Made by a program: the position numbers and the translations under genes. This document shows positions 1 through 64,000 of a stretch of DNA of 64,000 bases, one piece after another. The notes below the pieces were generated by a model, which saw nothing but the letters and a program-made list of their open reading frames with translations, made no database searches and was not told the origin of the DNA. The stretch comes from Marsupella aquatica. Taxonomy: Eukaryota; Plantae; Marchantiophyta. Where the stretch lies: NCBI GenBank assembly GCA_973895155.1, contig OZ316899.1:2007573-2071572 (forward strand), read 5' to 3'. The number at the start of each line of letters is the position of its first letter. Position 1 is the stretch's first letter.

Positions 1-9
1 AAGAGGATT

Positions 10-585
10 TTGGGCATGGAGATCACTAGAGACTTGGAGGCTGGTAAGCTATGGTTGACACATAGCAACTATGCGAGGAAGGTAATTGCTAGGTTCAACA
101 TGGGGGATAGTAAGCCAGTAAGTACCCCTTTGGCTGCACACTTCAAATTGTCATTGTCTTTTTGTCCCACAAATGCGATAGAGAAGGGGCTGATGTCAAA
201 GGTTCCTTATGATAAGGCAGTGGGAAGTCTCATGTATTTGATGACTTGCACTAGACTTGATCTTGCCATGGCTATGGGCAAGGTGAGCAGGTACATGTTA
301 AATCCAGGGAAGGTACACTGGGAAGCAGTGAAGTGAATTTAGTGTGAAGATACTTGAAGGGTACCATGGATCATGGTCTTTTATTTGATGCAAATGCAAA
401 GAATGCAAGATCATTGATTGGCTATGTAGATTCTGACTATGGACAAGATGTGGACCGAAGGAGATCAACAACAGGGTACGTGTTCACACTTGGCAGTGGA
501 TGCATAAGTTGAGGTCTACTTTGCATAAGTGTATTGCTCAGTCTACTACAGAAGTAGAGTATGTTGCAGCAGCGGAAGCAGCAAA
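10..585 (+). pseudogene. copia pol fragment (RT C-terminus and RNase H start)
   Basis: ORF 10..336 plus continuation with stops/frameshift; canonical copia motifs. Confidence 0.93.
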
Positions 586-1083
586 CACTGGTAGAAATAT
601 CCCCTATTTTTGACCATAAAATACGACTGACTATGACTAAAACCGGTCATCTATGACATTAGATCACTGACGTCATTCTTGCAACTAGTAGTCGTAAAAG
701 TGGTGACTTTGATTGACTTAGTCATATTATTGACTAGTGTCAATAGTCTTTTTAGTGACTAGAGGGTCAAGTATTTAGATCTATACATCAGTCAAACATA
801 AGTGACTCATACTGACTTAGTTCGAGTCCTATAGGGTTTTCCATGAGTGATTGGTAACACTGATTTGACCGCACTAGTTTCCGTAGACAATGATGTCATT
901 CATATTCGAGACTGAGTCATTCATGCCACAAAAGCACAAATCCAACTAACAATGGCATAATAACAGAGTAAAAATATGAGCAATCCATCAAAAAATAGAG
1001 TATTACACAACATCATGTAGTAAAAATTGTGGCCATATATTGAAACAATCCTTCAGATTTGAGTCTCAAATTGTACTTGGTAC

Positions 1084-2615
1084 CTAACACTCTACAAATT
1101 TCTCTGGCCACATCACAAATGATTCCACAGCATCCACAAGATGGATGTGTGGCAGATCATCTCCCTTGTTTGGAAAGGGTAGAAGATATTTTGGCTTACT
1201 GACAGCAGTCAGTAACAACACAACATGATCAGCAAGTACCTTCTTTCCATGGAAAGTACTTGTTTCAATTTGAAGTATGCAGTTCCCAACACAAACACCA
1301 GAATTATCAGTTGCCATTAGCCTAGAAGACTGTGCTACAATGCTCACTGCTATCCCTTTTGGAGAATTAATATTCCTCTTCTTCTTTGGTGCATTGTAAG
1401 GCAAAGTCTCCTTCCCACTGTTTTTGGTCCTCATCTTTCCCATGTTCACCAGTGGTGGGGATTGAGAAAACTCATCTCCAATACCTGAGGGAGGCTGAGA
1501 GTCTATGAAAACCACATCATTCTCATCACTCTGCTTCTCTTGTGAATCTGAAAATTTGGTAGCCTCTAAGTTTTGTCTCCTCTTCCTGCCTGCTGGATTT
1601 GGCATGCGCACCTCCTCCTGTGCTGGCTCTGTACCTCAAGAGCAGCCACAAATTCCTTCATCAACAACTAAGCATATTTGCACTAAAGCTCTCAACAAAC
1701 CATCAAGTTTGCACTAATTGAACGTACATCGCATAGATACTCAACCACATTAATAGACCAGACAGAGGATTCAAACCAACATTTACTTACTCTCAATGAT
1801 AGTTGTACCAGGTTCAATGATCCCAACGCTCCCTTCATCACACTTTACCCTTTTGATTTCTGCCACAACCTCCTATTTTGTGGGTTTCTCTCCAGTAAGC
1901 TTTTTCTGGAGCACATAAACATTGCAAGACACGTTTCTCAATGTCAATCTTGCCTAAACATACCATGCTGCTACAACTACATACAGTCAACTCCAATATT
2001 GAAATGTAAATACAGATTTGTATGGCATGGGAACCCAACCAATTTGGATACTACTGGTGCATGTCCTCCCCTCCCTGTAAGCGTAGGGTTCTTCACTGCA
2101 TTTCTAGCAGCAATCATTTGTGCAGACTTCTCCTGTCCTGCCCTAGACAGGAATGTCCCTCTCAGTCGAGCCCATTGTTCTACATGAACACTTGGGGGTG
2201 CTTCAGCATGTGCTTTACTGCCATCAGCAATCCATGCTTTGTGCAATCAATGCCTCTCTATTTTCATGATAGTTCGTCCATATTCTACAAGACAATCAGC
2301 ACTGACCCCTTTCCCAGAATTCCCCAAATATTCCCATTTATCTCGCATATATTTGCAAACCAATTCCCAGTCAGATGGATGTTGACAATTAAAGTTAGTA
2401 CAACTAATGTCCAACCATCGTAGACACTCCATTCGCAGGTCATTGTGCCATCTATTCTTTCCAGCACTCATCGTTGTGATCCGGCCTTCATCATCAACTT
2501 CGATAGTACCCAGCTTCACATTCTCACCTCTCCCAGTGCTCCCTGACGCACTACTTGGTGTTGCAAATCCAGGAGTTCCTCCCCCATGGCCTGCGGGGGG
2601 TGTAATATAGTACAT
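1084..2615 (-). pseudogene. CACTA second-ORF (TnpA-like) remnants, DUF8039-like C-terminus
   Basis: ORFs 2247..2615, 1977..2246, 1084..1611 (LPFPNKGDDL..LVDAVESFVMWPEKFV); 2247..2615 is paralogous to 24392..24817 in the second CACTA. Confidence 0.65.
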
Positions 2616-5600
2616 AGTTAGAAATGATAGAAAAAATTATAAATTTTGAACTTTTTCTAAGTCAAAGGTGCAGTATAGTTACCTTTTGTAGCAATTTAGA
2701 TCAACTGAACACTTTACCTAATGCCATGCTACACCGGAGACTACTTCCTATTCTGGATCTTGAACGACAGCGGAAGTCTTTACCTTTCTATCGGCATCAC
2801 GCTCAAGACATGGATATAATTCAAGAAGCTATGCAAGAGAATACCTGCACAAGTGTTCAACAACCGGACCAGTCAGCACTACTTCAGGAGGATTGACCTA
2901 CTCCATCCTTCGAGTCAGGATTAGTCAATCTCCACCATTTTTGTTAAATAGTTATCATAGTTAGAAAAGTATCATACTTTTTCAGGAGATAGCTCTTATG
3001 TAGCAGACCATACCCTGAAAGTATCGACCAAAACCGACATGTCGTTTAGAAGTTATAGCATTTTTAATTTTGTTTAAGCGTGAGTGCGAAAAGGCGCAAC
3101 GGCGCTAGTGCTCCAAAGCGCAAAGGCGCAACGGCGTTTCTGACACTTGGAAAAATTTCCGGAAAAGTGTATTTTATATCCGACAGCACTTTTTATCGAT
3201 TTTATTAAGACACTTAGACACCTCAGAAAAGTTTAAAATTTTGCCAGCATGTAGCATGCATATAAATCTTCCACCTAGGAAAGTTTCACCTCATTTTGAC
3301 TTTTATGTTAGAAATTAAAATTCTGATAAACTCACTATTTATTAGTTTTACCACAAAAGTACAAAAAACACTTTTACTCCAGTTTACACTAGGGATAACT
3401 TTTGGTTAGTTTTTCATTCCAGCAAAATTCTAGTGAACCTTGAGTACTCTTATAGCTTATTTTCATACTTTTTACTTTAGTTTATGACCCTTGAGATATG
3501 AAAGGGCATGTCCTTTCATTATCCTTTTTCCCCTTTAGTTTCTGCTAGCCTATATGTAGTAGAGTTTTTGCCATTTTTTGTGTGAAGAAATTTCATGAGC
3601 GCTCAGTTGCAAGATTGCAACTTTGTTACCTCCATTTGTAGCAAGCACTCCATTGCATATGAGTACTTAATACAAAGGAATTCTTCCCCCTTCAAGTCTA
3701 AATGAATGAGAAGTTTGGACCCTTGAAGTAATTTTTTTGTGATTGTTAAATCTTTTGAGTATGTGGAAATAGATTCCTTGTTGATGATGTTTCACATATT
3801 CCTTAGTTCTTGATGCATAATTTTTGGCGTGACATTGCTTGTGCACGGGATGCAAAGATTGTTACTTACCAATTACTTATGGCTTCAAATTTGATCATGA
3901 TGGTGTCTCTTATTTGTGACACAAAGTACCGATTGGATACAGAAGTGATTGATTACTAGTCTCCACTCAGTACCTTGGAAGGAAAAGTTGAGACATGTTG
4001 ACGGCATTTTAGTAATCATCCTAGTACCGTAATCCTTTCCAGAAATGTTCTTGCGGATATACCACCTAAATCATATCAAATGAAGTTATGTTGAGGAGTC
4101 ACCTTGGTTGTTTCCTAACTCCCTCACCATACCTCAAGATTTTCATTGTGTTTTATTAATTGTTTCCATTTGTTAATTTTATTTTTAATGTCAAGCAGAC
4201 AATTTAAACTATGTCTTGCTGAGCAACCATAGTAAAAGGCTCAACTTTGTGTTTTTGTTACCTTATTCATTCATAAGTGCTAAATCATAGAAAATCATTC
4301 CTTACATGTTCTTCCATGGGAACGAATATCAAGTTTTGGATCTTAAATGTTTATTTATGTCCCTAGTGTGATACTACAGGGGGTGTGATATGGTTATCTG
4401 AAAAGAGAAACGCAATTTATTAACACCATTAATATCATATGGTCTCTGTGAATTACCTGATTTAAATACTTTACTTACAATTGCTGTAGAAAATACCTCC
4501 TCCCCTCCGCAGAGTCTCTGTCGGTTGGATTGAAGGTGCTGGTGCTGGTGCTGGGTTCCCACCATACCCACCATAACCTTGCCATCCTGTCCCCATTGGA
4601 TGAGGACCTCCCATGAATTGCCCCGATGGCCCCATTGACCCTCCTTCATACATATTTGTGGGCTGCATACGGTCCCACATTGGGTCTGCCACTCACATCA
4701 GACCAGGAAAGTTGTCATACTCAGACCCACATCTATTGAGGAACACAAGTAGCCAATTGCAGCTCAAAATACACTTGTCCACATTCATGAAACAAATTCA
4801 AATGTTCACACTTACTTGGCCAACTAGGACCCATATAGTTGGCAGAAGGGCCTACACCCATAGACCCGCCATAGTTATTGCCCCCCTGTCGTGCTTGCGG
4901 CCAGTTATAGTTGGGGGCATTAAATTGCGGGTTATTGCAATTGTTGTTGCTCGGGGCTTGGGCTGAGTATACAGAGGGCGTTGGTCGAGATCTCATAGAA
5001 GTTCCCCCAGTTGCCTTACTGCAAGCAGGCTTTGGTGGAGGGGTAGGATTTGGCATGTCATCATCCGATGACATGCTAGTACTTGCATTCGGATCTTGGT
5101 CAGGATCATATTTTGTATCACCACCATTAGGCATGCAATCCTCTACCTCATTCTTATCAGGAGATTCAGCCATTGAAATAGGGGTCTTTGAAGTCAACCT
5201 CTCACTGCGTCGCCTAGGTCCGTCAGGATTACAAAAGGTCTTCCGTCTACAATGACTCCGCTTTGACAGTGTTGGGATACTTTTGTTACTGCAACACCCA
5301 CATGAAATTCGACACGGGTTATGAATGTAGTAGTCCATTACAGAAGCTACACAATGAACAGACGCACACAAGGACATACGCATACAGCTCATACTATGCA
5401 CAGTTCCCTTACATATCCAAAATAGCCTCTTGCACATCACCCAACAGGGCTGCGGCACATTGCTGAACCCATGCTCGGTGTTTGACAGCCTGCTTCTCAT
5501 ACTCACACATGCCATTTTCATCTGGCATCCTACTCACCAAGTTGCTGCGGTTGCACAAACAAGTCATCCATTTATTGCTCATATTTGCTACTCATTGCAC

Positions 5601-5864
5601 TTCAAAGAGTCACCTACTCACAACAAAACAGATCCATCTACTCATCATCTTCATCCATCTTAGCTTCAACCTCTCCCTCATAAGTCTGTCTCACTGTCAA
5701 GAGGATGTACTCCCTGGTCCCCTGGCCCCGATGTACAACGTCTACTGCCGGCTGTTCAAAGGCCCCATGTGCATCCAAACTGAACTCTATTTTAGTACCC
5801 TCCATCCTTCGAACTCTAGGTGAGCTATGGCAGACTACACGCCAACCACGAGACTCCTCCACAT

Positions 5865-6900
5865 CTAAAAAAACACTTGCTCAACTTGACTTGGGAACAC
5901 AAAAGGCTCCATCCATTCTGCCAGTCTTTGGTTAAAATTGACCATTAGAAAGCCATCCATATCCCGTTTCATGGTTGCTCTTGGCCCATGCCAATCTGGC
6001 TTCACCCATGAACCTTTCATTAGGATGATTTTTTGTGTTGTGTTCCCATAATTCAGTGCCCAGATGTCTGCCAACTCCCGACATATCCCATCTCCATGCA
6101 GCCCCTATTGTTCTGAGCATCTATATGCTCAAACACAGATATTACCCCCAAATTATATGTCACTAAATGCTTGTCCTCATCATCATGCACACGGTACTGA
6201 TTCCCATATGCTTTCATCCGTTTATACCGCTGTACAATACGTCTGGGAGGCACAGACAAGAGAACATCTCTATCCATGTTTGGGTTCTGCCTGCTATGCT
6301 CTCGAATTGTTGTCCTGATCCACTCAGGAAAAGTAGGGAATGCCTGGTGATTTAACCCTAATTGGGCGGCCTTCTGCACATTATATTCCCTGCATACAAT
6401 GATGACAATGAGAACAATTTCTCAATACAATGTACATATCCTACCAAAATGGATATGAATAAAGAAGGAATGCAGGGAGGGTGCGGAAACATGAGTACTC
6501 ACTGCCACCAAGGTTGCATCATGACTATATTGTGTAACACATATAAGTGTGCTGCATCACGAACTTCTGCAGACAATTACATGGAAGTAAAAGCGCCTTG
6601 AAGAACCTCTCCAACCACCCCCTCTTCTTCCTCAGCATCCCACACCCTGCTTGTAACACTCTCTACACCAGCCATGTATTCTGTTAGGAACCCCAAGGTC
6701 TCTTCTTGAATGTAACCGAGAGCCATGCTTGCTTCAGGCCTATAATAAGTACGTACATGGCCTTTTAGCAAGTTCATGTACCATTCCATTGGATACATCC
6801 ACCTTGTACTCACTGGGCCATAGTGGCCCAGATCTTCAACCGCATGGATGATCAAATGAGTCATGACATCAAAAAATGCCATTTTCAGACAATGTTCCCA
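5865..6900 (-). pseudogene. CACTA transposase C-terminal part (DUF4218/DUF4216 region); N-terminal catalytic region absent
   Basis: FFDVMTHLIIH, GPVSTRWMYPME.YM..LKGHV, EASMALGY, EPFVFPSQVEQVFF; aligns with 31014-32142. Confidence 0.88.
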
Positions 6901-7971
6901 TGTTTTTGAAATAATATGGGTGACTTGAATGTCTTGTAGTTGACATTGTGTCTCTATACCGTGATGCTCAATGAGTTTTCTCCTAAGGATATTCAATCTT
7001 GCACTCTGAATACCTGGGACAAAAAAGACTCTGACCCCTTGGAAGATGGGAGCACACTGGGAAGGTGGAAGGTGTCACGTCGTAGGCTTCGGCCTTAACT
7101 CAGACTTCAGCTTAGACGGGCACATCCCTCGTAAATCTGAGGGTTCGGGCAGGAAGGGAAGCACGTAATGCACCTTATTCTCGTAAACTAGCGGTAAGTG
7201 CGCATACTGCTAAATACGGACACCTCCTAGGTATGGTTTGTGTTCCGCCGCCGGAACGTACCTTAGTCGATAGCAGGATCGACCCCGGCTTAAGGGCTTC
7301 TAAGCCTTCGTGCTGTCCGCCTTCGATCCGGATTCGATGATACAGGTCCTCAACCCGTGCTCGCAACCACTTACCCGCAGGCTGCACCCTGTGCACGTCT
7401 CGGGTAGTGCGTTCGGCCTGGCGCTGCCACCCATATACGAGAAGCCCACACACATATGCGCACACATGCATACAATCTCGATTTACACGAAGGAAAATGA
7501 TGGGAAAGGATTTTACTACAAAGGGAACATATGCGTACACTTAGTTGACACGACAGCCCTGGAATGCACAGGTTCAAGGCCGAGGGTGCACACTACAACG
7601 GAGCCCGGCTCCGCACTCGCCCGACGAGCTTAGTCCTACCCCCTCCCCTTGGTACTCTATCATTCCCAGAGGTCGGGACTCCCCGCATGTCCCGCGGATG
7701 TTCGACTCTGAAACTAAAACCCCCCCCCTTGCCTCTACCGAGGGGTGCACTAAATACTAAGAGCCGAGGAACGGGGTGTCCTCTCGCCGAAGATTCGCTG
7801 ACTAAGGTCCTAACTAAGCTGACAGTCAGGCCGGAAAACGGCTGTGTCTTATTAGAAGATCCTAATCTACGCAGGCTGGACAGCAGGGCAGCGCTACTGT
7901 ACCTAAGGCAGGTGCCTGTCCCAAGAGCCTGACTAAGCCAATCCTAATCCTAATCTATTCCTACTCCGCCG

Positions 7972-10620
7972 CTAATGCTTGGCACGCTTGCCAGAGCCGC
8001 CCGAATGGGAACGGCCATCCCGCTGCCTTCGAAGCCTGTCATTGTCCGCTTTGAGGAGCTGGACCTGGTCCAGCAGAGATTCGTTCTCTCGCCTCGCCGC
8101 GTCCGTCTCCTCTGCTGCCTCCTGACATGCCTCCTCCAGCTGCTGGGCGTCGCTCGTCAGTTTACTCGCCAGCTGGTCCTGCTTCTCGGCCTTGGTTTGG
8201 AGCCGCGCCATCTCGGCCTGCAGCATGGCTATCTCCGTCGCGTCCCGCTGGGCTCGCTCCTCGGCCTCCTCCAGGTCTTTCTGCCAGGTGACAGCTTGTT
8301 TCTTCAAACTGTCAATCTGGTTCCGGAGTCGTGTAATCTCGGCCTCGTTCCCAGCTTTGGCCTGTTCGGCTAGGGCGGTAAGAGCGTACGCCTTTGCTAA
8401 CAACTCATCGGCGGCTGCAACCTTGGGTCGTAGTTGCAGAAGCTCAGCCTCTTGAGCCGCCACTTCGTTCTTTAGGTACACGGACTCCACCCGGTACCGC
8501 TCTATCCTTTGAAGGGCCTCCGACTGGGCCCGACCTGCCTTTACGGCGGCAACCAACTCCTGATTGAAGAAACAGGCTACCTTCCAGGCCATGAACTCCC
8601 CGGTATCCCGGGCAATTTGATGAGAGAAATCTCCCAGAAGCCCGTTCAGAAACGTACCCTGTACGAAGAGTTCCGGGTGGTCCAAGTTGTGCCTGTCCGG
8701 ATTTGGGCACGGGCAGACATCAACACGCGCAGGGGCCGGGGCAGTGACGTCCAGCCCTGGGGACATAACGTTGGAAGGGGCTGGAGTGTCCTCCTGCAGC
8801 GATGTCCGGTTCTCCGGAATTGCCATCGGCGGGTCCTTGGGAGACCCGGGTTCGGGTAAGACCTCTGTCGTACCAACTTCTGTACTTAGCCCGGCTAGTT
8901 GGATCGCATCAACGGTTGCGACGACCGACCCCTCCGGCGCCTCCTCGGTTACGATTACAGCTATTTGTGGAGGTGGGGTGGGTGAAGCTGGCGTGTCCAC
9001 TGGACTTCGGGCCTCGGGTTGGGGCCGTCTCTCCAATGCCGGAAAAACCCACCTAGCTGGGACCAGCTTTGTAACGTTGATGCGGGAAAGGGTTCGTCGA
9101 TCAAACCGGGCGTACCACTCAAGAATGATTTCGATATGGCTAGCGAAATACGCCTTCCCGCCAATGTACAGCGTCTTCCTTCGCCGCTCCATCTCTTCAT
9201 GGAATTTCTTAGCGAAGTACGACGCCCATTTCCTAGGTCGATAGTTCTCGACCTGGATAACCTGGGCGGTGGAGATCTCCCCCCGGGGTTCCATCATGTG
9301 GAGAGCGTACCTCTGGAACTCCAGCCGCTCAGCTATCTCGGGCATGAGGCAGGTCCTCATCACGAACCCGTTGTCTACTGATCCCTCTGAGGGAAAACTT
9401 GAAGATTGGTACTTGGCCCCCTTGCCCCCGGGAGCCCGTGATTCGACTCGATGGTCACCTTCGGGTAACCCGAAGATCATCTTGAGCCGTTCTTCTGTGA
9501 GGGACATATTCCTTCCCCGCAGCCGAGTCTGTTGACGTACGTCGTCATAATTCTTGACGAATTCTGTCATGTCCTCCCCGTAGTACCTGCAAGTGTTCCA
9601 GGGGAGAGAGGTGAGGTGCTCAAATCCCTGAGTCTTCAGGTACACCGCATGCTTGGGATGGAGGATGTTGCTATGAACGTTTTCCCCCATGCGATGCATC
9701 GTCACGTTGGCTACGGCTACCGTGGCCAACGGTAACCCGGATGCAGTGGCGGATTCCTTCCTCTTCTTTCCCCGTGACTGACTCGGGGAAGGTGATACTT
9801 CCCCATCCTCCCGATCGGGCCTGGGGAGTGCCACTGCGGTTGGTAACGGGCCCGGGGCGGCCACGGTCACTATGTTGTCTGCTGGGGCCGCTCTTGGGGT
9901 CAGAGCAGGGGGTGGGGACGATATAGTGTCGGCCCCCCGCGCGCTTGTTCCTCTGGGCCGCCTGGTCAAGGGTGGGGTAGCCTTGTCGTCATCGCTAAGA
10001 TCCACAGCGTTGATGATGGAGCGTACCTGTGCTGGCTGGGTGATAGGTGGTGGGGTTTGGCTAGGCTGCGGCTGAGGCTGAAGCTGAAGTTGAGGCTGGG
10101 GTTGCATGGGCACGGGTACGGGTATGGGTACAGGTCCGGCTGAGTTGGTCATGTTGGTTGATGGCCGAGTTCCCATGAAGCTCTGCAGGTGCTGGTAGAA
10201 GTTCTCCGAAGCGAGTGCGGACGCCCTTGTCGAACGGTTGGTACTGGACTCGCCGTTAATGACAGCCCAAACCTGGGCAGGGATGTGGTCGAAGTGATGT
10301 CGCTGCAGGTCGATTGTACCCGGGATATTGAAGACCTCGTCCGGAAGCCGAAGCAATGCTTCCCAGAACCCGATATATTTGTCTCCGTTGAAGAAGTACC
10401 CAGATACCTCAGTTGGTCGGTAAAGCTCGCTCTGAGACGGGTAGTCAAAGTTAAGGACGTAGTGGTGTCGTCTTGCTAGGCGGATGGCTCTCTCGTATTC
10501 GCGTTCGATCTCGTATCGGCGCGGGTTGGCGTGTTTCAATGAATCGGCCAAGTGCCTTCCGGTAGATAGGAACTGCGTCCAGAATCGAATGGCCGAGCTG
10601 GAGAGGATCGTGTGCGACAT
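7972..10620 (-). CDS. 882-aa LTR-encoded protein: Pro/Gln-rich linker, central plant-retrotransposon accessory-like domain, C-terminal coiled coil and basic tail
   Basis: Uninterrupted ATG-to-stop ORF; central EFVKNY..RLRGRNMSLTEERLKMIFGLPEG resembles accessory ORFs of Athila/Tat elements (Transposase_32/PMD-like, tentative); heptad-rich C-terminus; disrupted homologues at 21578-22938 and 16841-17320. Confidence 0.85.
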   Translation of the reverse strand: MSHTILSSSAIRFWTQFLSTGRHLADSLKHANPRRYEIEREYERAIRLARRHHYVLNFDYPSQSELYRPTEVSGYFFNGDKYIGFWEALLRLPDEVFNIPGTIDLQRHHFDHIPAQVWAVINGESSTNRSTRASALASENFYQHLQSFMGTRPSTNMTNSAGPVPIPVPVPMQPQPQLQLQPQPQPSQTPPPITQPAQVRSIINAVDLSDDDKATPPLTRRPRGTSARGADTISSPPPALTPRAAPADNIVTVAAPGPLPTAVALPRPDREDGEVSPSPSQSRGKKRKESATASGLPLATVAVANVTMHRMGENVHSNILHPKHAVYLKTQGFEHLTSLPWNTCRYYGEDMTEFVKNYDDVRQQTRLRGRNMSLTEERLKMIFGLPEGDHRVESRAPGGKGAKYQSSSFPSEGSVDNGFVMRTCLMPEIAERLEFQRYALHMMEPRGEISTAQVIQVENYRPRKWASYFAKKFHEEMERRRKTLYIGGKAYFASHIEIILEWYARFDRRTLSRINVTKLVPARWVFPALERRPQPEARSPVDTPASPTPPPQIAVIVTEEAPEGSVVATVDAIQLAGLSTEVGTTEVLPEPGSPKDPPMAIPENRTSLQEDTPAPSNVMSPGLDVTAPAPARVDVCPCPNPDRHNLDHPELFVQGTFLNGLLGDFSHQIARDTGEFMAWKVACFFNQELVAAVKAGRAQSEALQRIERYRVESVYLKNEVAAQEAELLQLRPKVAAADELLAKAYALTALAEQAKAGNEAEITRLRNQIDSLKKQAVTWQKDLEEAEERAQRDATEIAMLQAEMARLQTKAEKQDQLASKLTSDAQQLEEACQEAAEETDAARRENESLLDQVQLLKADNDRLRRQRDGRSHSGGSGKRAKH

Positions 10621-10720
10621 TCAGAGGAGATAGTAGTGGCGACCTAGAGAGAACGAGAGAGCTGGGGTCGAAGCTGGCGCACGGACTGATGGACTGGTGC
10701 ACTACAAAGGGTTGGCTCCC

Positions 10721-10730
10721 CTTTTATACT
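10721..10730 (-). promoter_or_regulatory. Putative TATA box of the LTR promoter
   Basis: AGTATAAAAG on the minus strand about 100 bp upstream of the 882-aa ATG; same motif at about 23040 in the related LTR. Confidence 0.55.
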
Positions 10731-12065
10731 TTGAGGGCTTGTCGATCCCCGACGTCTCCTCGACGCCCATAGGTTGAACCGCTCACGCTTGTGGTGTACC
10801 GGCCACTCCGCCGGTCTGAGTCAGCGTGCGTCAGTGGCCGCTTCCTTAAGTTCGTTATACGGACCCGAGGGAGGGGCCCCTCCACGCTCGTAACCCGGGT
10901 GTGCGAATAGCGACCCGCCGCCAGCCCGAACCTGAAGTCCCCCTTATTGCCTAATGATGTCCTACCCCTAATGATTACCTAAATACTGTCGTTATGCTAA
11001 TAATAGCGGCCTAAGACCCACCTAACGCGCGTGCCGAGCGCAGTTAGACTGAATCACTCATTAACCGCCGTACCGGCGGCGTCACAGAAGGGGGACAGGT
11101 TCACGCTTCCGTTTGGAAGGCATGATGCCTCCTATAATAAAAGCCAATAGAGAAATACCAGTGCCCGCGTTGCCTGTCCCTCAATGCTTCAGCCCAATGC
11201 TCTCTGATGACACAAAGTGCACTCTAGCTCCCTGATTGTGGCCCACATGACAGGATCGAAAGTCAGTACATGCAGTAAATCCCAGCACGGAGTTATAGGA
11301 CAAACCATATACTCTTCAGCCAAATTATTTTCACCATGTGTTCATGTAATTACATTGATGAAAGTAGAACGATAGCCTGCTTCAGTATACATGTGGCCCT
11401 TTATATTGTCCTGTCTGAATATAGCCTGAATTCACATTCGAATACCTGTATCTTACGTGACAGTGGTGGGGACTGAGAATGATATCATTAAACTGTCCAA
11501 TTTCCAGTCACATCTGTAATTGTACAAATGTATGGGTCAGGCACACGACTTAAGATGACCTTTGTTAAGAGCCGAAACAAATACATAATGGTAGCTATAT
11601 ATGTATTTTCATACTCCAATGCATGCATGTTGTTTTACTCCAGGCAACAGTCTGCTTGGAATCTTTAGTCTTTCACAGTTATGGTCTCTTACCATACACA
11701 CTGGAAGTGGAAAAAACACAGACATCCTTGTGCAGGCCCTAACTTTGAAATTGCAATTAACTTAATCAGTCTTCAAAATATAAGTTAACTTAGTTTTTGA
11801 GGTGTCATCGTGTACGAAAGTATAAGGACAACCATGTATAGCTGAACTGAAAAAGCAAAATCCAAATTTACTATGCACTCACAAAGTTGATCAACAGCTC
11901 ACTGTAGCAGGGTGTCTCTGAGCTATGGTAGACAGTGCAGTGAGGTGCCCACTTCATAAAAAAGTCCAAAATGTGAGATGTGAAATGTTGGATTCATTGT
12001 GCTCAGCCTGTTGGTGCTGATCCACTTGTTTTGTTGCTGGCGCTGGAGGTGTCATCCAGCAATAG

Positions 12066-12785
12066 TCAAGTCAAATGGTCTCTCGCAGGGGTCTGCAAAT
12101 GAGGGTCAATCGTATGGAGGTGGCAATACAAAAACCACCTATCAACCCCGTGTGCAGAGTGGGAATAAATTTGGCGGTCACATGCATACCCTTCTGTCTG
12201 AAGGGCTAGTAAACACTCATGGTGCCAGGCTGTGGGACATCTGGGACAATGGACCATGTCTATCCAGTAGTCATCATCAGGCTCCCCACAAGCAGGACAA
12301 ATATGTAGTGGGCAAAGAGAGTTATCATGGGGCAGGCATGTCAAACAAAAAAAATGAACACAAAACCTGTCAGGACATTTCCGCAGCTCTGGTTGATCCC
12401 CCCCAACAGTGCCGTTTGTGCCACATTGAGCACACTTGCTGATATTAGTGGCACAATCAAAGCAGGTCCAAGCACCCCGATGGTCCCCCCGGAGCCCAAC
12501 CCCAGGGCATGTATTCTGTGGTGCATAAGTGGACCAGGAATTGACATGGGATTGTCTCAGGCAGGGGCCATCACACATGACCAGGTCACCTCCATCGTCA
12601 CAAATGGCACAAACATGAGCGGCTTTCTGATGAATTTGTGCATTGGACCAATGATGATGTCTACTCATGGAATGGTGCCTCACCTGTGATCCGCCTCTGC
12701 GTGCTGGCCGTTTTGGACGAGCCATGACTTCTACCTCGACAAAAAACAACACAATATGGCCAGAGTCAGTGACGTAGTGAAGCAT
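12066..12785 (-). CDS. EDM2-like composite triple-PHD finger domain (captured gene or fragment inside CACTA)
   Basis: CAICDDGGDLVMCDGPCLR, WTCFDC, KCAQCG, CPLHICPACG, CPRCPTAWHHECL, LYCHLHTIDPHLQTPARDHL; matches the remembered EDM2 PHD-region pattern ending IYC..H.ID..L.TP.R.H. Confidence 0.8.
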   Translation of the reverse strand: MLHYVTDSGHIVLFFVEVEVMARPKRPARRGGSQVRHHSMSRHHHWSNAQIHQKAAHVCAICDDGGDLVMCDGPCLRQSHVNSWSTYAPQNTCPGVGLRGDHRGAWTCFDCATNISKCAQCGTNGTVGGDQPELRKCPDRFCVHFFCLTCLPHDNSLCPLHICPACGEPDDDYWIDMVHCPRCPTAWHHECLLALQTEGYACDRQIYSHSAHGVDRWFLYCHLHTIDPHLQTPARDHLT

Positions 12786-15012
12786 GCAAGGAATGAGAAA
12801 CTAAAACTATGAATTAATACCAAAGATTTGAGAAACTATAATTTCAAGCTGTAAATTCAAGACGGGTTGTGTGCATGGAGGAAATTTTAAGTTTAGGACT
12901 TTGAGATTGGACACAGGCAATTACTGAACGATTTTTGCCATTAAAGGTGGGCAATTGTTGGGCTAGCATTTTCACACATTAATTTTTATAAATTTTTGGG
13001 GGCCACGAAAACAGGGGGAACCAGCAGAAGAATTCAAAAGTCCACAGCAGGACATTGCTCAGCACAGCAAGAAGGCCAGTAGAATACAATCGACGCCCCA
13101 TACATAAAATCCAATCCCAAACAAAGCAATGACAATGTAGAGGGCTCTGAGTGATTACAGACCTCAAGAGTTGACAAAACCCTGGAATGATTTCTTTGTG
13201 CCTAGCTTGGCAAAAGAGAAAGCTCTCCAACGGGTGGAAAAATGATCTGCAAGTGCCATAGACAGAGTGTGGCTCATCAGTTCTGTGGCTCATTAGTTGT
13301 TCGTGGAGGAGTACATTATAGAGTATCACATTTGACTAATGTCCTGTACATTGAATACATACAGTGGCAAAGTAGTCAATGGAAGAGTGACCTGCTCCCT
13401 TTGCGTTCTTCCTGTTGCCGAAACATGAATGTAGAGGTAGAATTGCATGCAGGAAAATTTGAAGTTTAGGGCTATGACATCCATGCTTTGTGCAACCTCT
13501 AATCCGAAAGCCTCCAGAGACACAAGTGAAGCATATAGGCGCGCGTAATAACTTCTAATTTAGTCATTGACAGTACAAGAGTATACTCTAAAGTCTGCGA
13601 TTCTGAAAGTACAAGCATTACAGACGCGCAGGTCTGAAAAGTTGTTGCAAGACACAAATAAGCACTAAGCGACTAAGGACAGGACCGTTGAGTTGAAATC
13701 GCAGCTCAGCAAAGGCAAAGAAAAACCCCCCGCACCCCACCTTAGTTCTGCACAACACTTCTGCACACTAGAATACTAGTGTATAAGATTAGAGCAATTC
13801 AAGCCGAAGCAAAATGAAAGTGTCAACAATATACTGTGATCCCATCTACATTTCCATAGTGAAATCCAAGTTCAACGTCGACCCTGACATGAGATTGCTA
13901 TAGTGATGGGCGTGCATAAGAGAGGGAGAGATGATGACACGTACTTGAGGATCGCGCGAGAGAGAAATCTGCAACAGAGAGCGAACACGATGGAAGAGCA
14001 AGACACAATGGAAGAGCGAGACCGAGAGAGAGGGCGAGAGAGAGTGAGGTGAGAATTCAGCAAGAGAGGTCTCGAATAGGGACGACCTTCTATATATGAA
14101 CCATAGTTTTTGCTGTCATTAATTTTCTAGAGTTAAGATGAACAAACAGAGTACAAACAGAGCACAATGAAGCACCACAGTGCGTCGCACGGGACCTCTC
14201 ACCTCTGCCTGAACACCAGCCGCACCCAACACCGCACCAGAGATCAGCGGTCTTGAAAACAAGTTGACACCCTAAACCCGACACTTCCAATGTCGCCCGC
14301 TCCAATGTCGCAGCCCGCGCATTTTCGTTCTAGCTCATTCTCCTCTTGACCAAAGAACAACCCAACAAGCAAATGGCGGAAGATGGACCCCCCGCACCTT
14401 AAACTTTGCGTTTGACCCGCCAAGTCTTCCCGCAATGCCCCTACAATGCCTTCGGGAAGCAATGCCTTCGGGAAGCAATGCCTTCGGGGAGCACTTGCAG
14501 ACGCACTTAGCACCTGGTTGAATGTGGTCACGTTGCGCTTCAAGTGTGGCCCCAAACCCTTCCTCCTCCCTTCAATCATAGAGAGTCTTCGACCGCAAGA
14601 GCAAGAAGCACTTCCTCTCCTCTCATCTCCCAATGCTATGCAAGGCAAAGAGGTAAAGACTTACAAAGCTAATGGCGGAGGACGGACCCCCGCACCACGA
14701 ACTTGGCGTCCGACCCTAAAATTTCCCGCAATGCCCCCGCAATGCCTTCAGGGAGCACTCGCAAATGCACCCAACACCCAATTGAATGTGGTCAGGTCAC
14801 TTCAAGTGTGGTGTCAAACCCTTCCTCCTCCCTGAAATCACAGAGAGCCCGACACACTGCACACTAAGAATCCCATTTTCTCCATAAACCTTCATTCCCT
14901 CCTTGATCGATCGACTGTCGATCGCCCCTCTCAATGAGTCGCCTCATTCGCTCCACCTCCCCTCCCCTTTGTAAACCCTCTTTGCGGACGAAGACCCTAC
15001 ATTTGCTCCCGC

Positions 15013-15145
15013 GCACAAGGGTGGAGAGTACTAAGGTTCTCAGCCAGTGACATGTAAGGGGCTCATGTAAGGGGGTACTGCACAAGGGTGGAGAGTACTA
15101 AGGTACTCAGCCAATGACATGTAAGGGGCTCATGTAAGGGGGTAC
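15013..15145. repeat. 67-bp tandem duplication in CACTA subterminal region
   Basis: Two near-identical units starting GCACAAGGGTGGAGAGTACTAAGG at 15013 and 15080. Confidence 0.9.
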
Positions 15146-15543
15146 CTCTACTATTTGAAGCTTTCTCACATAAAAAGCTTGAATGTTTGGCAATTGGTGA
15201 GTAGCACTCACTCACATAAGAACCCTAAACTAAGACAATCAGCTTAGATAGTGGACCTGCCATTTTCCTTATGATGGGATGTTGTAATTAAGTGGTATCC
15301 CCCATCCAACTTCAAAGGTGCATGGACAACCTTGAACCATGAACAATGTCCCTTGAACCTTGAAGAATGAGTGATTGAAAAGAGTAGGTAAAGTCAACAT
15401 CGCAAAGGAGTCGCAACAAATGAGTGGAAACTTTGTGGAAGTGATACTTAAGACATATGTAGTGATAACACCCTAAACTTCCATAACCTTGTCACAGTAG
15501 TCAATAGTGGTTTGGTCAAAAATAGGGGGTATTTCTACTAGTG

Positions 15544-15847
15544 AAAGGAAGCGATTTGGTTGGATAGACTTATCACTGAAATGGGATTGCCACAGGGGAA
15601 GATGAAGCTCCATTGTGATAGTCAGAGTGTGCTCCACCTTGTTGTGAACCAGGTGATGGACAGTAGAGTGAAGCACATAGACGGCAGGTACCATTTTATC
15701 AGGCAAGCTATGTCTGATAATTTATTTGAGCTAGTCAAGATAGACGGTAAACTCAACCCAACTGACGCATTTACCAAAGTGATTCATTTGGAAAGTTTCT
15801 CTAGACATTGTGACATGCTGCAGGTTTTGCAATTGCGTCACAAGTAA
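15544..15847 (+). pseudogene. copia RNase H, C-terminal half
   Basis: ORF 15560..15847 with HCDSQS, SRVKHIDGRYHFIR, NPTDAFTK; joins 585 across the AAA TSD to restore A-A-K-E-A-I-W. Confidence 0.93.
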
Positions 15848-16039
15848 GGGTTTTTCTTAACATTCGCTGTAATTACTGATATATGCTCTTCTTCACTCCC
15901 AGTAATAGGTTACGGCTTAGTTTTGGTTTGTTCTAGTTAGAGAGAGGAAACCATGTTGGTTTTTGTCCAGAACTTTCCGCTGAGGAATCATATAGGTTAG
16001 TAGTATTACCCTCCCCTAGACCAGAGTCAAGGGGGAGAT

Positions 16040-16382
16040 TGTTAGGTATTTACTCAAGGTCTAGGGTTACGACATGTAACCATAGTTAGACTAACCGTAG
16101 TTGGAGACGTGGTTAGGTTAACTAGGATGCACACTATATGCCAAGCGGTGTTTGCTTGGATAAGTGGAACTTAGGCTCATTGTTATGGAGCCACTTGAGA
16201 GATGAGAAGAGCTTACACTGTGGAGACTTGGTATGGCCGACGAGCTTAGAGTTCAGTAAAGTTCTCTTATGTGTTCCCGTGGACGTAGCCTCGAGGAGGT
16301 GAACCACGTATCTCTTGTGTTGACTACTTGTGTAGTGGATGTGTCATGTGCTTACCGTTACGAGTGTCGTCTATGCTCAACA
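16040..16382 (+). repeat. copia 3' LTR (about 343 bp)
   Basis: Starts TGTTAG right after the PPT; ends CTCAACA where unrelated gypsy LTR sequence begins. Right end is approximate because the 5' LTR is outside the window. Confidence 0.7.
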
Positions 16383-17319
16383 ATTCATACATGCAACTGA
16401 ATTCACAATCATTCAATCTCGGTTTACACAAAGGAAACAGTGGGAAAAGACTTTACTTCAGAATCTGTCATACACATATACACAGTTGACTCAACATCTC
16501 TTGAGTGAACAGGCCCAACGACAGAGAGGCATACACTACAACAGATCTCGGCTCCACACTCGCCCAACGAGCTTAGTCGTACCCTCCCTCCTTGATGCTC
16601 TTTTACTCACAAAGGCCGGGACTCCCCGCACATCTTACGGATACCCGATTTTGAAACTAAAATCCCCCTGCCTCTACCGGGGGTGCACTAAATACTAAGA
16701 GGCGGGGCCCGGAGTGGCCACGTGCTCAAATCTATGGTATCCAAGATTCTAAACTCTACTAACTGTCAGGCCGTAAAATGGCGTGTCTTATTCTAAGATT
16801 CTAAACTACAAAGGTCGGTCAGATAGGATAGCGCTGCCAACTAGTTTTGGCACTTGTCCTTATCGTCTGACTTCCCTAATCCTAATTCTATCCTAAACCA
16901 CTCCGCCGCTAATGTCTGGGACGCTTGCCAGACCCGCCTGAGTTGGATTTGGAGCGGCCATCCCGCTGCCTCCTGAGCCGGTCGGCATCCTACTTGAGCA
17001 GCCAGACTTGGTCCAACATAGATTTGTTCTTTTGCTTTGCCGCGTCCATCTCCTCCGCGACTTCCTGGCACGCCTCTTCCAATTGCTGGGCGTTGCTCGT
17101 CAGCTTGTCCACCAATTGAGCTTGCTTCGTGGCTTCTTCTTGAAGCCGTGGCACCTCTGCCTTTAGGGCGTCCACCTTGGGTGCGTCTTGTTGGGCCCGA
17201 GCGTCGGCTTCTTCCATATTTTTTTGCCAGATGATGGCTTATCCCTTCAAACCGTCAATCTGGGTCCGAAGCTATGCGATCTCGGCATCCTTCCCGGCTC
17301 TGGCCGTTGTTTTGAGCTG

Positions 17320-20300
17320 ATCCGAGAGGTGAATCCAGATTTGGTTATAACCCGAATACCCGTCAAGGAATGTATAAATTTCATTTTGGGCTACCATATC
17401 TAGAACCATATCCGTGAATGGTAACGGGTAATGGTCTTTTCGGGTTGCGTCGTTCAGCAATGACAAATCATGTCATGACAAATCCGGATCTTAGGTTTTC
17501 CATCTGTACCTCCCTTTTTTGGTACAATGACGATGGGAGAGACCCAGTCGCTGGCCATTACTGGGTAGATGATATCTGCGGCGAGGAGATGATCAATTTC
17601 CTCCTTCACTAAGATGGAGTACCTCGGGTTCATGCAACATTGTCGCTGCCGTACTGCATGGGCCCCCAGATTCAAATCGATCGTGTGTTCTCCTAACTCG
17701 GGGGAGACTCCTGTTAAATTGTGATGGCTCCATGCAAACACATCTTCATATTCCTTGAGCAAAGCTTGGATAGATTTTTCCGCCTCCCCAGTCAGAGCGT
17801 GGCCCAGGTTAAAAGACTTATCCATCCCAATGGTGTACTTCCGGTAGTGCTCCTTCCTGATGACTTCAACCTGGTTCCACAAGCTCGGGTCCAGGCTCGC
17901 ATCAAGTTCAGCTAACCGAACTCCTCCGTACATGGGTGGAACCGGGATTGGTTTCGGGATTGGAGTTACTTCCTCCAATTGTGGGATGGACGGATCCCAG
18001 GAGACTCGTTTCTTATGTCTTGGTCTCAGGTTTTCGGCCTCGGGCGGTTGTTTTGCCGGTTTGTGGTCACGAGGCTCTGCACTGGTAGAAGCAGCATCGG
18101 CGCCCTGCTTAGTTGGAGCCGTGTCCTCCGTATTGATCGGTTGTTTTTGCGTTTCCTCATCCCGGGCGGTGGAGGTGCTCGGGGTGGACTCAATAGCAGC
18201 CTTCGGGTAATTTAGGAGATATATTTCCCGGGCTGCCTCAACTTTGAAGACATCTTCCTCGGACAGGGACAAGATGAGTTCAATCATATTGAGTTCCTCT
18301 TCCTCCAAAGTCTCCGAATCATATTCCTCGGGTCCCTGTGGAGTTTCGCCCTGGTAATCGTCCATTGCCCATGATACCCACACTATGGGTGTCCCGAACC
18401 GTAGCTCCTTCTTTCCCCAATCCGTGACTACACGGCCACCGTACAGCCACGGCCTGCCTAGGAGGACCGGATAAGAGGAGGGCCGAACCGGCCTCATGAC
18501 TAGGAAGTTGAGATAGAACTCCACCCCTCCCACCAGAGTGAGCACCCGTGTGAGCATGCCTAATGGAAGGACCCTTGCCCCGTTTGCTAATCTGATAGCT
18601 CGGGCCGTGGGTTGATACGGGAGGTATCCTAACTTGAATGATGTTTCTTCAGTCATGATGTTGATGCCCGCCCTCCGTCCACGAGAACCATCTTGATGGT
18701 ACAATTATTAATCTCAATCGAGATGTCCGGCGCTCCAGGTCCTCGCATATCATGTTGCAATCCGCAATCCCAACACGGGGTAGTCGCCTCCGTCGTCGAC
18801 CCGTAAGCAACTCCCTCAGTTGCCGTCGGTACTCTGGATTCTTTTGTAGCAGTTGTCCTACTGTTGCTGTAACCAAGAACCTCTTCACGTCTTCCTTAAT
18901 ATCATAGTCCTCCTTCTTTTCTTCCTTCGGCTGCTGCTTGACTTCCTCCTCCTACTTTTCTTGCTTTTCTTGCTCCTGTCGTCGGGCGGCTTTGGCTGCT
19001 TTGATGTCCTTATTGATTGCCTTCTGGTATTCCCGAGCTTCGTAGGCCTCCAGCTACTTCTTTACCATTTCTTTGATGCGGGGGAAAAATAGCTTTGGGT
19101 CGTCCCGACGGTAGTCATCGTCTTTCTCTGGGGATATGTCTATCGCTGGCTGCACCGGAGTAGTATCTTGCTTTTTCCTGCGTTTCTCCTCCTGCTTCTC
19201 TTCCTTCCGTTCGGCTCTTGTTGACACTCGGTAGCACTCAGCCTCGTCAGATGGATTAGGGTGCTCCGCCACGTCCACCAGATTCACCCACTCGGTGTTG
19301 TCATCTTGCCATTCCACAACAATCATTTGGACGACTGCATCGCTCGTGGCCGGTCCGCCCTGGGCTGGGTCTTGCTCCATTTGTTCGAGCGGCTATTACC
19401 AATGGACAATTGGCCGTGGAATGAGCTTCCGTTTTGTAGACTTGACATAGTGCCATGCCATGGCCATCCCCCTGGCATCTTGGTTCTGTGCATTCCCTCG
19501 CAAAGTGGCCTGGCTTCTACAGTTGTAACAAAATGGGGATTGCCAAATCCCTGGTTTAGGGGGAATGCTAGGGTTACTGATAACTTGGAAACTTTGGCCA
19601 TTGTTTGGGTAGGGGTATGCAGTTCTACCTGCTAAGTTACGCGGACCCACCGTTGAAATCTGATACACCGAATCAGGAGGGTCTTCAAAGAAATACTCCA
19701 TGGACTCCGCTTCAGGTCCCGGGTTGTCGACATCATCTAATTCCACCTGGTGAACTTGGTTCTTCCATCTTGGGCATTCTTGCACGACATGCCCGGATTG
19801 GAAGCACTTTGAACACCACGCATGGGCTCGGATCTCAGATGGCTTCTTCTTCTCCACCGGCTTTTCCGCAAGATGTACTGACAGTGCTTTGAGGCGATCC
19901 GTGATTTCGTTAAGCTTGTCTGCTTCGGCAGCCTTCGGATCGGGTATCGTTCTTTGAGCACGGGATTTGATTTTCCCCTCCTTCTTAACCCTCCTTTTCT
20001 TCTTCTTGCTCTGGCTCTCGCTCTCTGAATCACTTCCCAATGAGCTGGTGGTGGAGGACCCGCTGTTTGAAGTTGAATCCGAACTAGATTTTGTCTCCGA
20101 ACTGGACGAGGTTGAACGATGTTTCTTCTTCTTCTTGCATTTCTTCTTCTTCTCGTCGTCTGATTTGGAGTCACTATCACTGAAGGTCTCGTACTTGCCC
20201 TTCTTGCGGCGTGCCCACTGGCTTCGCCGGGAGTTATAGGTGGACTCCCGGTAGGTTTCGGCGCACGCTATGGCTGCTTGCATTGAAATTGGGTTATTCT

Positions 20301-20982
20301 GGCGCACTCAGAATTGCATATTCGTGGGCAAACCATGGAGGAACCACGTAAGCTGGAGTGCGTCACCCGGCCTGGGCCGTATCTTGGCAGCAAGTTTCTA
20401 AAACTTTTGAATGAACTTTTGCAGGGACTCTTTTTTCCCCATGCGAAGCTGACCAATCTTTAATAAAGAGCGTTGCTTGGATCCAATAGCACGAAATTCT
20501 TGCAGCAATGCAGCTTGGAATTGTGCCCATGTAGTACCGGATGGCAGCGAGTTGTACCATGGATGAGCTTCTCCCCGCATCACTCCAGGGAGGATGGTTA
20601 GCTTAATGGCGTCTTCCCCGTTAGCCTTAGCAGTGGCTTCAAACTCATCCAACCATTCATCCGGATCATCCCCATGACGCCCTTTGAAAGGTTGATAATG
20701 AAACCGCGATCGTTGCGATATTTGTGGAGGAGCTTGGGCAGCGCGGGCCATCGGTGGGGCGGTTGCCATAGGTACTGGTGGCGGTGGCGGTGCTAGCGGT
20801 GGTGCAGCAGGAACTGGAGCAGGACCGGTTGGACCGGACCCCGAGGGTCCTGGTGGTATGTTCATTCGCCGAGGTGATTGCGAATCCTCCGATCCTGAAG
20901 AGTCGGAGCTTGCTGTGGTTGCACTCTCTCGTTCGCTAGTCAATCTCCTCAAGTAAGCTGCTTGGAAACGAGTGACGGGCAT
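17320..20982 (-). pseudogene. gag-pro-RT(N-terminal) polyprotein, frameshifted and truncated
   Basis: Gag FKGRHGDDPDEWLDEFE, WYNSL, TWAQFQAALLQEF; knuckles CSKCFQSGHVVQEC and CYNC; protease region INIM, YPVLLGRPWLY; RT WVSPIVIVPKK, KDHYPLPFTD, FLDGYSGYNQI. Confidence 0.9.
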
Positions 20983-21080
20983 TTACTCATATACACGCGA
21001 TGGTTAGTAACTCACACGGGCCTGGTGTATTCTGCCCAGGTGCACCCGCACATGTCTCCCCTCTACTACACGTAGAGTGC

Positions 21081-21098
21081 CCCCTCCATCTAGCGCCA
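21081..21098 (-). promoter_or_regulatory. Primer binding site TGGCGCTAGATGGAGGGG
   Basis: TGG-initiated tRNA-3'-complementary motif 13 bp inside the LTR end and upstream of gag. Confidence 0.75.
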
Positions 21099-21111
21099 AA
21101 AACAAAGGCTA

Positions 21112-23404
21112 TGTCACGTCGTCAGCCTTGGCCTTACTCCGGGCTTCGGCTTAAATAGGCACACCCTTTGTCAAAATGAGGGTTCGGGCAGGGAGGGAGG
21201 CACAGAATGCACCCAACTTACATAAAATAGCGCTAAGTGCGCCTATCGTCATATACGAACACCTCCTAGGTATGGTTTGTGTTCCGCCGCCGGAATGTAC
21301 CTCAATCAATAGCAGGATCGACCCTGGCTTAAGGGCTTCTAAGCCTTCGTATTGTCCGCCTTTGATCCGGATTTTGATGATATGGGTGCTCAACCCGGGC
21401 TCGCAACCACGTACACGCAAGCTGCACCCCGTGCACTACTTGGGTAGTGCGTTCAGCCAAGCGTTGGCACCTATACACGAGATTCACACACATACATACG
21501 CACAAGCATAAAATCTTGATTTACACAAAGGAAATAACGGGAAGGGATTTTACTCCATAAGAGACATACACGTACACTTAGTTGACCCAAATGCTCTGGA
21601 GTGAACAGGTCTGAGGCCGAGGGTGTACACTACAATGGAGCACGGCTCCGCACTCGCCCGACTCCATCATGTGGAGGGCGTACCTCTGGAACTCCAGCCG
21701 CTCCACTATCTCCGGGATGAGGCATGTCCTCATCAAGAATCCATTGTCCATTGCTCCTTCGCCCGGGAAGCTAGAGGAATGATACTTGGCTCCCTTGCCC
21801 TTGAGAGCCCGTGATTCTACCCGGTTTACTCCTTCGGGTAGGCCAAAGATCAGCTTGAGCCATGCCTCGCTTAGGGACATCACTCTCCCATGCGCACGGG
21901 TTTGTTGGCAGGCCTCATCAAAGTTTTGGACAAACTTTGTCATATCCTACCCATAGTACTTGCAAGTATTCTAAGGGAGAGCGGCGAGGTGCTCAAACCC
22001 TTGGGTCTTCAAATAGCATGCATGCTTGGGGTGGAGAATGTTCTTGTGGACATTCTCCCCCATGCGATGCATGATCAGCTTGCCCACCGCAATTGTGGCC
22101 AAGGGCAGCCCGGACTTCCTCTTCCTACCCAAAGACTGGTTCCCGGGGTGACTCGTAGAGGGGGACATCTCCCCGTCCTCTCTATCAGGCGGTGGCAATG
22201 CTACGGCCGTAAGTTCTGGCGCTGGGGCCGCCACTATCACCGCATTGTCCATTGGGGCTGTCGCCTGGGTTTGTTGATGCGTTGGAGCAGTACCCAACCC
22301 GGCCCCATAAGGACCTGGTAGACCGTAGTTAAGGGGAGGGGCCTCCTCATCCTCCAAGCTGAGGTTGACTGCATTCACCACGGACCGTACTCGGGCAGAT
22401 GGTGCGACGGGCGGTGGGGAACAACTCGATGGAGGCCGAGGCGGAGTCTGTGCCGGTGTTGGCAAGTTGGTTGTAGCTGGAGGGGGTGCCATAGGACTCG
22501 GAAATTTGGAAGGGAAGCCAAGGGATGTCAGTATTGAGGGCCTGCCCGACTCGGACTACTGTTAAACCAAAAGTTGAGGTAGGATTGAACTCGGGCAGGT
22601 ATATCGTCAAAGTGATGACGTTGGAGATCCACCGTGCCCGAGATCCTGAAGACTTTTTCCGGGAGTCGGAGGAGCGCTTCTCCAAAGCCGAGGTAATTTG
22701 GGCCATCAAAGAAGAATTTGGTGATCTCCTCGTTCCGTAAGTACTTGCTCTCAAATGGGAGACTGAAGTCGTTGTTGTAGTGTGAGCGCACGTTTCTACG
22801 GATAAGTTGTTTGTACTCTCTCTTGGCTTTGTATCTGCGTGGATTGTGTCTGGCGAGTGATTTCGCAAGATGGCTCCCAATGTGTAGAAATTGAAACCAA
22901 AAACAAATGGTGGAACTGGACATAACCGTGACCGACATAAGGCGTGGTGTATATGATCACTCCAAGGAAAACCATAGAGGCTGGGATCAAAGCTGGCGCG
23001 CGGAGTGAACTAGTGGCCCAAGACGGGGAAGAGCTTGCTTTTTATACTCTTGTGGTGCGTTGACCGATTGGTTCCTCCTGCTTGTGATAGGCCAAGCCCC
23101 TCACGCCCTGGGGGTACCGACCACTCCGCAGGTCCGGGTCAGAGCGTGCCAGTGGGCTGTCTCCGGATCTGTTATACGGATCCGAGGCGGACTGCCATAA
23201 CATGCCCTTAATCCGGCGATACGTCAGGTGCCGCGCCGCCAGCTCAAACACGAATCCCCAATATTACTAAATCCTATCCTAAACATCATGACTAGCTATT
23301 TTGTGTCTTTATACTAATAACTATGGGCTACTAAGTCTACTTCCAACGTACGTAACACGGGTTAAGCCGTATTACTCATTACCAGCCGTGCTAGCGGTGT
23401 CACA
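21112..23404 (-). repeat. 5' LTR (2,293 bp, internally deleted relative to the 4-kb solo LTR) with disrupted copy of the LTR ORF
   Basis: Begins TGTCACGTCGT and ends GTCACA like 7073-11086; junction at about 21660 skips roughly 7625-9290; ORF pieces 22528..22938, 21971..22492, 21578..21943 are homologous to the 882-aa protein. Confidence 0.9.
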
Positions 23405-23548
23405 CTTCAGATTTTGTTCATCCAACCAGTTTTTACAAAAAAGATTACCTTTCACAACTTAAGCTTGACAAAACTCCATGCACTTTTCAAATGTAAACTA
23501 CTGAATCATAGCAGGTTACCAGTCTCAGGAACCTTCTTGCCCTCCTGC

Positions 23549-24817
23549 TTACAAGAAACATCTACCTTCAATGCCTCCACTGTTCCTGCATTCAAACCAT
23601 TCACTCCATTCATGAAAACCTACTTCTAACATTTCAACATAGGGTACAATGAACAATGAGTGCCATTTCCATACTTGTGTCAGATTTGCCAATTCCCTTT
23701 TTTTTAACAAGGGCACACTTTGTACAAGGTTGCCCTCATTATTTGGCTTGGAACCACCCAATTTTTCAATTACAAGCTTGAAATTAGATTCCATTGATGC
23801 AAGAAGGTTTGCTACAGATGCCTCCACAATATCCAAACGATCACTCAATTTACTTTCCACTTGAGGGAGTCCACACTCTGTTGACTTCAACCATTCACAC
23901 ATCTTTGTGAGAGTTGTAATAGTTCCTTGTCATAACACAACTTACATATCTCAGATTACTGTCCCTAAGAACTAGTTGCTGACTTCCTACTACATTTCCT
24001 TCTAATGCTATCAAGGGCAAATAGTCTATGAACATAACAAAATTACAGCATAATCACCTATTTGGAAGTCACACTTGTCACCTCACTCCTTTGTTTTATG
24101 ATCTCCTCTCTCACTTCTTGTGCTGATGGTTCTTCACCTGTCAATTTCTTCTGCATGCCACATCAACATACATATGAATGAAACCAAGTGTTGATTGTCA
24201 ATGAAAATGTAATAATGGTAGCAAGATGATAAGTTTGAGACTTACTATCAGACGTGTCACTGCCTTACCAGTTGTTCTTTCACTGGAGCATAACTTCCTC
24301 TCCTAGTCTGTGAAAGGTGTTTCACTTTGCCTCGAGCATTTGACATCAGTCCACTCTTGCTCTGCACAACCTCCGACATGAACCCTTTGATTCACCGTGT
24401 CCATTGATCTAGTTCCAATGATGGGGGTGCTAGCATTCTCCTGCTAGAACCATTGTCTATCCACATCTTTTTCAACCTATGTCTCTCTTGTTTCAAAATC
24501 CTCATTGCATAATCTGATATGCAATCTTCAACTGGGCCCTTACCATCATTACCAACATAGTCCCACCATTCAAGAATGTCCTTGCAGATAGCAGCCCAAT
24601 TGACTTTGTTCTGATTGCTAAACTCTGTAATGCTCAAATTTAACCAGCACGATACTTCTCCTCTCAAGTCATAATGCCAACGGTTCTTACCATCACATGT
24701 GGGAGTTATCCAACCATCGGAATTCACTTCTACTTTACCAAATTTGTTATTGTCTCCTCCCTTGGTACTCCCTGAAGCGCTACTAGGTGTCCCTCCACGG
24801 CCTGGTGTCCCCCCCAC
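23549..24817 (-). pseudogene. Second CACTA element, ORF2 remnants
   Basis: GGTP..ASGST..GKVEV.SDG.IT..GKNRWH.DLR parallels 2247..2615. Confidence 0.65.
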
Positions 24818-25294
24818 GGCCTGAGTCCCTCCGCGGCCTGCTCTCCCCCCACGGCCTAGATTGCATTGGCCAAACCTCCTTGGAGTCCTTGCACATTTAC
24901 ACGATCCATTTTATAAGTATGAACCATAAATATTGCTGCCAAATATACACTAAACTTCATAGCAATTCTGCAATGACCAAGTTACCTCTTCCTGGGTGCA
25001 TAGATGGTTCTGGACCACCTGTCCAATTGCCTTGTCTTGATAAATTAGGGTCGTTTCTCCGCTTGTGAATGATTGCCTCCTATCTGAACGTGGATGGCCT
25101 TTGTTGTTTTTGTGATTGTCCCAATCAGAGTCTGCATTCACCAATAGGCACATGCCACACTCATGGACTTGTAAGATAAACTCTTTGCCCTAGACATAAG
25201 ATAAGTCCATATTGAGCTACAGTCTCTACTACCATCACAAAATCACAAGCACAAGGCACTTACTTGTCCAATCATCCTCATGACCTTGCCATTG

Positions 25295-28200
25295 AGTCGC
25301 GGAACTCGACTACCTTAACACTTAGCTCCGGCGTCGCTGACTTCAACGCCGAGCTCCCTTATGGTCCAGGCCCGGATAGGCCATCCGAGGAGGACTTAGC
25401 ACGGGGAGACTTGTGGGCAATGAGACGTGGCACTAGCGAGGCAAGGGGCCAAGCTGGGGACACACACTAAGGACTTGGACTGGCCTATGGCTGGTCGGGT
25501 TAAGGGCAAATGGGTCGGGCTCAAGGATGGCCGTCCGGACCGTCGGATGGGCTTTGAGTTCTGAGGGCTTGGGAGTGAGCTCCTCTTGGGCCCAAGGCCA
25601 ATGGAGTTGACGCCATTTAGGACGTTTGGGGCGCAAGTTGTGGCCCGATCCGGGTTGGGCCGGTTGGGGGCCCCGAGCAGCGATCAGACCTGAGGGCCTA
25701 GGCATGAGCACTGGGTTGGCCCGGTCACAACGGGCTAAGGCACTCCGCTTGCAGAGGCCTATCAAGAAAGTTATGGGCGTTGCCAGTTGGTGGCGCACCC
25801 ATTATGCGCGATGGGATCCGGGTTGGGGGCCAAATGTTTAGGGACCAAAGTTGGTCTGGGGGTGGCAGGTCTCCAGAAGCATATATGAGGGGAGTGGTGT
25901 CTCCCTGGGGGCTAAGGCCAAGCCGAAGTCGTGAGCCGCGACGGTCGCGACACTAAGGGATACCGCCAAACGGAAATGGCAATATCTTTCCAACGGGAAG
26001 TCCATTGGAGGACTTCTTGGGTGCGTTGGAAAACTCTTGAGGAGGGCTACGTCCTCCTGAGCTCAGATGGGTTTGGGGGTTCCATGGGTTCTCATGGTTT
26101 GCGGGTGTTAGCTCGCCCGCTTGCCAAATCCTGCCGAACAGCAGCCAAGCCGCGTTCAGCCTCCCAAGGGAGCTTGCGTTGGGGAGGCAAGGCCAAGTAG
26201 GTATGGAGGCTGAGTCCCAAGGGCGCTCTGTCCCTAGACCATCAATGGGGAAAACCAGGAGCGGTTGTTAGAGTCGGGGCCATTATGGTCCCGGCGTGTT
26301 GAGACAAGCTTGGGACAATAAGCGTAAGCAACCTGAGGGGGCGGGGCCCGGTGGTTCGGATCCCCAGCCCCAGAATGGAGAAGCTAAGCAAAACCAGAAG
26401 GCCGACAACTTTAAGAAAGGAGCCTCGTCGGCACAGAAAGCAAAGAAGCAGGCAACCATGGAGCAGAGGCGGGCTGAAGGTTCGTGCTTCACATGTGGTG
26501 CCATGGGCCATCAAAGTAAGGATTGTTCCACAAAAGGTGGCAAACCAAACGGAGATGGTGGAGGGCACAAGAGCATTAAGGTAAGTATCGCTCTAACCAA
26601 ACCCTTAGTAGCTGACAAGGTCCCTGTAAGGGATGTCCCTGACGAGAGAGGGTGTTGTTGCGAGAGAAGATACCTACAGTTAAGACAATGGATCCTGAAA
26701 AACTGATTTTTGTGAATGTCACTTCTAACGGTAATCTGGGTGTTGCTTTGGTGGATACAGGCGCGACCGCCTGCTTCATAAGTGGGCAGGCGGCAGCTCG
26801 TCTTGGGGTGGACGTGCAAGAGTTGTTACAACCGTTAGTGTGCAAGTTTGCCAATGACACGAAGGGGATAGTGTCAAGAGTAGTGCATAGACTTCGGGTA
26901 GAGGTCATAGGCAAACAACAAAATTTTGTTAGTCAGGAGATGTTCTACGTTCTAGAAGGTCTAGCCGTAGACTTCATTTTGTCGATAGGTTATCTCAGAA
27001 AACACAATGTTCCCTTGAAACCAGGGGGTGAGGTGCTCCATTTTCCCAATAAGGGCGGTGAGCCCATCGTTGTACACGAAATTACCAAAAATAAAGAAAG
27101 ATTTCTTAAAGTAAGTAAAGTGTCGTGGATGTCCTAGCAAGTGCGAGTTTGCGATGAACAAGATTCAGTTCCTCGGCCATACCTTTACTCCGGAAGGGAT
27201 TACGCCTAGTCAGGACAAGCTTAAGGAGATCAAAGAATGGGAGCGCCCGTCCAATGTAAGGCAAGTTAGAGCCTTCTTAGGATTTACGGGGTTCTATCGG
27301 AGATACATGAAAGACTATGCGAGGATCGCGAGGCCCCTAAATGTGCTAACGTTGAAAAATGAAGTGTTTGTGTGGACACAGGATTGCGAGTTAGCATTTC
27401 TAGAACTTAAGAGGTTAATGAGAACGCCGTCGGTTAATGATAACGCCGCCGGTTCTAAAGTTACCTGAGATGGGGAAGCCGTTTGAGATTTGGACAGACG
27501 CAAGTGATTATGCCATTGGCGCCTGTCTTCACCAAGATGGGCATCCTGTGGCCTTTGAGTCATGTAAGTTGGAAAATCACTGGATCACGCCGGAAAGGGA
27601 AATGTATGTTGTGATCTGTGCGTTGAAGAAGTGAGAGATTTACCTTAAGAACGGTCCCAAAGTGGTAATCCACACAGATAGCTCGCCGGCCGGGTACTTC
27701 AGTTCTAAGCCAAGGCTGAATCCCAAGGAAATGCGTTGGCAGATGTTCTTGGCGGATTTCGATTTCAAAGTCTGCCACGTTCCAAGGAAGACAAATACGG
27801 CAGCGGACGCGTTATCGCGTAAGGACCAACATCGTGTCAATGGGATCACGATGCTCTAATCCGAGTGGCCAAAGGTTCTGGCCGCGGCGTACGGGGATGA
27901 CAGGTTAGCTAAGGATTGGCAAAGCAATGGGGGTAGCCGGGGCAAGGTAAGGCACATATCGTTGGGGTTGGATACGACGCATAATGTCTAGTTGTGGCGA
28001 TACAAGCAAAGGCGTGTGTACATACCAGAGTCTCTAAGGTTAGAGGTTATGCAAAAGTACCACGACTCGCCCTGGGGAGGGCACGGAGGACAAGCCGCTA
28101 CATATCGTAGCATGTCGCGAGATGTGTATTGGCCGGACATGAAGCAATTGGTCCTTCAACACGTGCAAAGTGTTACTTGTGCCAAAAGAACCGAACGGTC

Positions 28201-30307
28201 TATAGGGCAAAAGGAGGATTGTTGCAACCCTTACCAGTAGCTGCGGCTCCGTGGGAGTCTATCTCCATGGACTTCATTGTTGGATTACCTGAGTCCCACA
28301 GCAATAACTCCATCTTAACAATCATGGATTGTTTTTCCAAGATGGCGTATTTCTTGCCTACTACAAAGATGGTTTCGGCCCAAGAGGTTGCCGGTCTAGT
28401 ATTTGACAATGTCTTCCGACAATGGGGATTGCCGTTGCATATCCTGTCCGACCGCGATACCAAGTTCACGGGCCATTTTTGGAAGGCGTTGTTCCGGTTA
28501 TCTGGAACAAACCTGACTAGGGGATCAGCGTATCATCACGAGAGATGGCCAAACGGAACGGGTTAATGGTATCGTGGAGGACTACTTGCGTCACTTTGTG
28601 ACGGCCAATCAAAAGGATTGGGCGAAGCATTTAACTATGGCTGACTTTAGGTATAACTTGACCAAGCATTCTGCGATAGGGTTTGCGCCGTTTGTGTTGG
28701 CCACAGGGAGGACGCCAAGGGCGCCCTCCTGGTTTATAAACCCGGAAGCTTGGCGGACGGAAAGCAAGGTTCCTTTTGTGGACAATTTTATTTGAGAGCG
28801 GCGCCTAGTTGTGGAAGCGGCTACCAAGGGTATGACCCTTGCCCAAAGTCGATACAAGGATCAAGGGGATAAACATTGACACCAGGTAAGCTTTGAAATT
28901 GGGGAGAGCGTCTGGTTGCAGTTGAGACCTGAGCAATACCACGGGAACATAAGTAGGAAGCTGGCTCCCAAATATGCGGGGCCCTATCGCATCATACGAT
29001 GGGCCCACAAGGATAATCCGGTTTTGGTGGTGTTGGAGACACCCAAGGAAATGGGCATGGGCAAAAGCTACCATGTTAGCCGGCTCAAGAAGTTTGTCAA
29101 AGACGATTGGGCCCAAGGCCAATGGAGTTGACGCCATTGGCAATGGACGCTTGGGGCGCAAGTTGTGGCCCGATCCGGGTTGGGCCGGTCGGGGGCCCCG
29201 AGCGGCGATCAGACCTGAGGGCCTAGGCATGAGCACTTGGTTGGCCCGGTCACAACGGGCTAAGGCACTCCGCTTGCAAGGCCTATCAAGAAAGTTATGG
29301 GCGTTGCCAGTTGGTGGCGCGCCCATTATGCGCGATGGGATCCGGGTTGGGGGCCAAATGTTTAGGGACCAAAGTTGGTCTGGGGGTGGCAGGTCTCCAG
29401 AATCATATATGAGGGGAGTGGTGTCTCCCTGGGGGCTAAGGCCGAGCCGAAGTCGTGAGTCACGGCGGTCGCGACACTAAGGGAAACCGCCAAATGGAAA
29501 TGGCAATATCTTTCCAATGGGAAGTCCGTTGGAGGACTTCTTGGGTGCGTTGGAAAGCTCTTGCGGAGGGATACGCCCTTTTGAGCTCAGATGGGTCCGG
29601 GGGTGCCATGGGTTCTCATGGTTTGCGGGTGTTAGCTCGCCCGCTTGCCAAATCCTGCCGAACAGCAGCCAAGCCGCGTTCAGCCTCCCAAGGGAACTTG
29701 CGTTGGGGAGGCAAGGCCAAGTAGGTATGGAGGCTGAGTCCCAAGGGCGCTTGGTCCCTAGACTATCAGTGGGGCGAACCGGGAGCGGTTGTCAGAGTCG
29801 GGGCCATTCTGGTCCCGACATGTTGAGACAAGCTTGGGACAAGCTTTAGGACAAGCTACACTATTTGGGCCATGAGCATGTCCTGAGGTCAGGGCGGTCA
29901 GTTGGTGATGGATAGGTACGAGGAGGAACCCGGGCGCGCCCAAGGAAGGAGCTGTCCTGGACGGATAGTGGGCGTGGGTTCTGGTTTTGGCTTATGGCAT
30001 CGGGAGGACCTATCGCTGACCTATTTACCAACGTCTATTGAGCTTGAGTTAGGATGCTAGAATTGGCAAGTTCTAGATCCGGAGGGGGTACTTACCGAGG
30101 TGCTTGGTTGCTTGTGCAGACAGTGAGGACCGTTGAGTAGCGGTCGTGTAGGTGAGCAAGTGCGGCTTCATATGGGAGGGGCCGCAGGTGGTGCTAGAGG
30201 CACTTGGATGCTTGCTCGAGGTATTCCGTGGAGGCGTTTGGGCACCAAGGGCACTTAGACGCAAGTGTTGGGATTGGTGAGGGCGCTGGGTGGCTAGGTC
30301 CACCACT
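25295..30307 (+). mobile_element. Ty3/gypsy deletion derivative with AGT...ACT termini and 5-bp TSD CATTG
   Basis: CATTG at 25290-25294 and 30308-30312; LTR sequence duplicated between about 25585-26318 and 29105-29842; ends match the solo LTR at 61693-62754; pol remnants inside. Confidence 0.85.
26320..29105 (+). pseudogene. gag C-terminus, protease, partial RT, RNase H, integrase
   Basis: CFTCGAMGHQSKDC; ALVDTGATACFI; KIQFLGH, VRAFLGFTGFYRRY; WTDASDYAIGACL; WESISMDFIVGLP, ILSDRDTKFTGHFW; KLAPKYAGPY. Most of RT is deleted at about 27135. Confidence 0.92.
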
Positions 30308-30849
30308 CATTGCCCTCTGTACCCATCTCTACCATGCTCTAGGTGTTCATATTCACCCCATCCGTCTTTTTCTCCATCATAGTCATGATCATACTGCCTA
30401 TCATCAGGCGTCCCTTGCCAATAACTTTGGCTCCTTCTAGGGTATGGATTATGTGATTTCTCTCTGGCTGCCCACCTGCCTAGCACTTGATGTGGGCCCT
30501 ATGCATCCTGCACAGGTGCATTTTTCTGTGAGCCCCCTGCATCTGGGTCTCCATCCATATCCAATCTTTCCTCTTCACCCCACTCTCCAAGCCCCATGTC
30601 TGTCTCCATGTCATCACCCTCTTCCCCCATAGCTTTTGCACAACATCCACAACCAAACAGGGACAATGAGCACACTAAATTCAAAGTATCAATCAATTTC
30701 ATGCATATCAACATGCCTAAAACATCATTCCAGGAAGCAATTCCCGTTCCGTGACTTTGTGCAGGTAGTCATCCTCAACCTCATCAAAGTGAATCGCCAG
30801 CTGCTGCCTATTGCACATCATCAACGTCATCATATTCCATCTCCCTAGG

Positions 30850-33800
30850 TTCATATGTCTCTCTCAATTTTAAGGGGATGTAGTCAATCCCTGCCCGAGT
30901 TGGAAGTACAGTCTCATGACTAGGATGTCGACTACAGCATGGTCCTCCAAACTGAACTCTACTTTACTTCCATCCATTTGCCTGTTCCGTGCTTGGCTAT
31001 GGCATACCACCCTCTAGCCATGTGACCCCTCCACATCTACAAAGAAAGCTTGTTCAACTTGGCTAGGGAAAACAAAAGGCTCAGACCATTCTGGTACTCT
31101 GGACCTAAAATTGGCCAACAAGAACCCATCAGGATCACGCTTCATGGTGGCCCTTGGTCTCTGCCACTCTGATTTCCCCCATGCTCCTTTCATCAATATC
31201 ATATGGACACTTGTGTTACGTACCATAATTCAATACCCAAATGTTTGTCAACTCCCCCACGTAACCCATCTTCATCCACCCCCTTTGTTCTTCAGAGGTT
31301 CTTTGCTCAAACACAAATATCAAACCACAATCATATGATACAAAATGGTCACCTTGCTCATCCCTCACCCAAAAATGATTTCCATAAGCTCTCATCTGTT
31401 TGTAGGTCAGATTAGACACTTGCGGTGGCACAGATAGAAGATACAAATCTTTCTCCATATTTGGGTGATGTCTACTATGCTCTCGAATTGCCACCCGAAT
31501 CCATTGCTCAAACTGTGGGAAGGGACCATCCTGTCCAGAGTGTGCAACTTTTTGCATATCATATTCCATGCAATATGAGGTATGCATAGTTAGGTCTAAA
31601 CAGCTCATGAAAACCTAAGATCACGCTTGGAATAGACAAGAAGCATCACAACAAAGGCAAGTCAATTCAATCACTCACTGCCACCATGGTTGCATAGGCT
31701 TTGTGTTTGCCAGCACATATGAATGAGCCTTGTCTCAAATTGCAACAGACAACTGCATAGCATGTCCCACACCTTCAACAACCTTGCCACTCACTCCATC
31801 ATCTTCACCAGATTGCCAAACTCTTGTCATATCTTCACCAGATCCAACCATGTACTCTGTTAGGAACCCCAACGTCTCCTCCTTTATGTACCCCAATGTC
31901 ATGGAAGCCTTTAGCCTGTAGTATGTTTTCACATGACCTTTCAACAACTTCATGTATCGTTCCATGGGGTACATCCATTTGGTACTAACTGGCCCATATT
32001 GCCCTAGCTCTTCTACCACATGGATTAGGAGATGAGTCATAACATCAAAGAAAGTAGGGGGGAAGTATATCTCCAAGTCACAGAGGACATAAGCAACATC
32101 TTGCTTCAACTGCTCCAATCCTTGGGGATCCCACACTTTCACACATATACGGCGGAATACATTGCACAGTCAAAGAATGACATTATGGACTGGTTTTTGC
32201 ATCAGACCTCTGAGGCATAGGGGCAAAATGTGCTGCGTCGGCACATGGTAATCATGTGTTTTCATACCACCAAGTTTATTCTTTGTAATATGCTTCTTAA
32301 AGGCACCAGCATAACCAGAAGGCACTTTCAAACAGCTCAATCTATACAAGAATGTCTTCCATTCTTCTTGTGTGCACACATAAGGAGCTTGGAACTTGAG
32401 AAGTACATTGGGATCGCTTGCATGGGGCTTCAATCAGAGGTGAGGGCGTATCCCCTTCTGTTGCATATTATCTCAAACTGCTCCTGTATCTTTCTCACCC
32501 GACAAGAACTTCAGCAAGCTCTCACAAATATTTTTCTCAATGTGCATGACGTCCACATTGTGTTTGCTGGGCTCAAAATCCTGCACTCCACAAAGCAAAG
32601 AATTCAATAATAGAAACACTAATTAACCAAATAGGAGGTTTGTAACCAACATCAATCCACCATTGCTCCAATCTAAAATTGCAATCATGCAGGGTTGGAG
32701 GTTAAGTACATTACCCTCCAGTACTCCAACTCCAAGTCCATCAAGGTCTGTCTTTTCACACCGTGTTTCACCACTAGATCCTCAGGTTCTTCTAGAATGG
32801 CACCTCTTTTGTCCCAATCAACCTTCTTGGCTGCCCACCTCAGGACTTGTTCTCTGGTGACCCCTTGTGGTGGGCCACAGAGCTTTGTTTTGTTGTTGAA
32901 GTGTGCAATTTGAGACCATGTGTGCCTGTACCCTAAACCCTAAACCCTGAACCTTAAACCCTAAACCCTAAACCTTCTATGCCCTTGAAATTTCATACTA
33001 TGCAGGGCATGCGACCACTCACTTGTCATATTTTTCCCACGTGGTGTGCACCCCACATAGTCTTTTGTCACTCGTCCAGATATGATGCCATGGCCTGAGT
33101 AATTTGTTATATCTAGCAAACAAATTGCATGCAGTCTAAAAGGGCTGGGTCAAAGGAGCCCCTTCAGAACATCATGGGTTAACACCCCTTCTATCCACAA
33201 ACTCTTCCACTGCTGGAGCCAACATGATATCTATGAATTGCTCAGTCACAGAAGCTGGTCCAGGGATTAGCAACACAATCATCACAAAAAACCTCTTTGT
33301 AGTCATCCATGGGGGAAGATTGTAATTTAGCAATGTGACCGGCCAACATGAATAACGGTTGGTTTTGTCTCCAAATGGGTTTACTCCATCCAGTGATAGA
33401 CCAAATCAAAAGTTCCGCTTCTATGCAGCAAATTGTGGCCACCCTAAATCTCCAATGTGACGCTGGAGGCCATCATTGCTCTTGTTAACAGGTGTCCATG
33501 TCATCAACTTGGAAATGTAAGGGCATCTAACAGACGTTGTAGTCTAGGAATGAGAGGAAAACGACAAAGAACCTTGGCAGGATGTGTACATTTCCCTATA
33601 TTCTTGTACCTATGCTTACCACAATGAGGGCATGTCAATTTATCTGCATGCTCTTTGCAAAAGAGAACACACCCATCAGGGCATGCGTGGATAGACACAT
33701 AGTTCAGCCCAAGGTTAGACATCAATTTCCTAGCCTTGTACATGTTTTGTGGAATTGAATTACCATTTGGTTAACACATTTGTGTGCAAGAAGGTCAACA

Positions 33801-34428
33801 ACTCTGTCACAAATATATTGGGAACATTGTGATTGCCACAAATGTTCAACAACAACATGACAAAACCCAACTTGGAGCAGTTTGACCCCTCATAGATAGG
33901 AATGCAGGCTTCTTTGATGTGTTTTGGGCCCCCAAACACCCACTCCCTCTCTTCTGCACCTTCCCCAATGTCAAAGTCAGGTTCAGGTGGGCCGTCTCCA
34001 ATGTGTGGTTGCGGTTCATTGTCCTCTTCTGATCCCACTGTGTCGTAAAAAGCATCAAGGTCTTCAAAAATCTCTTGAACCATTCTTGGGACATCCATCC
34101 CACCGTCCTCAGTGACTTCTGCATCTCCATCTTGGTCATCCATGTTGTCATGTTGTACCCCAGGACCATCTTGTGCATTGTCTATGTCCTGCTCTACATA
34201 GTCTCTACGTCTAGTTGTATTAGAATCCACAAAGTCAGCTCTCCACTCTTCATCAAAGGAGTCTTCTTCTGCTGGTACATTCCAAACCCTCCACCGAGGA
34301 TGCCTTTTGTGTTGCAGCAGGTGAAGGTGAACAGTGTTCAAACTCAATGACTTGAATCCTTGGCACTGTGTGCATGGGCATCTCATCCTCCTACTTCTAC
34401 CTTGGGCGGCATGGGCTTGTTCACGCAT
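30850..34428 (-). pseudogene. CACTA transposase (transposase-associated N-terminus, Transposase_21, DUF4218, DUF4216), decayed
   Basis: RCPCTQC..VHLHLLQH; IHACPDGCVLF..CPHCGKHRY; LGGMKTHDYHV; YFPPTFFDVMTHLLIH, KWMYPMERYMK; EPFVFPSQVEQAFF. Confidence 0.93.
32931..32972 (+). repeat. Interstitial telomere-like repeat (CCCTAAA)6, 4 units perfect
   Basis: CCCTAAA CCCTAAA CCCTGAA CCTTAAA CCCTAAA CCCTAAA, within the CACTA transposase span. Confidence 0.9.
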
Positions 34429-34959
34429 TCACAATTTAGAATCATGATGCCTAATCCTAAATGGGTTGTGAAGAGGTAACCTTGGAGCCATCACTATAGA
34501 CACGCACTCAGCGCCCTATCATTTTATTATGCAAGTGAAAAATACACTCCCTATTAAGGATTTCATCCCCGATTGCACCTGCCAAAAGAGTTAACATAAC
34601 GTTCCAAAAAAACCAAAAAACAAAAAATATAGGTGCTTGAGTCATGTACATATTCTCAAGTGAATGAGACAAAATTCCTAAATGTTTGAGGGTGTCAACT
34701 CCTCCGCTGTCCTCACATATACTGCCTCTGCACGTACATCCATGACCATATCAGAGTCCAATCATGTATAGTTGTAGACACAGGTGCTGGGTGCGAGACC
34801 GGTGTGAGATGTCCTCATCTTACTACCACATCAAATATGGATACCAATCTTGTTGTTGATGCCACTCAGCCCTGAGGTACTCAGGCATGTACATTAAGTC
34901 ATCAAGGTCTAAACCTTGCTCATGCCATGGTGGTCTTTGATCCGTGACTACAAGCAGTG

Positions 34960-35230
34960 GGTGCAATGCCCTCCACTATGCACATGTTGCTACCAAGTAC
35001 CTCCACTAGGTACTAATTAGTCTATATTTGCAGATATCTTGTGCACAAGACACCACAAGAACCCTCGGCCAGACATGTGTAAGAACTATATCATCTGCCA
35101 AATCAGACAACAAGGAACCACCTACAGCATTGTGCTTGTCTAACTCATCTGCTGAAAAGTAGATGTCCTCTTTGGACTGTGCATCCTCATTCACCACAAC
35201 ATTAACAACACAGTCAAGGTCTGTAGGCAT
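34960..35230 (-). pseudogene. F-box-like fragment
   Basis: LLSDLADDIVLTHVWPRV..CKYRLIST resembles the F-box LP-D-I..I..RL..CK.W pattern; short and degenerate. Confidence 0.4.
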
Positions 35231-35528
35231 TATCTCACTTGGAGCTACACTCTATCTGATTATGCAACTCGTAGGAGGACCCTACATAGGGCCTGCCGGT
35301 CTGGAAGGGGCAGCATACCCACCAAAGTCTTAAGCCAAACAAAGCCCACCAAGTAGATTCACAGTCACACCCCACGCAACAGGAAACAACAATCAATTCA
35401 ACTACGACCAACCATGACAAGATGAGTTAGTTCAACGATCACATTTATTACAAAATTGTGATTTATACAAAAATATGAGGGACTCCTACTCCTCACTCTC
35501 TCCCACCATTGCTAAGCATACAAATCTG

Positions 35529-36250
35529 CTAAAGCTTGGAGGGCCAGGCCTCAAAAATATCAAAGTCCCAAGCCCTCTGTTGCTTCCCTGTTGCTGCTGA
35601 TTCCAAAAGCCATTCAAGGGAAAGCACCCAAAGATTGTTGTTCATGACACAATGACGCAAAAGAATTTTCTGCAGAATTTCATGTATGACAAACCTACAA
35701 CATGAGTGGAGGTTTCTGTTAGACTCTCCTCCACTATGCCCACCTAGCTCAACAACTATGGACTTGTACAGTCTGCACTTAGTCTCCCCAATTCCCTCTT
35801 TTGCAAATACCACACTAAAGCCCTTCATAATGGTATTCCTCTCCTTGCCTTGCTCATTCAATATAGAATGCGCAGTCATAGGATGGTGTCCTATGTTGAC
35901 AAGAGGTCCATATTGGACAGAAGCAAGCTTGGGTTTCTCTGCCGCTGCTTCATACGCTTCCTTTTTCAGCCAAAGCCTCTGCAGTGGCCTCCTCACTCTC
36001 CCACAACTCATATTGCTCAGTATTCTGTACACACCTATGTTTAACAGAATCGGTAAGCCAAGAGACTTCAACTACTTTCAGACCTTGGTTGGTAATAGCA
36101 GAATCAATGAAGGACCATGACCACTTGTTCATCACATCTAGCCATGTCCCTACAACAACATGTGTAGTCTGTGGAGTGATGTCCTTGACTTCAGTCCCAT
36201 GGAACTTTGAGAATCATTTTTTGTACAATTGGCCAACTCACTTGGGTGAA
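35529..36250 (-). pseudogene. Tandem BRCT-domain gene remnant
   Basis: BRCT1: ITPQTTHVVVG..KVVEVSWLTDSV..EQYEL (about 36200-35990); BRCT2: VVELGG..CRFVI..WVLSLEWLLESAATGK..DF (35529..36071 frame). Confidence 0.7.
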
Positions 36251-37320
36251 CCCATAGTGGCCAGGAATCAAAATGGCTTTGATTCCAGCCAACAGAGGTG
36301 GGTGGTCAACCTTTGTACGTTTCCTAGAGGCCATGTACACACACCCCACCTAATCACTGCAGACCGGAAGAAAATGCATTCACCTGATAATCGGAGGGCC
36401 CCTAAAATGCTGCCTATTTAAGTTGGTCCAATCCTGTACGTCCCATGGTGAGTCTCTGCTCTGATTCCAAATGGGAGAAATAATGGGACAAACGTACTAG
36501 ACACCCGCAAGGATGCACCTCATAGTTTGAATATGTGACTTCACAATGGTGAAGGTGAAAACAAGTGCAATTGTTTTGTGATGCCACATGCAGATGTTGT
36601 AAATGGGCAGACATTCAATCAGAATTATACAAAATGTTGGTACACTTTAAGGGAATTCTCACAAATTAAATAGCCTCGTAACTTATATGCTCATAATGAG
36701 AAGTCCTGATTTAATTTACCCAAGAACATGCCCGGGTCTGCCGGGCCGGTGAATGGCTAGCTTTTCATCGTAAGGATTGGTTTTGGGCTGGTCGGCTTTG
36801 CTTTGGTGATGGCGTGGTGTGAGGTCTTTAGGATTGGTAGTGAGCATGACAGTGGCCCATTGGATTTCTTGGGATCCCATGGGTCTGCTGCTCATGTTGC
36901 GGCGGATTGCCCTGTTGGGGGTTTGTTGGGCCACTGGGGTGTGTTGGCCCTTGGGTGTTGCCCTTGTTGTGTTGTTTGGTATTGGCTGCATTGGCCTTTG
37001 TTGTCCCCCCCTATCCATGGGGTTTCAGAGTATTAAAATTTATAAAAAATCCATTCCAGGAATTTACCCAAGAACAAGTAATGAACTTAGGGTAATTGTT
37101 GCCTAAGCATCCTCTCCTACAGAGGTCCTTCTTCTCAAAATTGGAATGTCTGCAATCTCCAAGGAGTACATCCACATCAGGTGCACTATGCATGTACATT
37201 ATTCAGGTTCAAAGCCAAGAAATGTGATCTCTAATAGGAGTGTGCAAAGTAAGATCTATGGCATAGCAATGACAATAAAATATCCATCGATCAACACCAT
37301 GTGCAGAGTGATCATAGATT

Positions 37321-37350
37321 CACTAGTAGAAACACGGGCAATTTAGACCA
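37321..37350 (+). repeat. Orphan CACTA terminus
   Basis: CACTAGTAGAAACACGGGCAATTTAGACC resembles the TIR at 586; no partner end found in the window. Confidence 0.6.
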
Positions 37351-38464
37351 AACCTTATAGGACTAAGGCCACTAAGTCCATTTTTCATACTTTAAATGAC
37401 TCAGAACCATTGCACCGGTTCACATAAACACTATAAACTACTTTCACTGTTTAGGGGTTTATGAAAAGACTATGAAAAATAATCTCCCTACTTTGTGAAG
37501 GGTGAACACTCCAGCATGTCATTGGTTTCTTAAGAGCTTTTGGTAATGGGGATGGCAGTGGGTTGCGCGGCTCATTAATTTGCCTCATTAATGTGTGCAA
37601 AGTTGGCAACATAGAATTCTTGGGGTGACATAATTTTCCGTTTAGGGTAACTTTGCCAAGCCTCCCATAATGACTTCTCCCCTCATGTCTCATATACCCA
37701 ACTATGTGTATGCATTGCATCATGATTTACAATTCTGATGCTTGCCTCCCATCGGCCCCTCCTCTTCATGGTTCCATTACTCCATTGGCCCACTTTCTCC
37801 TTGGTCCCTTTACTAAATTTCACAAAGTTCACATGAGGAGTTACATTATAGTAACAGGCCCTGGAACCCCCAACAACATGCAATGTGGGTGAAATTGAAA
37901 TATTTAGGCTCTTAATGAACATGGTTGGGCACAAGTGACTAAATTGGGCCTTTAGGAGTTGTGTTGTACTTAGGGTAGGAGAGTGGATGTTGTATGCACC
38001 ACAACCAAGTTTAGGGATCAGGGTAAATATGCCAACCCTTCAAAAATGTCTTGTCCCCTTGTGTCTCATATACCCAACTATGTGCATGCATTGTATGGAT
38101 TTTCAAGGAGTGATGCTTGACGACTTAATTACATTGGCCCCCTCTTCTCCATGGTCCCTTTACTTCTCATTATCTTTCAATTCTTAAAAATGTCACAGTT
38201 TACCACAATTCATTTTGCCAAAATTAATGTTTGGGGTCACACTCAACGACTCACCCCACTCAACGGTGAGAACCCCAATGGTTCCGCCTTTTGCCCACAT
38301 TTTGGCATAGGGTCCCCTCATTCTCTTTAGGGGCACTAACTTAACATCCTTGGGAGTTTAGGGTTGCCAGACATTTGCGCCTGACCTAAGTGCATAACCA
38401 CATGGTGGGAGGATTGGGGTTTTGCAAAGGGTTTTGTGAGGAAAACGGGGGATTTGGGTATAAC

Positions 38465-38789
38465 CACCGTGCCAGGAAACAGTAAAAAGGGAAACAGCAA
38501 ACAGTAAATAGTAAACAGCAAATGGATGATAATTTTTTGAATTTTTTGGGGAATTTTTGGGAATTTTTTTTGGGGGGATTTTTTTTTTGTTGGGTTTGTA
38601 TTTTTGACATTTTTTACTAGCACCCCAAGCTAGTAATAGTAGCACCTGGCGCTAGCCAAAAATGGTCGTTTTAAAAAATATTTTGAAAATTTTGAGTTTT
38701 AATGAGAAATGTTTTATATCTCATTTTTGCTCGTAACAGTAAAATTTTGCTCATAATAGGAAATCATTTTCCTGTTTCCTGGCACAGTG
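38465..38789. mobile_element. MITE-like element (325 bp) with 18-bp TIRs CACYGTGCCAGGAAACAG
   Basis: 38465-38482 and 38772-38789 are inverted repeats with 1 mismatch; AACAG-rich subtermini; contains TAGCACCTGGCGCTA at 38640-38654; no clear TSD. Confidence 0.65.
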
Positions 38790-40282
38790 TAAAGCCTCTA
38801 CTTGCGGACTTGACCTACGCTTGTCCTCTGCCAAGATCTCAATTGCCATGTGCGCCACTAACATTGAGGCATTGTGAGCTTTGTGTAACGCGCAAGGTCG
38901 GGTGGTGGAGGGTTTTTGATGTAGAGGATGACAAGCTCCATCTTGGGTATTGAATTGGAGCTGCAACCAGGGTGCCCTCCGTCAATCGTAGTAAAGTCCA
39001 GCTAGGTCAACCAAGCTTTGAAAATGGAGGTTGTGGGAGCTCCTTACTGTGCTGCAGGTGCTGTTCAATCAACGGAGTAGAGATTGTAGCTATGATCAGT
39101 GTCTGTAGAGCTGCCAGTTGGGTGATTCGATAGTAGAGAAGAGCAACCATAGTGATTCAGTCCTTCTCCTCGTTGCAACCAAGGACCAGGGAGCTGTGCA
39201 TCGCAACGTTGGACCTTGGTGTTGCATTGCTCCACCCACTAGCAGAGACTGGGACAATCACTACTTGTGTTTTGTGCATTATCATCTCTGCCCCGGTACT
39301 CGTTTTGTGCAATGTCCGTCTAGTGCTTGGCACTTGATCCCTACATTGTCGTCTGCCGCTTGGTTGCTTGCAGAAGGGATTGAAGAGATTGGAGGTGCTT
39401 GGTCTTGACATTCATTTTGGGTTTCAGAGTTTAGGAGGACAACTTGCACCATCGCTGACAAGAATGAGCTGCTTGTAGAACAAGAGGGACAAGCGCAAGC
39501 TGCTTGCATAATAGGAGACTAAGGGCAAGCATGAGCTGCTTGCAAAATAGGAGACTGAGGGCGAGCTGCTTCTTTAGGGTAAGAGGGTGAGCTGCTTGCG
39601 GAAGCTGAGAATGTGCATTTGAAAGGCAACAAAGTGCAAGCTGCTACCTGCATGATGAGACTTGGGACCTGCAATGTTCCACATGCTACCTGCGACGGGT
39701 ATGATAGCCATGACAGAAAACAGAAAACAGAAAACCTGTTACCAGGAAATTTTTTGCTGTTAACAGTCAAATATAACTGTTACCAGTAAGCGATTCCCTG
39801 TTACCAGTTTTGCATCAACCATAGCCCTTTGGTCCGAATGAAAAACTACGCTAATCACAGAATTTTTCTTTAGTGAATTAGGTTTAAAACAAACAATTAT
39901 TCTGTGCCATCCGATGGATGAAGAGTACTAGCAATCCTCCCTTGCAACAACATTTTGATCTGGAAGATAACTGAACACGGTATGGGGACTATACTCAATG
40001 AAACATTCATTCAAATATCACTATTCGTCCAAGCTAAAAAGTGAACCTTAGGGTGGGACCCACCACAGAACAAGTGAAGAGTAGTGTCCAAATGAACTCA
40101 ATCAAAATGAGTTCCCTTAAATGGACCGAGTACCGTGACAAACAAATGACAAAACACCTCCTAACGATTTATTTCAGAATAATTGAATAAATGCGGCTTG
40201 AAAGATAAAACATAATGATATCAACTTACACATTTTAAATAAAACACAGTGTAATGCTTACTACACGCGTACATAATAAAAG

Positions 40283-43200
40283 CAGCGCCCGACACTAACC
40301 AAAAAATTCTGAATAAACCAAGAAACATATCCGTTGGTAAAGACAAAATAGTGACTATCCGTTATATTGAACGACCTATATGGAAGTTTCGGCCCCTATT
40401 ATAAGCCATTCAAGTTCTGCCTCTCCAATACAAGCCTGACTTCGCCCACAGTCAAAATTGGTTGGCTACAAAGAGTCGACTCCTCAACCTCAAGTTTGAA
40501 AACATTTATGTACACCCAATATAGATGTTTACAAGGTATGTAGACTTGCCACGCGAATGTCGTAGGAAGAAGTCCTCACAAGAGCAAGCAGGGAAGATAC
40601 AGATTTGCACAAAGTACGTGCTTGGTGATCGAAGGTTCTCATGGGTTCGAATTTGAAATTGCTTTCCAAAAGCATTTCCAGTCCGAACATTCCATTCCCC
40701 ATCCAAACTCATCTCTTCTTGTCGTGCAGACTCCATTCGCTTAGTGTGACCCACAGTGAGATTAGACCGAGGTCTTGAGTTCCTCCCATTCCGACTACCC
40801 AGCCGGACATTTGGTTCCAAAAACCTTATTGTTTCTGGGAACACATTCACATTTATCCTGAGGTCAAACAAAGATGGCGCAGATCGACTCAATCCTGTTG
40901 TTCGGGCTAAGACAAGTCCTTGCTCTTCGAGGAACGTGATTTCAGAAGGAGATAGGTTCGTACCCTTCAGAGCAGGCAAAATTTCAGGAAGAGGAGGAAG
41001 CTGATGAACACCACGATGCGGACGACTCTTATAACAGGTTTGGTTTGGGCAGAACCAAATCATTTCGGAGATCGGTTCGCCCCTAAAGAGACGATGGCCC
41101 TTCACGACAATTCCAACAACACCATTAGATGAATGGAAGCCAACCTTCTTGATACGATTTCAACACTCATCGCGATCAAAACTCCCATTGAGTGTCCCAT
41201 TACACTGGGGACCTGCTCCATACTTGGACGTCCGTCGCAGCTGCCACTGCCCCAGAGGGACATCCTTCTCGAGCACAATCGTGCGTGGAAGTGGATTCTG
41301 AAGTGAGACTGGTGCACTGAGCAGAGGTTTTGTGGATCTTGTTGTACGGGTTGTTTGAGGGGTATTGTCCAGTGAATCAGTATCACCATCTGATGTGTCC
41401 ATACCAGAGAGATTCACCACTCTTGTCATAGGATCATTAGAATTAGAGGGAATGGAGGCAAAGTCAGTTCTGTTTAGGTTTTTCCTTTTCAAACCACAAG
41501 TATTTGGTGTGGTTATGAGAACGGTGTCATGCCGATGGGAGTCTTGTGGAGAGACAGTCCCAGTTGCATGTCCCTTTCTCTTCATTGACTTGGTCACGAT
41601 ATCTCCGTTAAGGGGAGTACTTCTTTCCAAATCAAAGTCCGCTGCGTTGGAAAGAAGCATGTTGGTCGCATCTTCAAATAACCTCGGCGAACCTGCTTGA
41701 TCGGCAGAACGGAACGCCAATTCCCATATAGTTGGTCCCTTTCCTCTGTTCAACCCTTTTCGATATGGACTGTATCCCGCAACTTGAGACAAGGCTCGGT
41801 TTTGGTCCACTTTGCATGCTTCAAAAAGACCAACTTTTTTCTTTGTAGCCCAGGCTTTCATAGACGCATGCCTTGATTCTGACCCTGTACAGTTTGGAAT
41901 CAAGGCACCTTCTTCTGCGCTTTTGCTCTGCCATAGTCCGAATGCAATAATCAGTACTAGCATTGTATTACCAGCGCCCGGCGCTGGCACCGACAAGTAT
42001 TTATAACATACGTGAAATACAATTTAGATTATGATTCTGGAACTTTATGGACATGTTGGACTCAAATACGAGAAAATCGCCTCCCCATTGGTGGGCGGCG
42101 CATCAAACTGGCTAAGGCTAGGGATCTCATAGCTTTAGAACGACGACAGTGGTTTGCTAGGAGTACTGGCAGAGTCACCTCTGTGGCTGCGTTGCTGGTC
42201 TAGGAGTGATAGCTATTGGAAGAGGTCGAATGGGATACCTCGCTTTACCGGCTCTAGGGCTCTAGAAGTTGACATGATGTATGGGTCACTCACATTTTGG
42301 GCCACTAGGTTTAGTCCCCCCTTTTTTTTATTGTGATTCTGGCCTTTGCTTTTGCCGCTGGCCTCCCTGAGGGGTTGTTCTGATTTATCTATGGGGCTGT
42401 TTGCTTCCCCCCGGCCGTGGGGTTTTCGCGGTCTCACCTTTTATTATAAAAAATATTTTCCCAGGAAATACGAGAAAATCATACCAACGCCTGGCGCTAA
42501 TATAAAGTTGATGGAAATGAAAGACAAGAGAGGAGATGGATGTCATACCACTCGAATAAAATTGCCCCACTGGCGCCATCGAACAACCCACCAGGATATC
42601 CAGCTTTGTAGCATCATGAGCTTTCCAGGGACACAGTTTCCTGATTGCCACCAAACCACAATCTCTTGGGACACGCGATACGCTACCACAAACGTTGGAG
42701 CGTTTCTTAGTTTCTCCCAAAGTCTCCGATGTTCTGATTGACATTCTTCGAGTACTCCTTCCTTGGAATGCCGATGGAAAGATTGATAAAAGTGAAATGC
42801 ATCAGAGCGCTCCCTCTCCAGGTCTGGGTGTCCACCAAAAAAAAACATTCCGCACAACATTCCATCCAGCTTGTGCATTGTCCGCCATAAACCCTTGGAT
42901 GACAACCTCTTGTAATCCATTCTCCTTGCAAACCTCAATCATAACTCTCCAAGCCTTTTCGAAAGACTCAGTGTCTTCACCTTTCAACTCGCATGTGAAA
43001 ATTGTACAAAGTGCACAGAAGTAATGGTCATAGACATGCGTGCTAAAAGTAAACCAATCGGTTGTGATACACTGCATCACATCAAAACTGACCCAGGCTC
43101 CTTTGAGTCTTCCACCAGGTTGCATCTGTCTCAAAAGATCCACACTGGAACCGTGACCCTTCGTGGTCATTTTAAAGATGTGAGGCCTGTTGTCTTGACA

Positions 43201-46200
43201 TCCCTGACCCGGGAGCAAATACCTCTGGAGAAACAACAGGTTAATCTTCTTCTGCATTTGCGAGAGAAAATCAAGTTCTTCCTAACGCTCCGACAAAGAG
43301 ATGCAAACTTTTGGGGAGTGGAAAGTACCATCAGAGACTTCCATATTTCAGTTTCTTTGATATCGACCATGTTGTCAACATGTTCGCAGAGAGCTTTCAC
43401 TATGGACCCTGTAGCAGAATTCAAGATCCCAGCTGGTTTTGCCAGAGGATTGGCTTCATGATTTTTTTTAATTAAATCCTCAGCCATCTTCTCCGCACTC
43501 CTACAGAAGGTTTTTCTACTAGATGGTTATGCTCACCTATATGAATCGCCAGGCGGGACATATGACTACATGTTTCCGCATCAAGTAATACTTGCGGGTA
43601 CATATAGAACAAACGGGCAGGGCAGTACTTGACACAAAAAGGAATCTGATCACAATAATGACACACAACACCGCCCTCTTCGATAAAAGATCCGACAGCA
43701 TACTGACCACTAAGCTTTGGAGTACCCTGCCATGCCTTAGCGTTTGCCTTCTTCTTCCTTTGAAAGTACTCGCAGGACTTGTTCCGACATTCAATGAATC
43801 CCGTACAGGTAACCTTACCGAATTGCCAAAGTTTTTTCGGCTGAACGTTCGCGGTAGTTGGAAATATGCGTGTCCAAATGTAGCAATCTTTGGCATGGTC
43901 CATGTCCCTAAGCCTAGAGCCTTTAGAGAGCATCTTGTCAATGGGTGGCAATTCAAACACGACGTTCCCGTTGTACTTAGTTGGCAGACAGGAGACTTGC
44001 TCATGTCTGAAATCACCCGTTGATATGAACCTCGATAACTCGCTATGACCAGTGGATTTGAGTAACGTATCCATTGCACTCCGCCGATACACGACCTCCA
44101 ACTGGTTAGAGCTTCCTGGAGTCTCACCTTTAACGACAGCATGTTGCGGGACTTTCATTTTCAACGTAGGACTTGAAGTGTGATCCCCATCTTCACTAGA
44201 AGAAATCTCGACAACATCAAATGGAACTTGGGGGACACCGGACGGTCCTTCATGTTGTCTTACTCGGAGTGAGTACAAAATCCCCGCGTATAGATGCCAA
44301 AACCGTTCACCATCATCCACATTGAATGTTGCTGCATCTTCGATGTCATCACTGGGTTCGAGCTCTCGAACAATGGCCTCAATATCATTCATCTTCAAAT
44401 CAAATCTCCCGCAACGGTATCTCTCCCGGACCTGCTTGTACGTGTCTTCCATAGGGACGGGGATGGTCACAATATCTCTAGTCCTGAATCGGGATAGAAC
44501 GATGGACCAAGACATTGCATCGAAAACAAATAACGAGGGCTGTAATGTTTCGAGGAAGAAAAGTCTATGGTAATATGGAGCTTATATCAGTCGAACATGG
44601 GAACTTCATGTTAACAGATGCGTTTGTATAAGACATAAAACATAGTCAACATAGGATCCGTTGGCGCCATAAATGATTTTTGTCATTTTTCCCCGATAAG
44701 TCCGGATGTCAGACGCATACATAATGCCAAAAAAGGCACCACAAAAATCTTTAACAGACTCTAAGATATTGTATAGTTGGAACAATTTGAGTAGCGCTTG
44801 GCGCTAACTAAAATGTCTCAAACATAATATGCCCCAAATCTCAATATTCCATACTAGCGCCTGGCGCTAGAATACAAAAACCCTCCAGATATCCATCAAT
44901 ACTATGAAATAATTGGATTGAAATGATCAATGAAAATGTGAATTCTTTTAAAACTATGGATGAAAAATACTCGTTATCACTAGCACCGGGCGCTAGTATA
45001 GAATGCAAGTAATGTTTCCCAAAAACCTTAAAACAATAGACATTTCTTTAAATGTGGGGTTGTTTTGATGAAATTTATGTATTCGAGGCACCATTTCAGA
45101 CCTATTCTATAGCTGTTGTTTTTACTAGCGCCGGGCGCTGCCATGACAATCATCCAAATTATCTACTTCAAGGGAAGTTGTTTATAATAGCGCCAGACGC
45201 TAGTATTCCGAGTGAGGGAGGAAAACGGTCATAATGGTAACATTTAACGGTAACTTCTGAGTTCCGTGTGTGTTATGCTTCTTCTACCGCTTGATTTAGC
45301 TAATTAAGTTCTCCGCATAGATACATTGGAATCCGCCAAACTTACGAACTTCTCGCTTTAATCGAAGAGTTCCGCTGAACTCCATCCTCCTTCTAGAATA
45401 TATTACACGTTGAGAGTTGATTAGAGTTCCATAATTTCATTGTACGATAGTTTGTACGCTTCTGGAAGGAAGACGATGGAGGGATTCTCCTCTTCATCCA
45501 GAGGGTACAGTGTTGTTCCTGACCAAGAGCGAGCTTATTCTGAATCCTCGCAGTCTTCGTTTACTGGTTCAGTTTATACACGTCATGTAACTCGTTCCAC
45601 AAAGTTGTTGCCTCCTACTTTTGTTAGCGCTGTTTTGGTTCCTAAATCTCTACGTAGAAAGATGGAGAACCTTGACATGATTGCGATCCAAGATGTTTCG
45701 GACTGCGCACTCGCGAAGACTGATCTCATCTCAAAACATGTCATGTGTTTTGGAAAGGATTCTCGTGGATTTGACAAGGAGCCGCCTCAAATGCCTCTAT
45801 GCCGATTGGTTCATATGAAGGTGGTTCGTACTTTGCGGAAAGATAGCTCTTCCATCGAGAAGCTGAAAGACTCGTTTTGCAGTATGGGTTACAATTCATC
45901 CATAGGAATGCGTTTCTATGTGCAGCCAACGGATGAGAATGGAATTGTTCTGACCTGTACCCAGGAAATTCGTGAGTCATGGGATCCAATTTGGCAATTG
46001 GAGAACGAGAAGTTTGAGGCTGAATGCGAGGCCGATCCAGGTTTTCTTGTGTTGAAGGATAAGATGTTCTCTGTCTTCGATGGAAATCACAGGTTGTACT
46101 CATGGACGCTTGTTACCAAGGAGAATCCTGACAATCCAAAATACCATCCTCGAGTGCTCTGCACAATATTTAAGGGAGACAAGGGATCTCTTATTGAAAT

Positions 46201-47815
46201 TGAGGCAGCTATGCACACCGTGAATCAGTAAGTTATCGTTCTTTTCCGGTACCTTCTTTGAATCTTGTGAGTGTTCTATTTAAGAGCGCTCGGCGCTGGT
46301 TATAGATAAATTGTACTTTGACTCTAACTCGCTGCATCTCTTTGTGTAGGCTTGGCCAAGCAGTTGTTGAGCCATCCTGGATTCTCGATGCAGATAGAAT
46401 CAAACGAATTCTGGCGCATGACCTTGAGTATTACAGTAAACTGATTGACCCGGCTAATTTCAAGAAGTTTGAGAGCATTCGGCTAAAGACTCGGAAGGGG
46501 TCATGGTATACGAAGAAGATGCCACAGGAAGCTCTTGTTTACATTCTATGTGAGAATAAGATAAAGTCCTATTCTCACCAATTCAAGCTTGACATGGAGG
46601 CAGCCGAGGCCCAAGGGAGTCCCTGGTCGGTGGACGAGATTTCCAAACGCCATGCGGCCATGATGAAGGACGCAACCAAAGACTGGGCAGTGAAGTCCTC
46701 AAAAATTACGCCCTTGTTAAGTCCTGAATTTGAAGATTTTCTTAGTACATGTGCAGAAATGTATGTTGTCATAGAGAGAAACAAGAGAGAGAAGAAGCCT
46801 GATGCCGTCGTATGTACAATGGACCGCGCCCAATTGTTCACTGCTGTTTCTGCCCTAGACCCAAAGTTGCGGAGCATCCTACTTGTGGCACATTGCAATC
46901 CTGAGCTGCGGAGACAGTTTTTCCACCCGGCAAGTGTTAACGATGACCCAGTCAAACAATGGTGTCATACTTGGATCACTTGGAATAGTGTAGAGGGAAT
47001 TGTTGTCGGCATGTTACATTCATGTCTGCGTGAAGTAGAGCAAACGATGCCTGCGACTAGATTGGAAGAGTGGAATTGTGGTTCGTTTGATGTTCTTGTT
47101 CAGTTTGTTACAAATGAATTCAAGAGATATGGTGATTCTGTGAAGAGTAAGTTCTTTCACACTATGTGGCCTTCAAAGTGTCCAGACAAAGAAGACTATA
47201 CCCAGAAAAACCAGAAGCGGCTAAAAGGTATCTTTATAGGTTCTACATGCACATGGAGGTAACCAAATCTGATTACTTCTGGGCATATCCTGCAGCTTTC
47301 ATGAAGTGGATTACAATAAGTGAGATGACACCATAGCTGATTTGTACTCCATGTACCCAGCGGAGGGCATATTTCCTCCAAGACCTACGACAGAATGGGA
47401 GAGAACTCACTGCCCCTGGTATCTAGATACAGATAGATGGGATTCTCCTTTTGATCAAAGGGAGAAAGATGCATTCCATAAGCTTTCAAAGTCCCACATA
47501 CCAGCAAAAATTGTGTCCGACATGAAGCAGGGCCTGCTAGACGATGTAGACAAGTCTGCCACTGACTTGCAAAGTATCTGTGAAACGACTATTGTTCATG
47601 TGGACCGAAGTCGCAAACCTCGAGCGAAAGCAAAAGCGGAGTTAGCAGCACCAAGCGAGTCAACGAAATCTGGGAGGAAAAGTGAGTATAGTGTTCCCTA
47701 GTTTGGCCAGTGCTTGGCGCTGGCTTGAACTGTCATGCGAATTCACATTTCTTTCTACATTCCTAAGCCTTTGTTGTAACCTAAGTGATTTGCATTTGGT
47801 TAGCGCCTGGCGCTA
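40283..47815. promoter_or_regulatory. Dispersed palindrome family A, TAGCGCC-N-GGCGCTA (11 copies in cassette A)
   Basis: Copies start at 40283, 41971, 42485, 44792, 44854, 44979, 45126, 45188, 46284, 47706, 47801; 44854-44870 and 47801-47815 are perfect. Regulatory role is inferred. Confidence 0.8.
40400..44515 (-). pseudogene. Mutator-like transposase A: Ubl/PB1-like, WRKY/GCM-like Zn domain, DDE core, Cys-rich domain, SWIM
   Basis: KVTCTGFIECRNKSC..CHYC..CPAR..HIGEHNH; WVSFD (D1); GFMADN (D2); DAFH; NCTGSESRHAS (E); FPACSCEDF (SWIM). Split by frameshifts and an intron; left end approximate. Confidence 0.8.
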
Positions 47816-49243
47816 GCTTGTTTGAATACTCAGGATTTACTTGTTCTAACTAGGACCTATTGGTAATTTAGGAGGGAGGAAGTCTAATACTGCGGAAACA
47901 GGAGATACTAAAGTGGATGCTACACCTGAAGTTTTTGAGGCAAACACCAGAGCTCGATCGGACCCCATTACTCCTGTCGACAAGGGGAAGGTAATAGTTC
48001 CGGTTGACGCCACAAGTACTAGGAAGAAACGAAAGAGAGCTATCGAAGGTGGACCTTCTTCAAGGGAGAGTGTTGCAGCATCTGGTGTCCAACGTGAAGT
48101 TGGAAACTTCAAAACTAGAGTGTCTCGTCATGCCATGGTTGAGACAAGCATATCCGAATTTTTTGACTCCACTTTCAACAAGGGGGAAAAACCTGAATGG
48201 GTTAGTAATGTGGAGAAGTGGGGGAAGGATCTCGTTAAGTCGGGATATAAAGAGAAGGGTGTTGTGCGGGGAGGAAAAGAAAGATCGTATGGAGTGGATG
48301 CGGGTTTCATTTACCTACCAACCGGGTTCAAACCAACGATCATAGATAAGAAGGTTCCTAAATGGAACACTCCAGATCACTCCATGGCTAGATCTTTTTT
48401 CAAGTCCATGGATCCATTTCTATCAGATGATGGATTCCTTGCAATTCTACACAATGGGGAGTATGATCCCATGTCTCAAGTCATTGTTGCCTATCAGGAA
48501 TCGAGAAAATTTCAGTGCATATGCACACATAATGTTGTAATGTCTGTCCCGATGTACGCGGCAAAGACAGACCGTCAGGTAATCTTGTACTCTTAACTAT
48601 GTCGCATTTTGAAATATAACTCATTTAACCTGGAGTTGCCAACTGACACTTGGGATTGCTTTTCGCAGATGTTTACCCTCAGGCTGGACATATTGGTCGA
48701 ATTAATGGGAAATGCAAAATTTCCAAAGACCCTAAATTCCGTCCACTCTCCATCAGTGAGGACCCCTCGGTCACCAATTTGATCGGACTCCCTTCTCTCA
48801 AATCCGATCCATTCCCGCAAATGGAGTTTTCTGGAAATGCTCGCCTATCTATTGGGTTTATGCAATCTGTCATTGAGCTTGTCACCCGACCTCGTGATAT
48901 TTTTATGGATTGGACCGCTGGGGCTGGAAGCTCCTTCATTGCTGGAGACTTCTCGGGGAGGTTTGTGCTCAAGATAGAACATAGAAAAGAATTTATTGAA
49001 ACCACTTTGAAGGTTTTCATGGATTTGTTGTCTCCCAAAGAGATTGCGGTTTTACCTCCACCTATTCCTATTGCCGACAGAAAGAAGCGAGATAAGCTTC
49101 GGTCGGTACTCAATTTTGATTCTGATGATGAGTCCAGTGAAGGTGGAGATGGAGAGGAACAAGGTGCAGGGGACTCGGAGGAGGAAAAGGAAGAACCTCG
49201 TCGATCTCCTGATGAAACCGATAGTGATGACTCTTCCGAGTAA
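45476..49243 (+). pseudogene. ParB-like / N4-N6 DNA methyltransferase-like fusion gene, copy A (4 exons, frameshifted)
   Basis: MPLCRLVHMKVVRTL..LKDSF..GY..FDGNHRL (ParB/Srx-like; DGNHR at 46079); C-terminal VDAGFIYLPTG..W..LSDDGFLAILH and RLSIGFMQSVIELVTRPRDIFMDWTAGAGSSFIAGDFSGRFVLKIE; GT-AG introns 46228-46349, from 47682 (acceptor uncertain) and 48579-48668. Confidence 0.8.
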
Positions 49244-49575
49244 TGTTCATAAACTCGTAAGCTTCTTTCTCCATTCCCGTCAATTTATAACATTTCTGTG
49301 TTGTTTTGGAGAAAGGCACATAACTTCCTAGATTTTGTTTGATCAGGTCAGAGTGGAATGCGAGGAGATGTTTAAAATTGCAAAGGAGGGTTGCTAGACA
49401 CAACATAGAAACACCAGAAAAACCTTTTGTTCTTCCCTCCTATGCAAAGAAAGCCGCAAGGAAAGCCGAGAGTACAAGGACGCTTTGCTGAGAAAACAAA
49501 GGTCTTCGGTTACGAAGGGGTGTTGACAGGAAGTTCATTAAACATCCTTGTGTTGATGACTTCTCCCGCAACCAG

Positions 49576-49603
49576 TTTAGGGTCTAGGGTTTAGGGTTTA
49601 GGG
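49576..49603 (+). repeat. Short telomere-like repeat (TTTAGGG)4 inside the giant element
   Basis: TTTAGGG TCTAGGG TTTAGGG TTTAGGG. Confidence 0.8.
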
Positions 49604-51642
49604 TCATTTAGGTCCGTTAGTTTTCCAAAGAAACCCACATCGGCTGTATTCGGATGACATTTTTGGATCTCTAGGATGACATTCGGATCTCTTGTTGACA
49701 GCTTTTTTGCACGACATTTTTGGATCTCTTGTTGATGGCATCTCTCTCGGACGACATTTTAGGATCTCTTTTTGACGACAATTTTCAAGGACGACACTTG
49801 TCACGGACGATAAGTTTTCGGACAGGCGACTATTTTGGGACCGACACCCGTTTGCGGCCCCTTTGCGGGAGATACATTTCGGGTGTTTCGCGAGAGACAT
49901 TTCTCCTAAACAAGATCTTTGGGACCACGACCATTTTTGGACCTTTGAGGACCTTTTGTGTACAATTTTCACATTTTTTCAGAGGGGAAGTTGCCACTAG
50001 ATCGGATTTATTAAACATGGAGAGAAACGGTGAGCTCATGGATTGGGAGGCAGCGTTCCTCCCTTCTCGTGTGCGTCCGGAAGAGAGCCATTTCAGTTCT
50101 TTTGAGTCACGGATGGATACTGAAGAGACTGAAACCTCTACTTTCCGGAACCGTCACGCTCTACCGTATGATGAGGCTATTAGTCCTGGAGAAAAGAACA
50201 TCCCGTGGATCGTCGATTCTCCACCGCTCCCATTCGTGAGCAGGTTCTTGTCTCATCAGGCTGTTCCGGGTAATTGCAACGTGCGAGCAAACAGTAGAAT
50301 TTTTGCTCGCACGGGCAAGATTTCACCTTGTGTTGGGGCCCCAAAAAGGTCTGGAATATTCCTTGCTAGCATGGAGACCCTGTTCGATCAGTAAATATTG
50401 ACGGCTACCCATGGAGGATTCTAGTCCCATGAACGCACTAGATCCATTTTCGACCAATCAAAATGACATTTCTTCAGGCCAGCAAAATTGCTAGTCTAGT
50501 GACGCCATCACATTGAGCCACTCAAACGAGGTACGGTCTCCATGTACAGGCTTCCACATGTGAAAATTCCCAGCCGAGGAAGAGTGATAATGAAAAAGTA
50601 CTGCACAATTCCCACGTGAAAAGAATCAACGTGTCATTACTGTTGAGGAAAAGAGGATTAAGGCCGTTTGGACACTAATTAAGTCACTTGCAAGTGAACG
50701 AGACACTTACCGTTCGAACCAGAGGCGAATCCAAGGCGGCAAACCGTCCACTTAAACAAATCCTCTCACCCAAAAACCACCAGTCTTCCGAATCATTCTT
50801 CCGATCACTTCCACCGCGTCTGACTCGAGCTCTTTCATTCGGAACTGCTATCAGTGTTCCAAGTACTTGAGATCCAGATCAGGTTAGCGCGGGTCTATGG
50901 TTCTGAGCTATTTTCAGAGAATCACTCTCCGACAAGGCATGACATTCATCATATTTCATCATGAATAGTGTTTCCATTTGTTGAATGTCGTTCTTCTTAA
51001 TCACTGTTTGGGTTTCGTAAGTGCAGAGAAATGTCAGGGGTTCCAAGCAATCCTCCTCAGGGGAAATGGCGACTTGAGATCCGTCGTTACAACCCGACGA
51101 CGGATGGCCCACTAGAAGATGACTCTCCTCCGACGCAGAAACCCGATGCAGAGACTGTGAAGGTCTCCGTAGACAGCAGTGTCCAACTGAACTCGGTCAA
51201 TCTGTTGGATCGTCATCATCATTGAGGAGAACACCGACTCCTCCAAAGTTAATTCCAGCAGCGAAGTCTCCACCGAAGCCAAAGGTGGATACCACACAGC
51301 GCAAGGTTGTATCGAAGAGGAAGAGGCTCGCAGAAGAGGAGCAGTATTGGATTGAGAGGGAGATCTATGACTACTGGACCGAGGAACGCCTCGCCTCCTC
51401 GGATTACAATTCTGAGTCAGACACTGACTCCGATGCATGGAAGGCGGCCAGCCCCTGAGGGGAGAGTCAGATTGTGGGTTTACTGAAATTTTCGTAGTTA
51501 CAAGCGAATCACATGTCCTCATGTACTTTCAATATGTATGAGAAGTAAAGTTTGGGTGTTCCTTTCCTTTCTATGTATTGCTCTGGAATGTCATTTGGTA
51601 CATAGTACGTTTATTTGGGAGTCACAGTTGGACCCTTCCCAG

Positions 51643-54600
51643 ACTAGCAATATCGCTAGTATAGAATTGCCTCTACATTTCAGATCAATCTTTGATGTGT
51701 TCATCTTAGATAATCTTAGAGTATTACTGCAACAACTTCAGGGAACACTTCCCGCCCAAGAACACATCCTAAGTTGATCAGACTAGCGATCTTGCTAGCA
51801 AAAAATTGGCGTCATTTTAATGATCAAACCGTGAACTCTATACATACTTGTAGATAGGTTAACACGGCTGGAAGTCGGATGTTTCTGTCAGGATGTAGCA
51901 GACTTCCTAAGACTAGAGAGATTGCTAGCCATAAACAACAAACTCAAACACCATAAAAGTTACCATTATGGACCTCGCTAACATTATGATTCACTCGGTG
52001 AAAACAGATTGATATTTGTGAAACCACAAACTCGAGTAATCCATCCCACCACCCTATAATTAACATCTCCAATAAACGAGTAGTCCCCTATCTGTAACGG
52101 AATTAAACTCCTCACTTCCCCAACAGTCAGAATCGGCTGTTTCACAAGGTCATCCTTCTCCAGGTTGAGTGAAAACTTGTTTAAATACACCCACAGCAGA
52201 TGTTTACAAGACATGTATGGTTTCCCTCGTGTATGCCTCTTATAAAAGTCTTCACAAGAACACGAAGGGAAACAACAGATTTGCACCCAATATGTGTGCG
52301 GAACTTGTGAATCAGTCTTGTGAGTGGCGATCAAGTATCTCCAACCCCATCCATTTCCGGTAGTTACCTTCTCATTTCCGACAACTCTCATGTATTCTTG
52401 TGTAGCGGAAACGATGCGCTTGAGCAACTCTGGAGTATTGCTGAAACGTTATCGTGCACCCTTACCATTTCGGGTTTTCAACCGACGTTCCACATTAGTT
52501 AGATCAATTCGTTTGGGGAATGAGTTAACATCAATTCGTAAGTTGACCCGATTGGGGGACGGGAACTCTCCAACTTGATTTGCATCCACATAGGAGAGTC
52601 CACTGATCTGGAATCCTAATCCCAACAGAAACTCTATCTCGGGATGGGAGAGGCAAGTCCCACGCTGAACCTTGAGCGACTCGGGTGGGGGGGGGGTAAT
52701 TGAGCTAGAGTTCTGCGTCCTCGGCTCTTGTGACACTTATTGTTAGGACAGAAGTACAACAACTGGCGATGTGGAGACAATAATCGCAACCCGTGAATGG
52801 CGACTCCAACAATTCCCCCTTGCGCGGACTTACATCTAGTCTCCTTGATGAGATTTCTACATTCATCTCTTCCAAAAACGCTTCGGTCAACCGACCCGTT
52901 GCAAACAGGTCCAGCACCTCTACCGCTCCGCCTGAGATGCCAGGTCCCATAAGGAACATCAACCTCTCGGATGGAAGGGATCCTTTGGGGGGCATCCCGA
53001 TGGTCATCCCCGACATCACACGAAGGTTGAGTCCCCATTTTCTCGGTATCATTGATATTACGACTTGCATCATCACCATCGTCATCTGAAATATGGATAA
53101 CTCCAGCAGAACAACCTCCGACAGGGGTTGCCAAAGTTGTATTATTTGCTATTTCTGGGTCCGCAGAAGTCTCCGAAACATTGACGAAGCAAAATTCAGA
53201 ATAGAGATTACGCCTTTTTAGTCCTGAAGGAGAAGTTGTTGTGCGTGACACCTTGTCACGTCTGTGGGAGTCATTCGCGTGGATTACAGCTGAAGCTTTC
53301 CCTTTCCTCTTCGTGGATGTTGTTCGGAGATCGCCATGTAATGGAACTGTTCTATAGAATTCATACTTAGCTGAAGACTCAAGCAAAAGATTTGTTGCCT
53401 TTTTGTAAGCATCCATGGATCCCATAGCATCGGCGTTCCTATATGCTAATTCAAAAATGGTCGGCCCCTGGCCTCTGTGAACACCTTCACTGTAGGCAGT
53501 AAAAGCAGCAATTTGCCCCGCAGCACGATTCTGGTCCACCTCACATGCTTCAATCAATCCCACTAGTTTCTTCATTTGGCAGGATCGCATGGATGCATGG
53601 ACTGATTCCGCTCCAATACAATTTGGCATCAAGGCTGACTCCATTGCAGTTTGCGTCTGTGAAAAAGCAGTCCCCAGTCAGACCTGATATGCTAGCAAAA
53701 ACAATGACGTCAAAGAGAAATGAAATTGGACACTTACAACGCGGATGAAGTTCCCCCACTGCCTCCACCTCACGACCCACCAAGATAACCATCCTTGGAG
53801 AGACTTCAATTTCCCAACATAGCAGTTTCCTTCCTTCCACCAACGATGGATTTCGTCAGCAACACGGTAGGCCTGAACATATGTTGGTGCTGTTCTCAGC
53901 CTTTCCCACAGTTTATAGTGCTCTCGATGGCGATCTTCCCGAATACCCTCCAATGTGTGACGACGAAGAGATTGAGCAAAGTGAAAGGCGTCACTGTGCT
54001 CCTTCTGTGGGTGACGGACACCTCCAAAAAAACATTTCAAATGGCGATCCATCCAGCCTCGACATTATCGGCAATAAATCCTCCAATGAGTGGGTCATGC
54101 ACGTCATGATCAGAGGCAACTAATCATATATCTCCATGCTGTTTCAAGAGATAAGGAGTCCTCCGCACGGAGCTCACAAGTGAAGATGGTACAAAGGGAC
54201 CTGTAATTATGGTCGTACACATGGGCGCTGAAAGTCAGCCACCCAGTGCTTATTCTCCGCATTACATCAGAACTGACCCATGCTCCTTCCAGCTCACCTC
54301 CACTCTTCATCTGCCTGAGAATATTGACACCAGAACCTGGGCCATTTGTACTCATTTTGAAGACATGAGCCCTATCGGTCTTGCTCCCCTGGCCAGGGAA
54401 AAGGTACCTCTGAACGTAAGGAAAATTATTCCGTGCTTGCATCTCACGAAGAGAATCCAACTCACCTTGTTTTGGGTTATCCGTTTTCACGCTCTGGAAT
54501 ATGGCCTGGAATTTCTCAACAGTGGACACAACCTTCATCGATTCCCATATCTCTCTCTCTTCTTCTTTTGATAGTTCTGAAGAAGACTCTGGATGCAAAA

Positions 54601-57600
54601 GAGAAACCAGGTTTCCTATAGACTTGTTAAGAACACGCCCTGGCGTACACACGGGATTCGCTTTATGAACACCAAAAACTATCTCCTCCGCCTGCTTTTT
54701 TGCCAATCAAGATTTCCCTTTCCAAACAACGTGGTCATGGAAACCCATGTGAACAGCCAATCGAGACATGTTTCGCAACATTTGACTCAAGAGACAGCTT
54801 AGGATAGACGTACAAAAGTTTAGCCGGACATTCACGGATGCAGAGAGGCCTCTCCTCACAGAATCCGCACACCAACCCTCCTTCCTCCACAAGCTCACCA
54901 AGATGAAACGGCTCTGTAAATTGTCCTTTCCTCGGAAGGAAGAGTCATTTTTTGAAGCGGTGTGCTTCAACTTTCTACAGACCAGATTTTGACATTCAAG
55001 TACACCGGCACATCTGACTTTTGACACAGACCAGTGATTGCAAGGTTTGAGATTAGCTGAAGTTGTGAGAAGTATCGTCCATGGGTAGCCATCATTATCC
55101 CTATCCATGTCCTGAAGACCATATCCTCGACGAAATTGACCTTCGACCGGAGGAAGCTCAAAAATGCAATTTCCGTTGTATGAAGTGGGCAAAGTCTGCA
55201 CTTGAATCTCCTTCCAATCGTTTCCCCTGTGGAAATATGCCCAACTCGCTTGACCCAGTAATATTGAGGAAGGCATCATATGCACTAACTCGATAAAGAA
55301 CTGGATGAGATTGAAACTCGTTTTGAATCATTGCTTCAAAAACGGATTTCTCAAAAGACTTTGTCGACACAGAAGAGAGATCCCAACCCACACTCTCAGG
55401 GGAGATGTCGATAATTTCTGGTACTGCAGGTGACGGGCGAGTCGGGGATTCTGGATCGGAAACATTGATATGTGCAATGTCATCCTTACATGAGACTAGC
55501 TCTATAGCTAAACCACACTTCAGGTCCCAAGCTCTCTCTGGCAATATTCCTGAACCATTATCCGACACCTCATGACTTCTGGATCCATTCCGAGAGTAAA
55601 GAACGAACAACTTCCAGATGAAATCATCTTTCAAAAGCCCAAACCTCGATGAGAGAAAAGACTCCTTGACAGAGATAATAGTATTCTCCGGAACATCTAG
55701 AACAACAACATCACCCGTCGTCTTTCTCTCGATCACAACCTTCGATCCCAATGAAGACATGCTGACAGTTTTGGACATTACAGTCTACAACAATCCTCAA
55801 ATGTGAGATACTTTACTCCCTTCTTTCTCCAAATACATATGAGGAAACGTGCTTGTGTAGGTGTTGGACTCAACGTATTTATTTAATAAATGCCTCTTAT
55901 TCCCGTTATCTGACCATTATTTTGTCTTATATGACACTATTTATGGAATGATAAAGCTAGCAAGATTGCTAGCTCAATGAACCAAGTAAAATGGTTCAAA
56001 ACCTTACAAAACACCCTTCACGAGTTCATGGATTTAGTGATCGATTTTTGGCTAGCGATGTCGCTAGCAAAAACAGTTTCTCATAAGAGGCCATTATGAC
56101 CAATTATATCCATTGGAATTGGTCAACGGGTACCTATATGTCAACGGTACGGTACAGTACCGGACACCTGTCTCTTTGTCATTAGATACTTTTCTTTCAG
56201 TTGTGAGTTTGGTGGTTCGTATTTCCGGAAGTACATGTATACCTGACGGTGTCTGAAAAATGATTGTGAGGAGAGTCGTATAGAATATCTGTATCTCTTT
56301 TCACGACCGAGCGCTGCATTCAGGTGAAAGCAACAGACGAGGGTACGATTCTGTCTTTGACTGGAAGATCAATTCTCGGGTTTCTTTATGTTCGCAAAGC
56401 GTGTCGCCCTCGACCTTGACCTGTTCATACCCTTATCACTTCACGGACCCGCTGATGGAGCCATTGTCTTCACCCGAGAGCTTGTCATCAGTAGGATCGT
56501 TCAAGTCAGTCGAGTCAAGCCAAAGGGAGACAAGGTCTACAGTGAACAAGAAGGCGCTCCAGGCGGGATTGAAAACACCGAGGAGGCCCAAGATGGTGAA
56601 CCAAGTAGATGTTGTGAATCCTACGTTTCAACCTGGAGCTTCATAACCCTATTCTGTTTCATCAATCGCCATCTTTTCCCTTTTGGAAATGACGAATTTG
56701 GATTCCCCCTCGCTCCTCCGAGGATTCCCCTTTGCAGAATGCAAAACATGCAGATCGTTTGGACCTTGCAAACAAACTTGACTGCGATTGAGACACTCAA
56801 GAATGAATTCCGGACGCAGGGATACATCAAGGATGCGCCTCAATTTTACGTACAAATGACCGGCGAAGATGGCCTTGTCTAGATGTGCGACGATGTGATT
56901 CGAGAGTCGTGGAATGACATGTGGATTCTTCAGAATGAAGAATTCAAGAGGGAATGTGATTCTCACAAAGCTTTCAAAATTTTGAAAGACAAAATGTTCT
57001 ATGTTTTCGATGGAAATCATCGTCTGTACTCATGGATGCAGCTTGCGGACGAGAATCCCCATGATGTCAAATATCATCCTCGAGTTGTTTGCCGAATTTT
57101 CAAGGGTGACAAGAACTCATTCGTTCAGATTGAGTCGGCGATGCATGCGCTGAATAGGTTTGTTTCTTTTCCTTCAAGCTGTGAATTGTATATAAAATTC
57201 TTTCAGTTCCTCTTGTTAGCGATCTCGCTGACCTGTTTCTTTTGTTCAGGTTGACTCAATGTCACGTTGAGAATTCTTGGGTCCTTGAAGCAGAGAGAGT
57301 CCAGAAGGTGCTCAGTAATGACCTTTCTATATACAAAGATATCATCGATGCAGACAACTACAAACTTTTCCAGCAGAAGATGGCAAATATCAGGAAACCG
57401 GCTTGGTATTCGAAGAACATGACACTCGATGCCTGCACGTACATTCTGTCTGCTGCTAATATTGCAGCGCAGATGGAAGATTTGAAGAAGAAGTTCCAGT
57501 TGAAAGAAGCGCAAGGAGAACCTCTTTCAAAAGCTACGCAAGACATGGCAGTGAAAGATATGATGAAGGAGCAACTAGCAGATTGGAATGTGAAGGTGCC

Positions 57601-59427
57601 AAAGATTGGACCTCTCCTGAATCCTGAGTTTGGTGACTTTTCCAGAAGTGTGTTGAGATGCACAACTACTGCAAACATGAGAGGAAGGAGGCCCAACGAA
57701 CAGACAATAAAGGAAGGGGTAATGTGTCATGTGGTCTTGATCGTGCGAGGCTATTTACGGGTGTCTCATCGTTGACTCCGCAGCTCAGATGTGTACTCCT
57801 CGAGGCACAATGCAGACCTGAGCTTCGCAAGAAGTACTTCCACCCTGGTCAATTCTCGGACAGCGAAACAAAACTTTGGCTTCACCGATGGGCTGTATGG
57901 GAGCAGGTTGAGTCAATTTGTTCTTCGCTCATGTTTGAGATTATTTCAGAGATGATCCCAACTGTTCCAGATGCAAGGATCCTTACTTCATCTGAGAAGA
58001 CAAAGCCATCGCTGATCCTTGACATAGAGGAGGACTTTGAAGATTTCCAAACGAGAGTGAAATCTCGTTTTTTCAGACAGATTTGGCCACCAAAGTCGGG
58101 TGAGAAGATTGACATCTCACTTTTTTGGAGGAGGGCGAAGAGATATACATATCGTTTTTTTGTAGATAGAGAAGTTGCTGACAAAACATATTGGTGGTCC
58201 TATCCTGCTTGCTTCTCGCCTTGGATAGCAGGAGTGAAAGAGGATCCAACCTCCGTTAAATATGGAGAGTACTCGATGTACCCATGTGAGGGAGTGGAGG
58301 CTCCAAGGAAGATGAGTGAGTGGGAAGTCCTTCACTGTCCATGGTTTTTAGAATCAGACAAATGGGCAGTGACATTTGACACAGCAGAGAAGGCAACATT
58401 TCATATGATAAATCGAGGCTTGATACCAGAGTCGTACATTACAGAGTCCAAATTAGCTCCTGCAGAAGCCGAGGCTGGCGGATGTGAGGCAATGGAGAAA
58501 GTTGTTCTTGGTGTAGCTGCCATTGTCGACCGGAGTAGATCAAGGAGACCTTGGAAGGTGCCGGTGAAGGACACGTCCAAAGATGGATCAGTCTTGTCTG
58601 GGAAGCAAAGTAAGTCTTTTTCTCCTCTTTTTTTCATACCTCATTTGGAGTAATTTTGTCTCAGTCACCTGTCTAACATTAACATGTTTTTCAGAGAAGA
58701 GAAAGGCTGCAGCCTCTGGGAGTTTGAAGAGTGGGGCGGATGATGGAGAAGAACCCAAGTCTTCTGATGTTGAGGTCACAACAAAATCTGTTGTGGACCT
58801 AGGTTCAATCAAGCGTTTAAAGAGGAAGCGCAATGTCCAAATTCTCTCCGACTCGGATGAGGAGGAAGCATGCGTCGCGCAAGGAGTAGCACAAATGTGT
58901 GGTCTTAAGAAGGACGGTGAGAGGCATTTCTTGGCAAAGAGCAATCTCACGGAAACTGCAAACTCAATTAGCCAGAGGAAAGTAAGACCTCCCTGGATGG
59001 GCAATGCGGATCAGTGGTTGTCTGGAATGAGCAAATCGAGCGAACACCCAAACACCGTGATGATCAACGGAAAACATTATGCTGGAATTGGTGCTCACTT
59101 GGGTTTCATATTCCTTCCCACGGGTCATCAAACAAGCATCACAGACCGGGAGGTCCCGAAGTGGAATGTTTGGAGTGAGAAATTACCATATTATTTCTTT
59201 GGAGTCATGCGTTCGATGCTTGCCGATGATGGTTTTGTCGCAGTTCTTCACAGCTCTGACTATAACCATATGAGGCAAATTTTTTCTACCGTCGAGCAGA
59301 AGAACAAATTTAAACATGTCCGACAGTATTCGGTTTTGCTTTCATCTCCTTTGCATCAGGCAGATATGGACATCGAGGTAAGATATCCGCAATAGTTTTT
59401 GTGCAAGTTTTGCTAGCGAGCTCGCTA
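51643..59427. promoter_or_regulatory. Dispersed palindrome family B, (C)TAGCRA-NN-TYGCTA(G) (7 copies in cassette B)
   Basis: Copies start at 51643, 51783, 51913, 55955, 56051, 57215, 59414; 55955-55974, 56051-56068 and 59414-59427 have perfect arms. Regulatory role is inferred. Confidence 0.8.
51984..55778 (-). pseudogene. Mutator-like transposase B (paralogue of A)
   Basis: Ubl-like N-terminus; KVRCAGVLECQNLVC, SRLAVHMGFHDH; WVSSD (D1); GFIADN (D2); DAFH; NCIGAESVHAS (E); SWIM CSCEDF..CKHLLWVY. Confidence 0.82.
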
Positions 59428-59977
59428 ATCAAAAGTGCACATTTCTTACATATTCTCATTTTCAATTCAGGTGGTTACTCTCATTATGGATGCCTTCTGC
59501 AAGGTGGAATTCTTGGCAAAAGTCCCAAAACATACAGGATATGTTCCAATGACTTCCTCGGAGGATGCCCGCCATAAATTGATGTTGAGTGTTTGCTACC
59601 CAAAAATTGATCCCAGTCCCAAGGCGGCTTTTGCAGGTTCCAATAGATTGTCAGTTGGGTTCATGCAAGCTATAATGGAGATCCTTACTTTGCCAAAGGA
59701 CATTGTCATTGACTGGACTGTTGGAGATGGAAGTGCTTTTGCCGCTGGGGAATACGCTAGGAGATTTGTTATGGGTGTTGAAGATCGAGACATTCTTCAT
59801 CTGTGTGCGCAAAAAACTTTGGCAAGTGTGTTGGATAGACATGCCCAGAAGTTGAAAGGGGCCGCAGACCCAAAAAACGATGATCCCAATGATGAAGGGT
59901 CGGATTATGAGTTCACCATCCCAGGAGATGATCAGGGAGGACCTTCAGACGAGAAGGATGAATTCGACCTAGAGTAA
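56401..59977 (+). pseudogene. ParB-like / N4-N6 DNA methyltransferase-like fusion gene, copy B (4 exons, disrupted)
   Basis: IPLCRMQNMQIV..LKNEF..GY..FDGNHRL (57009); LGFIFLPTG..W..LADDGFVAVLH; RLSVGFMQAIMEILTLPKDIVIDWTVGDGSAFAAGEYARRFVMGVE; introns 57158-57249, 58610-58694, 59378-59470 at the same positions as copy A; true start may be slightly upstream. Confidence 0.8.
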
Positions 59978-61692
59978 AGCACTTGGCCTTTGATGTAGAA
60001 CTCCCTATTTGGCGTTTTTATTTTGTTTGTAGAATTTTTGGATATGTAGTATTGATCCGATTCTGGTGATTTCTTCAGTGATAGGCGTTTGGATTGGTTT
60101 TTGGAGGAGAGATTCCGTCTTCGGAAAGAAATCAAGGATCATTTTCTTGTGACCCCTGAGAAGGGATTTGCGCTTCCATGCTATGCTGAAAAAACTGCAA
60201 AGGAGGTTGATGAAGCGCCCGTCGTTTTGACTTGGGAGGGGAAAGGTCTGCGGTCAGTGAGGGGTGTTTGGAAAGCCCTTTACTGCCCTCAGTTCATAGA
60301 TGATGAGGCTGGGACTGTAGCACAATATGTTGACGATTCGGCTGAGAAGACTGATAGGGAGTCGAGTAGCGATCCTAGTAATTCCTCAGATGATTTGGAA
60401 TCAGAGGATTCTCAATGACTCATGGTCAATTTCAGATGCAATCTCATTCCAAAAGATATTTGTCATACCAAAGTTTTATTAAAGATGGATTGTGAAAGGT
60501 TTTTTGACCTGGTTTTGTTCATAATGATGATGCCTTTTCATTCAGTTCAGTGTAGTGAAGATCTCAATGTTTGCATTTGTGAATATTTAAGTATCTGCAT
60601 TTTTGTTTTCCGTAACTGTTTCACAATATATATCGACAATCTTACTACCCTGAAGTTACGCACAAACTTGCCTCGCTAGCCTGCTGTCCTCGCTAGCAAA
60701 ACTCCTGTTTGCTCGCTTAATAGAATACCTCGACTGTTCCTATTGATGGTGTACTGCCAATCGATAGGAGAGTTCAAGAAATGTTTGGGCGAGTTGACTT
60801 TAAGGACAGTAACATTCCCAATGAAACTTATACGAGGGCAGTGCGTCGGGGTCCTTCTGAGAGATACATTCAATTGCGTGGTCTTGGATTCAAGAAAAAT
60901 TGGAGGAGAGAAGCGGCAAGAGTGGAGGATGATTGCAATTCTGAAAGCTAGATGCAATCACTTATTTGTTGTTCCTCCCATTTTTCACGAAGAACGGCAT
61001 CACATTGTTCAGTTTGGTGATCACTTTAAGCTAGAGCCGAGCGCTGCTTAAGCTCTTTTGATGTTTCGGGATGGAGTCGCCCTTGGCTTCGTTGTTAGGG
61101 TTTTTCCCGGATGTTGTCTTCAGGAATTCCATAGTTTTTCCTGCAGTTGTTGGCTAGCGCCCAGCGTTGCTTTTGTTTTACTGGAAATCCTCAGCCGGGG
61201 TCGACCGTGGCTTCTGTATATCAGATTTCTAGGCCTGCAGGTTTTAACTTATATGTGCATTTTTTGGACCTGCGCCGAACGCGTTATGTACTTTGCGATT
61301 ATATATGGCAGTTTTATTTTTTCCCTGCGCATTTTGACATATATTGGTCTCGGATTTTGTTTATCTCAATTGTGAGACGGTTTTATTTGTTGTAAATACA
61401 TGATTCCGTCTAGTCCAATTTCCTTTCACGCGAATTTAATCGTCTTGATTTCTATACCAGTAGTTTGAAATGCATCTTTCGTCCACTTTTTTCATGATCA
61501 CTGTTCACCGCTACCCAAACACTGTTCATTGGTAACAGTTTCTTTTTGCTGATAACAGTAATTGTTTGCTGTTATTGTTATCTGTTTGCTGTCGTTTGTA
61601 AATTCCCCCTGCGACCTCCACCTCAAAGGTATGACCTGGATACTTTGTATGCTTTCTTCAGCCAAAGATGTCCCCAATGTGCTTTACACCAC

Positions 61693-62754
61693 AGTCGTAG
61701 AACTTGACTACCTTAACACTTAGCTCTGGCGTCGCTGACTTTGACGCCAAGCTCCCTTACGGTCCAAGCCCGGATAGGCCATCCGGGGAGGACTTAGCAT
61801 GGGGAGAGTTGTGGGCAATGGGAAATGGCACTGGCAAAGGCAAGGCGCCAAGCTGGTGACACACACTAAGGACTTAGGCTAGTTGAGAGCTAGTTGGGTC
61901 AAGGGGAAACGGGCCGGACTCAAGGTCGACCGTCCGGACCCCCGGACGGACTTTGGGTTCTGAGGGCTTGAGTGAGAGCTCCTCTTGGGCCCAAAGGCCA
62001 ATGGAGTTGACGCCATGGGCAACGGACGCTTGGGGGGGTCTGGGGACAACATGGATTCTTGAGGTTTGCGGATGTTAGCTCGCCCGCATGCCAAATCCTG
62101 TTGAACAGCAGCCAAGCCGTGTTCAGTCTCCCAAGGGAGCTTGCATTGGGGAGGCAAGGGCAAGTAGGCATGGAGGTTGAGTTTAAAGGGTGCTTGGCCC
62201 CTAGACCATAAGTGGGGCAAGAACCGGGAGTTGGTTGCTAGAGTCGGGGCCATTCTGGTCCCGCGCGTGTTGGGACAAGCTTGAAACAAGCTTTAGGACA
62301 AGTTACGCTATTGGGCCATGAGCATGTCCTGGGGTCAGGGCGGTCAGTTGGTGATGGATAGGTACAAGGGGGAACCCGGGCTGCGCTCAAGGAAGGAGTT
62401 GTTCTGGACGAATAGTGAGCGTGGGTTCTGGTTTCGGCTTATGGCATCGGGAGGACCTATTGCTAACCTATTTACCAATGTCTGTTGAGCTTGAGTTAGG
62501 ATGCTAGACTTGGTGAGTTCTAGATCTTGAAGGGTTACTTACCAAGGCGCTTGGTTGCTTGTGCAGATAGTGAGGACCGTTGAGTAGCGGTCGTGTTGGA
62601 GAGCAAGTGCGACTTCGTATGGGAGCGGCCACTGGTGGTGCAAGGGGCACTAGGTTGCTTGCTCAAGGTATTCCGTGGAGGCGTTTGGGCACCAGGGGCA
62701 CTTAGGCGTGGGTGTTGGGATTGGTGAGGGCGCTGGGTGGCAAGGTCCACCACT
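61693..62754 (+). mobile_element. Solo LTR (internally deleted) of the AGT...ACT gypsy family
   Basis: Colinear with 25295-25620 and about 29620-30307; AGTCG...CCACT ends flanked by CCAC (61689-61692, 62755-62758). Confidence 0.82.
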
Positions 62755-64000
62755 CCACTGCAGCTATTTGTGTCACTTACCTTTTGCTCGAATTTCCCCT
62801 TTGTTGCTACTCTGGCTTTGCTGCTACTTTGGTTGTTGATCTTCACCCACCCACTTGCCTACTCAATCAAGTGTGTATAGCTTTGTCTCTGCGTCTGTTT
62901 TTGCTCTCTTCGTCCCTCCCCTTGAAATTGTGGGCCTTAAAAAGTTCACTTGGCTTATGTAGTTTTTATGTCCCTCTGCTATGTTAATGCGCGCTTGATT
63001 GCATTAGGGCGTCAATTGCCGTTTGCCTATAACCAGTCTGCTCATTCTCTGTCCACTCATCTGATGTAATTCTTCCCGTTGCCGCCCAATGTTGTGATTT
63101 TGTGCTTTGTCTGGAATGCTATGGTGCCCATGCTACAATTTGTGGTTTCTGTCTAAGCACAAATCCTCTTTGTGCCTAGTCTCTGTGTCCCGTCATTTGG
63201 ATTGATTGTGCGAACGTTTCCTCTTCTCCTGGCCCTTGTCATCCACCAGCCATAGCACATTGGATTGTTTTCAAAGGAGGGATGTGTAGTTCAAAGGGTT
63301 TGTAGTGCAAACAAATTTTCTGCTGCTGTTTGGACTAGGGGCAATGGAAAGCTGCTTCTAAAATTTGATAGATCACAAGAAAGGAGCTTTCTACATATTC
63401 TGGAACTCATGCTATCATTCCTAGGGTAATATGAATATACTGTCTCCCTTTGGGTGTCAAAAGGCTGCGATTTGTGCTTTATGTCTTGCTGGAGTTTTGT
63501 TGCTCTCTGTGCTTTGTTGTGCACATATATTGTTGTGTTAGCTTTGTTTGCTGTGATCGGTCTTACCTTGCTGAGTACTAGTTTTACACCCTGTGATCCA
63601 ACTTCATTCCCTACAAATAAATGGACACAACACTGTGATTGCCCCAGTGATTTTCTTTCTCTGTCCTTTGCATTCAGCTTGTGGGTCGGTTTTGTTATGA
63701 TTTGATTGGGTGATTGTTTTGGAGTTGTAGCCGTGGTCAAAAGCACGTCTATTAAAAAAAATTCATGGATCTCAGGTTGCCATTGTATATAAAGCGCGAC
63801 AGGATCCAGAACTGCCTGCAGTCCTAGCAAATCATACATGCTCACAGGATAGGAGTTCAAGAAGTCTTCACAGTTTATCTCATTTTTGTAGAATCTGAGA
63901 TGTTGCTGGCCTAAGAGACGAGTTTCCCTTAAGAGTCAAGGACGTCATCAGTGTCATCATCAGTGTGGGCCATGTAATACAGTTGACAATGGTGGCAAGT

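Follow-up and report, generated by a model that had tools for sequence, protein, structure and literature searches.

The interval 39697-61607 of the window (the whole 64-kb stretch of Marsupella aquatica DNA analysed here) carries two transposase genes and two ParB-methyltransferase-like genes, which raises the question of whether these 21.9 kb are one mobile element, and what the second gene might do for it. The interval is a single insertion of a Mutator-superfamily (MULE) DNA transposon, old and no longer active. As a whole, a dead MULE insertion of a two-gene design, with a proposed role of the accessory protein in self-recognition, is in our judgment the likely explanation.

One pair of ends, two diverged units

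The preliminary description claimed a perfect 8-bp flanking repeat, GGG/CCC termini and imperfect inverted ends, all of which we recovered (Table 1). The two copies of CCTGCGAC directly abut GGG (39697-39699) and CCC (61605-61607). A third copy is present at 47050 and the number of copies is about that expected by chance, hence the weight rests on the placement of CCTGCGAC at both termini. Local alignment of the 200-bp ends as an imperfect inverted repeat scored 82.5, compared to 43.2 +/- 6.7 (maximum 64) for shuffled ends (z about 5.8). Of the four copies of the motif CTGTTACCA in the 64 kb, three lie at the left end and one, in reverse complement, at the right end. The left terminus can be aligned to the reverse-complemented right end, and also to the left end of a small relative at 38456; since this relative has both outer ends in common with the element, the two are ends of the same family. 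An empty site was not found within the window. To its left, the element is bordered by a degenerate repeat with many ACCTGC-like motifs.

Table 1 Features of the element and its immediate flanks (positions in the window)
Feature	Position	Strand	Remark
Left 8-bp flanking direct repeat CCTGCGAC	39689-39696		candidate target-site duplication
Left terminus, GGGTATGATAGCC..., (ACAGAAA)x3	39697-39810	+	subterminal repeats: three CTGTTACCAG, one CTGTTAACAG
Gene 1, unit A: Mutator-superfamily transposase pseudogene	40417-44515	-	fold evidence from relative P0161
Five A-type palindromes TAGCGCCnGGCGCTA, unit A	44792-45202		clustered between the diverging genes
Gene 2, unit A: ParB/Srx-fold, helical middle, beta-class methyltransferase-like	45440-49243	+	
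A/B junction	49244-52088		TAGGGTC x4 repeat; 40-bp tandem repeats at 49575-49819
Gene 1, unit B: second, diverged transposase pseudogene	52089-55778	-	
Two perfect B-type palindromes GCTAGCn6GCTAGC, unit B	55956-56068		between the diverging genes
Gene 2, unit B: ParB-fold and methyltransferase-like paralogue	56388-59977	+	
Right terminus, ...CTGTTTGCTGTCGTTTGTAAATTCCC	61490-61607	-	subterminal repeats TGGTAACAG and TAACAG
Right 8-bp flanking direct repeat	61608-61615		copy of CCTGCGAC

Two collinear units, A and B, lie between these ends, each with a minus-strand gene 1 and a plus-strand gene 2 that diverge, as had been claimed. Their proteins are 30-64% identical per segment, and they share intron positions and phases: in gene 2, the introns 46228-46349 (A) and 57158-57249 (B) are both in phase 2, while 48579-48668 (A) and 59378-59470 (B) are both in phase 0, in agreement with the claim of a spliced second gene. 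All four genes are pseudogenes, with frameshifts or stops in each.

The liverwort Riccia sorocarpa harbours the same gene pair, flanked by target duplications of 10 bp (GTGAAATTTA) and 9 bp (CCTTGATCC), in elements of 13.5-15 kb with a single pair each and with ends (GGGGG.../...TCTC) related to those of the window element. Compared with these relatives, the 8-bp candidate duplication is among the shortest of the family or falls below its range. The claimed 21.9-kb element stands as regards its single pair of ends, but the 21.9 kb consist of two diverged units, and the Riccia relatives are single-pair elements. The two-unit form most likely reflects fusion with, or internal uptake of, a related element that has since lost its own ends. 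It is unlikely, in our view, that two related single-pair elements inserted side by side or nested, their inner ends having eroded, so that the interval would not be one mobile unit and the outer CCTGCGAC match would be due to chance or to a locally repetitive target. The single-pair organisation in Riccia, the merely 30-60% identity of the units and their different palindromes, a junction of about 2.8 kb (roughly one right flank plus one left flank), the ACCTGC-like repeat to the left and the third CCTGCGAC are compatible with such a history; however, CCTGCGAC lies exactly outside both termini, these pair as inverted repeats, and the small relative at 38456 has both outer ends. Moreover, neither a recognisable internal terminus in the junction nor an inverted repeat or nested duplication inside the element was detected.

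The transposase and the linked second gene

The transposase of this family is a protein of ~1200 residues with an N-terminal zinc finger, an RNase-H-like DDE core with DxxH, and a C-terminal SWIM finger. In unit A, gene 1 retains the N-terminal Cys/His zinc finger, the D...D...DxxH...E core and a SWIM-type CxC...CxH, and has a long intron (about 41931-42545); its lesions are a T9 run near 42845, where the frame requires T8, an in-frame stop (41160-41162) and a frameshift near 40545. In unit B the SWIM motif CSCEDFYKRHTRGKPYMSCKH is intact, and the segment encoding the second catalytic D (about 54049-54120) has lost the frame and contains a TGA. Evidence for the fold comes from P0161, an intact relative 41-61% identical to the transposase pieces of the window, of which residues 200-690 were modelled with AlphaFold (core pLDDT 80-96; the model does not include the last, E-bearing exon) and searched with Foldseek. 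In Swiss-Prot the model matched FRS5, FRS11 and FRS10 (E 3e-9 to 5e-8), the FB-NOF element protein, K. lactis alpha3, FHY3, FAR1, ZSWIM1/3/9 and IS256-family transposases; the best match in PDB was the IS256-family transposase of ISCth4 (E 5.5e-5), and Hermes was matched at 0.025. Language-model look-alikes fall into MULE, ZSWIM, FLYWCH and FAR1 clusters. None of the Pfam families MULE, SWIM and FAR1 reached E 0.01 in the ORFs of the window or the long homologues. By the modelled fold of this relative, gene 1 is a transposase of the Mutator/IS256 superfamily, consistent with the earlier assignment.

Gene 2 diverges from the transposase gene at all independent loci examined, i.e. units A and B, a Logan contig (L001) and two Riccia loci (L003 and L005), which upholds the claimed linkage. 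The Riccia locus tags of the pair are consecutive or almost consecutive (008989/008990, 001606/001607, 023877/023878 and 000299/000301). Homologues of gene 2 are also present in Adiantum ferns. Like the target duplications in Riccia, the hundreds of contigs 90-99% alike that four sequencing runs from two organisms contain speak for mobility. The accessory protein of the family has ~1200 residues and comprises an N-terminal ParB/sulfiredoxin fold, a long helical middle and a C-terminal methyltransferase-like domain. In unit A the two domains are encoded at about 45722-46227 and 48200-49100, and three 1-nt deletions relative to the family occur at 47218, 47323 and 48692; unit B has an in-frame stop (56880-56882) and a frameshift near 57650. 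A form lacking exactly the 90 bases of intron 48579-48668 was found in four of four sequencing runs, their type (DNA or RNA) being unrecorded.

The claimed ParB domain is corroborated by structure modelling. The model of 45722-46228 has a pLDDT of 94.7, and 34 of its 36 top PDB matches are ParB, Noc, KorB, PadC or sulfiredoxin, the same families being matched in Swiss-Prot, albeit with weak Foldseek E-values (0.004-0.5). VIA-align superposed the model on ParB CTPase domains with Z 8.0-8.4 over 93-99 residues (rmsd 2.7-2.9), a Z of about 8 being, according to the notes of the tool, attainable also by non-homologous proteins. By sequence, Pfam ParB_N stayed below threshold everywhere (none at E 0.01 in window ORFs and long homologues), and a profile of 60 ParB-like sequences found no ParB in PDB. 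No HTH or other module for DNA binding was recognised in the helical middle part.

The methyltransferase part of the claim holds for homology and not for the catalytic motif. A profile built from window and homologue pieces matches the beta-class enzymes M1.HpyAVI (5hek; E 4.2e-6) and CcrM (6pbd; E 1.1e-3), while a single window ORF gave E 0.009. The motif I-like DxxxD(W/F)xxGxG(S/A) is kept, but the DPPY motif is substituted in each homologue examined: in place of the catalytic (D/N/S)PP(Y/F/W), the liverwort and fern homologues have D(L/M/F)P(T/S) and the window genes (Y/F)LPT. Because of this substitution, "methyltransferase" probably denotes the fold and not the activity; the domain is most likely a DNA- or SAM-binding module. 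An active N6-adenine/N4-cytosine methyltransferase, targeted by the ParB domain and marking the palindromes of its own element, as proposed for algal proteins, seems to us improbable. The homology and motif I would agree with it, as would the conservation of the substituted motif IV from liverwort to ferns, which suggests function, and the similar published reading of an Ectocarpus protein (PMC12477816). Nevertheless, the aromatic residue of motif IV is missing in six of six aligned sequences, the window lineages have lost its D as well, and no window ORF or long homologue matched Pfam N6_N4_Mtase at E 0.01.

Palindromes and a proposed function

Each lineage examined has its own reiterated palindrome of 14-29 bp in the intergenic region and introns, and the palindromes vary together with the lineage of the element. 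Besides the clusters in Table 1, A-type palindromes occur at 41972 and 42485 (gene 1 intron) and at 47801, and B-type palindromes inside a gene 2 intron (59412) and in the junction (50478, 51643, 51782 and 51912). The A-type has nine matches in the window (0.05 expected), eight of them in unit A, and the B-type nine (0.94 expected), seven of them in unit B. Palindromes are also found in flanking DNA, both in unit B and in the Riccia elements, where they fill both subterminal flanks; the window element has none in its subterminal regions, over 700 bp at the left end and 1.4 kb at the right end.

We propose that a dimer of the accessory protein would bind the palindromes of its own element in the manner of ParB on parS, and that binding may mark or shield the chromatin or DNA of the element, serving self-recognition or anti-silencing; alternatively, the bound protein might help to assemble the transposition complex. 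We infer both the binding and all functions downstream of it.

ParB/Srx-fold proteins include CTP-dependent clamps and nucleases, and the DGNHR motif of gene 2 resembles the DGxHR form of the nuclease and sulfiredoxin branches. The domain might accordingly be a nucleotide-dependent clamp, nuclease or synapsis factor that acts on the palindromes in transposition and has no epigenetic role, which would suit the subterminal palindromes of Riccia, located where a transposition cofactor would act. We regard this as doubtful, since in the window the palindromes cluster between the genes and in introns, away from the subterminal regions, and in structure the domain is closest to CTPase-type ParB N-domains, not to nucleases. 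Gene capture is frequent in MULEs and gene 2 of the window copy is a pseudogene, yet a captured host gene or horizontally acquired passenger, Pack-MULE style and with no role for the element, is scarcely credible, because lineages of only ~35% identity, from liverwort to this genome, have retained the pair together with its orientation and introns, the reading frames are largely open at 30-60% identity, and the palindromes change along with the lineage.

Comparison with known systems

With phage and plasmid ParB_N + N6_N4_Mtase fusions, gene 2 shares the combination of two domains, ParB being likewise N-terminal, and its methyltransferase-like domain is nearest to the bacterial beta-class enzymes (M1.HpyAVI and CcrM). 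Unlike those fusions, gene 2 is spliced, eukaryotic and linked to a transposase, has a substituted catalytic motif, and carries a helical insert of ~450 residues between the domains. ParB-HTH plus Dam proteins, which likewise combine the two domains with ParB first, are known from chlorophytes and chytrids (PMC4738411); the chlorophyte proteins belong to another, M.EcoKI/TaqI-like methyltransferase group, whereas gene 2 is beta-class-like.

The VANDAL MULEs of Arabidopsis, also members of the Mutator superfamily, encode a dedicated anti-silencing protein, VANC, that binds short motifs which have built up in non-coding DNA of the family it belongs to and have diverged between families; compared by description, and in the accessible text of these sources, VANC has no ParB or methyltransferase fold assigned (PMC5735166, PMC10398659). 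A land-plant Mutator element, an accessory protein and lineage-specific sites are common to both systems. The VANC motifs are short and not known to be palindromic. What the two systems share appears to be a logic and not a family origin.

The preliminary description knew of no described family with this architecture, but ParB-methylase accessory genes opposite a transposase have been published for brown and red algal transposons. In red-algal Plavaka, the accessory genes PAG2 (N6-adenine methylase) and PAG3 (ParB N-domain) are accompanied by inverted-repeat arrays adjoining the ParB gene, homologues of these genes are carried by Chondrus Mutator elements, and accessory genes move between transposon superfamilies, Mutator included (bioRxiv 10.1101/2025.02.11.637652). 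Accessory proteins with ParB and methylase-type domains and inverted repeats nearby are likewise seen in the window; in red algae, however, two genes are involved, one joining ParB to a 2OG oxygenase and the other the methylase to a SET domain, with the CACTA/Plavaka lineage as the main carrier, whereas gene 2 encodes one ParB-methyltransferase-like polypeptide. Sola1-1_Ec32 of Ectocarpus is a giant DNA transposon of 21.5 kb with an accessory gene opposite the transposase strand that encodes ~1100 residues with ParB-like and N4/N6 DNA-methyltransferase domains, a protein that its authors propose to bind and modify its own element (PMC12477816). Giant size and an opposite-strand accessory gene of this kind are shared with the window element. 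The differences, the accessory proteins being compared by description, are a Sola1 transposase in a brown alga versus a Mutator family in land plants, and a palindrome code, which is present in the window family and not described for Sola1-1_Ec32 in the accessible part of that report (PMC12477816). The design was thus described in algae in 2025, and the present element establishes its occurrence in land plants.

Ends of the element and its transposase

The octamer CCTGCGAC stands at 39689-39696 and again at 61608-61615, abutting on the outer side the GGG with which the element begins (39697) and the CCC with which it ends (61607). A third copy lies in the window at 47050, a number close to chance expectation, so that the argument for a target site duplication rests on the placement of the octamer at both termini. 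The flanking repeat is perfect over 8 bp (8/10 if taken as 10 bp), against a target-site duplication of about 9-11 bp usual for the Mutator/MULE superfamily. The ends are only imperfectly inverted: the first and last 200 bases of the element align as an imperfect inverted repeat with a local score of 82.5, against 43.2 +/- 6.7 (maximum 64) for shuffled sequences. They are made up of (ACAGAAA)n and AACAG runs together with the 9-mer CTGTTACCA, which occurs three times in the left end, once inverted in the right end and nowhere else in the window. The repeat, the GGG/CCC termini and the inverted ends are thus in the sequence as the preliminary description had given them. The left flank (39498-39690) is itself repetitive in a degenerate way: 1.9 copies of the 36-bp unit AGCTGCTTGCAAAATAGGAGACTAAGGGCAAGCATG are followed by ACCTGC-like motifs, and the 8-bp match therefore loses slight weight. 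The empty site that had been proposed as a check did not emerge from a search for paralogous copies within the window: no copy spans the junction, and repetition is limited to the right flank from 61701 on. The right flank (61701-62600) is 84-94% identical to 25295-26318 and 29107-30152 of the window; judging by this repetition, the element lies in or beside another repeat, itself possibly an LTR.

Gene 1 begins with a Cys/His finger (C-x5-C ... H-x-H), and the core read from alignments runs WVxFDV ... GFMADNA ... DAFHF ... SESRHASMK, the catalytic residues being assigned by pattern. The D, D, (C/D)xxH, E signature and the CxCxnCxH SWIM finger are both present, the C-terminal CxC...CxH motif of unit B reading CSCEDFYKRHTRGKPYMSCKH; the Riccia sorocarpa homologues P0176 and P0183 bear a SWIM-type label in UniRef. 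In Pfam scans covering 19 window ORFs and 23 homologues, gene 1 did not match the MULE (PF10551), SWIM (PF04434) or FAR1 (PF03101) models (E 0.01-10 for the window ORFs, 0.1-1 for the homologues); the divergence of the family exceeds what these models capture. A structural model was made of residues 200-690 of P0161, an intact relative encoded by one ORF of 690 residues with 43-61% identity to the window pieces (core pLDDT 80-96; the last exon, with the glutamate, is absent from the model). Compared to the Swiss-Prot models by Foldseek, it retrieved solely members of the Mutator/IS256 clan (E 3e-9 to 1e-3). FAR1-related sequences 5, 11 and 10 were the best (FRS5, FRS11, FRS10; E 3e-9 to 5e-8), and further matches included the FB-NOF element protein, alpha3 of K. 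lactis, FHY3, FAR1, ZSWIM1/3/9, and IS256, IS1081, ISRm3 and other IS256-family transposases. The top PDB match was the IS256-family transposase of ISCth4 (E 5.5e-5), Hermes, a hAT transposase, being about 500-fold weaker (0.025). Language-model look-alikes of gene 1 agree with the Foldseek results, and we file gene 1, on the model of this relative and with reference libraries free of KDZ and Zisupton, in the Mutator superfamily; the Mutator-like DDE transposase of the preliminary description is borne out by the aligned signature and by these fold matches. A hAT affiliation, considered for the 8-bp duplication, was rejected by the fold search; KDZ and Zisupton were likewise considered, the libraries holding no references of either.

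A ParB fold joined to a substituted methyltransferase-like domain

Gene 2 of the window and its homologues matched no Pfam family, ParB_N (PF02195) included, and neither sequence nor profile comparison of its ParB part with the PDB gave a match. A profile of the N-terminal domain retrieved 409 cluster representatives among 1.8 billion proteins, and 60 of these formed the alignment from which the domain (window 45722-46228) was modelled with a pLDDT of 94.7. Among the top 36 PDB fold matches of this model, 34 are ParB, Noc, KorB, PadC, pNOB8 ParB or sulfiredoxin, and the Swiss-Prot models give the same picture. VIA-align scored it against CTP-bound ParB domains with Z 8.0-8.4 (93-99 residues, rmsd 2.7-2.9) and against Arabidopsis sulfiredoxin with Z 6.5, all 89 residues being covered. 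These scores are moderate; given the consistency of the match list and the DGNHR motif, a ParB/Srx fold is the clear reading of the model, in agreement with the ParB-like domain proposed earlier. The middle region of about 450 residues, the place where ParB proteins have the helix-turn-helix for reading parS, has no PDB match and weak look-alikes only.

The C-terminal domain did not match any Pfam family of the N6_N4_Mtase type. M1.HpyAVI, an adenine methyltransferase of the beta class, is matched by one window ORF at E 0.009, and a profile built from the window and homologue pieces matches M1.HpyAVI (5hek; chain residues 72-227) at E 4.2e-6 and CcrM (6pbd) at E 1.1e-3. The motifs stand in beta-class order, a motif IV-like segment being located upstream of a motif I-like one, DI(V/F)(I/M)D(W/F)xxGxG(S/A), at the C-terminal end. 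The catalytic (D/N/S)PP(Y/F/W) tetrapeptide is absent from gene 2 and from every homologue examined: at the DPPY position, which was placed by position outside the HMM alignment, the Riccia and Adiantum proteins have DLPT, DMPS, DMPT or DFPT, unit A has YLPT and unit B FLPT. The methyltransferase claim stands, then, as regards beta-class homology and a spliced gene, but not as regards the catalytic tetrapeptide. The substituted motif is itself conserved, which suggests a retained, non-canonical role of the domain.

Relatives, two units and decay

Two sources account for all named homologues: the liverwort Riccia sorocarpa and ferns of the genus Adiantum, the fern sequences being homologues of gene 2. 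The diverging gene pair recurs at two Riccia loci, L003 and L005, and on the Logan contig L001, and in several more Riccia pairs the locus tags are consecutive or almost so. L004, an ENA contig, has an intact transposase gene of this family; the contig is short upstream of it, and nothing recognisable as a gene 2 homologue was seen there. The elements at L003 and L005 are complete and single-paired, with dozens of palindromes spread across both subterminal flanks and the intergenic region; the L003 transposase gene contains the stops TAG and TGA. Their termini are related (GGGGG(C/T)(T/G)AGTAA(T/C)ATATCAGCC... and ...TCTC), the ends being about 71% matched, and both are flanked by duplications (see the table). 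From these two elements it follows that the family transposes with MULE-sized duplications and that a single gene pair is the normal complement of a member. The stretch 44600-50500 is covered, in four public sequencing runs from two organisms, by 800-1700 short contigs (90-99% alike), and the family is accordingly abundant in those organisms. In the P0025 cluster, three proteins, one of them P0158, the accessory protein at full length, are automatically named 'trimethylguanosine synthase' in UniRef, probably a misnomer. The whole window gave no match to Rfam.

Coordinates of genes, introns, lesions and related elements (window positions for units A and B, locus positions for Riccia sorocarpa)
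Feature	Unit or locus	Coordinates	Strand	Detail
Gene 1 matches, A vs B	A	40417-44515	minus	six-frame comparison
Gene 1 matches, A vs B	B	52089-55778	minus	six-frame comparison
Gene 2 matches, A vs B	A	45725-49470	plus	six-frame comparison
Gene 2 matches, A vs B	B	56658-60211	plus	six-frame comparison
Gene 2 intron 1	A	46228-46349	plus	GT-AG, phase 2, after ...AMHxxN(Q/R)
Gene 2 intron 1	B	57158-57249	plus	GT-AG, phase 2, after ...AMHxxN(Q/R)
Gene 2 intron 2	A	48579-48668	plus	phase 0, inside C-terminal domain
Gene 2 intron 2	B	59378-59470	plus	phase 0, inside C-terminal domain
Gene 1 lesion	A			T9 run (frame requires T8)
Gene 1 lesion	A	41160		in-frame stop
Gene 1 lesion	A	near 40545		frameshift
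Gene 1 lesion	B			stretch around second catalytic aspartate out of frame, with TGA
Gene 2 lesions	A	47218, 47323, 48692		single bases absent; (nearly) all related contigs have an extra base there
Gene 2 lesion	B	56880		in-frame stop
Gene 2 lesion	B	near 57650		frameshift
Riccia element	L003	2360-15851		flanking duplication 10 bp, GTGAAATTTA
Riccia element	L005	1101-16018		flanking duplication 9 bp, CCTTGATCC

The copy in the window is a decayed two-unit composite. Six-frame comparison of its halves gave a fully collinear series of matches with 28-64% identity per segment, and the positions and phases of the gene 2 introns are common to both units. The duplication is old, since at the DNA level a repeat between the units is recognisable over just one stretch of 51 nt. 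A form without exactly 48579-48668 occurs in each of the four public runs containing the family, runs which are not taken as evidence of expression. All four genes of this copy are broken. Three independent transposase copies are damaged at one and the same codon, that of the second F of NVFFGG directly behind the second catalytic D (T9 at ~42845 in unit A, T7 at ~54070 in unit B, TAG at 6383-6385 in Riccia L003); P0161 is intact here, with NVFFDG. The damage is probably due to a homopolymer hotspot, and recoding may be another cause. A programmed frameshift at the T-run was rejected as the main reading, for unit A has one T too many, unit B one too few, and P0161 is unbroken.

Unit B looks like an internal acquisition, as far as can be read from the sequence. 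That A and B are instead two separate insertions, framed by an octamer that matches by chance, is improbable: neither internal termini nor inverted repeats nor a nested duplication turned up in a search for features that would split A from B, and both outer ends are combined in a non-autonomous relative of about 350 bp (window 38456 to ~38806). This relative, which begins GGGTATAACCACCGTGCCAGGAAACAG and ends ...CTGTTTCCTGGCACAGTGTAAAGCC, aligns with the left end of the large element from base 1 and has about 250 bases of the right end in common with it, so that the outer ends look like those of one family. It contains one A-type palindrome, TAGCACCTGGCGCTA, at 38640; a flanking duplication was looked for around it and none was found.

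Downstream of gene 2, a stretch conserved between the units (49333-49470 in A, 60074-60211 in B; 35% identity over 46 codons) lies about 100 bases past the stop; it may represent an additional exon, a short ORF or a conserved 3' element. At 49575-49819 four copies of TAGGGTC, loosely plant-telomere-like, are followed by 40-bp and 16-bp tandem repeats, and contigs from three of the four runs (X2-X4) depart from the window sequence exactly at 49576.

Lineage-specific palindromes and comparison with known accessory systems

Each unit has a palindrome of its own. Of the A-type, TAGCGCCnGGCGCTA, the window has nine copies at up to 2 mismatches (0.05 expected). Unit A accounts for eight of these, with five in the region separating the diverging genes and one or more in an intron. 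The B-type, GCTAGCn6GCTAGC, also occurs nine times (0.94 expected), seven copies being in unit B at corresponding places. The first intron of gene 2 contains a degenerate palindrome of its unit's own type, AGCGCTCGGCGCT in A (46270-46290) and TAGCGATCTCGCTGA in B (57215-57232). Other loci have their own versions: GGCTAGCGGnnCCGCTAGCC at L004, GCTAGCGCCGGGCGCTAGC at L002, TAGCCAGCGTAACGCTGGCTA at L001, TCCGGCGAGnCTCGCCGGA and CCAGCGGACnCCGCTGG at Riccia L003, and CCGGCGGACnTCGCCGG, in about 25 copies, at Riccia L005. Dyad symmetry is preserved through these differences between lineages, as would be expected for sites read by a dimer.

The accessory protein may read the palindromes of its own element. 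We tentatively propose, as a possibility that we consider less likely than not, that the ParB-fold/dead-methyltransferase protein and the lineage-specific palindromes would form a co-evolving self-recognition code of land-plant MULEs, a eukaryotic counterpart of ParB-parS. Such a code would let each transposon lineage mark or protect its own copies only, and units A and B, each with its own palindromes, would be two orthogonal codes on one transposon. Several natural variants of protein and palindrome exist, so that the pairing of protein with site is open to direct testing in binding assays. Few transposons bring along an accessory protein of their own that binds or modifies DNA, and these are the best handles on how mobile DNA evades or exploits silencing by the host. 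For annotation, the family accounts for many 'hypothetical' or misnamed proteins of Riccia and Adiantum, such as those automatically called 'trimethylguanosine synthase'.

The preliminary description knew of no described family with such an architecture; a counterexample is found in an Ectocarpus transposon survey (PMC12477816), which reports a transposon protein of 1104 residues, ParB-like with an N4/N6 methyltransferase. As described there, the Sola1-1 type has ParB-like and N4/N6 methyltransferase domains in one protein, opposite the transposase, and gene 2 conforms to it. Accessory genes with ParB and N6-methylase, common to Plavaka, Zisupton and Fanzor elements and to Mutator elements of Chondrus, are described in the Bostrychia genome paper (bioRxiv 10.1101/2025.02.11.637652), and fusions of ParB-HTH with Dam were noted earlier in chlorophytes and chytrids (PMC4738411). 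No land-plant report of such a transposon was found in the literature searched, and the paper on the Apopellia genome is silent on all these features. In outline the preliminary reading holds; the element is a variant, borne by Mutator in a land plant, of a transposon accessory system that was described only recently, not a new category. The reach of that system is widened to land plants, the pair being present in Riccia and in the genome of the window and gene 2 homologues in ferns. For algae, the report of the ParB-methylase accessory gene dates only from 2025; here, the catalytic motif is substituted in all homologues examined and the palindrome is lineage-specific.

For the red-algal PAG3 and its inverted-repeat arrays, site reading was inferred in the same way (bioRxiv 10.1101/2025.02.11.637652). 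The putative reading of palindromes also parallels VANC and the family-specific motifs of the VANDAL elements of Arabidopsis (PMC5735166). If the proposed code is real, it would be, beside VANC, a second system by which plant Mutator elements target themselves sequence-specifically, one that evolved independently and has prokaryotic ancestry.

Follow-up and report, generated by a model that had tools for sequence, protein, structure and literature searches.

The MURA protein binds the terminal repeats of Mu. Self-activation of transcription has been described for the AtMu1 transposase and for TnpA of Spm (bioRxiv 10.64898/2026.08.24.746577). In VANDAL, a group of Arabidopsis MULEs, the accessory protein VANC is encoded beside the transposase, and family-specific motifs lie in the non-coding DNA of the element itself (PMC5735166). 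ParB-family clamps on mobile elements, such as KorB (PMC11790492) and VirB (bioRxiv 10.1101/2023.06.01.543266), regulate or anti-silence from palindromic sites. Ectocarpus Sola1-1 has a ParB plus DNA methyltransferase accessory gene (PMC12477816), and in the Bostrychia Plavaka element the ParB-like gene PAG3 adjoins inverted-repeat arrays (bioRxiv 10.1101/2025.02.11.637652); these authors suggest that the transposon is bound and modified by the protein it encodes. Reports on algal transposons thus already describe both ParB-methyltransferase accessory genes and inverted repeats adjoining ParB-like genes. Neither of these two papers reports lineage-specific co-variation or conserved site positions.

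The window, that is, the whole 64,000-nucleotide stretch of liverwort DNA analysed here, contains two nested, decayed transposon copies, A and B, each with its own short palindrome in its non-coding DNA. They belong to a transposon family with two divergent genes, one for a SWIM-finger MULE-like transposase and one for a ParB-like protein fused to a degenerate beta-class DNA-methyltransferase-like domain. The MULE-like assignment of the transposase is a lead only. The left terminal-repeat-like end of A (38447..38520, + strand; GGGGGAT ... GCAAACAG) resembles the terminal inverted repeat of L005, a homologous element from Calypogeia fissa, and the right end (61514..61609, - strand) carries the inverted GGGGGAA ... 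GCAAACAG. Element B is an insertion in the 3' subterminal region of A. Its ends are at 50275..50317 (+ strand; GCGAGCAAACAG ... TTTTTGCT) and 60685..60722 (- strand), with two B half-sites TCGCTAGC at 60668-60700.

The transposase-like gene of A (40417..44515, - strand) has a Cys/His finger region at its N-terminus and a C-terminus that is SWIM-like, and its core is also conserved in B, L002, L004, L005 and L010; it is probably broken, because the frame changes near 43497-43510. The ParB-like and methyltransferase-like gene of A (45476..49470, + strand) was identified by conservation and by fold and profile comparison. It contains a ParB exon with an invariant FDGNHRL (45725-46228), middle exons (46342-47623) and methyltransferase-like exons (48021-48581 and 48716-49192), all on the + strand. 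In B, the transposase-like gene (52092..55778, - strand) has a C-terminal CxC...CxH SWIM-type motif, and its two abutting frames, 54110-54706 and 54707-55285, hint at an in-frame stop near 54707, as judged from the frames alone. The ParB-like and methyltransferase-like gene of B (56388..60211, + strand) is a pseudogene: it is interrupted by an in-frame stop at 56880-56882, and its middle region changes frame. Introns were called from conservation among A, B and relatives together with reading frames; no spliced RNA was seen.

Motif A, TAGCGCC-N-GGCGCTA (TAGCGCCNGGCGCTA), occurs in cassette A (40200-50500) in 6 copies at ≤1 mismatch, 8 at ≤2 and 10 at ≤3, against means of 0, 0.007 and 0.07 in 300 dinucleotide shuffles. 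Motif B, TAGCGA-NN-TCGCTA (TAGCGANNTCGCTA), occurs in cassette B (50500-61300) in 5 copies at ≤1 mismatch and 8 at ≤2 (shuffle means 0.003 and 0.16). Two copies of each are perfect, at 44855 and 47801 for A and at 56053 and 59414 for B. The sequence-only reading had counted 11 A and 7 B copies, numbers that we reproduced once copies with three mismatches were allowed, and its statement that the two palindromes do not mix held: at ≤2 mismatches there was no motif A in cassette B and no motif B in cassette A. The remaining 38 kb of the window gave no match to motif A and one to motif B.

The sites, to which no strand is assigned, are distributed over both elements. In A, one site with a single mismatch (38640..38654) lies ~190 bp in from the left end, within the subterminal region there, and one with three mismatches (40283..40297) lies past the 3' end of the transposase-like gene. 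Two with two mismatches each (41972-41986 and 42485-42499) are in a 612-bp non-conserved gap, called as an intron, of the transposase-like gene, at a position equivalent to L005 sites 2956 and 5824. The divergent intergenic region has five (44792, 44855, 44981, 45126 and 45188; span 44792..45202), whose flanks are unrelated and which are not a tandem repeat. Position 44985 is G in all other family A copies from other runs, which restores a perfect TAGCG half-site. A decayed site (46284..46298) is in intron 1 of the ParB-like gene, where L001, the nearest relative, has TAGCGTCGGGCGCTA. The perfect copy at 47801..47815 lies after the middle exons, in a non-conserved gap that precedes the methyltransferase-like exon, and its counterparts are L005 site 12547 and L006 site 4306. 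Two decayed sites with three mismatches each (61032 and 61155; span 61032..61169) follow the inserted B, in the subterminal region on the right side of A. In B, a decayed site with three mismatches (50480..50493) lies just within the left end, four (51645, 51784, 51914 and 51967; span 51645..51980) lie past the 3' end of the transposase-like gene, and two (55958 and the perfect 56053; span 55958..56066) are in the divergent intergenic region. One more (57217..57230) is in intron 1 of the ParB-like gene, the equivalent of the intron that contains A site 46284, and a perfect one (59414..59427), whose counterpart is L005 site 13356, is in the intron separating the two methyltransferase-like exons.

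These coordinates match the placement proposed earlier, namely divergent promoters, equivalent first introns of the ParB-like genes and positions past the transposase 3' ends. The earlier limits of 40283-59427 do enclose sites, but the system is wider, as the A sites at 38640, 61032 and 61155 show. Absence from homologous coding exons was confirmed, since no palindrome in either cassette overlaps coding sequence conserved between A and B: all 10 A sites are outside it, where the non-conserved fraction is 30% of A (P 6e-6), as are all 8 B sites (24% of B, P 1e-5). The proposed decay through CpG methylation is supported for B, in which 7 of 10 mismatches are CpG to TpG or CpA, and only weakly for A, in which CpG accounts for 3 of 21 mismatches and transitions for 19 of 21.

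Each of eight homologous elements taken from other assemblies carries a palindrome of its own; none was found in L008. L005 has 18 sites of (ATTGY)TAGCGAGCTCGCTA(RCAAT), with perfect palindromes of up to 34 bp, and L004 has 6 sites of TAGCGAA-N-TTCGCTA. The type CCAGCG-N3-CGCTGG is found in L002, L003 and L009, YTAACGG-NN-CCGTTAR in L006 (10 sites) and L007, and CGGCGGA-N-TCCGCCG in L010 (32 sites). Each lineage has many copies of one palindrome of 14-34 bp, and the types of the liverwort group are all variants of a single plan, ATTG-NN-A(G/A)CG, then 3-5 nt, then CG(C/T)T-NN-CAAT. The palindrome sequence and spacer vary between lineages in step with the element proteins: when palindrome types are tabulated against 11 related loci the result is essentially diagonal, and the types follow the ParB-exon tree. 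In this tree window A and L001 share the A type, L002, L003 and L009 form the CCAGCG-N3-CGCTGG clade, window B, L005, L004 and L006 group with TAGCGA-like or TAACG types, and L010 is the outgroup with its own type. The tree has few taxa and several forks are unresolved. Window B and L005 share one core despite only ~41% protein identity, so the code has not changed at every split.

Where contigs are long enough (A, B, L005, L006 and L010), the sites occupy fixed positions relative to the genes: in both subterminal regions, past the 3' end of the transposase gene, in an intron of that gene, in the divergent promoter, in introns of the ParB-like gene and past its 3' end. The intron 1 site is present in A, B, L001, L004 and L005. 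Between copies the palindrome alone is conserved and the flanks have diverged. In L005 and L010 there was no match outside the inverted terminal repeats among the matches listed. Two of the three outcomes that would have refuted the sequence-only reading, motifs equally common outside the elements and a lack of co-variation with protein clades, were examined, and neither was found. The idea that each palindrome co-evolved with a cognate element protein is therefore supported at the level of sequence, without data on binding, on the identity of the binder or on an anti-silencing outcome.

The fold of a model of the accessory protein supports its ParB-like label, with Z of 8.5 to KorB, 8.3 to ParB and 7.8 to Noc; sulfiredoxin scored 5.4 and unrelated chains ≤4.5. 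Pfam ParB_N gave no match. At the nucleotide-binding motif the protein has DGNHR instead of the GERRxR of canonical ParB, so CTP-clamp behaviour is unproven, and the region after the N-domain aligns only loosely with the ParB DNA-binding domain (rmsd 5.5-6.9 A or more). The methyltransferase-like label was likewise upheld: the tail has profile matches to DpnA and CcrM, and its motif I region matches DpnA (E 3.5e-6). The DPPY position is LP(T/N/K)G. Since the DPPY motif is missing, we infer that the domain is more probably a binder of SAM or DNA, or a recruiter of factors, than a methylating enzyme. No ParA or KorA partner was seen.

We consider that the palindromes are cognate cis-recognition sites of this ~10-16 kb DNA transposon family, with a probability of roughly 0.6 in the absence of binding, expression or methylation data. 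The private palindromes point to recognition of the own element by the ParB-like protein or the transposase. A protein encoded by the element would read both half-sites as a dimer, and the most likely reader would be the ParB-like protein, through the helical domain after its ParB N-domain. On the site arrays the protein may load on, and perhaps spread over, its own element only, as KorB does at OB operators, VirB at virS and ParB at parS. The outcome would be control of element transcription or chromatin, for example by opposing silencing based on CpG methylation; every half-site contains a CpG. Private codes would keep the co-resident lineages A and B independent of each other. Co-variation does not resolve which protein is the reader, because the transposase and the ParB-like gene are co-inherited in every locus showing both.

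It remains possible, though rather unlikely, that the N-terminal Cys/His finger of the transposase reads the palindromes for transposition, from the subterminal sites, or for self-activation, and that the ParB-like protein acts elsewhere. The co-variation fits the transposase equally well, its finger region is conserved, both subterminal regions have sites, and according to a preprint (bioRxiv 10.64898/2026.08.24.746577) a MULE transposase activates cognate copies in a sequence-specific way. Transposase binding would also fit the half-sites within the B terminal repeats or the AGCGAGC contained in the L005 terminal repeat. However, the densest sites of A and L005 are in the central promoter and others are in introns, although in L010 the subterminal arrays equal the promoter in number. 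The terminal motif GCAAACAG is common to A, B and L005, whereas the palindrome of A differs from that of B and L005. Since GCAAACAG is kept across lineages without tracking palindrome type, a different protein is suggested to read the palindromes if the transposase reads the termini. The algal literature, moreover, ties inverted repeats to ParB-like genes in unrelated transposon superfamilies.

There is only a slim chance that the palindromes work through DNA structure, where a cruciform or hairpin leads to recombination, gene conversion, small RNA or replication stalling and the copies are homogenised by gene conversion. Copies within one element are indeed homogeneous, L005 has the long perfect palindromes mentioned above, and contigs of other runs jump from 44869 to 47795 and from 44874 to 45119, by recombination or as an assembly artefact. 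Most arms, however, are 6-7 bp around a centre of 1-2 nt, too weak for hairpins, and promoter sites, presumably untranscribed, are included. Within a lineage the sequence itself is conserved, beyond mere symmetry, and the half-site plan ATTG-NN-AGCG is kept while the spacer varies, which is how dimer binding sites evolve. Ordinary host transcription-factor sites of a bidirectional promoter and enhancers, for their part, would explain the clusters in the divergent promoters, and the promoters of L002 and L003 contain further motifs, of AACGG type, that could plausibly be host ones. We regard this as very improbable, because A and B have different, unmixed motifs in one genome, the motif changes across lineages at constant position, many sites are in introns and 3' flanks, and the rest of the window is nearly devoid of them.

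Cognate recognition by an element-encoded protein has parallels in each of the known systems. As with MURA, AtMu1 and TnpA, short repeated internal motifs, some near the ends, would be read by an element-encoded protein, and sequence-specific activation of cognate copies is possible; the liverwort elements, however, have symmetrical sites, which cluster most densely in the centre, and their palindromes diverge whereas the motif of the terminal repeats is conserved. VANC and VANDAL share with them a DNA transposon with an accessory protein gene next to the transposase (PMC5735166), a short family motif that is enriched in upstream regions and introns, the non-coding DNA of the element itself, and rare elsewhere, motifs that differ among related families, and the possibility of tandem arrays (here ~95-bp units in L010 and ~105-bp spacing in L005). 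The VANC motif, however, is a 9-nt word arrayed in one orientation, whereas the liverwort motif is a palindrome, in both orientations. The liverwort accessory protein, a ParB fold with a methyltransferase-like tail, shows no relation to VANC; the window sites are in unrelated flanks, not in tandem repeats, and loss of methylation is not demonstrated here.

KorB with OB of RK2 (PMC11790492), VirB (bioRxiv 10.1101/2023.06.01.543266) and BisD (PMC12409273) are also ParB-family proteins of mobile elements with several dispersed palindromes on the same element, many of them near promoters, and their role is gene regulation or anti-silencing, beyond partition alone. KorB is the top structural match of the accessory-protein model, and the TAGCG/CGCTA half-sites are similar to the OB core TTTAGCGGCTAAA, possibly by coincidence. 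Unlike these systems, the liverwort one is eukaryotic, with spliced genes and a methyltransferase-like fusion; its protein has DGNHR, lacks a visible ParA or KorA partner and is without evidence of CTP binding or sliding. The algal Sola1-1 and PAG3 genes share the idea of a ParB-like N-terminus with a DNA-modifying domain, lie on the strand opposite to the transposase in a large DNA transposon, and have inverted repeats adjoining the ParB-like gene. The liverwort elements differ from them in being MULE-like elements of a land plant, in a methyltransferase-like domain without the catalytic motif, and in sites that extend beyond an adjacent array and are dispersed over the whole element at conserved positions.

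The stretches at 38-51 kb and at 51-61.5 kb of the window, here called elements A and B, are two diverged copies of one two-gene unit with 30-64% amino-acid identity in a protein-level comparison. In that comparison, a transposase-like gene on the minus strand (44515 down to 40417 in A, 55778 down to 52092 in B) stands opposite a ParB-like/methyltransferase-like gene on the plus strand (45476-49470 in A, 56388-60211 in B). The same divergent pair is present in L002, L004, L005 and L010, which are among the homologous loci from other assemblies. Both copies in the window are decayed. The ParB exon of B has an in-frame stop at 56880-56882, the two abutting reading frames of the B transposase near 54707 suggest a stop there, and the A transposase changes frame near 43500. 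No further ParB-like gene was found by tblastn in the remaining 38 kb of the window. Each element has only two conserved genes, and no partner ParA-type ATPase was seen, with no Pfam match in the scanned frames.

Each element carries its own palindrome, TAGCGCC-N-GGCGCTA in A and TAGCGA-NN-TCGCTA in B. By pattern search at up to two mismatches, the window contains 9 matches to TAGCGCCNGGCGCTA, against 0.05 expected, and 9 to TAGCGANNTCGCTA, against 0.89 expected. In cassette A the A motif occurs 6, 8 and 10 times at up to one, two and three mismatches, and in cassette B the B motif occurs 5 and 8 times at up to one and two; the means of 300 dinucleotide shuffles per cassette were 0, 0.007 and 0.07, and 0.003 and 0.16, respectively. 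A sequence-only reading had described the two motifs as non-coding, private to their own cassettes and built on the same TAGCG/CGCTA half-sites, and our results agree with it on all these points. Between the shared half-sites the A motif has a gap of 5 nt and the B motif one of 4 nt, as in that reading. At up to two mismatches there were no cross-matches in either direction, and the remaining 38 kb of the window held no A match and one B match. The part of the sequence not conserved between A and B, only 30% of A and 24% of B, contains every one of the 10 A sites and the 8 B sites (placement P 6e-6 and 1e-5). No tandem repeats were found around the window sites.

The sequence-only reading also attributed many of the mismatches to CpG decay. 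This holds for B, where changes of CpG to TpG or CpA account for 7 of the 10 mismatches, but is weakly supported in A, in which 3 of 21 are at CpG and 19 of the 21 are transitions. CpG is present in every half-site and is lost in decayed sites, which fits methylated, silenced copies. The host N4-cytosine methyltransferase MpDN4MT1 acts on CG sites in liverwort sperm (bioRxiv 10.1101/2021.02.12.428880); the methyltransferase-like exons of element A are at 48021-49192, and transposon genes of their kind are a conceivable source of such host genes. Together, the CpG of the half-sites and this host activity point to a possible connection with methylation.

In four public runs, from two organisms, 44500-50400 is covered by many short contigs (hundreds to about 1,700 per run) with 90-99% identity, and their depth adds up to a very high value. 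Judging from the contig number and the summed depth, family A is a high-copy repeat in those organisms, and the runs holding the stretch behave like high-copy-repeat DNA. In these contigs position 44985, a mismatch of the site at 44981, is G in every other copy, giving a perfect TAGCG half-site. Canonical splice joints were not seen in the contigs of the four runs, so the intron assignments rest on conservation and reading frames. In each of the four runs, a high-depth contig has AG instead of 92 bp (48575-48666) of the intron between the two methyltransferase-like exons. This skip, at 48574-48667, reflects a difference between copies and not a canonical splice.

The element ends were clear in L005, from the leafy liverwort Calypogeia fissa. 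Its terminal inverted repeats are at 628-700 and 16132-16201 (51 nt at 92%, extendable to 73 nt), and all its palindrome copies fall within the bounds that they set. The terminal inverted repeats of L010 are about 55 nt long. A repeat search of the window detected no inverted repeat reaching 40 nt, and the terminal matches there were weak, made of AACAG-type words, and could be interpreted only in the light of the clear L005 repeats. The GGGGGAT ... GCAAACAG signature of the L005 ends is also present at 38447-38520 and, inverted, at 61514-61609, and a second terminal pair, GCGAGCAAACAG ... TTTTGCT, is at 50275-50317 and 60685-60722. Both A and B have GCAAACAG-type terminal repeats, like the C. 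fissa element. From these ends, element B (about 50.27-60.72 kb) appears to have been inserted in element A (about 38.45-61.61 kb), within the 3' subterminal region of A. Target-site duplications could be recognized neither for A and B, whose ends are decayed, nor for L005; the nesting therefore remains an inference. Nesting of B in A would account for the A-type sites at 38640, 61032 and 61155, and the statement that the motifs do not mix is thereby sharpened.

Other features were noted near these ends. The A-type palindrome at 38640 is bracketed by a 23-nt inverted repeat (38465-38789, 91% complementary, arms 279 nt apart). The sequence at 38800-39810 looks foreign, with CTGTTACCAG-type words, and may be a further small insertion. 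The 3' region of A, immediately before the left end of B, contains telomere-like repeats of the plant type (TTTAGGG variants) together with tandem repeats of 20-40 bp, at 49575-49605 and 49652-49819.

The ParB exon as query retrieved 52 proteins from a large protein collection, one of them from C. fissa, and 384 proteins from a representative library. Ten relative loci were fetched for comparison of the palindromes. L005 has 18 copies of (ATTGY)TAGCGAGCTCGCTA(RCAAT), 8 of them with a perfect core, and its perfect palindromes reach up to 34 bp. L004 has 6 copies of TAGCGAA-N-TTCGCTA; CCAGCG-N3-CGCTGG occurs in L002, L003 and L009 (2, 1 and 2 copies), and YTAACGG-NN-CCGTTAR in L006 and L007, with 10 copies in L006. 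L001, which is 80% identical to A, has one A-type copy in intron 1. The outgroup L010 has 32 copies of CGGCGGA-N-TCCGCCG. No palindrome family was found in L008, which had 0 copies. The proposed co-variation of palindrome and protein is supported, since a comparison of six patterns with eleven loci was essentially diagonal and the palindrome types were clade-consistent on a maximum-likelihood tree of the ParB exon. This tree groups A with L001, L002 with L003 and L009 (support 91/89), and B with L005, L004 and L006 (support 87/90); P0067, the protein of L010, and a further relative protein, P0068, fall outside those groups. Between copies the palindrome alone is conserved and the flanks are not. 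Sites of the liverwort group are variants of ATTG-NN-A(G/A)CG, 3-5 nt, CG(C/T)T-NN-CAAT. As far as can be judged from sequence comparison, without binding data, a half-site plan with a variable spacer is the pattern in which sites of dimeric binders evolve.

The CCAGCG-type lineage also has a second palindrome, TTACCGT ... ACGGTAA (L002:1525-1543, L009:4273-4296), and the promoters of L002 and L003 contain many AACGG/CCGTTA words. These palindromes and words may represent either a second cis-code or MYB-type sites of the host. GTTACC/GGTAAC was considered as a second, transposase-specific code and was rejected because it has no overall enrichment. A small RING-finger frame (zf-C3HC4_3) was seen near the ParB-like gene on two metagenome contigs (L006:925-1329, L009:6661-7152), and no transposase-like gene is visible within these contigs.

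When the sites are mapped on the genes, one site map is common to A, B, L005, L006 and L010. It comprises sites beyond the 3' end of the transposase gene, in a transposase intron (41972 and 42485 in A, 2956 and 5824 in L005), in the divergent promoter, in intron 1 of the ParB-like gene (A, B, L001, L004 and L005), in the introns around the methyltransferase-like exons, and beyond the 3' end. A has 5 sites in the divergent promoter and B has 2; the 8 promoter sites of L005 are spaced about 105 bp apart, and the 10 of L010 about 95 bp apart. The two intron sites of L005 are now separated by a LINE insertion, whose 882-aa reverse-transcriptase frame (L005:3134-5782, minus strand; RVT_1 E 4e-33) is of LINE type and has no similarity to the window.

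Apart from a weak single-sequence match to PF01555 (E 0.2), no usable Pfam match came from any large reading frame, from the conserved exon pieces or from the long relatives. The domain labels of the plus-strand gene therefore rest on fold comparison and profile-to-PDB search. Its first conserved exon is strongly kept across relatives, with FDGNHRL and YHPRV invariant. An AlphaFold (AF2) model of the full-length relative P0067 (residues 130-760, 40-row alignment) had pLDDT 77, with values above 90 over most of residues 10-440. The top structural matches were all of the ParB family, with VIA Z of 8.5 for KorB (8qa9), 8.3 for Caulobacter ParB (7bm8; rmsd 2.5 A over 99 residues), 7.8 for Noc and 6.9 for PadC; sulfiredoxin gave 5.4 and unrelated chains gave 4.5 or less. 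On the evidence of this model, the predicted protein has the ParB N-terminal domain fold. For the helix-turn-helix DNA-binding domain that comes after the N-domain in ParB, the structural evidence is loose: whole ParB, KorB and Noc chains align to model residues 22-393 (187-209 residues) at rmsd 5.5-6.9 A. ParB_N (PF02195) had no Pfam match in the window exons or in 10 long relatives, and an Atlas feature search gave only DUF3723 and a weak ParB_N lead. Judged from sequence alone, the counterpart of GERRxR, the CTP-binding arginine patch of ParB, seems to be the invariant FDGNHRL, which looks closer to the GxHR of sulfiredoxin or ParB-like nucleases.

The last exon of the same gene resembles beta-class DNA methyltransferases at their motif-I end. 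Its profile matched DpnA (5hek, E 3.5e-6), CcrM (0.012) and M.MboIIA (0.035), and the match spans the SAM-binding motif I D-x-x-x-G-x-G-S/T, here DWTAGAGSS. The label of a ParB-like protein joined to a methyltransferase-like domain, given from the sequence alone, is upheld by the fold and this profile match. The catalytic (D/S)PP(Y/F) motif is absent: the corresponding conserved block is LP(T/N/K)G in the liverwort group, P0067 has DMPSG there, and a profile of the block had no PDB match. Judging from these residues, the methyltransferase-like domain is probably inactive.

The minus-strand gene has a Cys/His finger region near its N-terminus. At the C-terminus of the B transposase, C-S-C, 16 residues and C-K-H form a CxC...CxH SWIM-type motif, recognized by eye and not by Pfam. 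No Pfam match to a MULE-type DDE domain was obtained, and Atlas features gave only weak leads (0.68-0.75) to GCM, FLYWCH, FAR1, MULE and ZSWIM clusters. The term MULE-like is a lead here, not a demonstrated membership.

The palindromes are lineage-specific, confined to non-coding sequence, fixed in position and co-varying with the element proteins. We infer, without binding data, that a dimeric DNA-binding protein encoded by the element recognizes them, and we favour the ParB-like protein as their reader. The transposase is a serious rival in this role: it is always co-inherited with the ParB-like gene, the terminal repeats of B contain palindrome half-sites, and one report describes activation of cognate copies by a MULE transposase (bioRxiv 10.64898/2026.08.24.746577). 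However, the terminal-repeat motif is constant across lineages with different palindromes, which counts against the transposase and is one reason for favouring the ParB-like protein. The others are that its fold matches that of palindrome-loading regulators of mobile elements, namely KorB (PMC11790492), the anti-silencer VirB (bioRxiv 10.1101/2023.06.01.543266) and BisD (PMC12409273), and that ParB-like genes accompanied by inverted repeats are known from algal transposons of other superfamilies (bioRxiv 10.1101/2025.02.11.637652; PMC12477816).

It is also conceivable that the palindromes act as a hairpin or as RNA. The arms are short, the centres are 0-5 nt and sites are present in promoters too, so we rank this explanation low. 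Target sites of the methyltransferase were rejected as a general rule, because a CcrM-like GANTC centre is present only in L010 and not in the other types. Host E2F- or MSA-type sites were rejected because the motifs differ between elements of one genome. For the favoured pairing of the ParB-like protein with the palindromes, the function could be anti-silencing, autoregulation or marking.

A wider reading is that the system is a eukaryotic, transposon-borne counterpart of bacterial ParB/parS and KorB/OB. The ParB-like protein would be a nucleotide-gated clamp that loads at private palindromes and spreads over the whole transposon. There the clamp would keep silencing by CpG methylation away from the transposon, or would determine its chromatin state in another way. 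The palindrome codes would diversify like plasmid incompatibility groups, so that lineages coexist in one genome without cross-talk, and the system would be common to red and brown algae through liverworts, moving between transposon superfamilies. Clamp, protection, private codes and algae-to-liverwort sharing are unlikely to hold jointly; we put the probability at roughly 0.3.

Should binding be confirmed, transposon self-recognition would have a second kind of system, independent of VANC in origin, built from a bacterial ParB-type module and working in land plants. In public assemblies, partner genes that are intact or nearly so accompany at least five of the palindrome types, offering testable orthogonal protein-site pairs. 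Such pairs bear on how transposons escape or tune silencing, on ParB-type loading and spreading on chromatin, and on the co-evolution of DNA-binding specificity and sites. They are also possible programmable tethering tools.

Several known systems resemble this one in part. As in ParB/parS, KorB-OB and VirB-virS, several palindromic sites are located in cis on the element that encodes the protein; the fold is that of ParB and KorB, but Pfam membership is lacking here and, judging from sequence, so is the canonical arginine patch. VANC/VANDAL (PMC5735166) likewise has a family-specific motif in its own non-coding DNA that differs between related families. However, the protein here has a ParB fold and the sites are symmetrical. 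The one-orientation tandem motif arrays of VANDAL have no equivalent among the window palindromes; regularly spaced arrays are present in two relatives, at about 105 bp in L005 and about 95 bp in L010. From the ParB fold and the lack of a Pfam match there is no sign that VANC is related to the accessory protein, although the VANC sequence was not compared. MULE transposons share the C-terminal SWIM-type motif seen by eye in the B transposase. They are also marked by long terminal inverted repeats and a target-site duplication of 9-11 bp; the repeats of L005 and L010 have the lengths given above, and no duplication was recognized. Algal Sola1-type elements, with ParB and a beta-class N6A/N4C methyltransferase, also place the gene opposite the transposase in a DNA transposon and have SAM motif I, whereas the liverwort-group protein lacks the catalytic (D/S)PP(Y/F). 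For algae, accessory genes combining ParB and methyltransferase have been published before, as has the idea of self-binding. What is new here is the MULE-like setting in a land plant, a site map that is dispersed and conserved in position, and the direct evidence of lineage-specific co-variation.

Follow-up and report, generated by a model that had tools for sequence, protein, structure and literature searches.

Proteins that pair a ParB-like domain with a DNA methylase domain have so far been mentioned briefly as transposon products, for algal elements only, and their function there is still without tests. In Ectocarpus, the element Sola1-1_Ec32 carries on the strand opposite its transposase the gene of an accessory protein of 1104 amino acids with a ParB domain and an N4/N6 methyltransferase (MTase) domain, for which binding and modification of the element that encodes it were suggested, with no account given of its catalytic motif (PMC12477816). 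In the Plavaka elements of Bostrychia moritziana, the accessory gene PAG3 encodes a ParB-like N-terminus and PAG2 an N6-adenine methylase domain. Inverted-repeat arrays adjoin the ParB-domain accessory genes of these red-algal elements, and homologues are said to occur in Chondrus Mutator elements (bioRxiv 10.1101/2025.02.11.637652). Associations of ParB with methylases have likewise been described from phages and plasmids, as has a chlorophyte-type Dam with an N-terminal ParB HTH (PMC4738411). Furthermore, DUF3723 (PF12520) is known as an accessory gene of fungal Starship transposons (PMC9156397).

The locus described here is a land-plant version of the ParB and methylase cargo already published for algal transposons. 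The same architecture is now found on probable Mutator-like elements (MULEs) of land plants, both in the genome from which the analysed 64,000-nucleotide stretch of DNA (the window) was taken and in the liverwort Riccia, and relatives of the cargo protein are annotated in Adiantum ferns. Within the window, the gene at 45476-49243 on the plus strand (copy A) is probably the decayed cargo (accessory) gene of an autonomous Mutator-like transposon and not a host gene, and its product would be a ParB/Srx and methylase-derived protein that acts on its own element.

Copy A consists of four exons, from an ATG at 45476 to a TAA that ends at 49243, and comprises 1128 codons with three single-base gaps entered as X; once these gaps are marked, the frame contains no further stop. 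The pieces are joined in frame by three GT..AG introns, all features lying on the plus strand. Exon 1 (45476-46227) encodes a low-complexity N-terminus followed by a ParB/Srx-like domain (about 45722-46227), which includes a ParB-like signature in the string PLCRL (45794-45808) and a DGxHR box in the string DGNHR (46079-46093). Intron 1 (46228-46349; GTAAGT..TAG, phase 2) precedes exon 2 (46350-47681), a conserved middle region of unknown fold that is homologous to Riccia proteins. Beyond intron 2 (47682-47853; GTGAGT..TAG, phase 1), exon 3 (47854-48578) encodes a basic linker and the first half of a beta-class MTase-like domain, with the strand and motif-IV-equivalent loop VDAGFIYLPTG (48294-48326; YLPT at 48312-48323), VPKWN (48354-48368) and DDGFLAILH (48426-48452). 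Intron 3 (48579-48668; GTAATC..CAG, phase 0) leads to exon 4 (48669-49243), which encodes the second half of this domain, including motif I (DWTAGAGSS, 48908-48934) and motif II (..KIE in VLKIE, 48965-48979), and then an acidic tail and the stop. The preliminary description had quoted such strings from copy A, and FLPT from copy B, and all of them were located where it had placed them. In each of four public runs, one contig lacks intron 3 and shows a joint from 48574 to 48667 with two substituted letters. An acceptor at 48666/48667, which would have spared the third frameshift, was rejected because the spliced contig joins 48578 to 48669; it is also contradicted by an extra base after 48692 in other copies. 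A candidate intron at 47238-47333 was rejected as well, since copy B codes through it and other copies carry an extra base on each side.

Frameshifts had been suspected at about 47225, 47325 and 48700, and they are real. In contigs of other family copies from four public runs, one extra base is present at each site (just after 47218, after 47322/47323 and after 48692). Relative to these copies, the reading frame of exon 2 changes from 1 to 0 to 2 across single-base gaps after 47218 and 47323, exon 4 has a single-base gap after 48692, and in copy B the coding sequence continues uninterrupted across the first two sites. Judged from these alignments, copy A appears to be a lightly decayed gene with three single-base deletions, which as it stands cannot make the full protein. 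The 40 differences of copy A from the other copies that had the best support, a small and selected sample, comprised 13 synonymous, 20 non-synonymous and 7 non-coding ones. The second copy of the cargo gene in the window (copy B; 56658-59977, plus strand) has 32-51% amino acid identity to copy A. A stop at 56880-56882 interrupts its reading frame, which changes near 57640-57700, and both copies in the window are thus broken.

Upstream of copy A, a divergent partner gene occupies 40416-44515 on the minus strand in several pieces, collinear with the copy B unit and with a Riccia locus (L003). Its assignment to the MULE-type transposases is based on a language-model search and on motifs read by eye. 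In the Atlas search, the DDE-core region at 42802-43257 (minus strand) gave a score of 0.93 with 175 shared features, and the top matches were all MULE (PF10551). A C..C..HxH finger within 43472-44515 and a SWIM-like CxC remnant with a CxC..CxH pattern at 40506-41105, both on the minus strand, were read by eye. Pfam returned no match for the minus-strand (transposase) pieces, and Rfam gave nothing over the window at the gathering threshold. No convincing terminal inverted repeats or 9- to 11-bp target-site duplication were found around either unit, and the element ends are not defined in the window. The pair of transposase and cargo gene is conserved in the liverwort Riccia sorocarpa. The preliminary description contained none of this transposon context, neither the cargo status and the divergent transposase nor the high copy number and the family-specific palindromes.

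The N-terminus of the cargo protein had been read as ParB/Srx-like from its signature, which the exon 1 model and the fold searches support. The AF2 model of 45722-46228 had a pLDDT of 94.2 and a pTM of 0.88, and the top 35 PDB matches in Foldseek were all ParB, Noc, KorB, PadC, Srx or SbnI. Superposition of the ParB/Srx-domain model with VIA gave a Z of 8.2 and 2.8-2.9 Å over about 98 residues, and the matches in the AFDB clusters and the Atlas were ParB_N. Within the DGxHR box, the residues G, N and H are nearly invariant across 67 homologues. Pfam ParB_N (PF02195) matched neither the window nor any of these 67 family members, and weak matches were obtained to the ParB-clan relatives DUF1015 (5 members, best E 0.0014) and DndB (3 members, best E 0.028). 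Sequence searches of the PDB with two ParB-domain profiles yielded chance matches only. The language-model search with exon 1 placed DUF3723 clusters nearest (score 0.96, 189 shared features), with a query recognition value below the reliability mark; Pfam PF12520 matched none of the window pieces, Riccia proteins and family members searched. On the strength of the model, the N-terminal domain is confidently predicted to adopt the ParB/Srx fold of the DGxHR type. The box reads DGNHR and not the GERRxRA CTP-binding box of canonical partition ParB, and the unit contains no ParA-like gene.

Each element family has its own palindrome of about 15-22 bp, with an AGCG..CGCT core in common. The A-type palindrome was matched 13 times in the window, where 0.77 matches would be expected. 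Five of them (TAGCGCCNGGCGCTA) lie at 44792-45202 between the two divergent genes, and others were found at 38640, 40283, 41972 and 42485, in intron 1 of copy A (46284-46298) and, as an exact copy, in intron 2 (47801-47815). Likewise, the copy B intron at 59378-59470 contains a B-type palindrome. The palindromes cluster in the divergent promoter region, within introns of the two genes and in the flanking DNA. The two genes, a MULE-type transposase and a cargo gene of about 1130 codons, diverge in transcription from this shared region, and we propose that the cargo protein might bind the palindromes of its family as a dimer, through its ParB-like module and the region behind it. Such binding could then translate into an action on the element itself, which might consist in regulating its two promoters, protecting it from silencing or marking it.

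The palindromes could be bound by the transposase just as well as by the cargo protein. It is possible, if somewhat doubtful, that they are recognised by the MULE transposase or a host factor and that the target of the cargo protein lies elsewhere, for example in chromatin or the host silencing machinery. Transposases commonly bind repeated subterminal motifs, and palindromes are indeed present in the flanks and in the introns of the transposase gene. In addition, the ParB-like domain belongs to the DGxHR type of Srx, DndB and SbnI and not to the GERRxRA type of CTP clamp that binds parS. However, the densest arrays are found beside the cargo gene in the shared promoter region and not at the ends, and Plavaka, which belongs to another superfamily, is reported to combine inverted-repeat arrays with ParB-domain cargo in the same way (bioRxiv 10.1101/2025.02.11.637652).

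The preliminary description had also claimed a beta-class order for the C-terminal half of the protein, and this order is borne out, as VDAGFIYLPTG precedes DWTAGAGSS in copy A and the corresponding motifs are arranged likewise in copy B and in Riccia. The two MTase halves of copy A matched the Riccia protein P0162 in pairwise comparison (E 3e-5 and 2e-8). The Riccia sorocarpa paralogues P0165 (31.7 bits) and P0171 (27.0 bits; profile positions 16-217) exceeded the gathering cut-off of PF01555 (N6_N4_Mtase; 26.7 bits), and seven other Riccia paralogues scored below it (13.8-26.6 bits). The five plus-strand pieces of the window itself had no Pfam match at E<=1, so that neither domain was found in this way, nor did Pfam match P0030, P0027 and P0035 of Riccia at full length. 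The family profile matched M1.HpyAVI at E 2e-4, with the G-x-G and the motif II Glu aligned. The fold was modelled on P0162, which is 22-30% identical to the window's protein, and the model is of moderate quality (pLDDT 60.8; about 50-65 in the motif I half). It matched CcrM with a Foldseek E of 5.9e-9 and a VIA Z of 12.8. VIA Z values for MboIIA, PvuII and RsrI were 12.5, 12.0 and 11.1 over 178-190 residues, and the range across MboIIA, BceJIV, PvuII, HpyAVI, RsrI and the rotifer N4CMT was 10.8-12.5. Structures of METTL14 and MTA9 were also among the fold-search matches. By these alignments and models, the C-terminal domain is homologous to beta-class DNA amino-methyltransferases and is predicted to share their shape.

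SAM motif I, D(W/F)xxGxG(S/A), and the terminal Glu of the next strand (motif II) are kept in copy A, copy B and Riccia, and align to DPFMGSGTT and IGIE of M1.HpyAVI. The place of the catalytic DPPY, in contrast to these kept motifs, is taken by YLPT in copy A, FLPT in copy B (59111-59122), YLPT in P0009 and D(L/M)(P/S)(S/T) in 18 Riccia paralogues. The proposed correspondence of YLPT and FLPT to DPPY is supported by alignment, by the place of the loop at the end of the first strand and by alignment offsets, and is an equivalence of this kind rather than one of superposed active sites. The survey of homologues recovered the canonical DPPY in none of 20, so that no intact homologue retaining it was found. 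The suggestion that the change predates the decay of copy A is supported, because the replacement is family-wide. The change came about in two steps: the liverwort Riccia also lacks the first Pro and the aromatic residue, and the Asp was lost in the window's lineage specifically.

A reasonable reading of this motif is that the protein is a pseudo-methyltransferase, which might act as a reader or a shield as the preliminary description had put it. The methylase-derived domain would then most likely lack canonical N6-adenine or N4-cytosine transfer, and it may have become a module that binds SAM or DNA, or may work through an altered active site. Conservation of the loop (L/M)P(S/T)G across about 25% overall identity argues against a simply dead site and could equally mean an altered one. 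We consider it unlikely that the domain is a still-active methyltransferase with a non-canonical loop, which would methylate its own element, for example at or near the palindromes, or another substrate in a form of self-marking. Such activity would agree with the retention of both SAM-binding motifs, with the conservation of the loop between such distant lineages, with the Asp of 18/18 Riccia paralogues and with the fact that a multi-copy element has kept the domain both across bryophytes and in the window's lineage. The first Pro may also be dispensable, because rRNA adenine methylases work with N(L/I)PY. However, the window's lineage has Y or F in place of the Asp, and we know of no active amino-methyltransferase with Ser or Thr instead of the stacking aromatic residue. 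Degenerate paralogues such as METTL14 (EPPL) are typically non-catalytic.

That the gene belongs to a host or domesticated family, as might be read from the Riccia and Adiantum annotations of its members as ordinary "hypothetical proteins," is highly improbable and was rejected on the grounds of copy number and transposase linkage: 480-1295 contigs per public run match a 4.1-kb stretch at 90-99% identity, the window holds two diverged units (both broken) and Riccia has dozens of paralogues, with the MULE-type transposase gene as a constant neighbor.

Returning to the reading as transposon cargo, we tentatively suggest a wider interpretation. The ParB/Srx domain and a methylase-derived domain no longer capable of canonical catalysis may form a self-targeting module of land-plant Mutator elements that reads a co-evolving palindrome, with a common core and family-specific arms, and controls or shields its own element. 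It would then be a eukaryotic transposon analogue of plasmid ParB/parS, and a remote kinship with the DUF3723 cargo of Starships is conceivable. The family is large (412 matches, found with the exon 1 ParB/Srx-like domain as the basis), its catalytic motif is replaced throughout and its SAM-binding motifs are kept. As the gene is accompanied in every element family by a palindrome array particular to that family, it offers a directly testable candidate pair of protein and site. If the protein does mark or shield its own element, a plant transposon would be facing host silencing by a new means, and a methyltransferase fold would once more have given rise to a binding module. Copy A itself is a broken family member, and its value is that of an example and not of an active gene.

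Compared with known proteins, the C-terminal domain has the fold, permuted order, motif I G-x-G and motif II acid of beta-class PF01555 enzymes (CcrM, M.RsrI, M.PvuII, M.MboIIA and rotifer N4CMT), as well as the (V/A)D-x-hydrophobic strand that runs into the loop of motif IV. Unlike these enzymes, the window's lineage carries (Y/F)LPT in the place of (D/N/S)PP(Y/F/W), and Riccia carries D(L/M)(P/S)(S/T) there; the window pieces have no Pfam score. In METTL14 and ciliate MTA9, too, the amino-MTase fold is permuted and the DPPW-type motif degenerate; both are kept for nucleic-acid binding and act as partners of an active paralogue. The cargo protein resembles them in fold and degenerate motif; however, this element encodes no active partner. 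With DUF3723 it has in common the status of conserved cargo of a large transposon and a ParB-like predicted fold.

As in the phage, plasmid and chlorophyte cases (PMC4738411), modules of the ParB family and of adenine methylases are combined here in mobile elements and transferred to eukaryotes. However, the chlorophyte and chytrid family joins an M.EcoKI/TaqI-like group 2 (Dam-type) methylase to a ParB HTH, whereas here a beta-class domain follows an N-terminal ParB/Srx domain. PAG2 and PAG3 of Plavaka are similarly transposon cargo with ParB-like and methylase domains and inverted-repeat arrays nearby. In contrast to the present protein, which unites the ParB and methylase-like domains, ParB is joined there to a 2OG oxygenase and the methylase to SET, in separate genes. 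The accessory protein of Sola1-1_Ec32, likened here by its description (PMC12477816), lies in a Sola1 element of a brown alga and not in a MULE of a land plant, but it likewise combines ParB-like and MTase or MTase-like domains in one protein of about 1100 amino acids, encoded opposite the transposase.

The window is eukaryotic in character: its introns are of the GT..AG kind and about 90-170 nt long, and it contains LTR-type repeats. Direct repeats at 25295-26253, 29145-30221 and 61693-62668 share 82-97% identity, the first two lying 3524 nt apart and the third 32-36 kb off, and look like the LTRs of a retrotransposon family. The cargo gene designated copy A runs on the plus strand from an ATG at 45476 to a TAA at 49241-49243 and comprises four exons (45476-46227, 46350-47681, 47854-48578, and 48669-49243) separated by introns 1 to 3 (46228-46349, 47682-47853, and 48579-48668, respectively; all plus strand). 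The strings quoted for this gene in the preliminary description were all located in the sequence at the coordinates reported for them. The reading frame changes twice in exon 2 and once in exon 4. When contigs from four public runs were compared with 45300-49400, other copies carried one extra base after 47218, 47322/47323, and 48692, and these sites match exactly the three breaks that had been proposed. With an X placed at each break, copy A forms one 1128-codon frame with zero further stops and is therefore a family copy with light, recent decay. An intron at 47238-47333 was considered and rejected, as the homologous stretch in copy B, a diverged second cargo gene (56658-59977, plus strand), is continuous coding sequence. 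All four runs include a single contig from which intron 3 is precisely absent, 48578 being joined to 48669 with two substitutions. Because the type of these runs is a guess, such contigs could derive either from spliced RNA or from a retro-copied family member without the intron.

A small conserved open reading frame (ORF) with the motifs LP.YA..A and FIDDEA..SS.EE lies 3' of each cargo gene (49345-49560 and 60089-60418). This ORF may be an additional last exon of the cargo gene, because several gene models in Riccia have it fused onto the methylase-like end. The copy A stop codon TAA sits within a donor-like GA/GTAATG.

The 4.1-kb stretch of copy A belongs to an abundant repeat family. Between 480 and 1295 short contigs per run covered it at 90-99% identity in the four public runs; their word depths sum to thousands, and the differences are chiefly transitions. 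Copy B shares 32-51% amino acid identity with copy A and is broken too: an in-frame stop codon interrupts it at 56880-56882, and its frame changes near 57640-57700. Six-frame comparison revealed two collinear units, A (approximately 40416-49560) and B (approximately 52091-60304), each with a large minus-strand gene diverging from the plus-strand gene. Motifs read by eye in the minus-strand gene include an N-terminal C..C..HxH finger, a DDE-like core, and a CxC..CxH (SWIM-like) end. Its pieces had no Pfam matches; in a protein-language-model search, the core piece at 42802-43257 (minus strand) matched MULE-transposase clusters only (score 0.93, 175 shared features). The SWIM-like end is complete in the copy B transposase (51984-52427, minus strand; CSC...CKH). 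The CxH part has been lost from the corresponding end in copy A (40506-41105, minus strand), so this transposase gene looks decayed as well. The same divergent gene pair was found in a Logan contig (L002) and at a chromosome locus of the liverwort Riccia sorocarpa (L003). Terminal inverted repeats and target-site duplications were searched for around both units and none were found, so the element ends are undefined in the window. Copy A is probably best regarded as a decayed example of a cargo gene from a high-copy Mutator-like transposon.

A profile of exon 1 and a few close relatives retrieved 412 proteins from an exhaustive library, 191 of them at an E value of <=1e-10, and the annotated homologues came from R. 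sorocarpa and Adiantum ferns. The AlphaFold model of 45722-46228, built with 67 homologues, was confident (pLDDT 94.2, pTM 0.88). Foldseek's top 35 PDB matches for this model were, without exception, ParB, Noc, KorB, PadC, sulfiredoxin, or SbnI (E from 7e-3, TM of about 0.42), and VIA-align aligned about 98 of the 169 residues at 2.8-2.9 A, with a Z score of 8.2. Likewise, ParB/sulfiredoxin entries were returned for this domain by AlphaFold-DB clusters and the ESM Atlas. The designation ParB/Srx-like is therefore correct as a fold and superfamily call; these results do not show it to be a partition-type ParB. The signature box reads DGNHR, with G, N, and H nearly invariant among the 67 homologues. 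It has the DGxHR form seen in Srx, DndB, and SbnI-type proteins, as opposed to the GERRxRA box with which partition ParB binds CTP. In Pfam, the exon 1 family had no match to ParB_N, and a few members weakly matched the clan relatives DUF1015 and DndB. The nearest clusters to the exon 1 region (45440-46231) in the language-model search were fungal DUF3723 (score 0.96, 189 shared features), a link with no supporting Pfam match. To judge from this similarity, fungal DUF3723 and exon 1 may represent two linked transposon cargo families; DUF3723 has been described as a conserved Starship accessory gene of unexplained function (PMC9156397).

ParB-like stretches were also seen in two other contexts. 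The 1005-aa protein A0A388MEC1, named "DNA methylase N-4/N-6 domain-containing protein," has a ParB-like fold at residues 320-447 (AlphaFold DB cluster match) and is a further ParB plus methylase fusion, outside the annotated members of the cargo family. In the 658-aa protein P0148, retrotransposon gag/Ty3 capsid domains are joined to a ParB-like stretch (363-457); this is probably a chimeric gene model spanning nested elements.

For the C-terminal domain, the window's own pieces of the cargo gene had no Pfam match. Exon 3 matched the Riccia protein P0030 (E = 4.6e-7). Another Riccia protein, P0162 (273 aa), was matched by both halves of the domain in the window, with pairwise E values of 3e-5 and 2e-8. 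A profile search recovered 27 proteins with this domain, all but one from Riccia, and several are named "DNA methylase N-4/N-6 domain-containing" in UniRef. Two Riccia homologues scored above the PF01555 threshold (P0165, 31.7 bits; P0171, 27.0 bits, profile positions 16-217), and others fell just under it, matching on the motif I end. Among PDB sequences, the family profile matched M1.HpyAVI (E = 2e-4), with the motif I G-x-G and the motif II Glu aligned. The AlphaFold model of P0162 was moderate (pLDDT 60.8; 70-87 in the first half and 50-66 in the motif I half), and its fold matches beta-class enzymes, best of all CcrM (Foldseek E = 5.9e-9). VIA Z scores were highest for CcrM (12.8), MboIIA (12.5), BceJIV (12.2), PvuII (12.0), HpyAVI (11.7), RsrI (11.1), and the rotifer N4CMT (10.8), followed by MT-A70 enzymes. 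The homologue matches and the fold of P0162, a protein 22-30% identical to that of the window, therefore support the proposed beta-class methyltransferase-like C terminus.

The catalytic motif IV of this domain has been replaced. In the alignment, the region reads VDAGFIYLPTG in copy A, GAHLGFIFLPTG in copy B, and ADCLYLD(L/M)(P/S)(S/T)G in Riccia, and in the P0162 model, residues 26-30 (CLYLD) form a strand that leads into the loop LPTG. This arrangement parallels VDLIF-x-DPPYN, the strand and loop of beta-class enzymes. The VIA alignment of the model to M.RsrI opens by pairing model residue 24 with chain residue 59, and the M.RsrI DPPY presumably occupies residues 65-68; D30-L-P-T33 of P0162 would thus fall on DPPY if the alignment is ungapped there. 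Canonical (D/N/S)PP(Y/F/W) was present in 0 of 20 homologues with the motif IV region. Across the whole family, the motif has lost its first Pro and its aromatic residue; the Asp persists in Riccia and has disappeared from the lineage of the window (copy A, copy B, and the protein P0009). The family-wide losses mean that the change precedes the decay of copy A, as had been argued, and it is much older than was then assumed. The (L/M)P(S/T)G loop shows conservation of its own, and motifs I and II are retained; these features are as compatible with a binding module as with an altered active site. The suggestion that the cargo protein may be a pseudo-methyltransferase, acting as reader or shield, is plausible.

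Both units carry overrepresented palindromes. For TAGCGCCNGGCGCTA, the window has 13 matches versus 0.77 expected. Unit A and its left flank account for 11 of them: the region separating the divergent genes has five (44792-45202), cargo gene introns 1 and 2 hold one apiece, gaps that separate conserved blocks of the transposase gene have two, and a final two lie further to the left. Unit B has GCTAGCGANNTCGCTAGC instead, with seven copies versus 0.06 expected, at equivalent places. At the Riccia locus, six ATTCCGGCGAG..TCGCCGGAAT palindromes lie between the divergent genes (L003:8573-9250), and a second palindrome, CCCAGCGGACCCCGCTGGAC, has eight copies across both flanks (L003:4255, 14354-14965). 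In the Logan contig, a further type is represented by two copies at the corresponding intergenic position. An AGCG..CGCT core is common to all of these palindromes. This pairing of protein and site offers the strongest lead to a mechanism, with either the cargo protein or the transposase as the candidate binder.

Comparable cargo proteins have recently been noticed elsewhere. Sola1-1_Ec32 of Ectocarpus encodes, opposite its transposase, a 1104-aa protein with ParB-like and N4/N6 DNA methyltransferase domains (PMC12477816). The cargo of Bostrychia Plavaka elements includes PAG2 (N6-adenine methylase plus SET) and PAG3 (ParB plus 2OG oxygenase); inverted-repeat arrays adjoin PAG3, and homologues are reported from Mutator elements of Chondrus (bioRxiv 10.1101/2025.02.11.637652). 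Eukaryotic ParB-associated adenine methylases of phage origin were described by Iyer et al. (PMC4738411). No description of ParB/methylase cargo in land-plant MULEs was found in the literature searched. As the probable cargo of a high-copy Mutator-like transposon, the gene described here is a land-plant variant of this recently noticed class of transposon accessory proteins.
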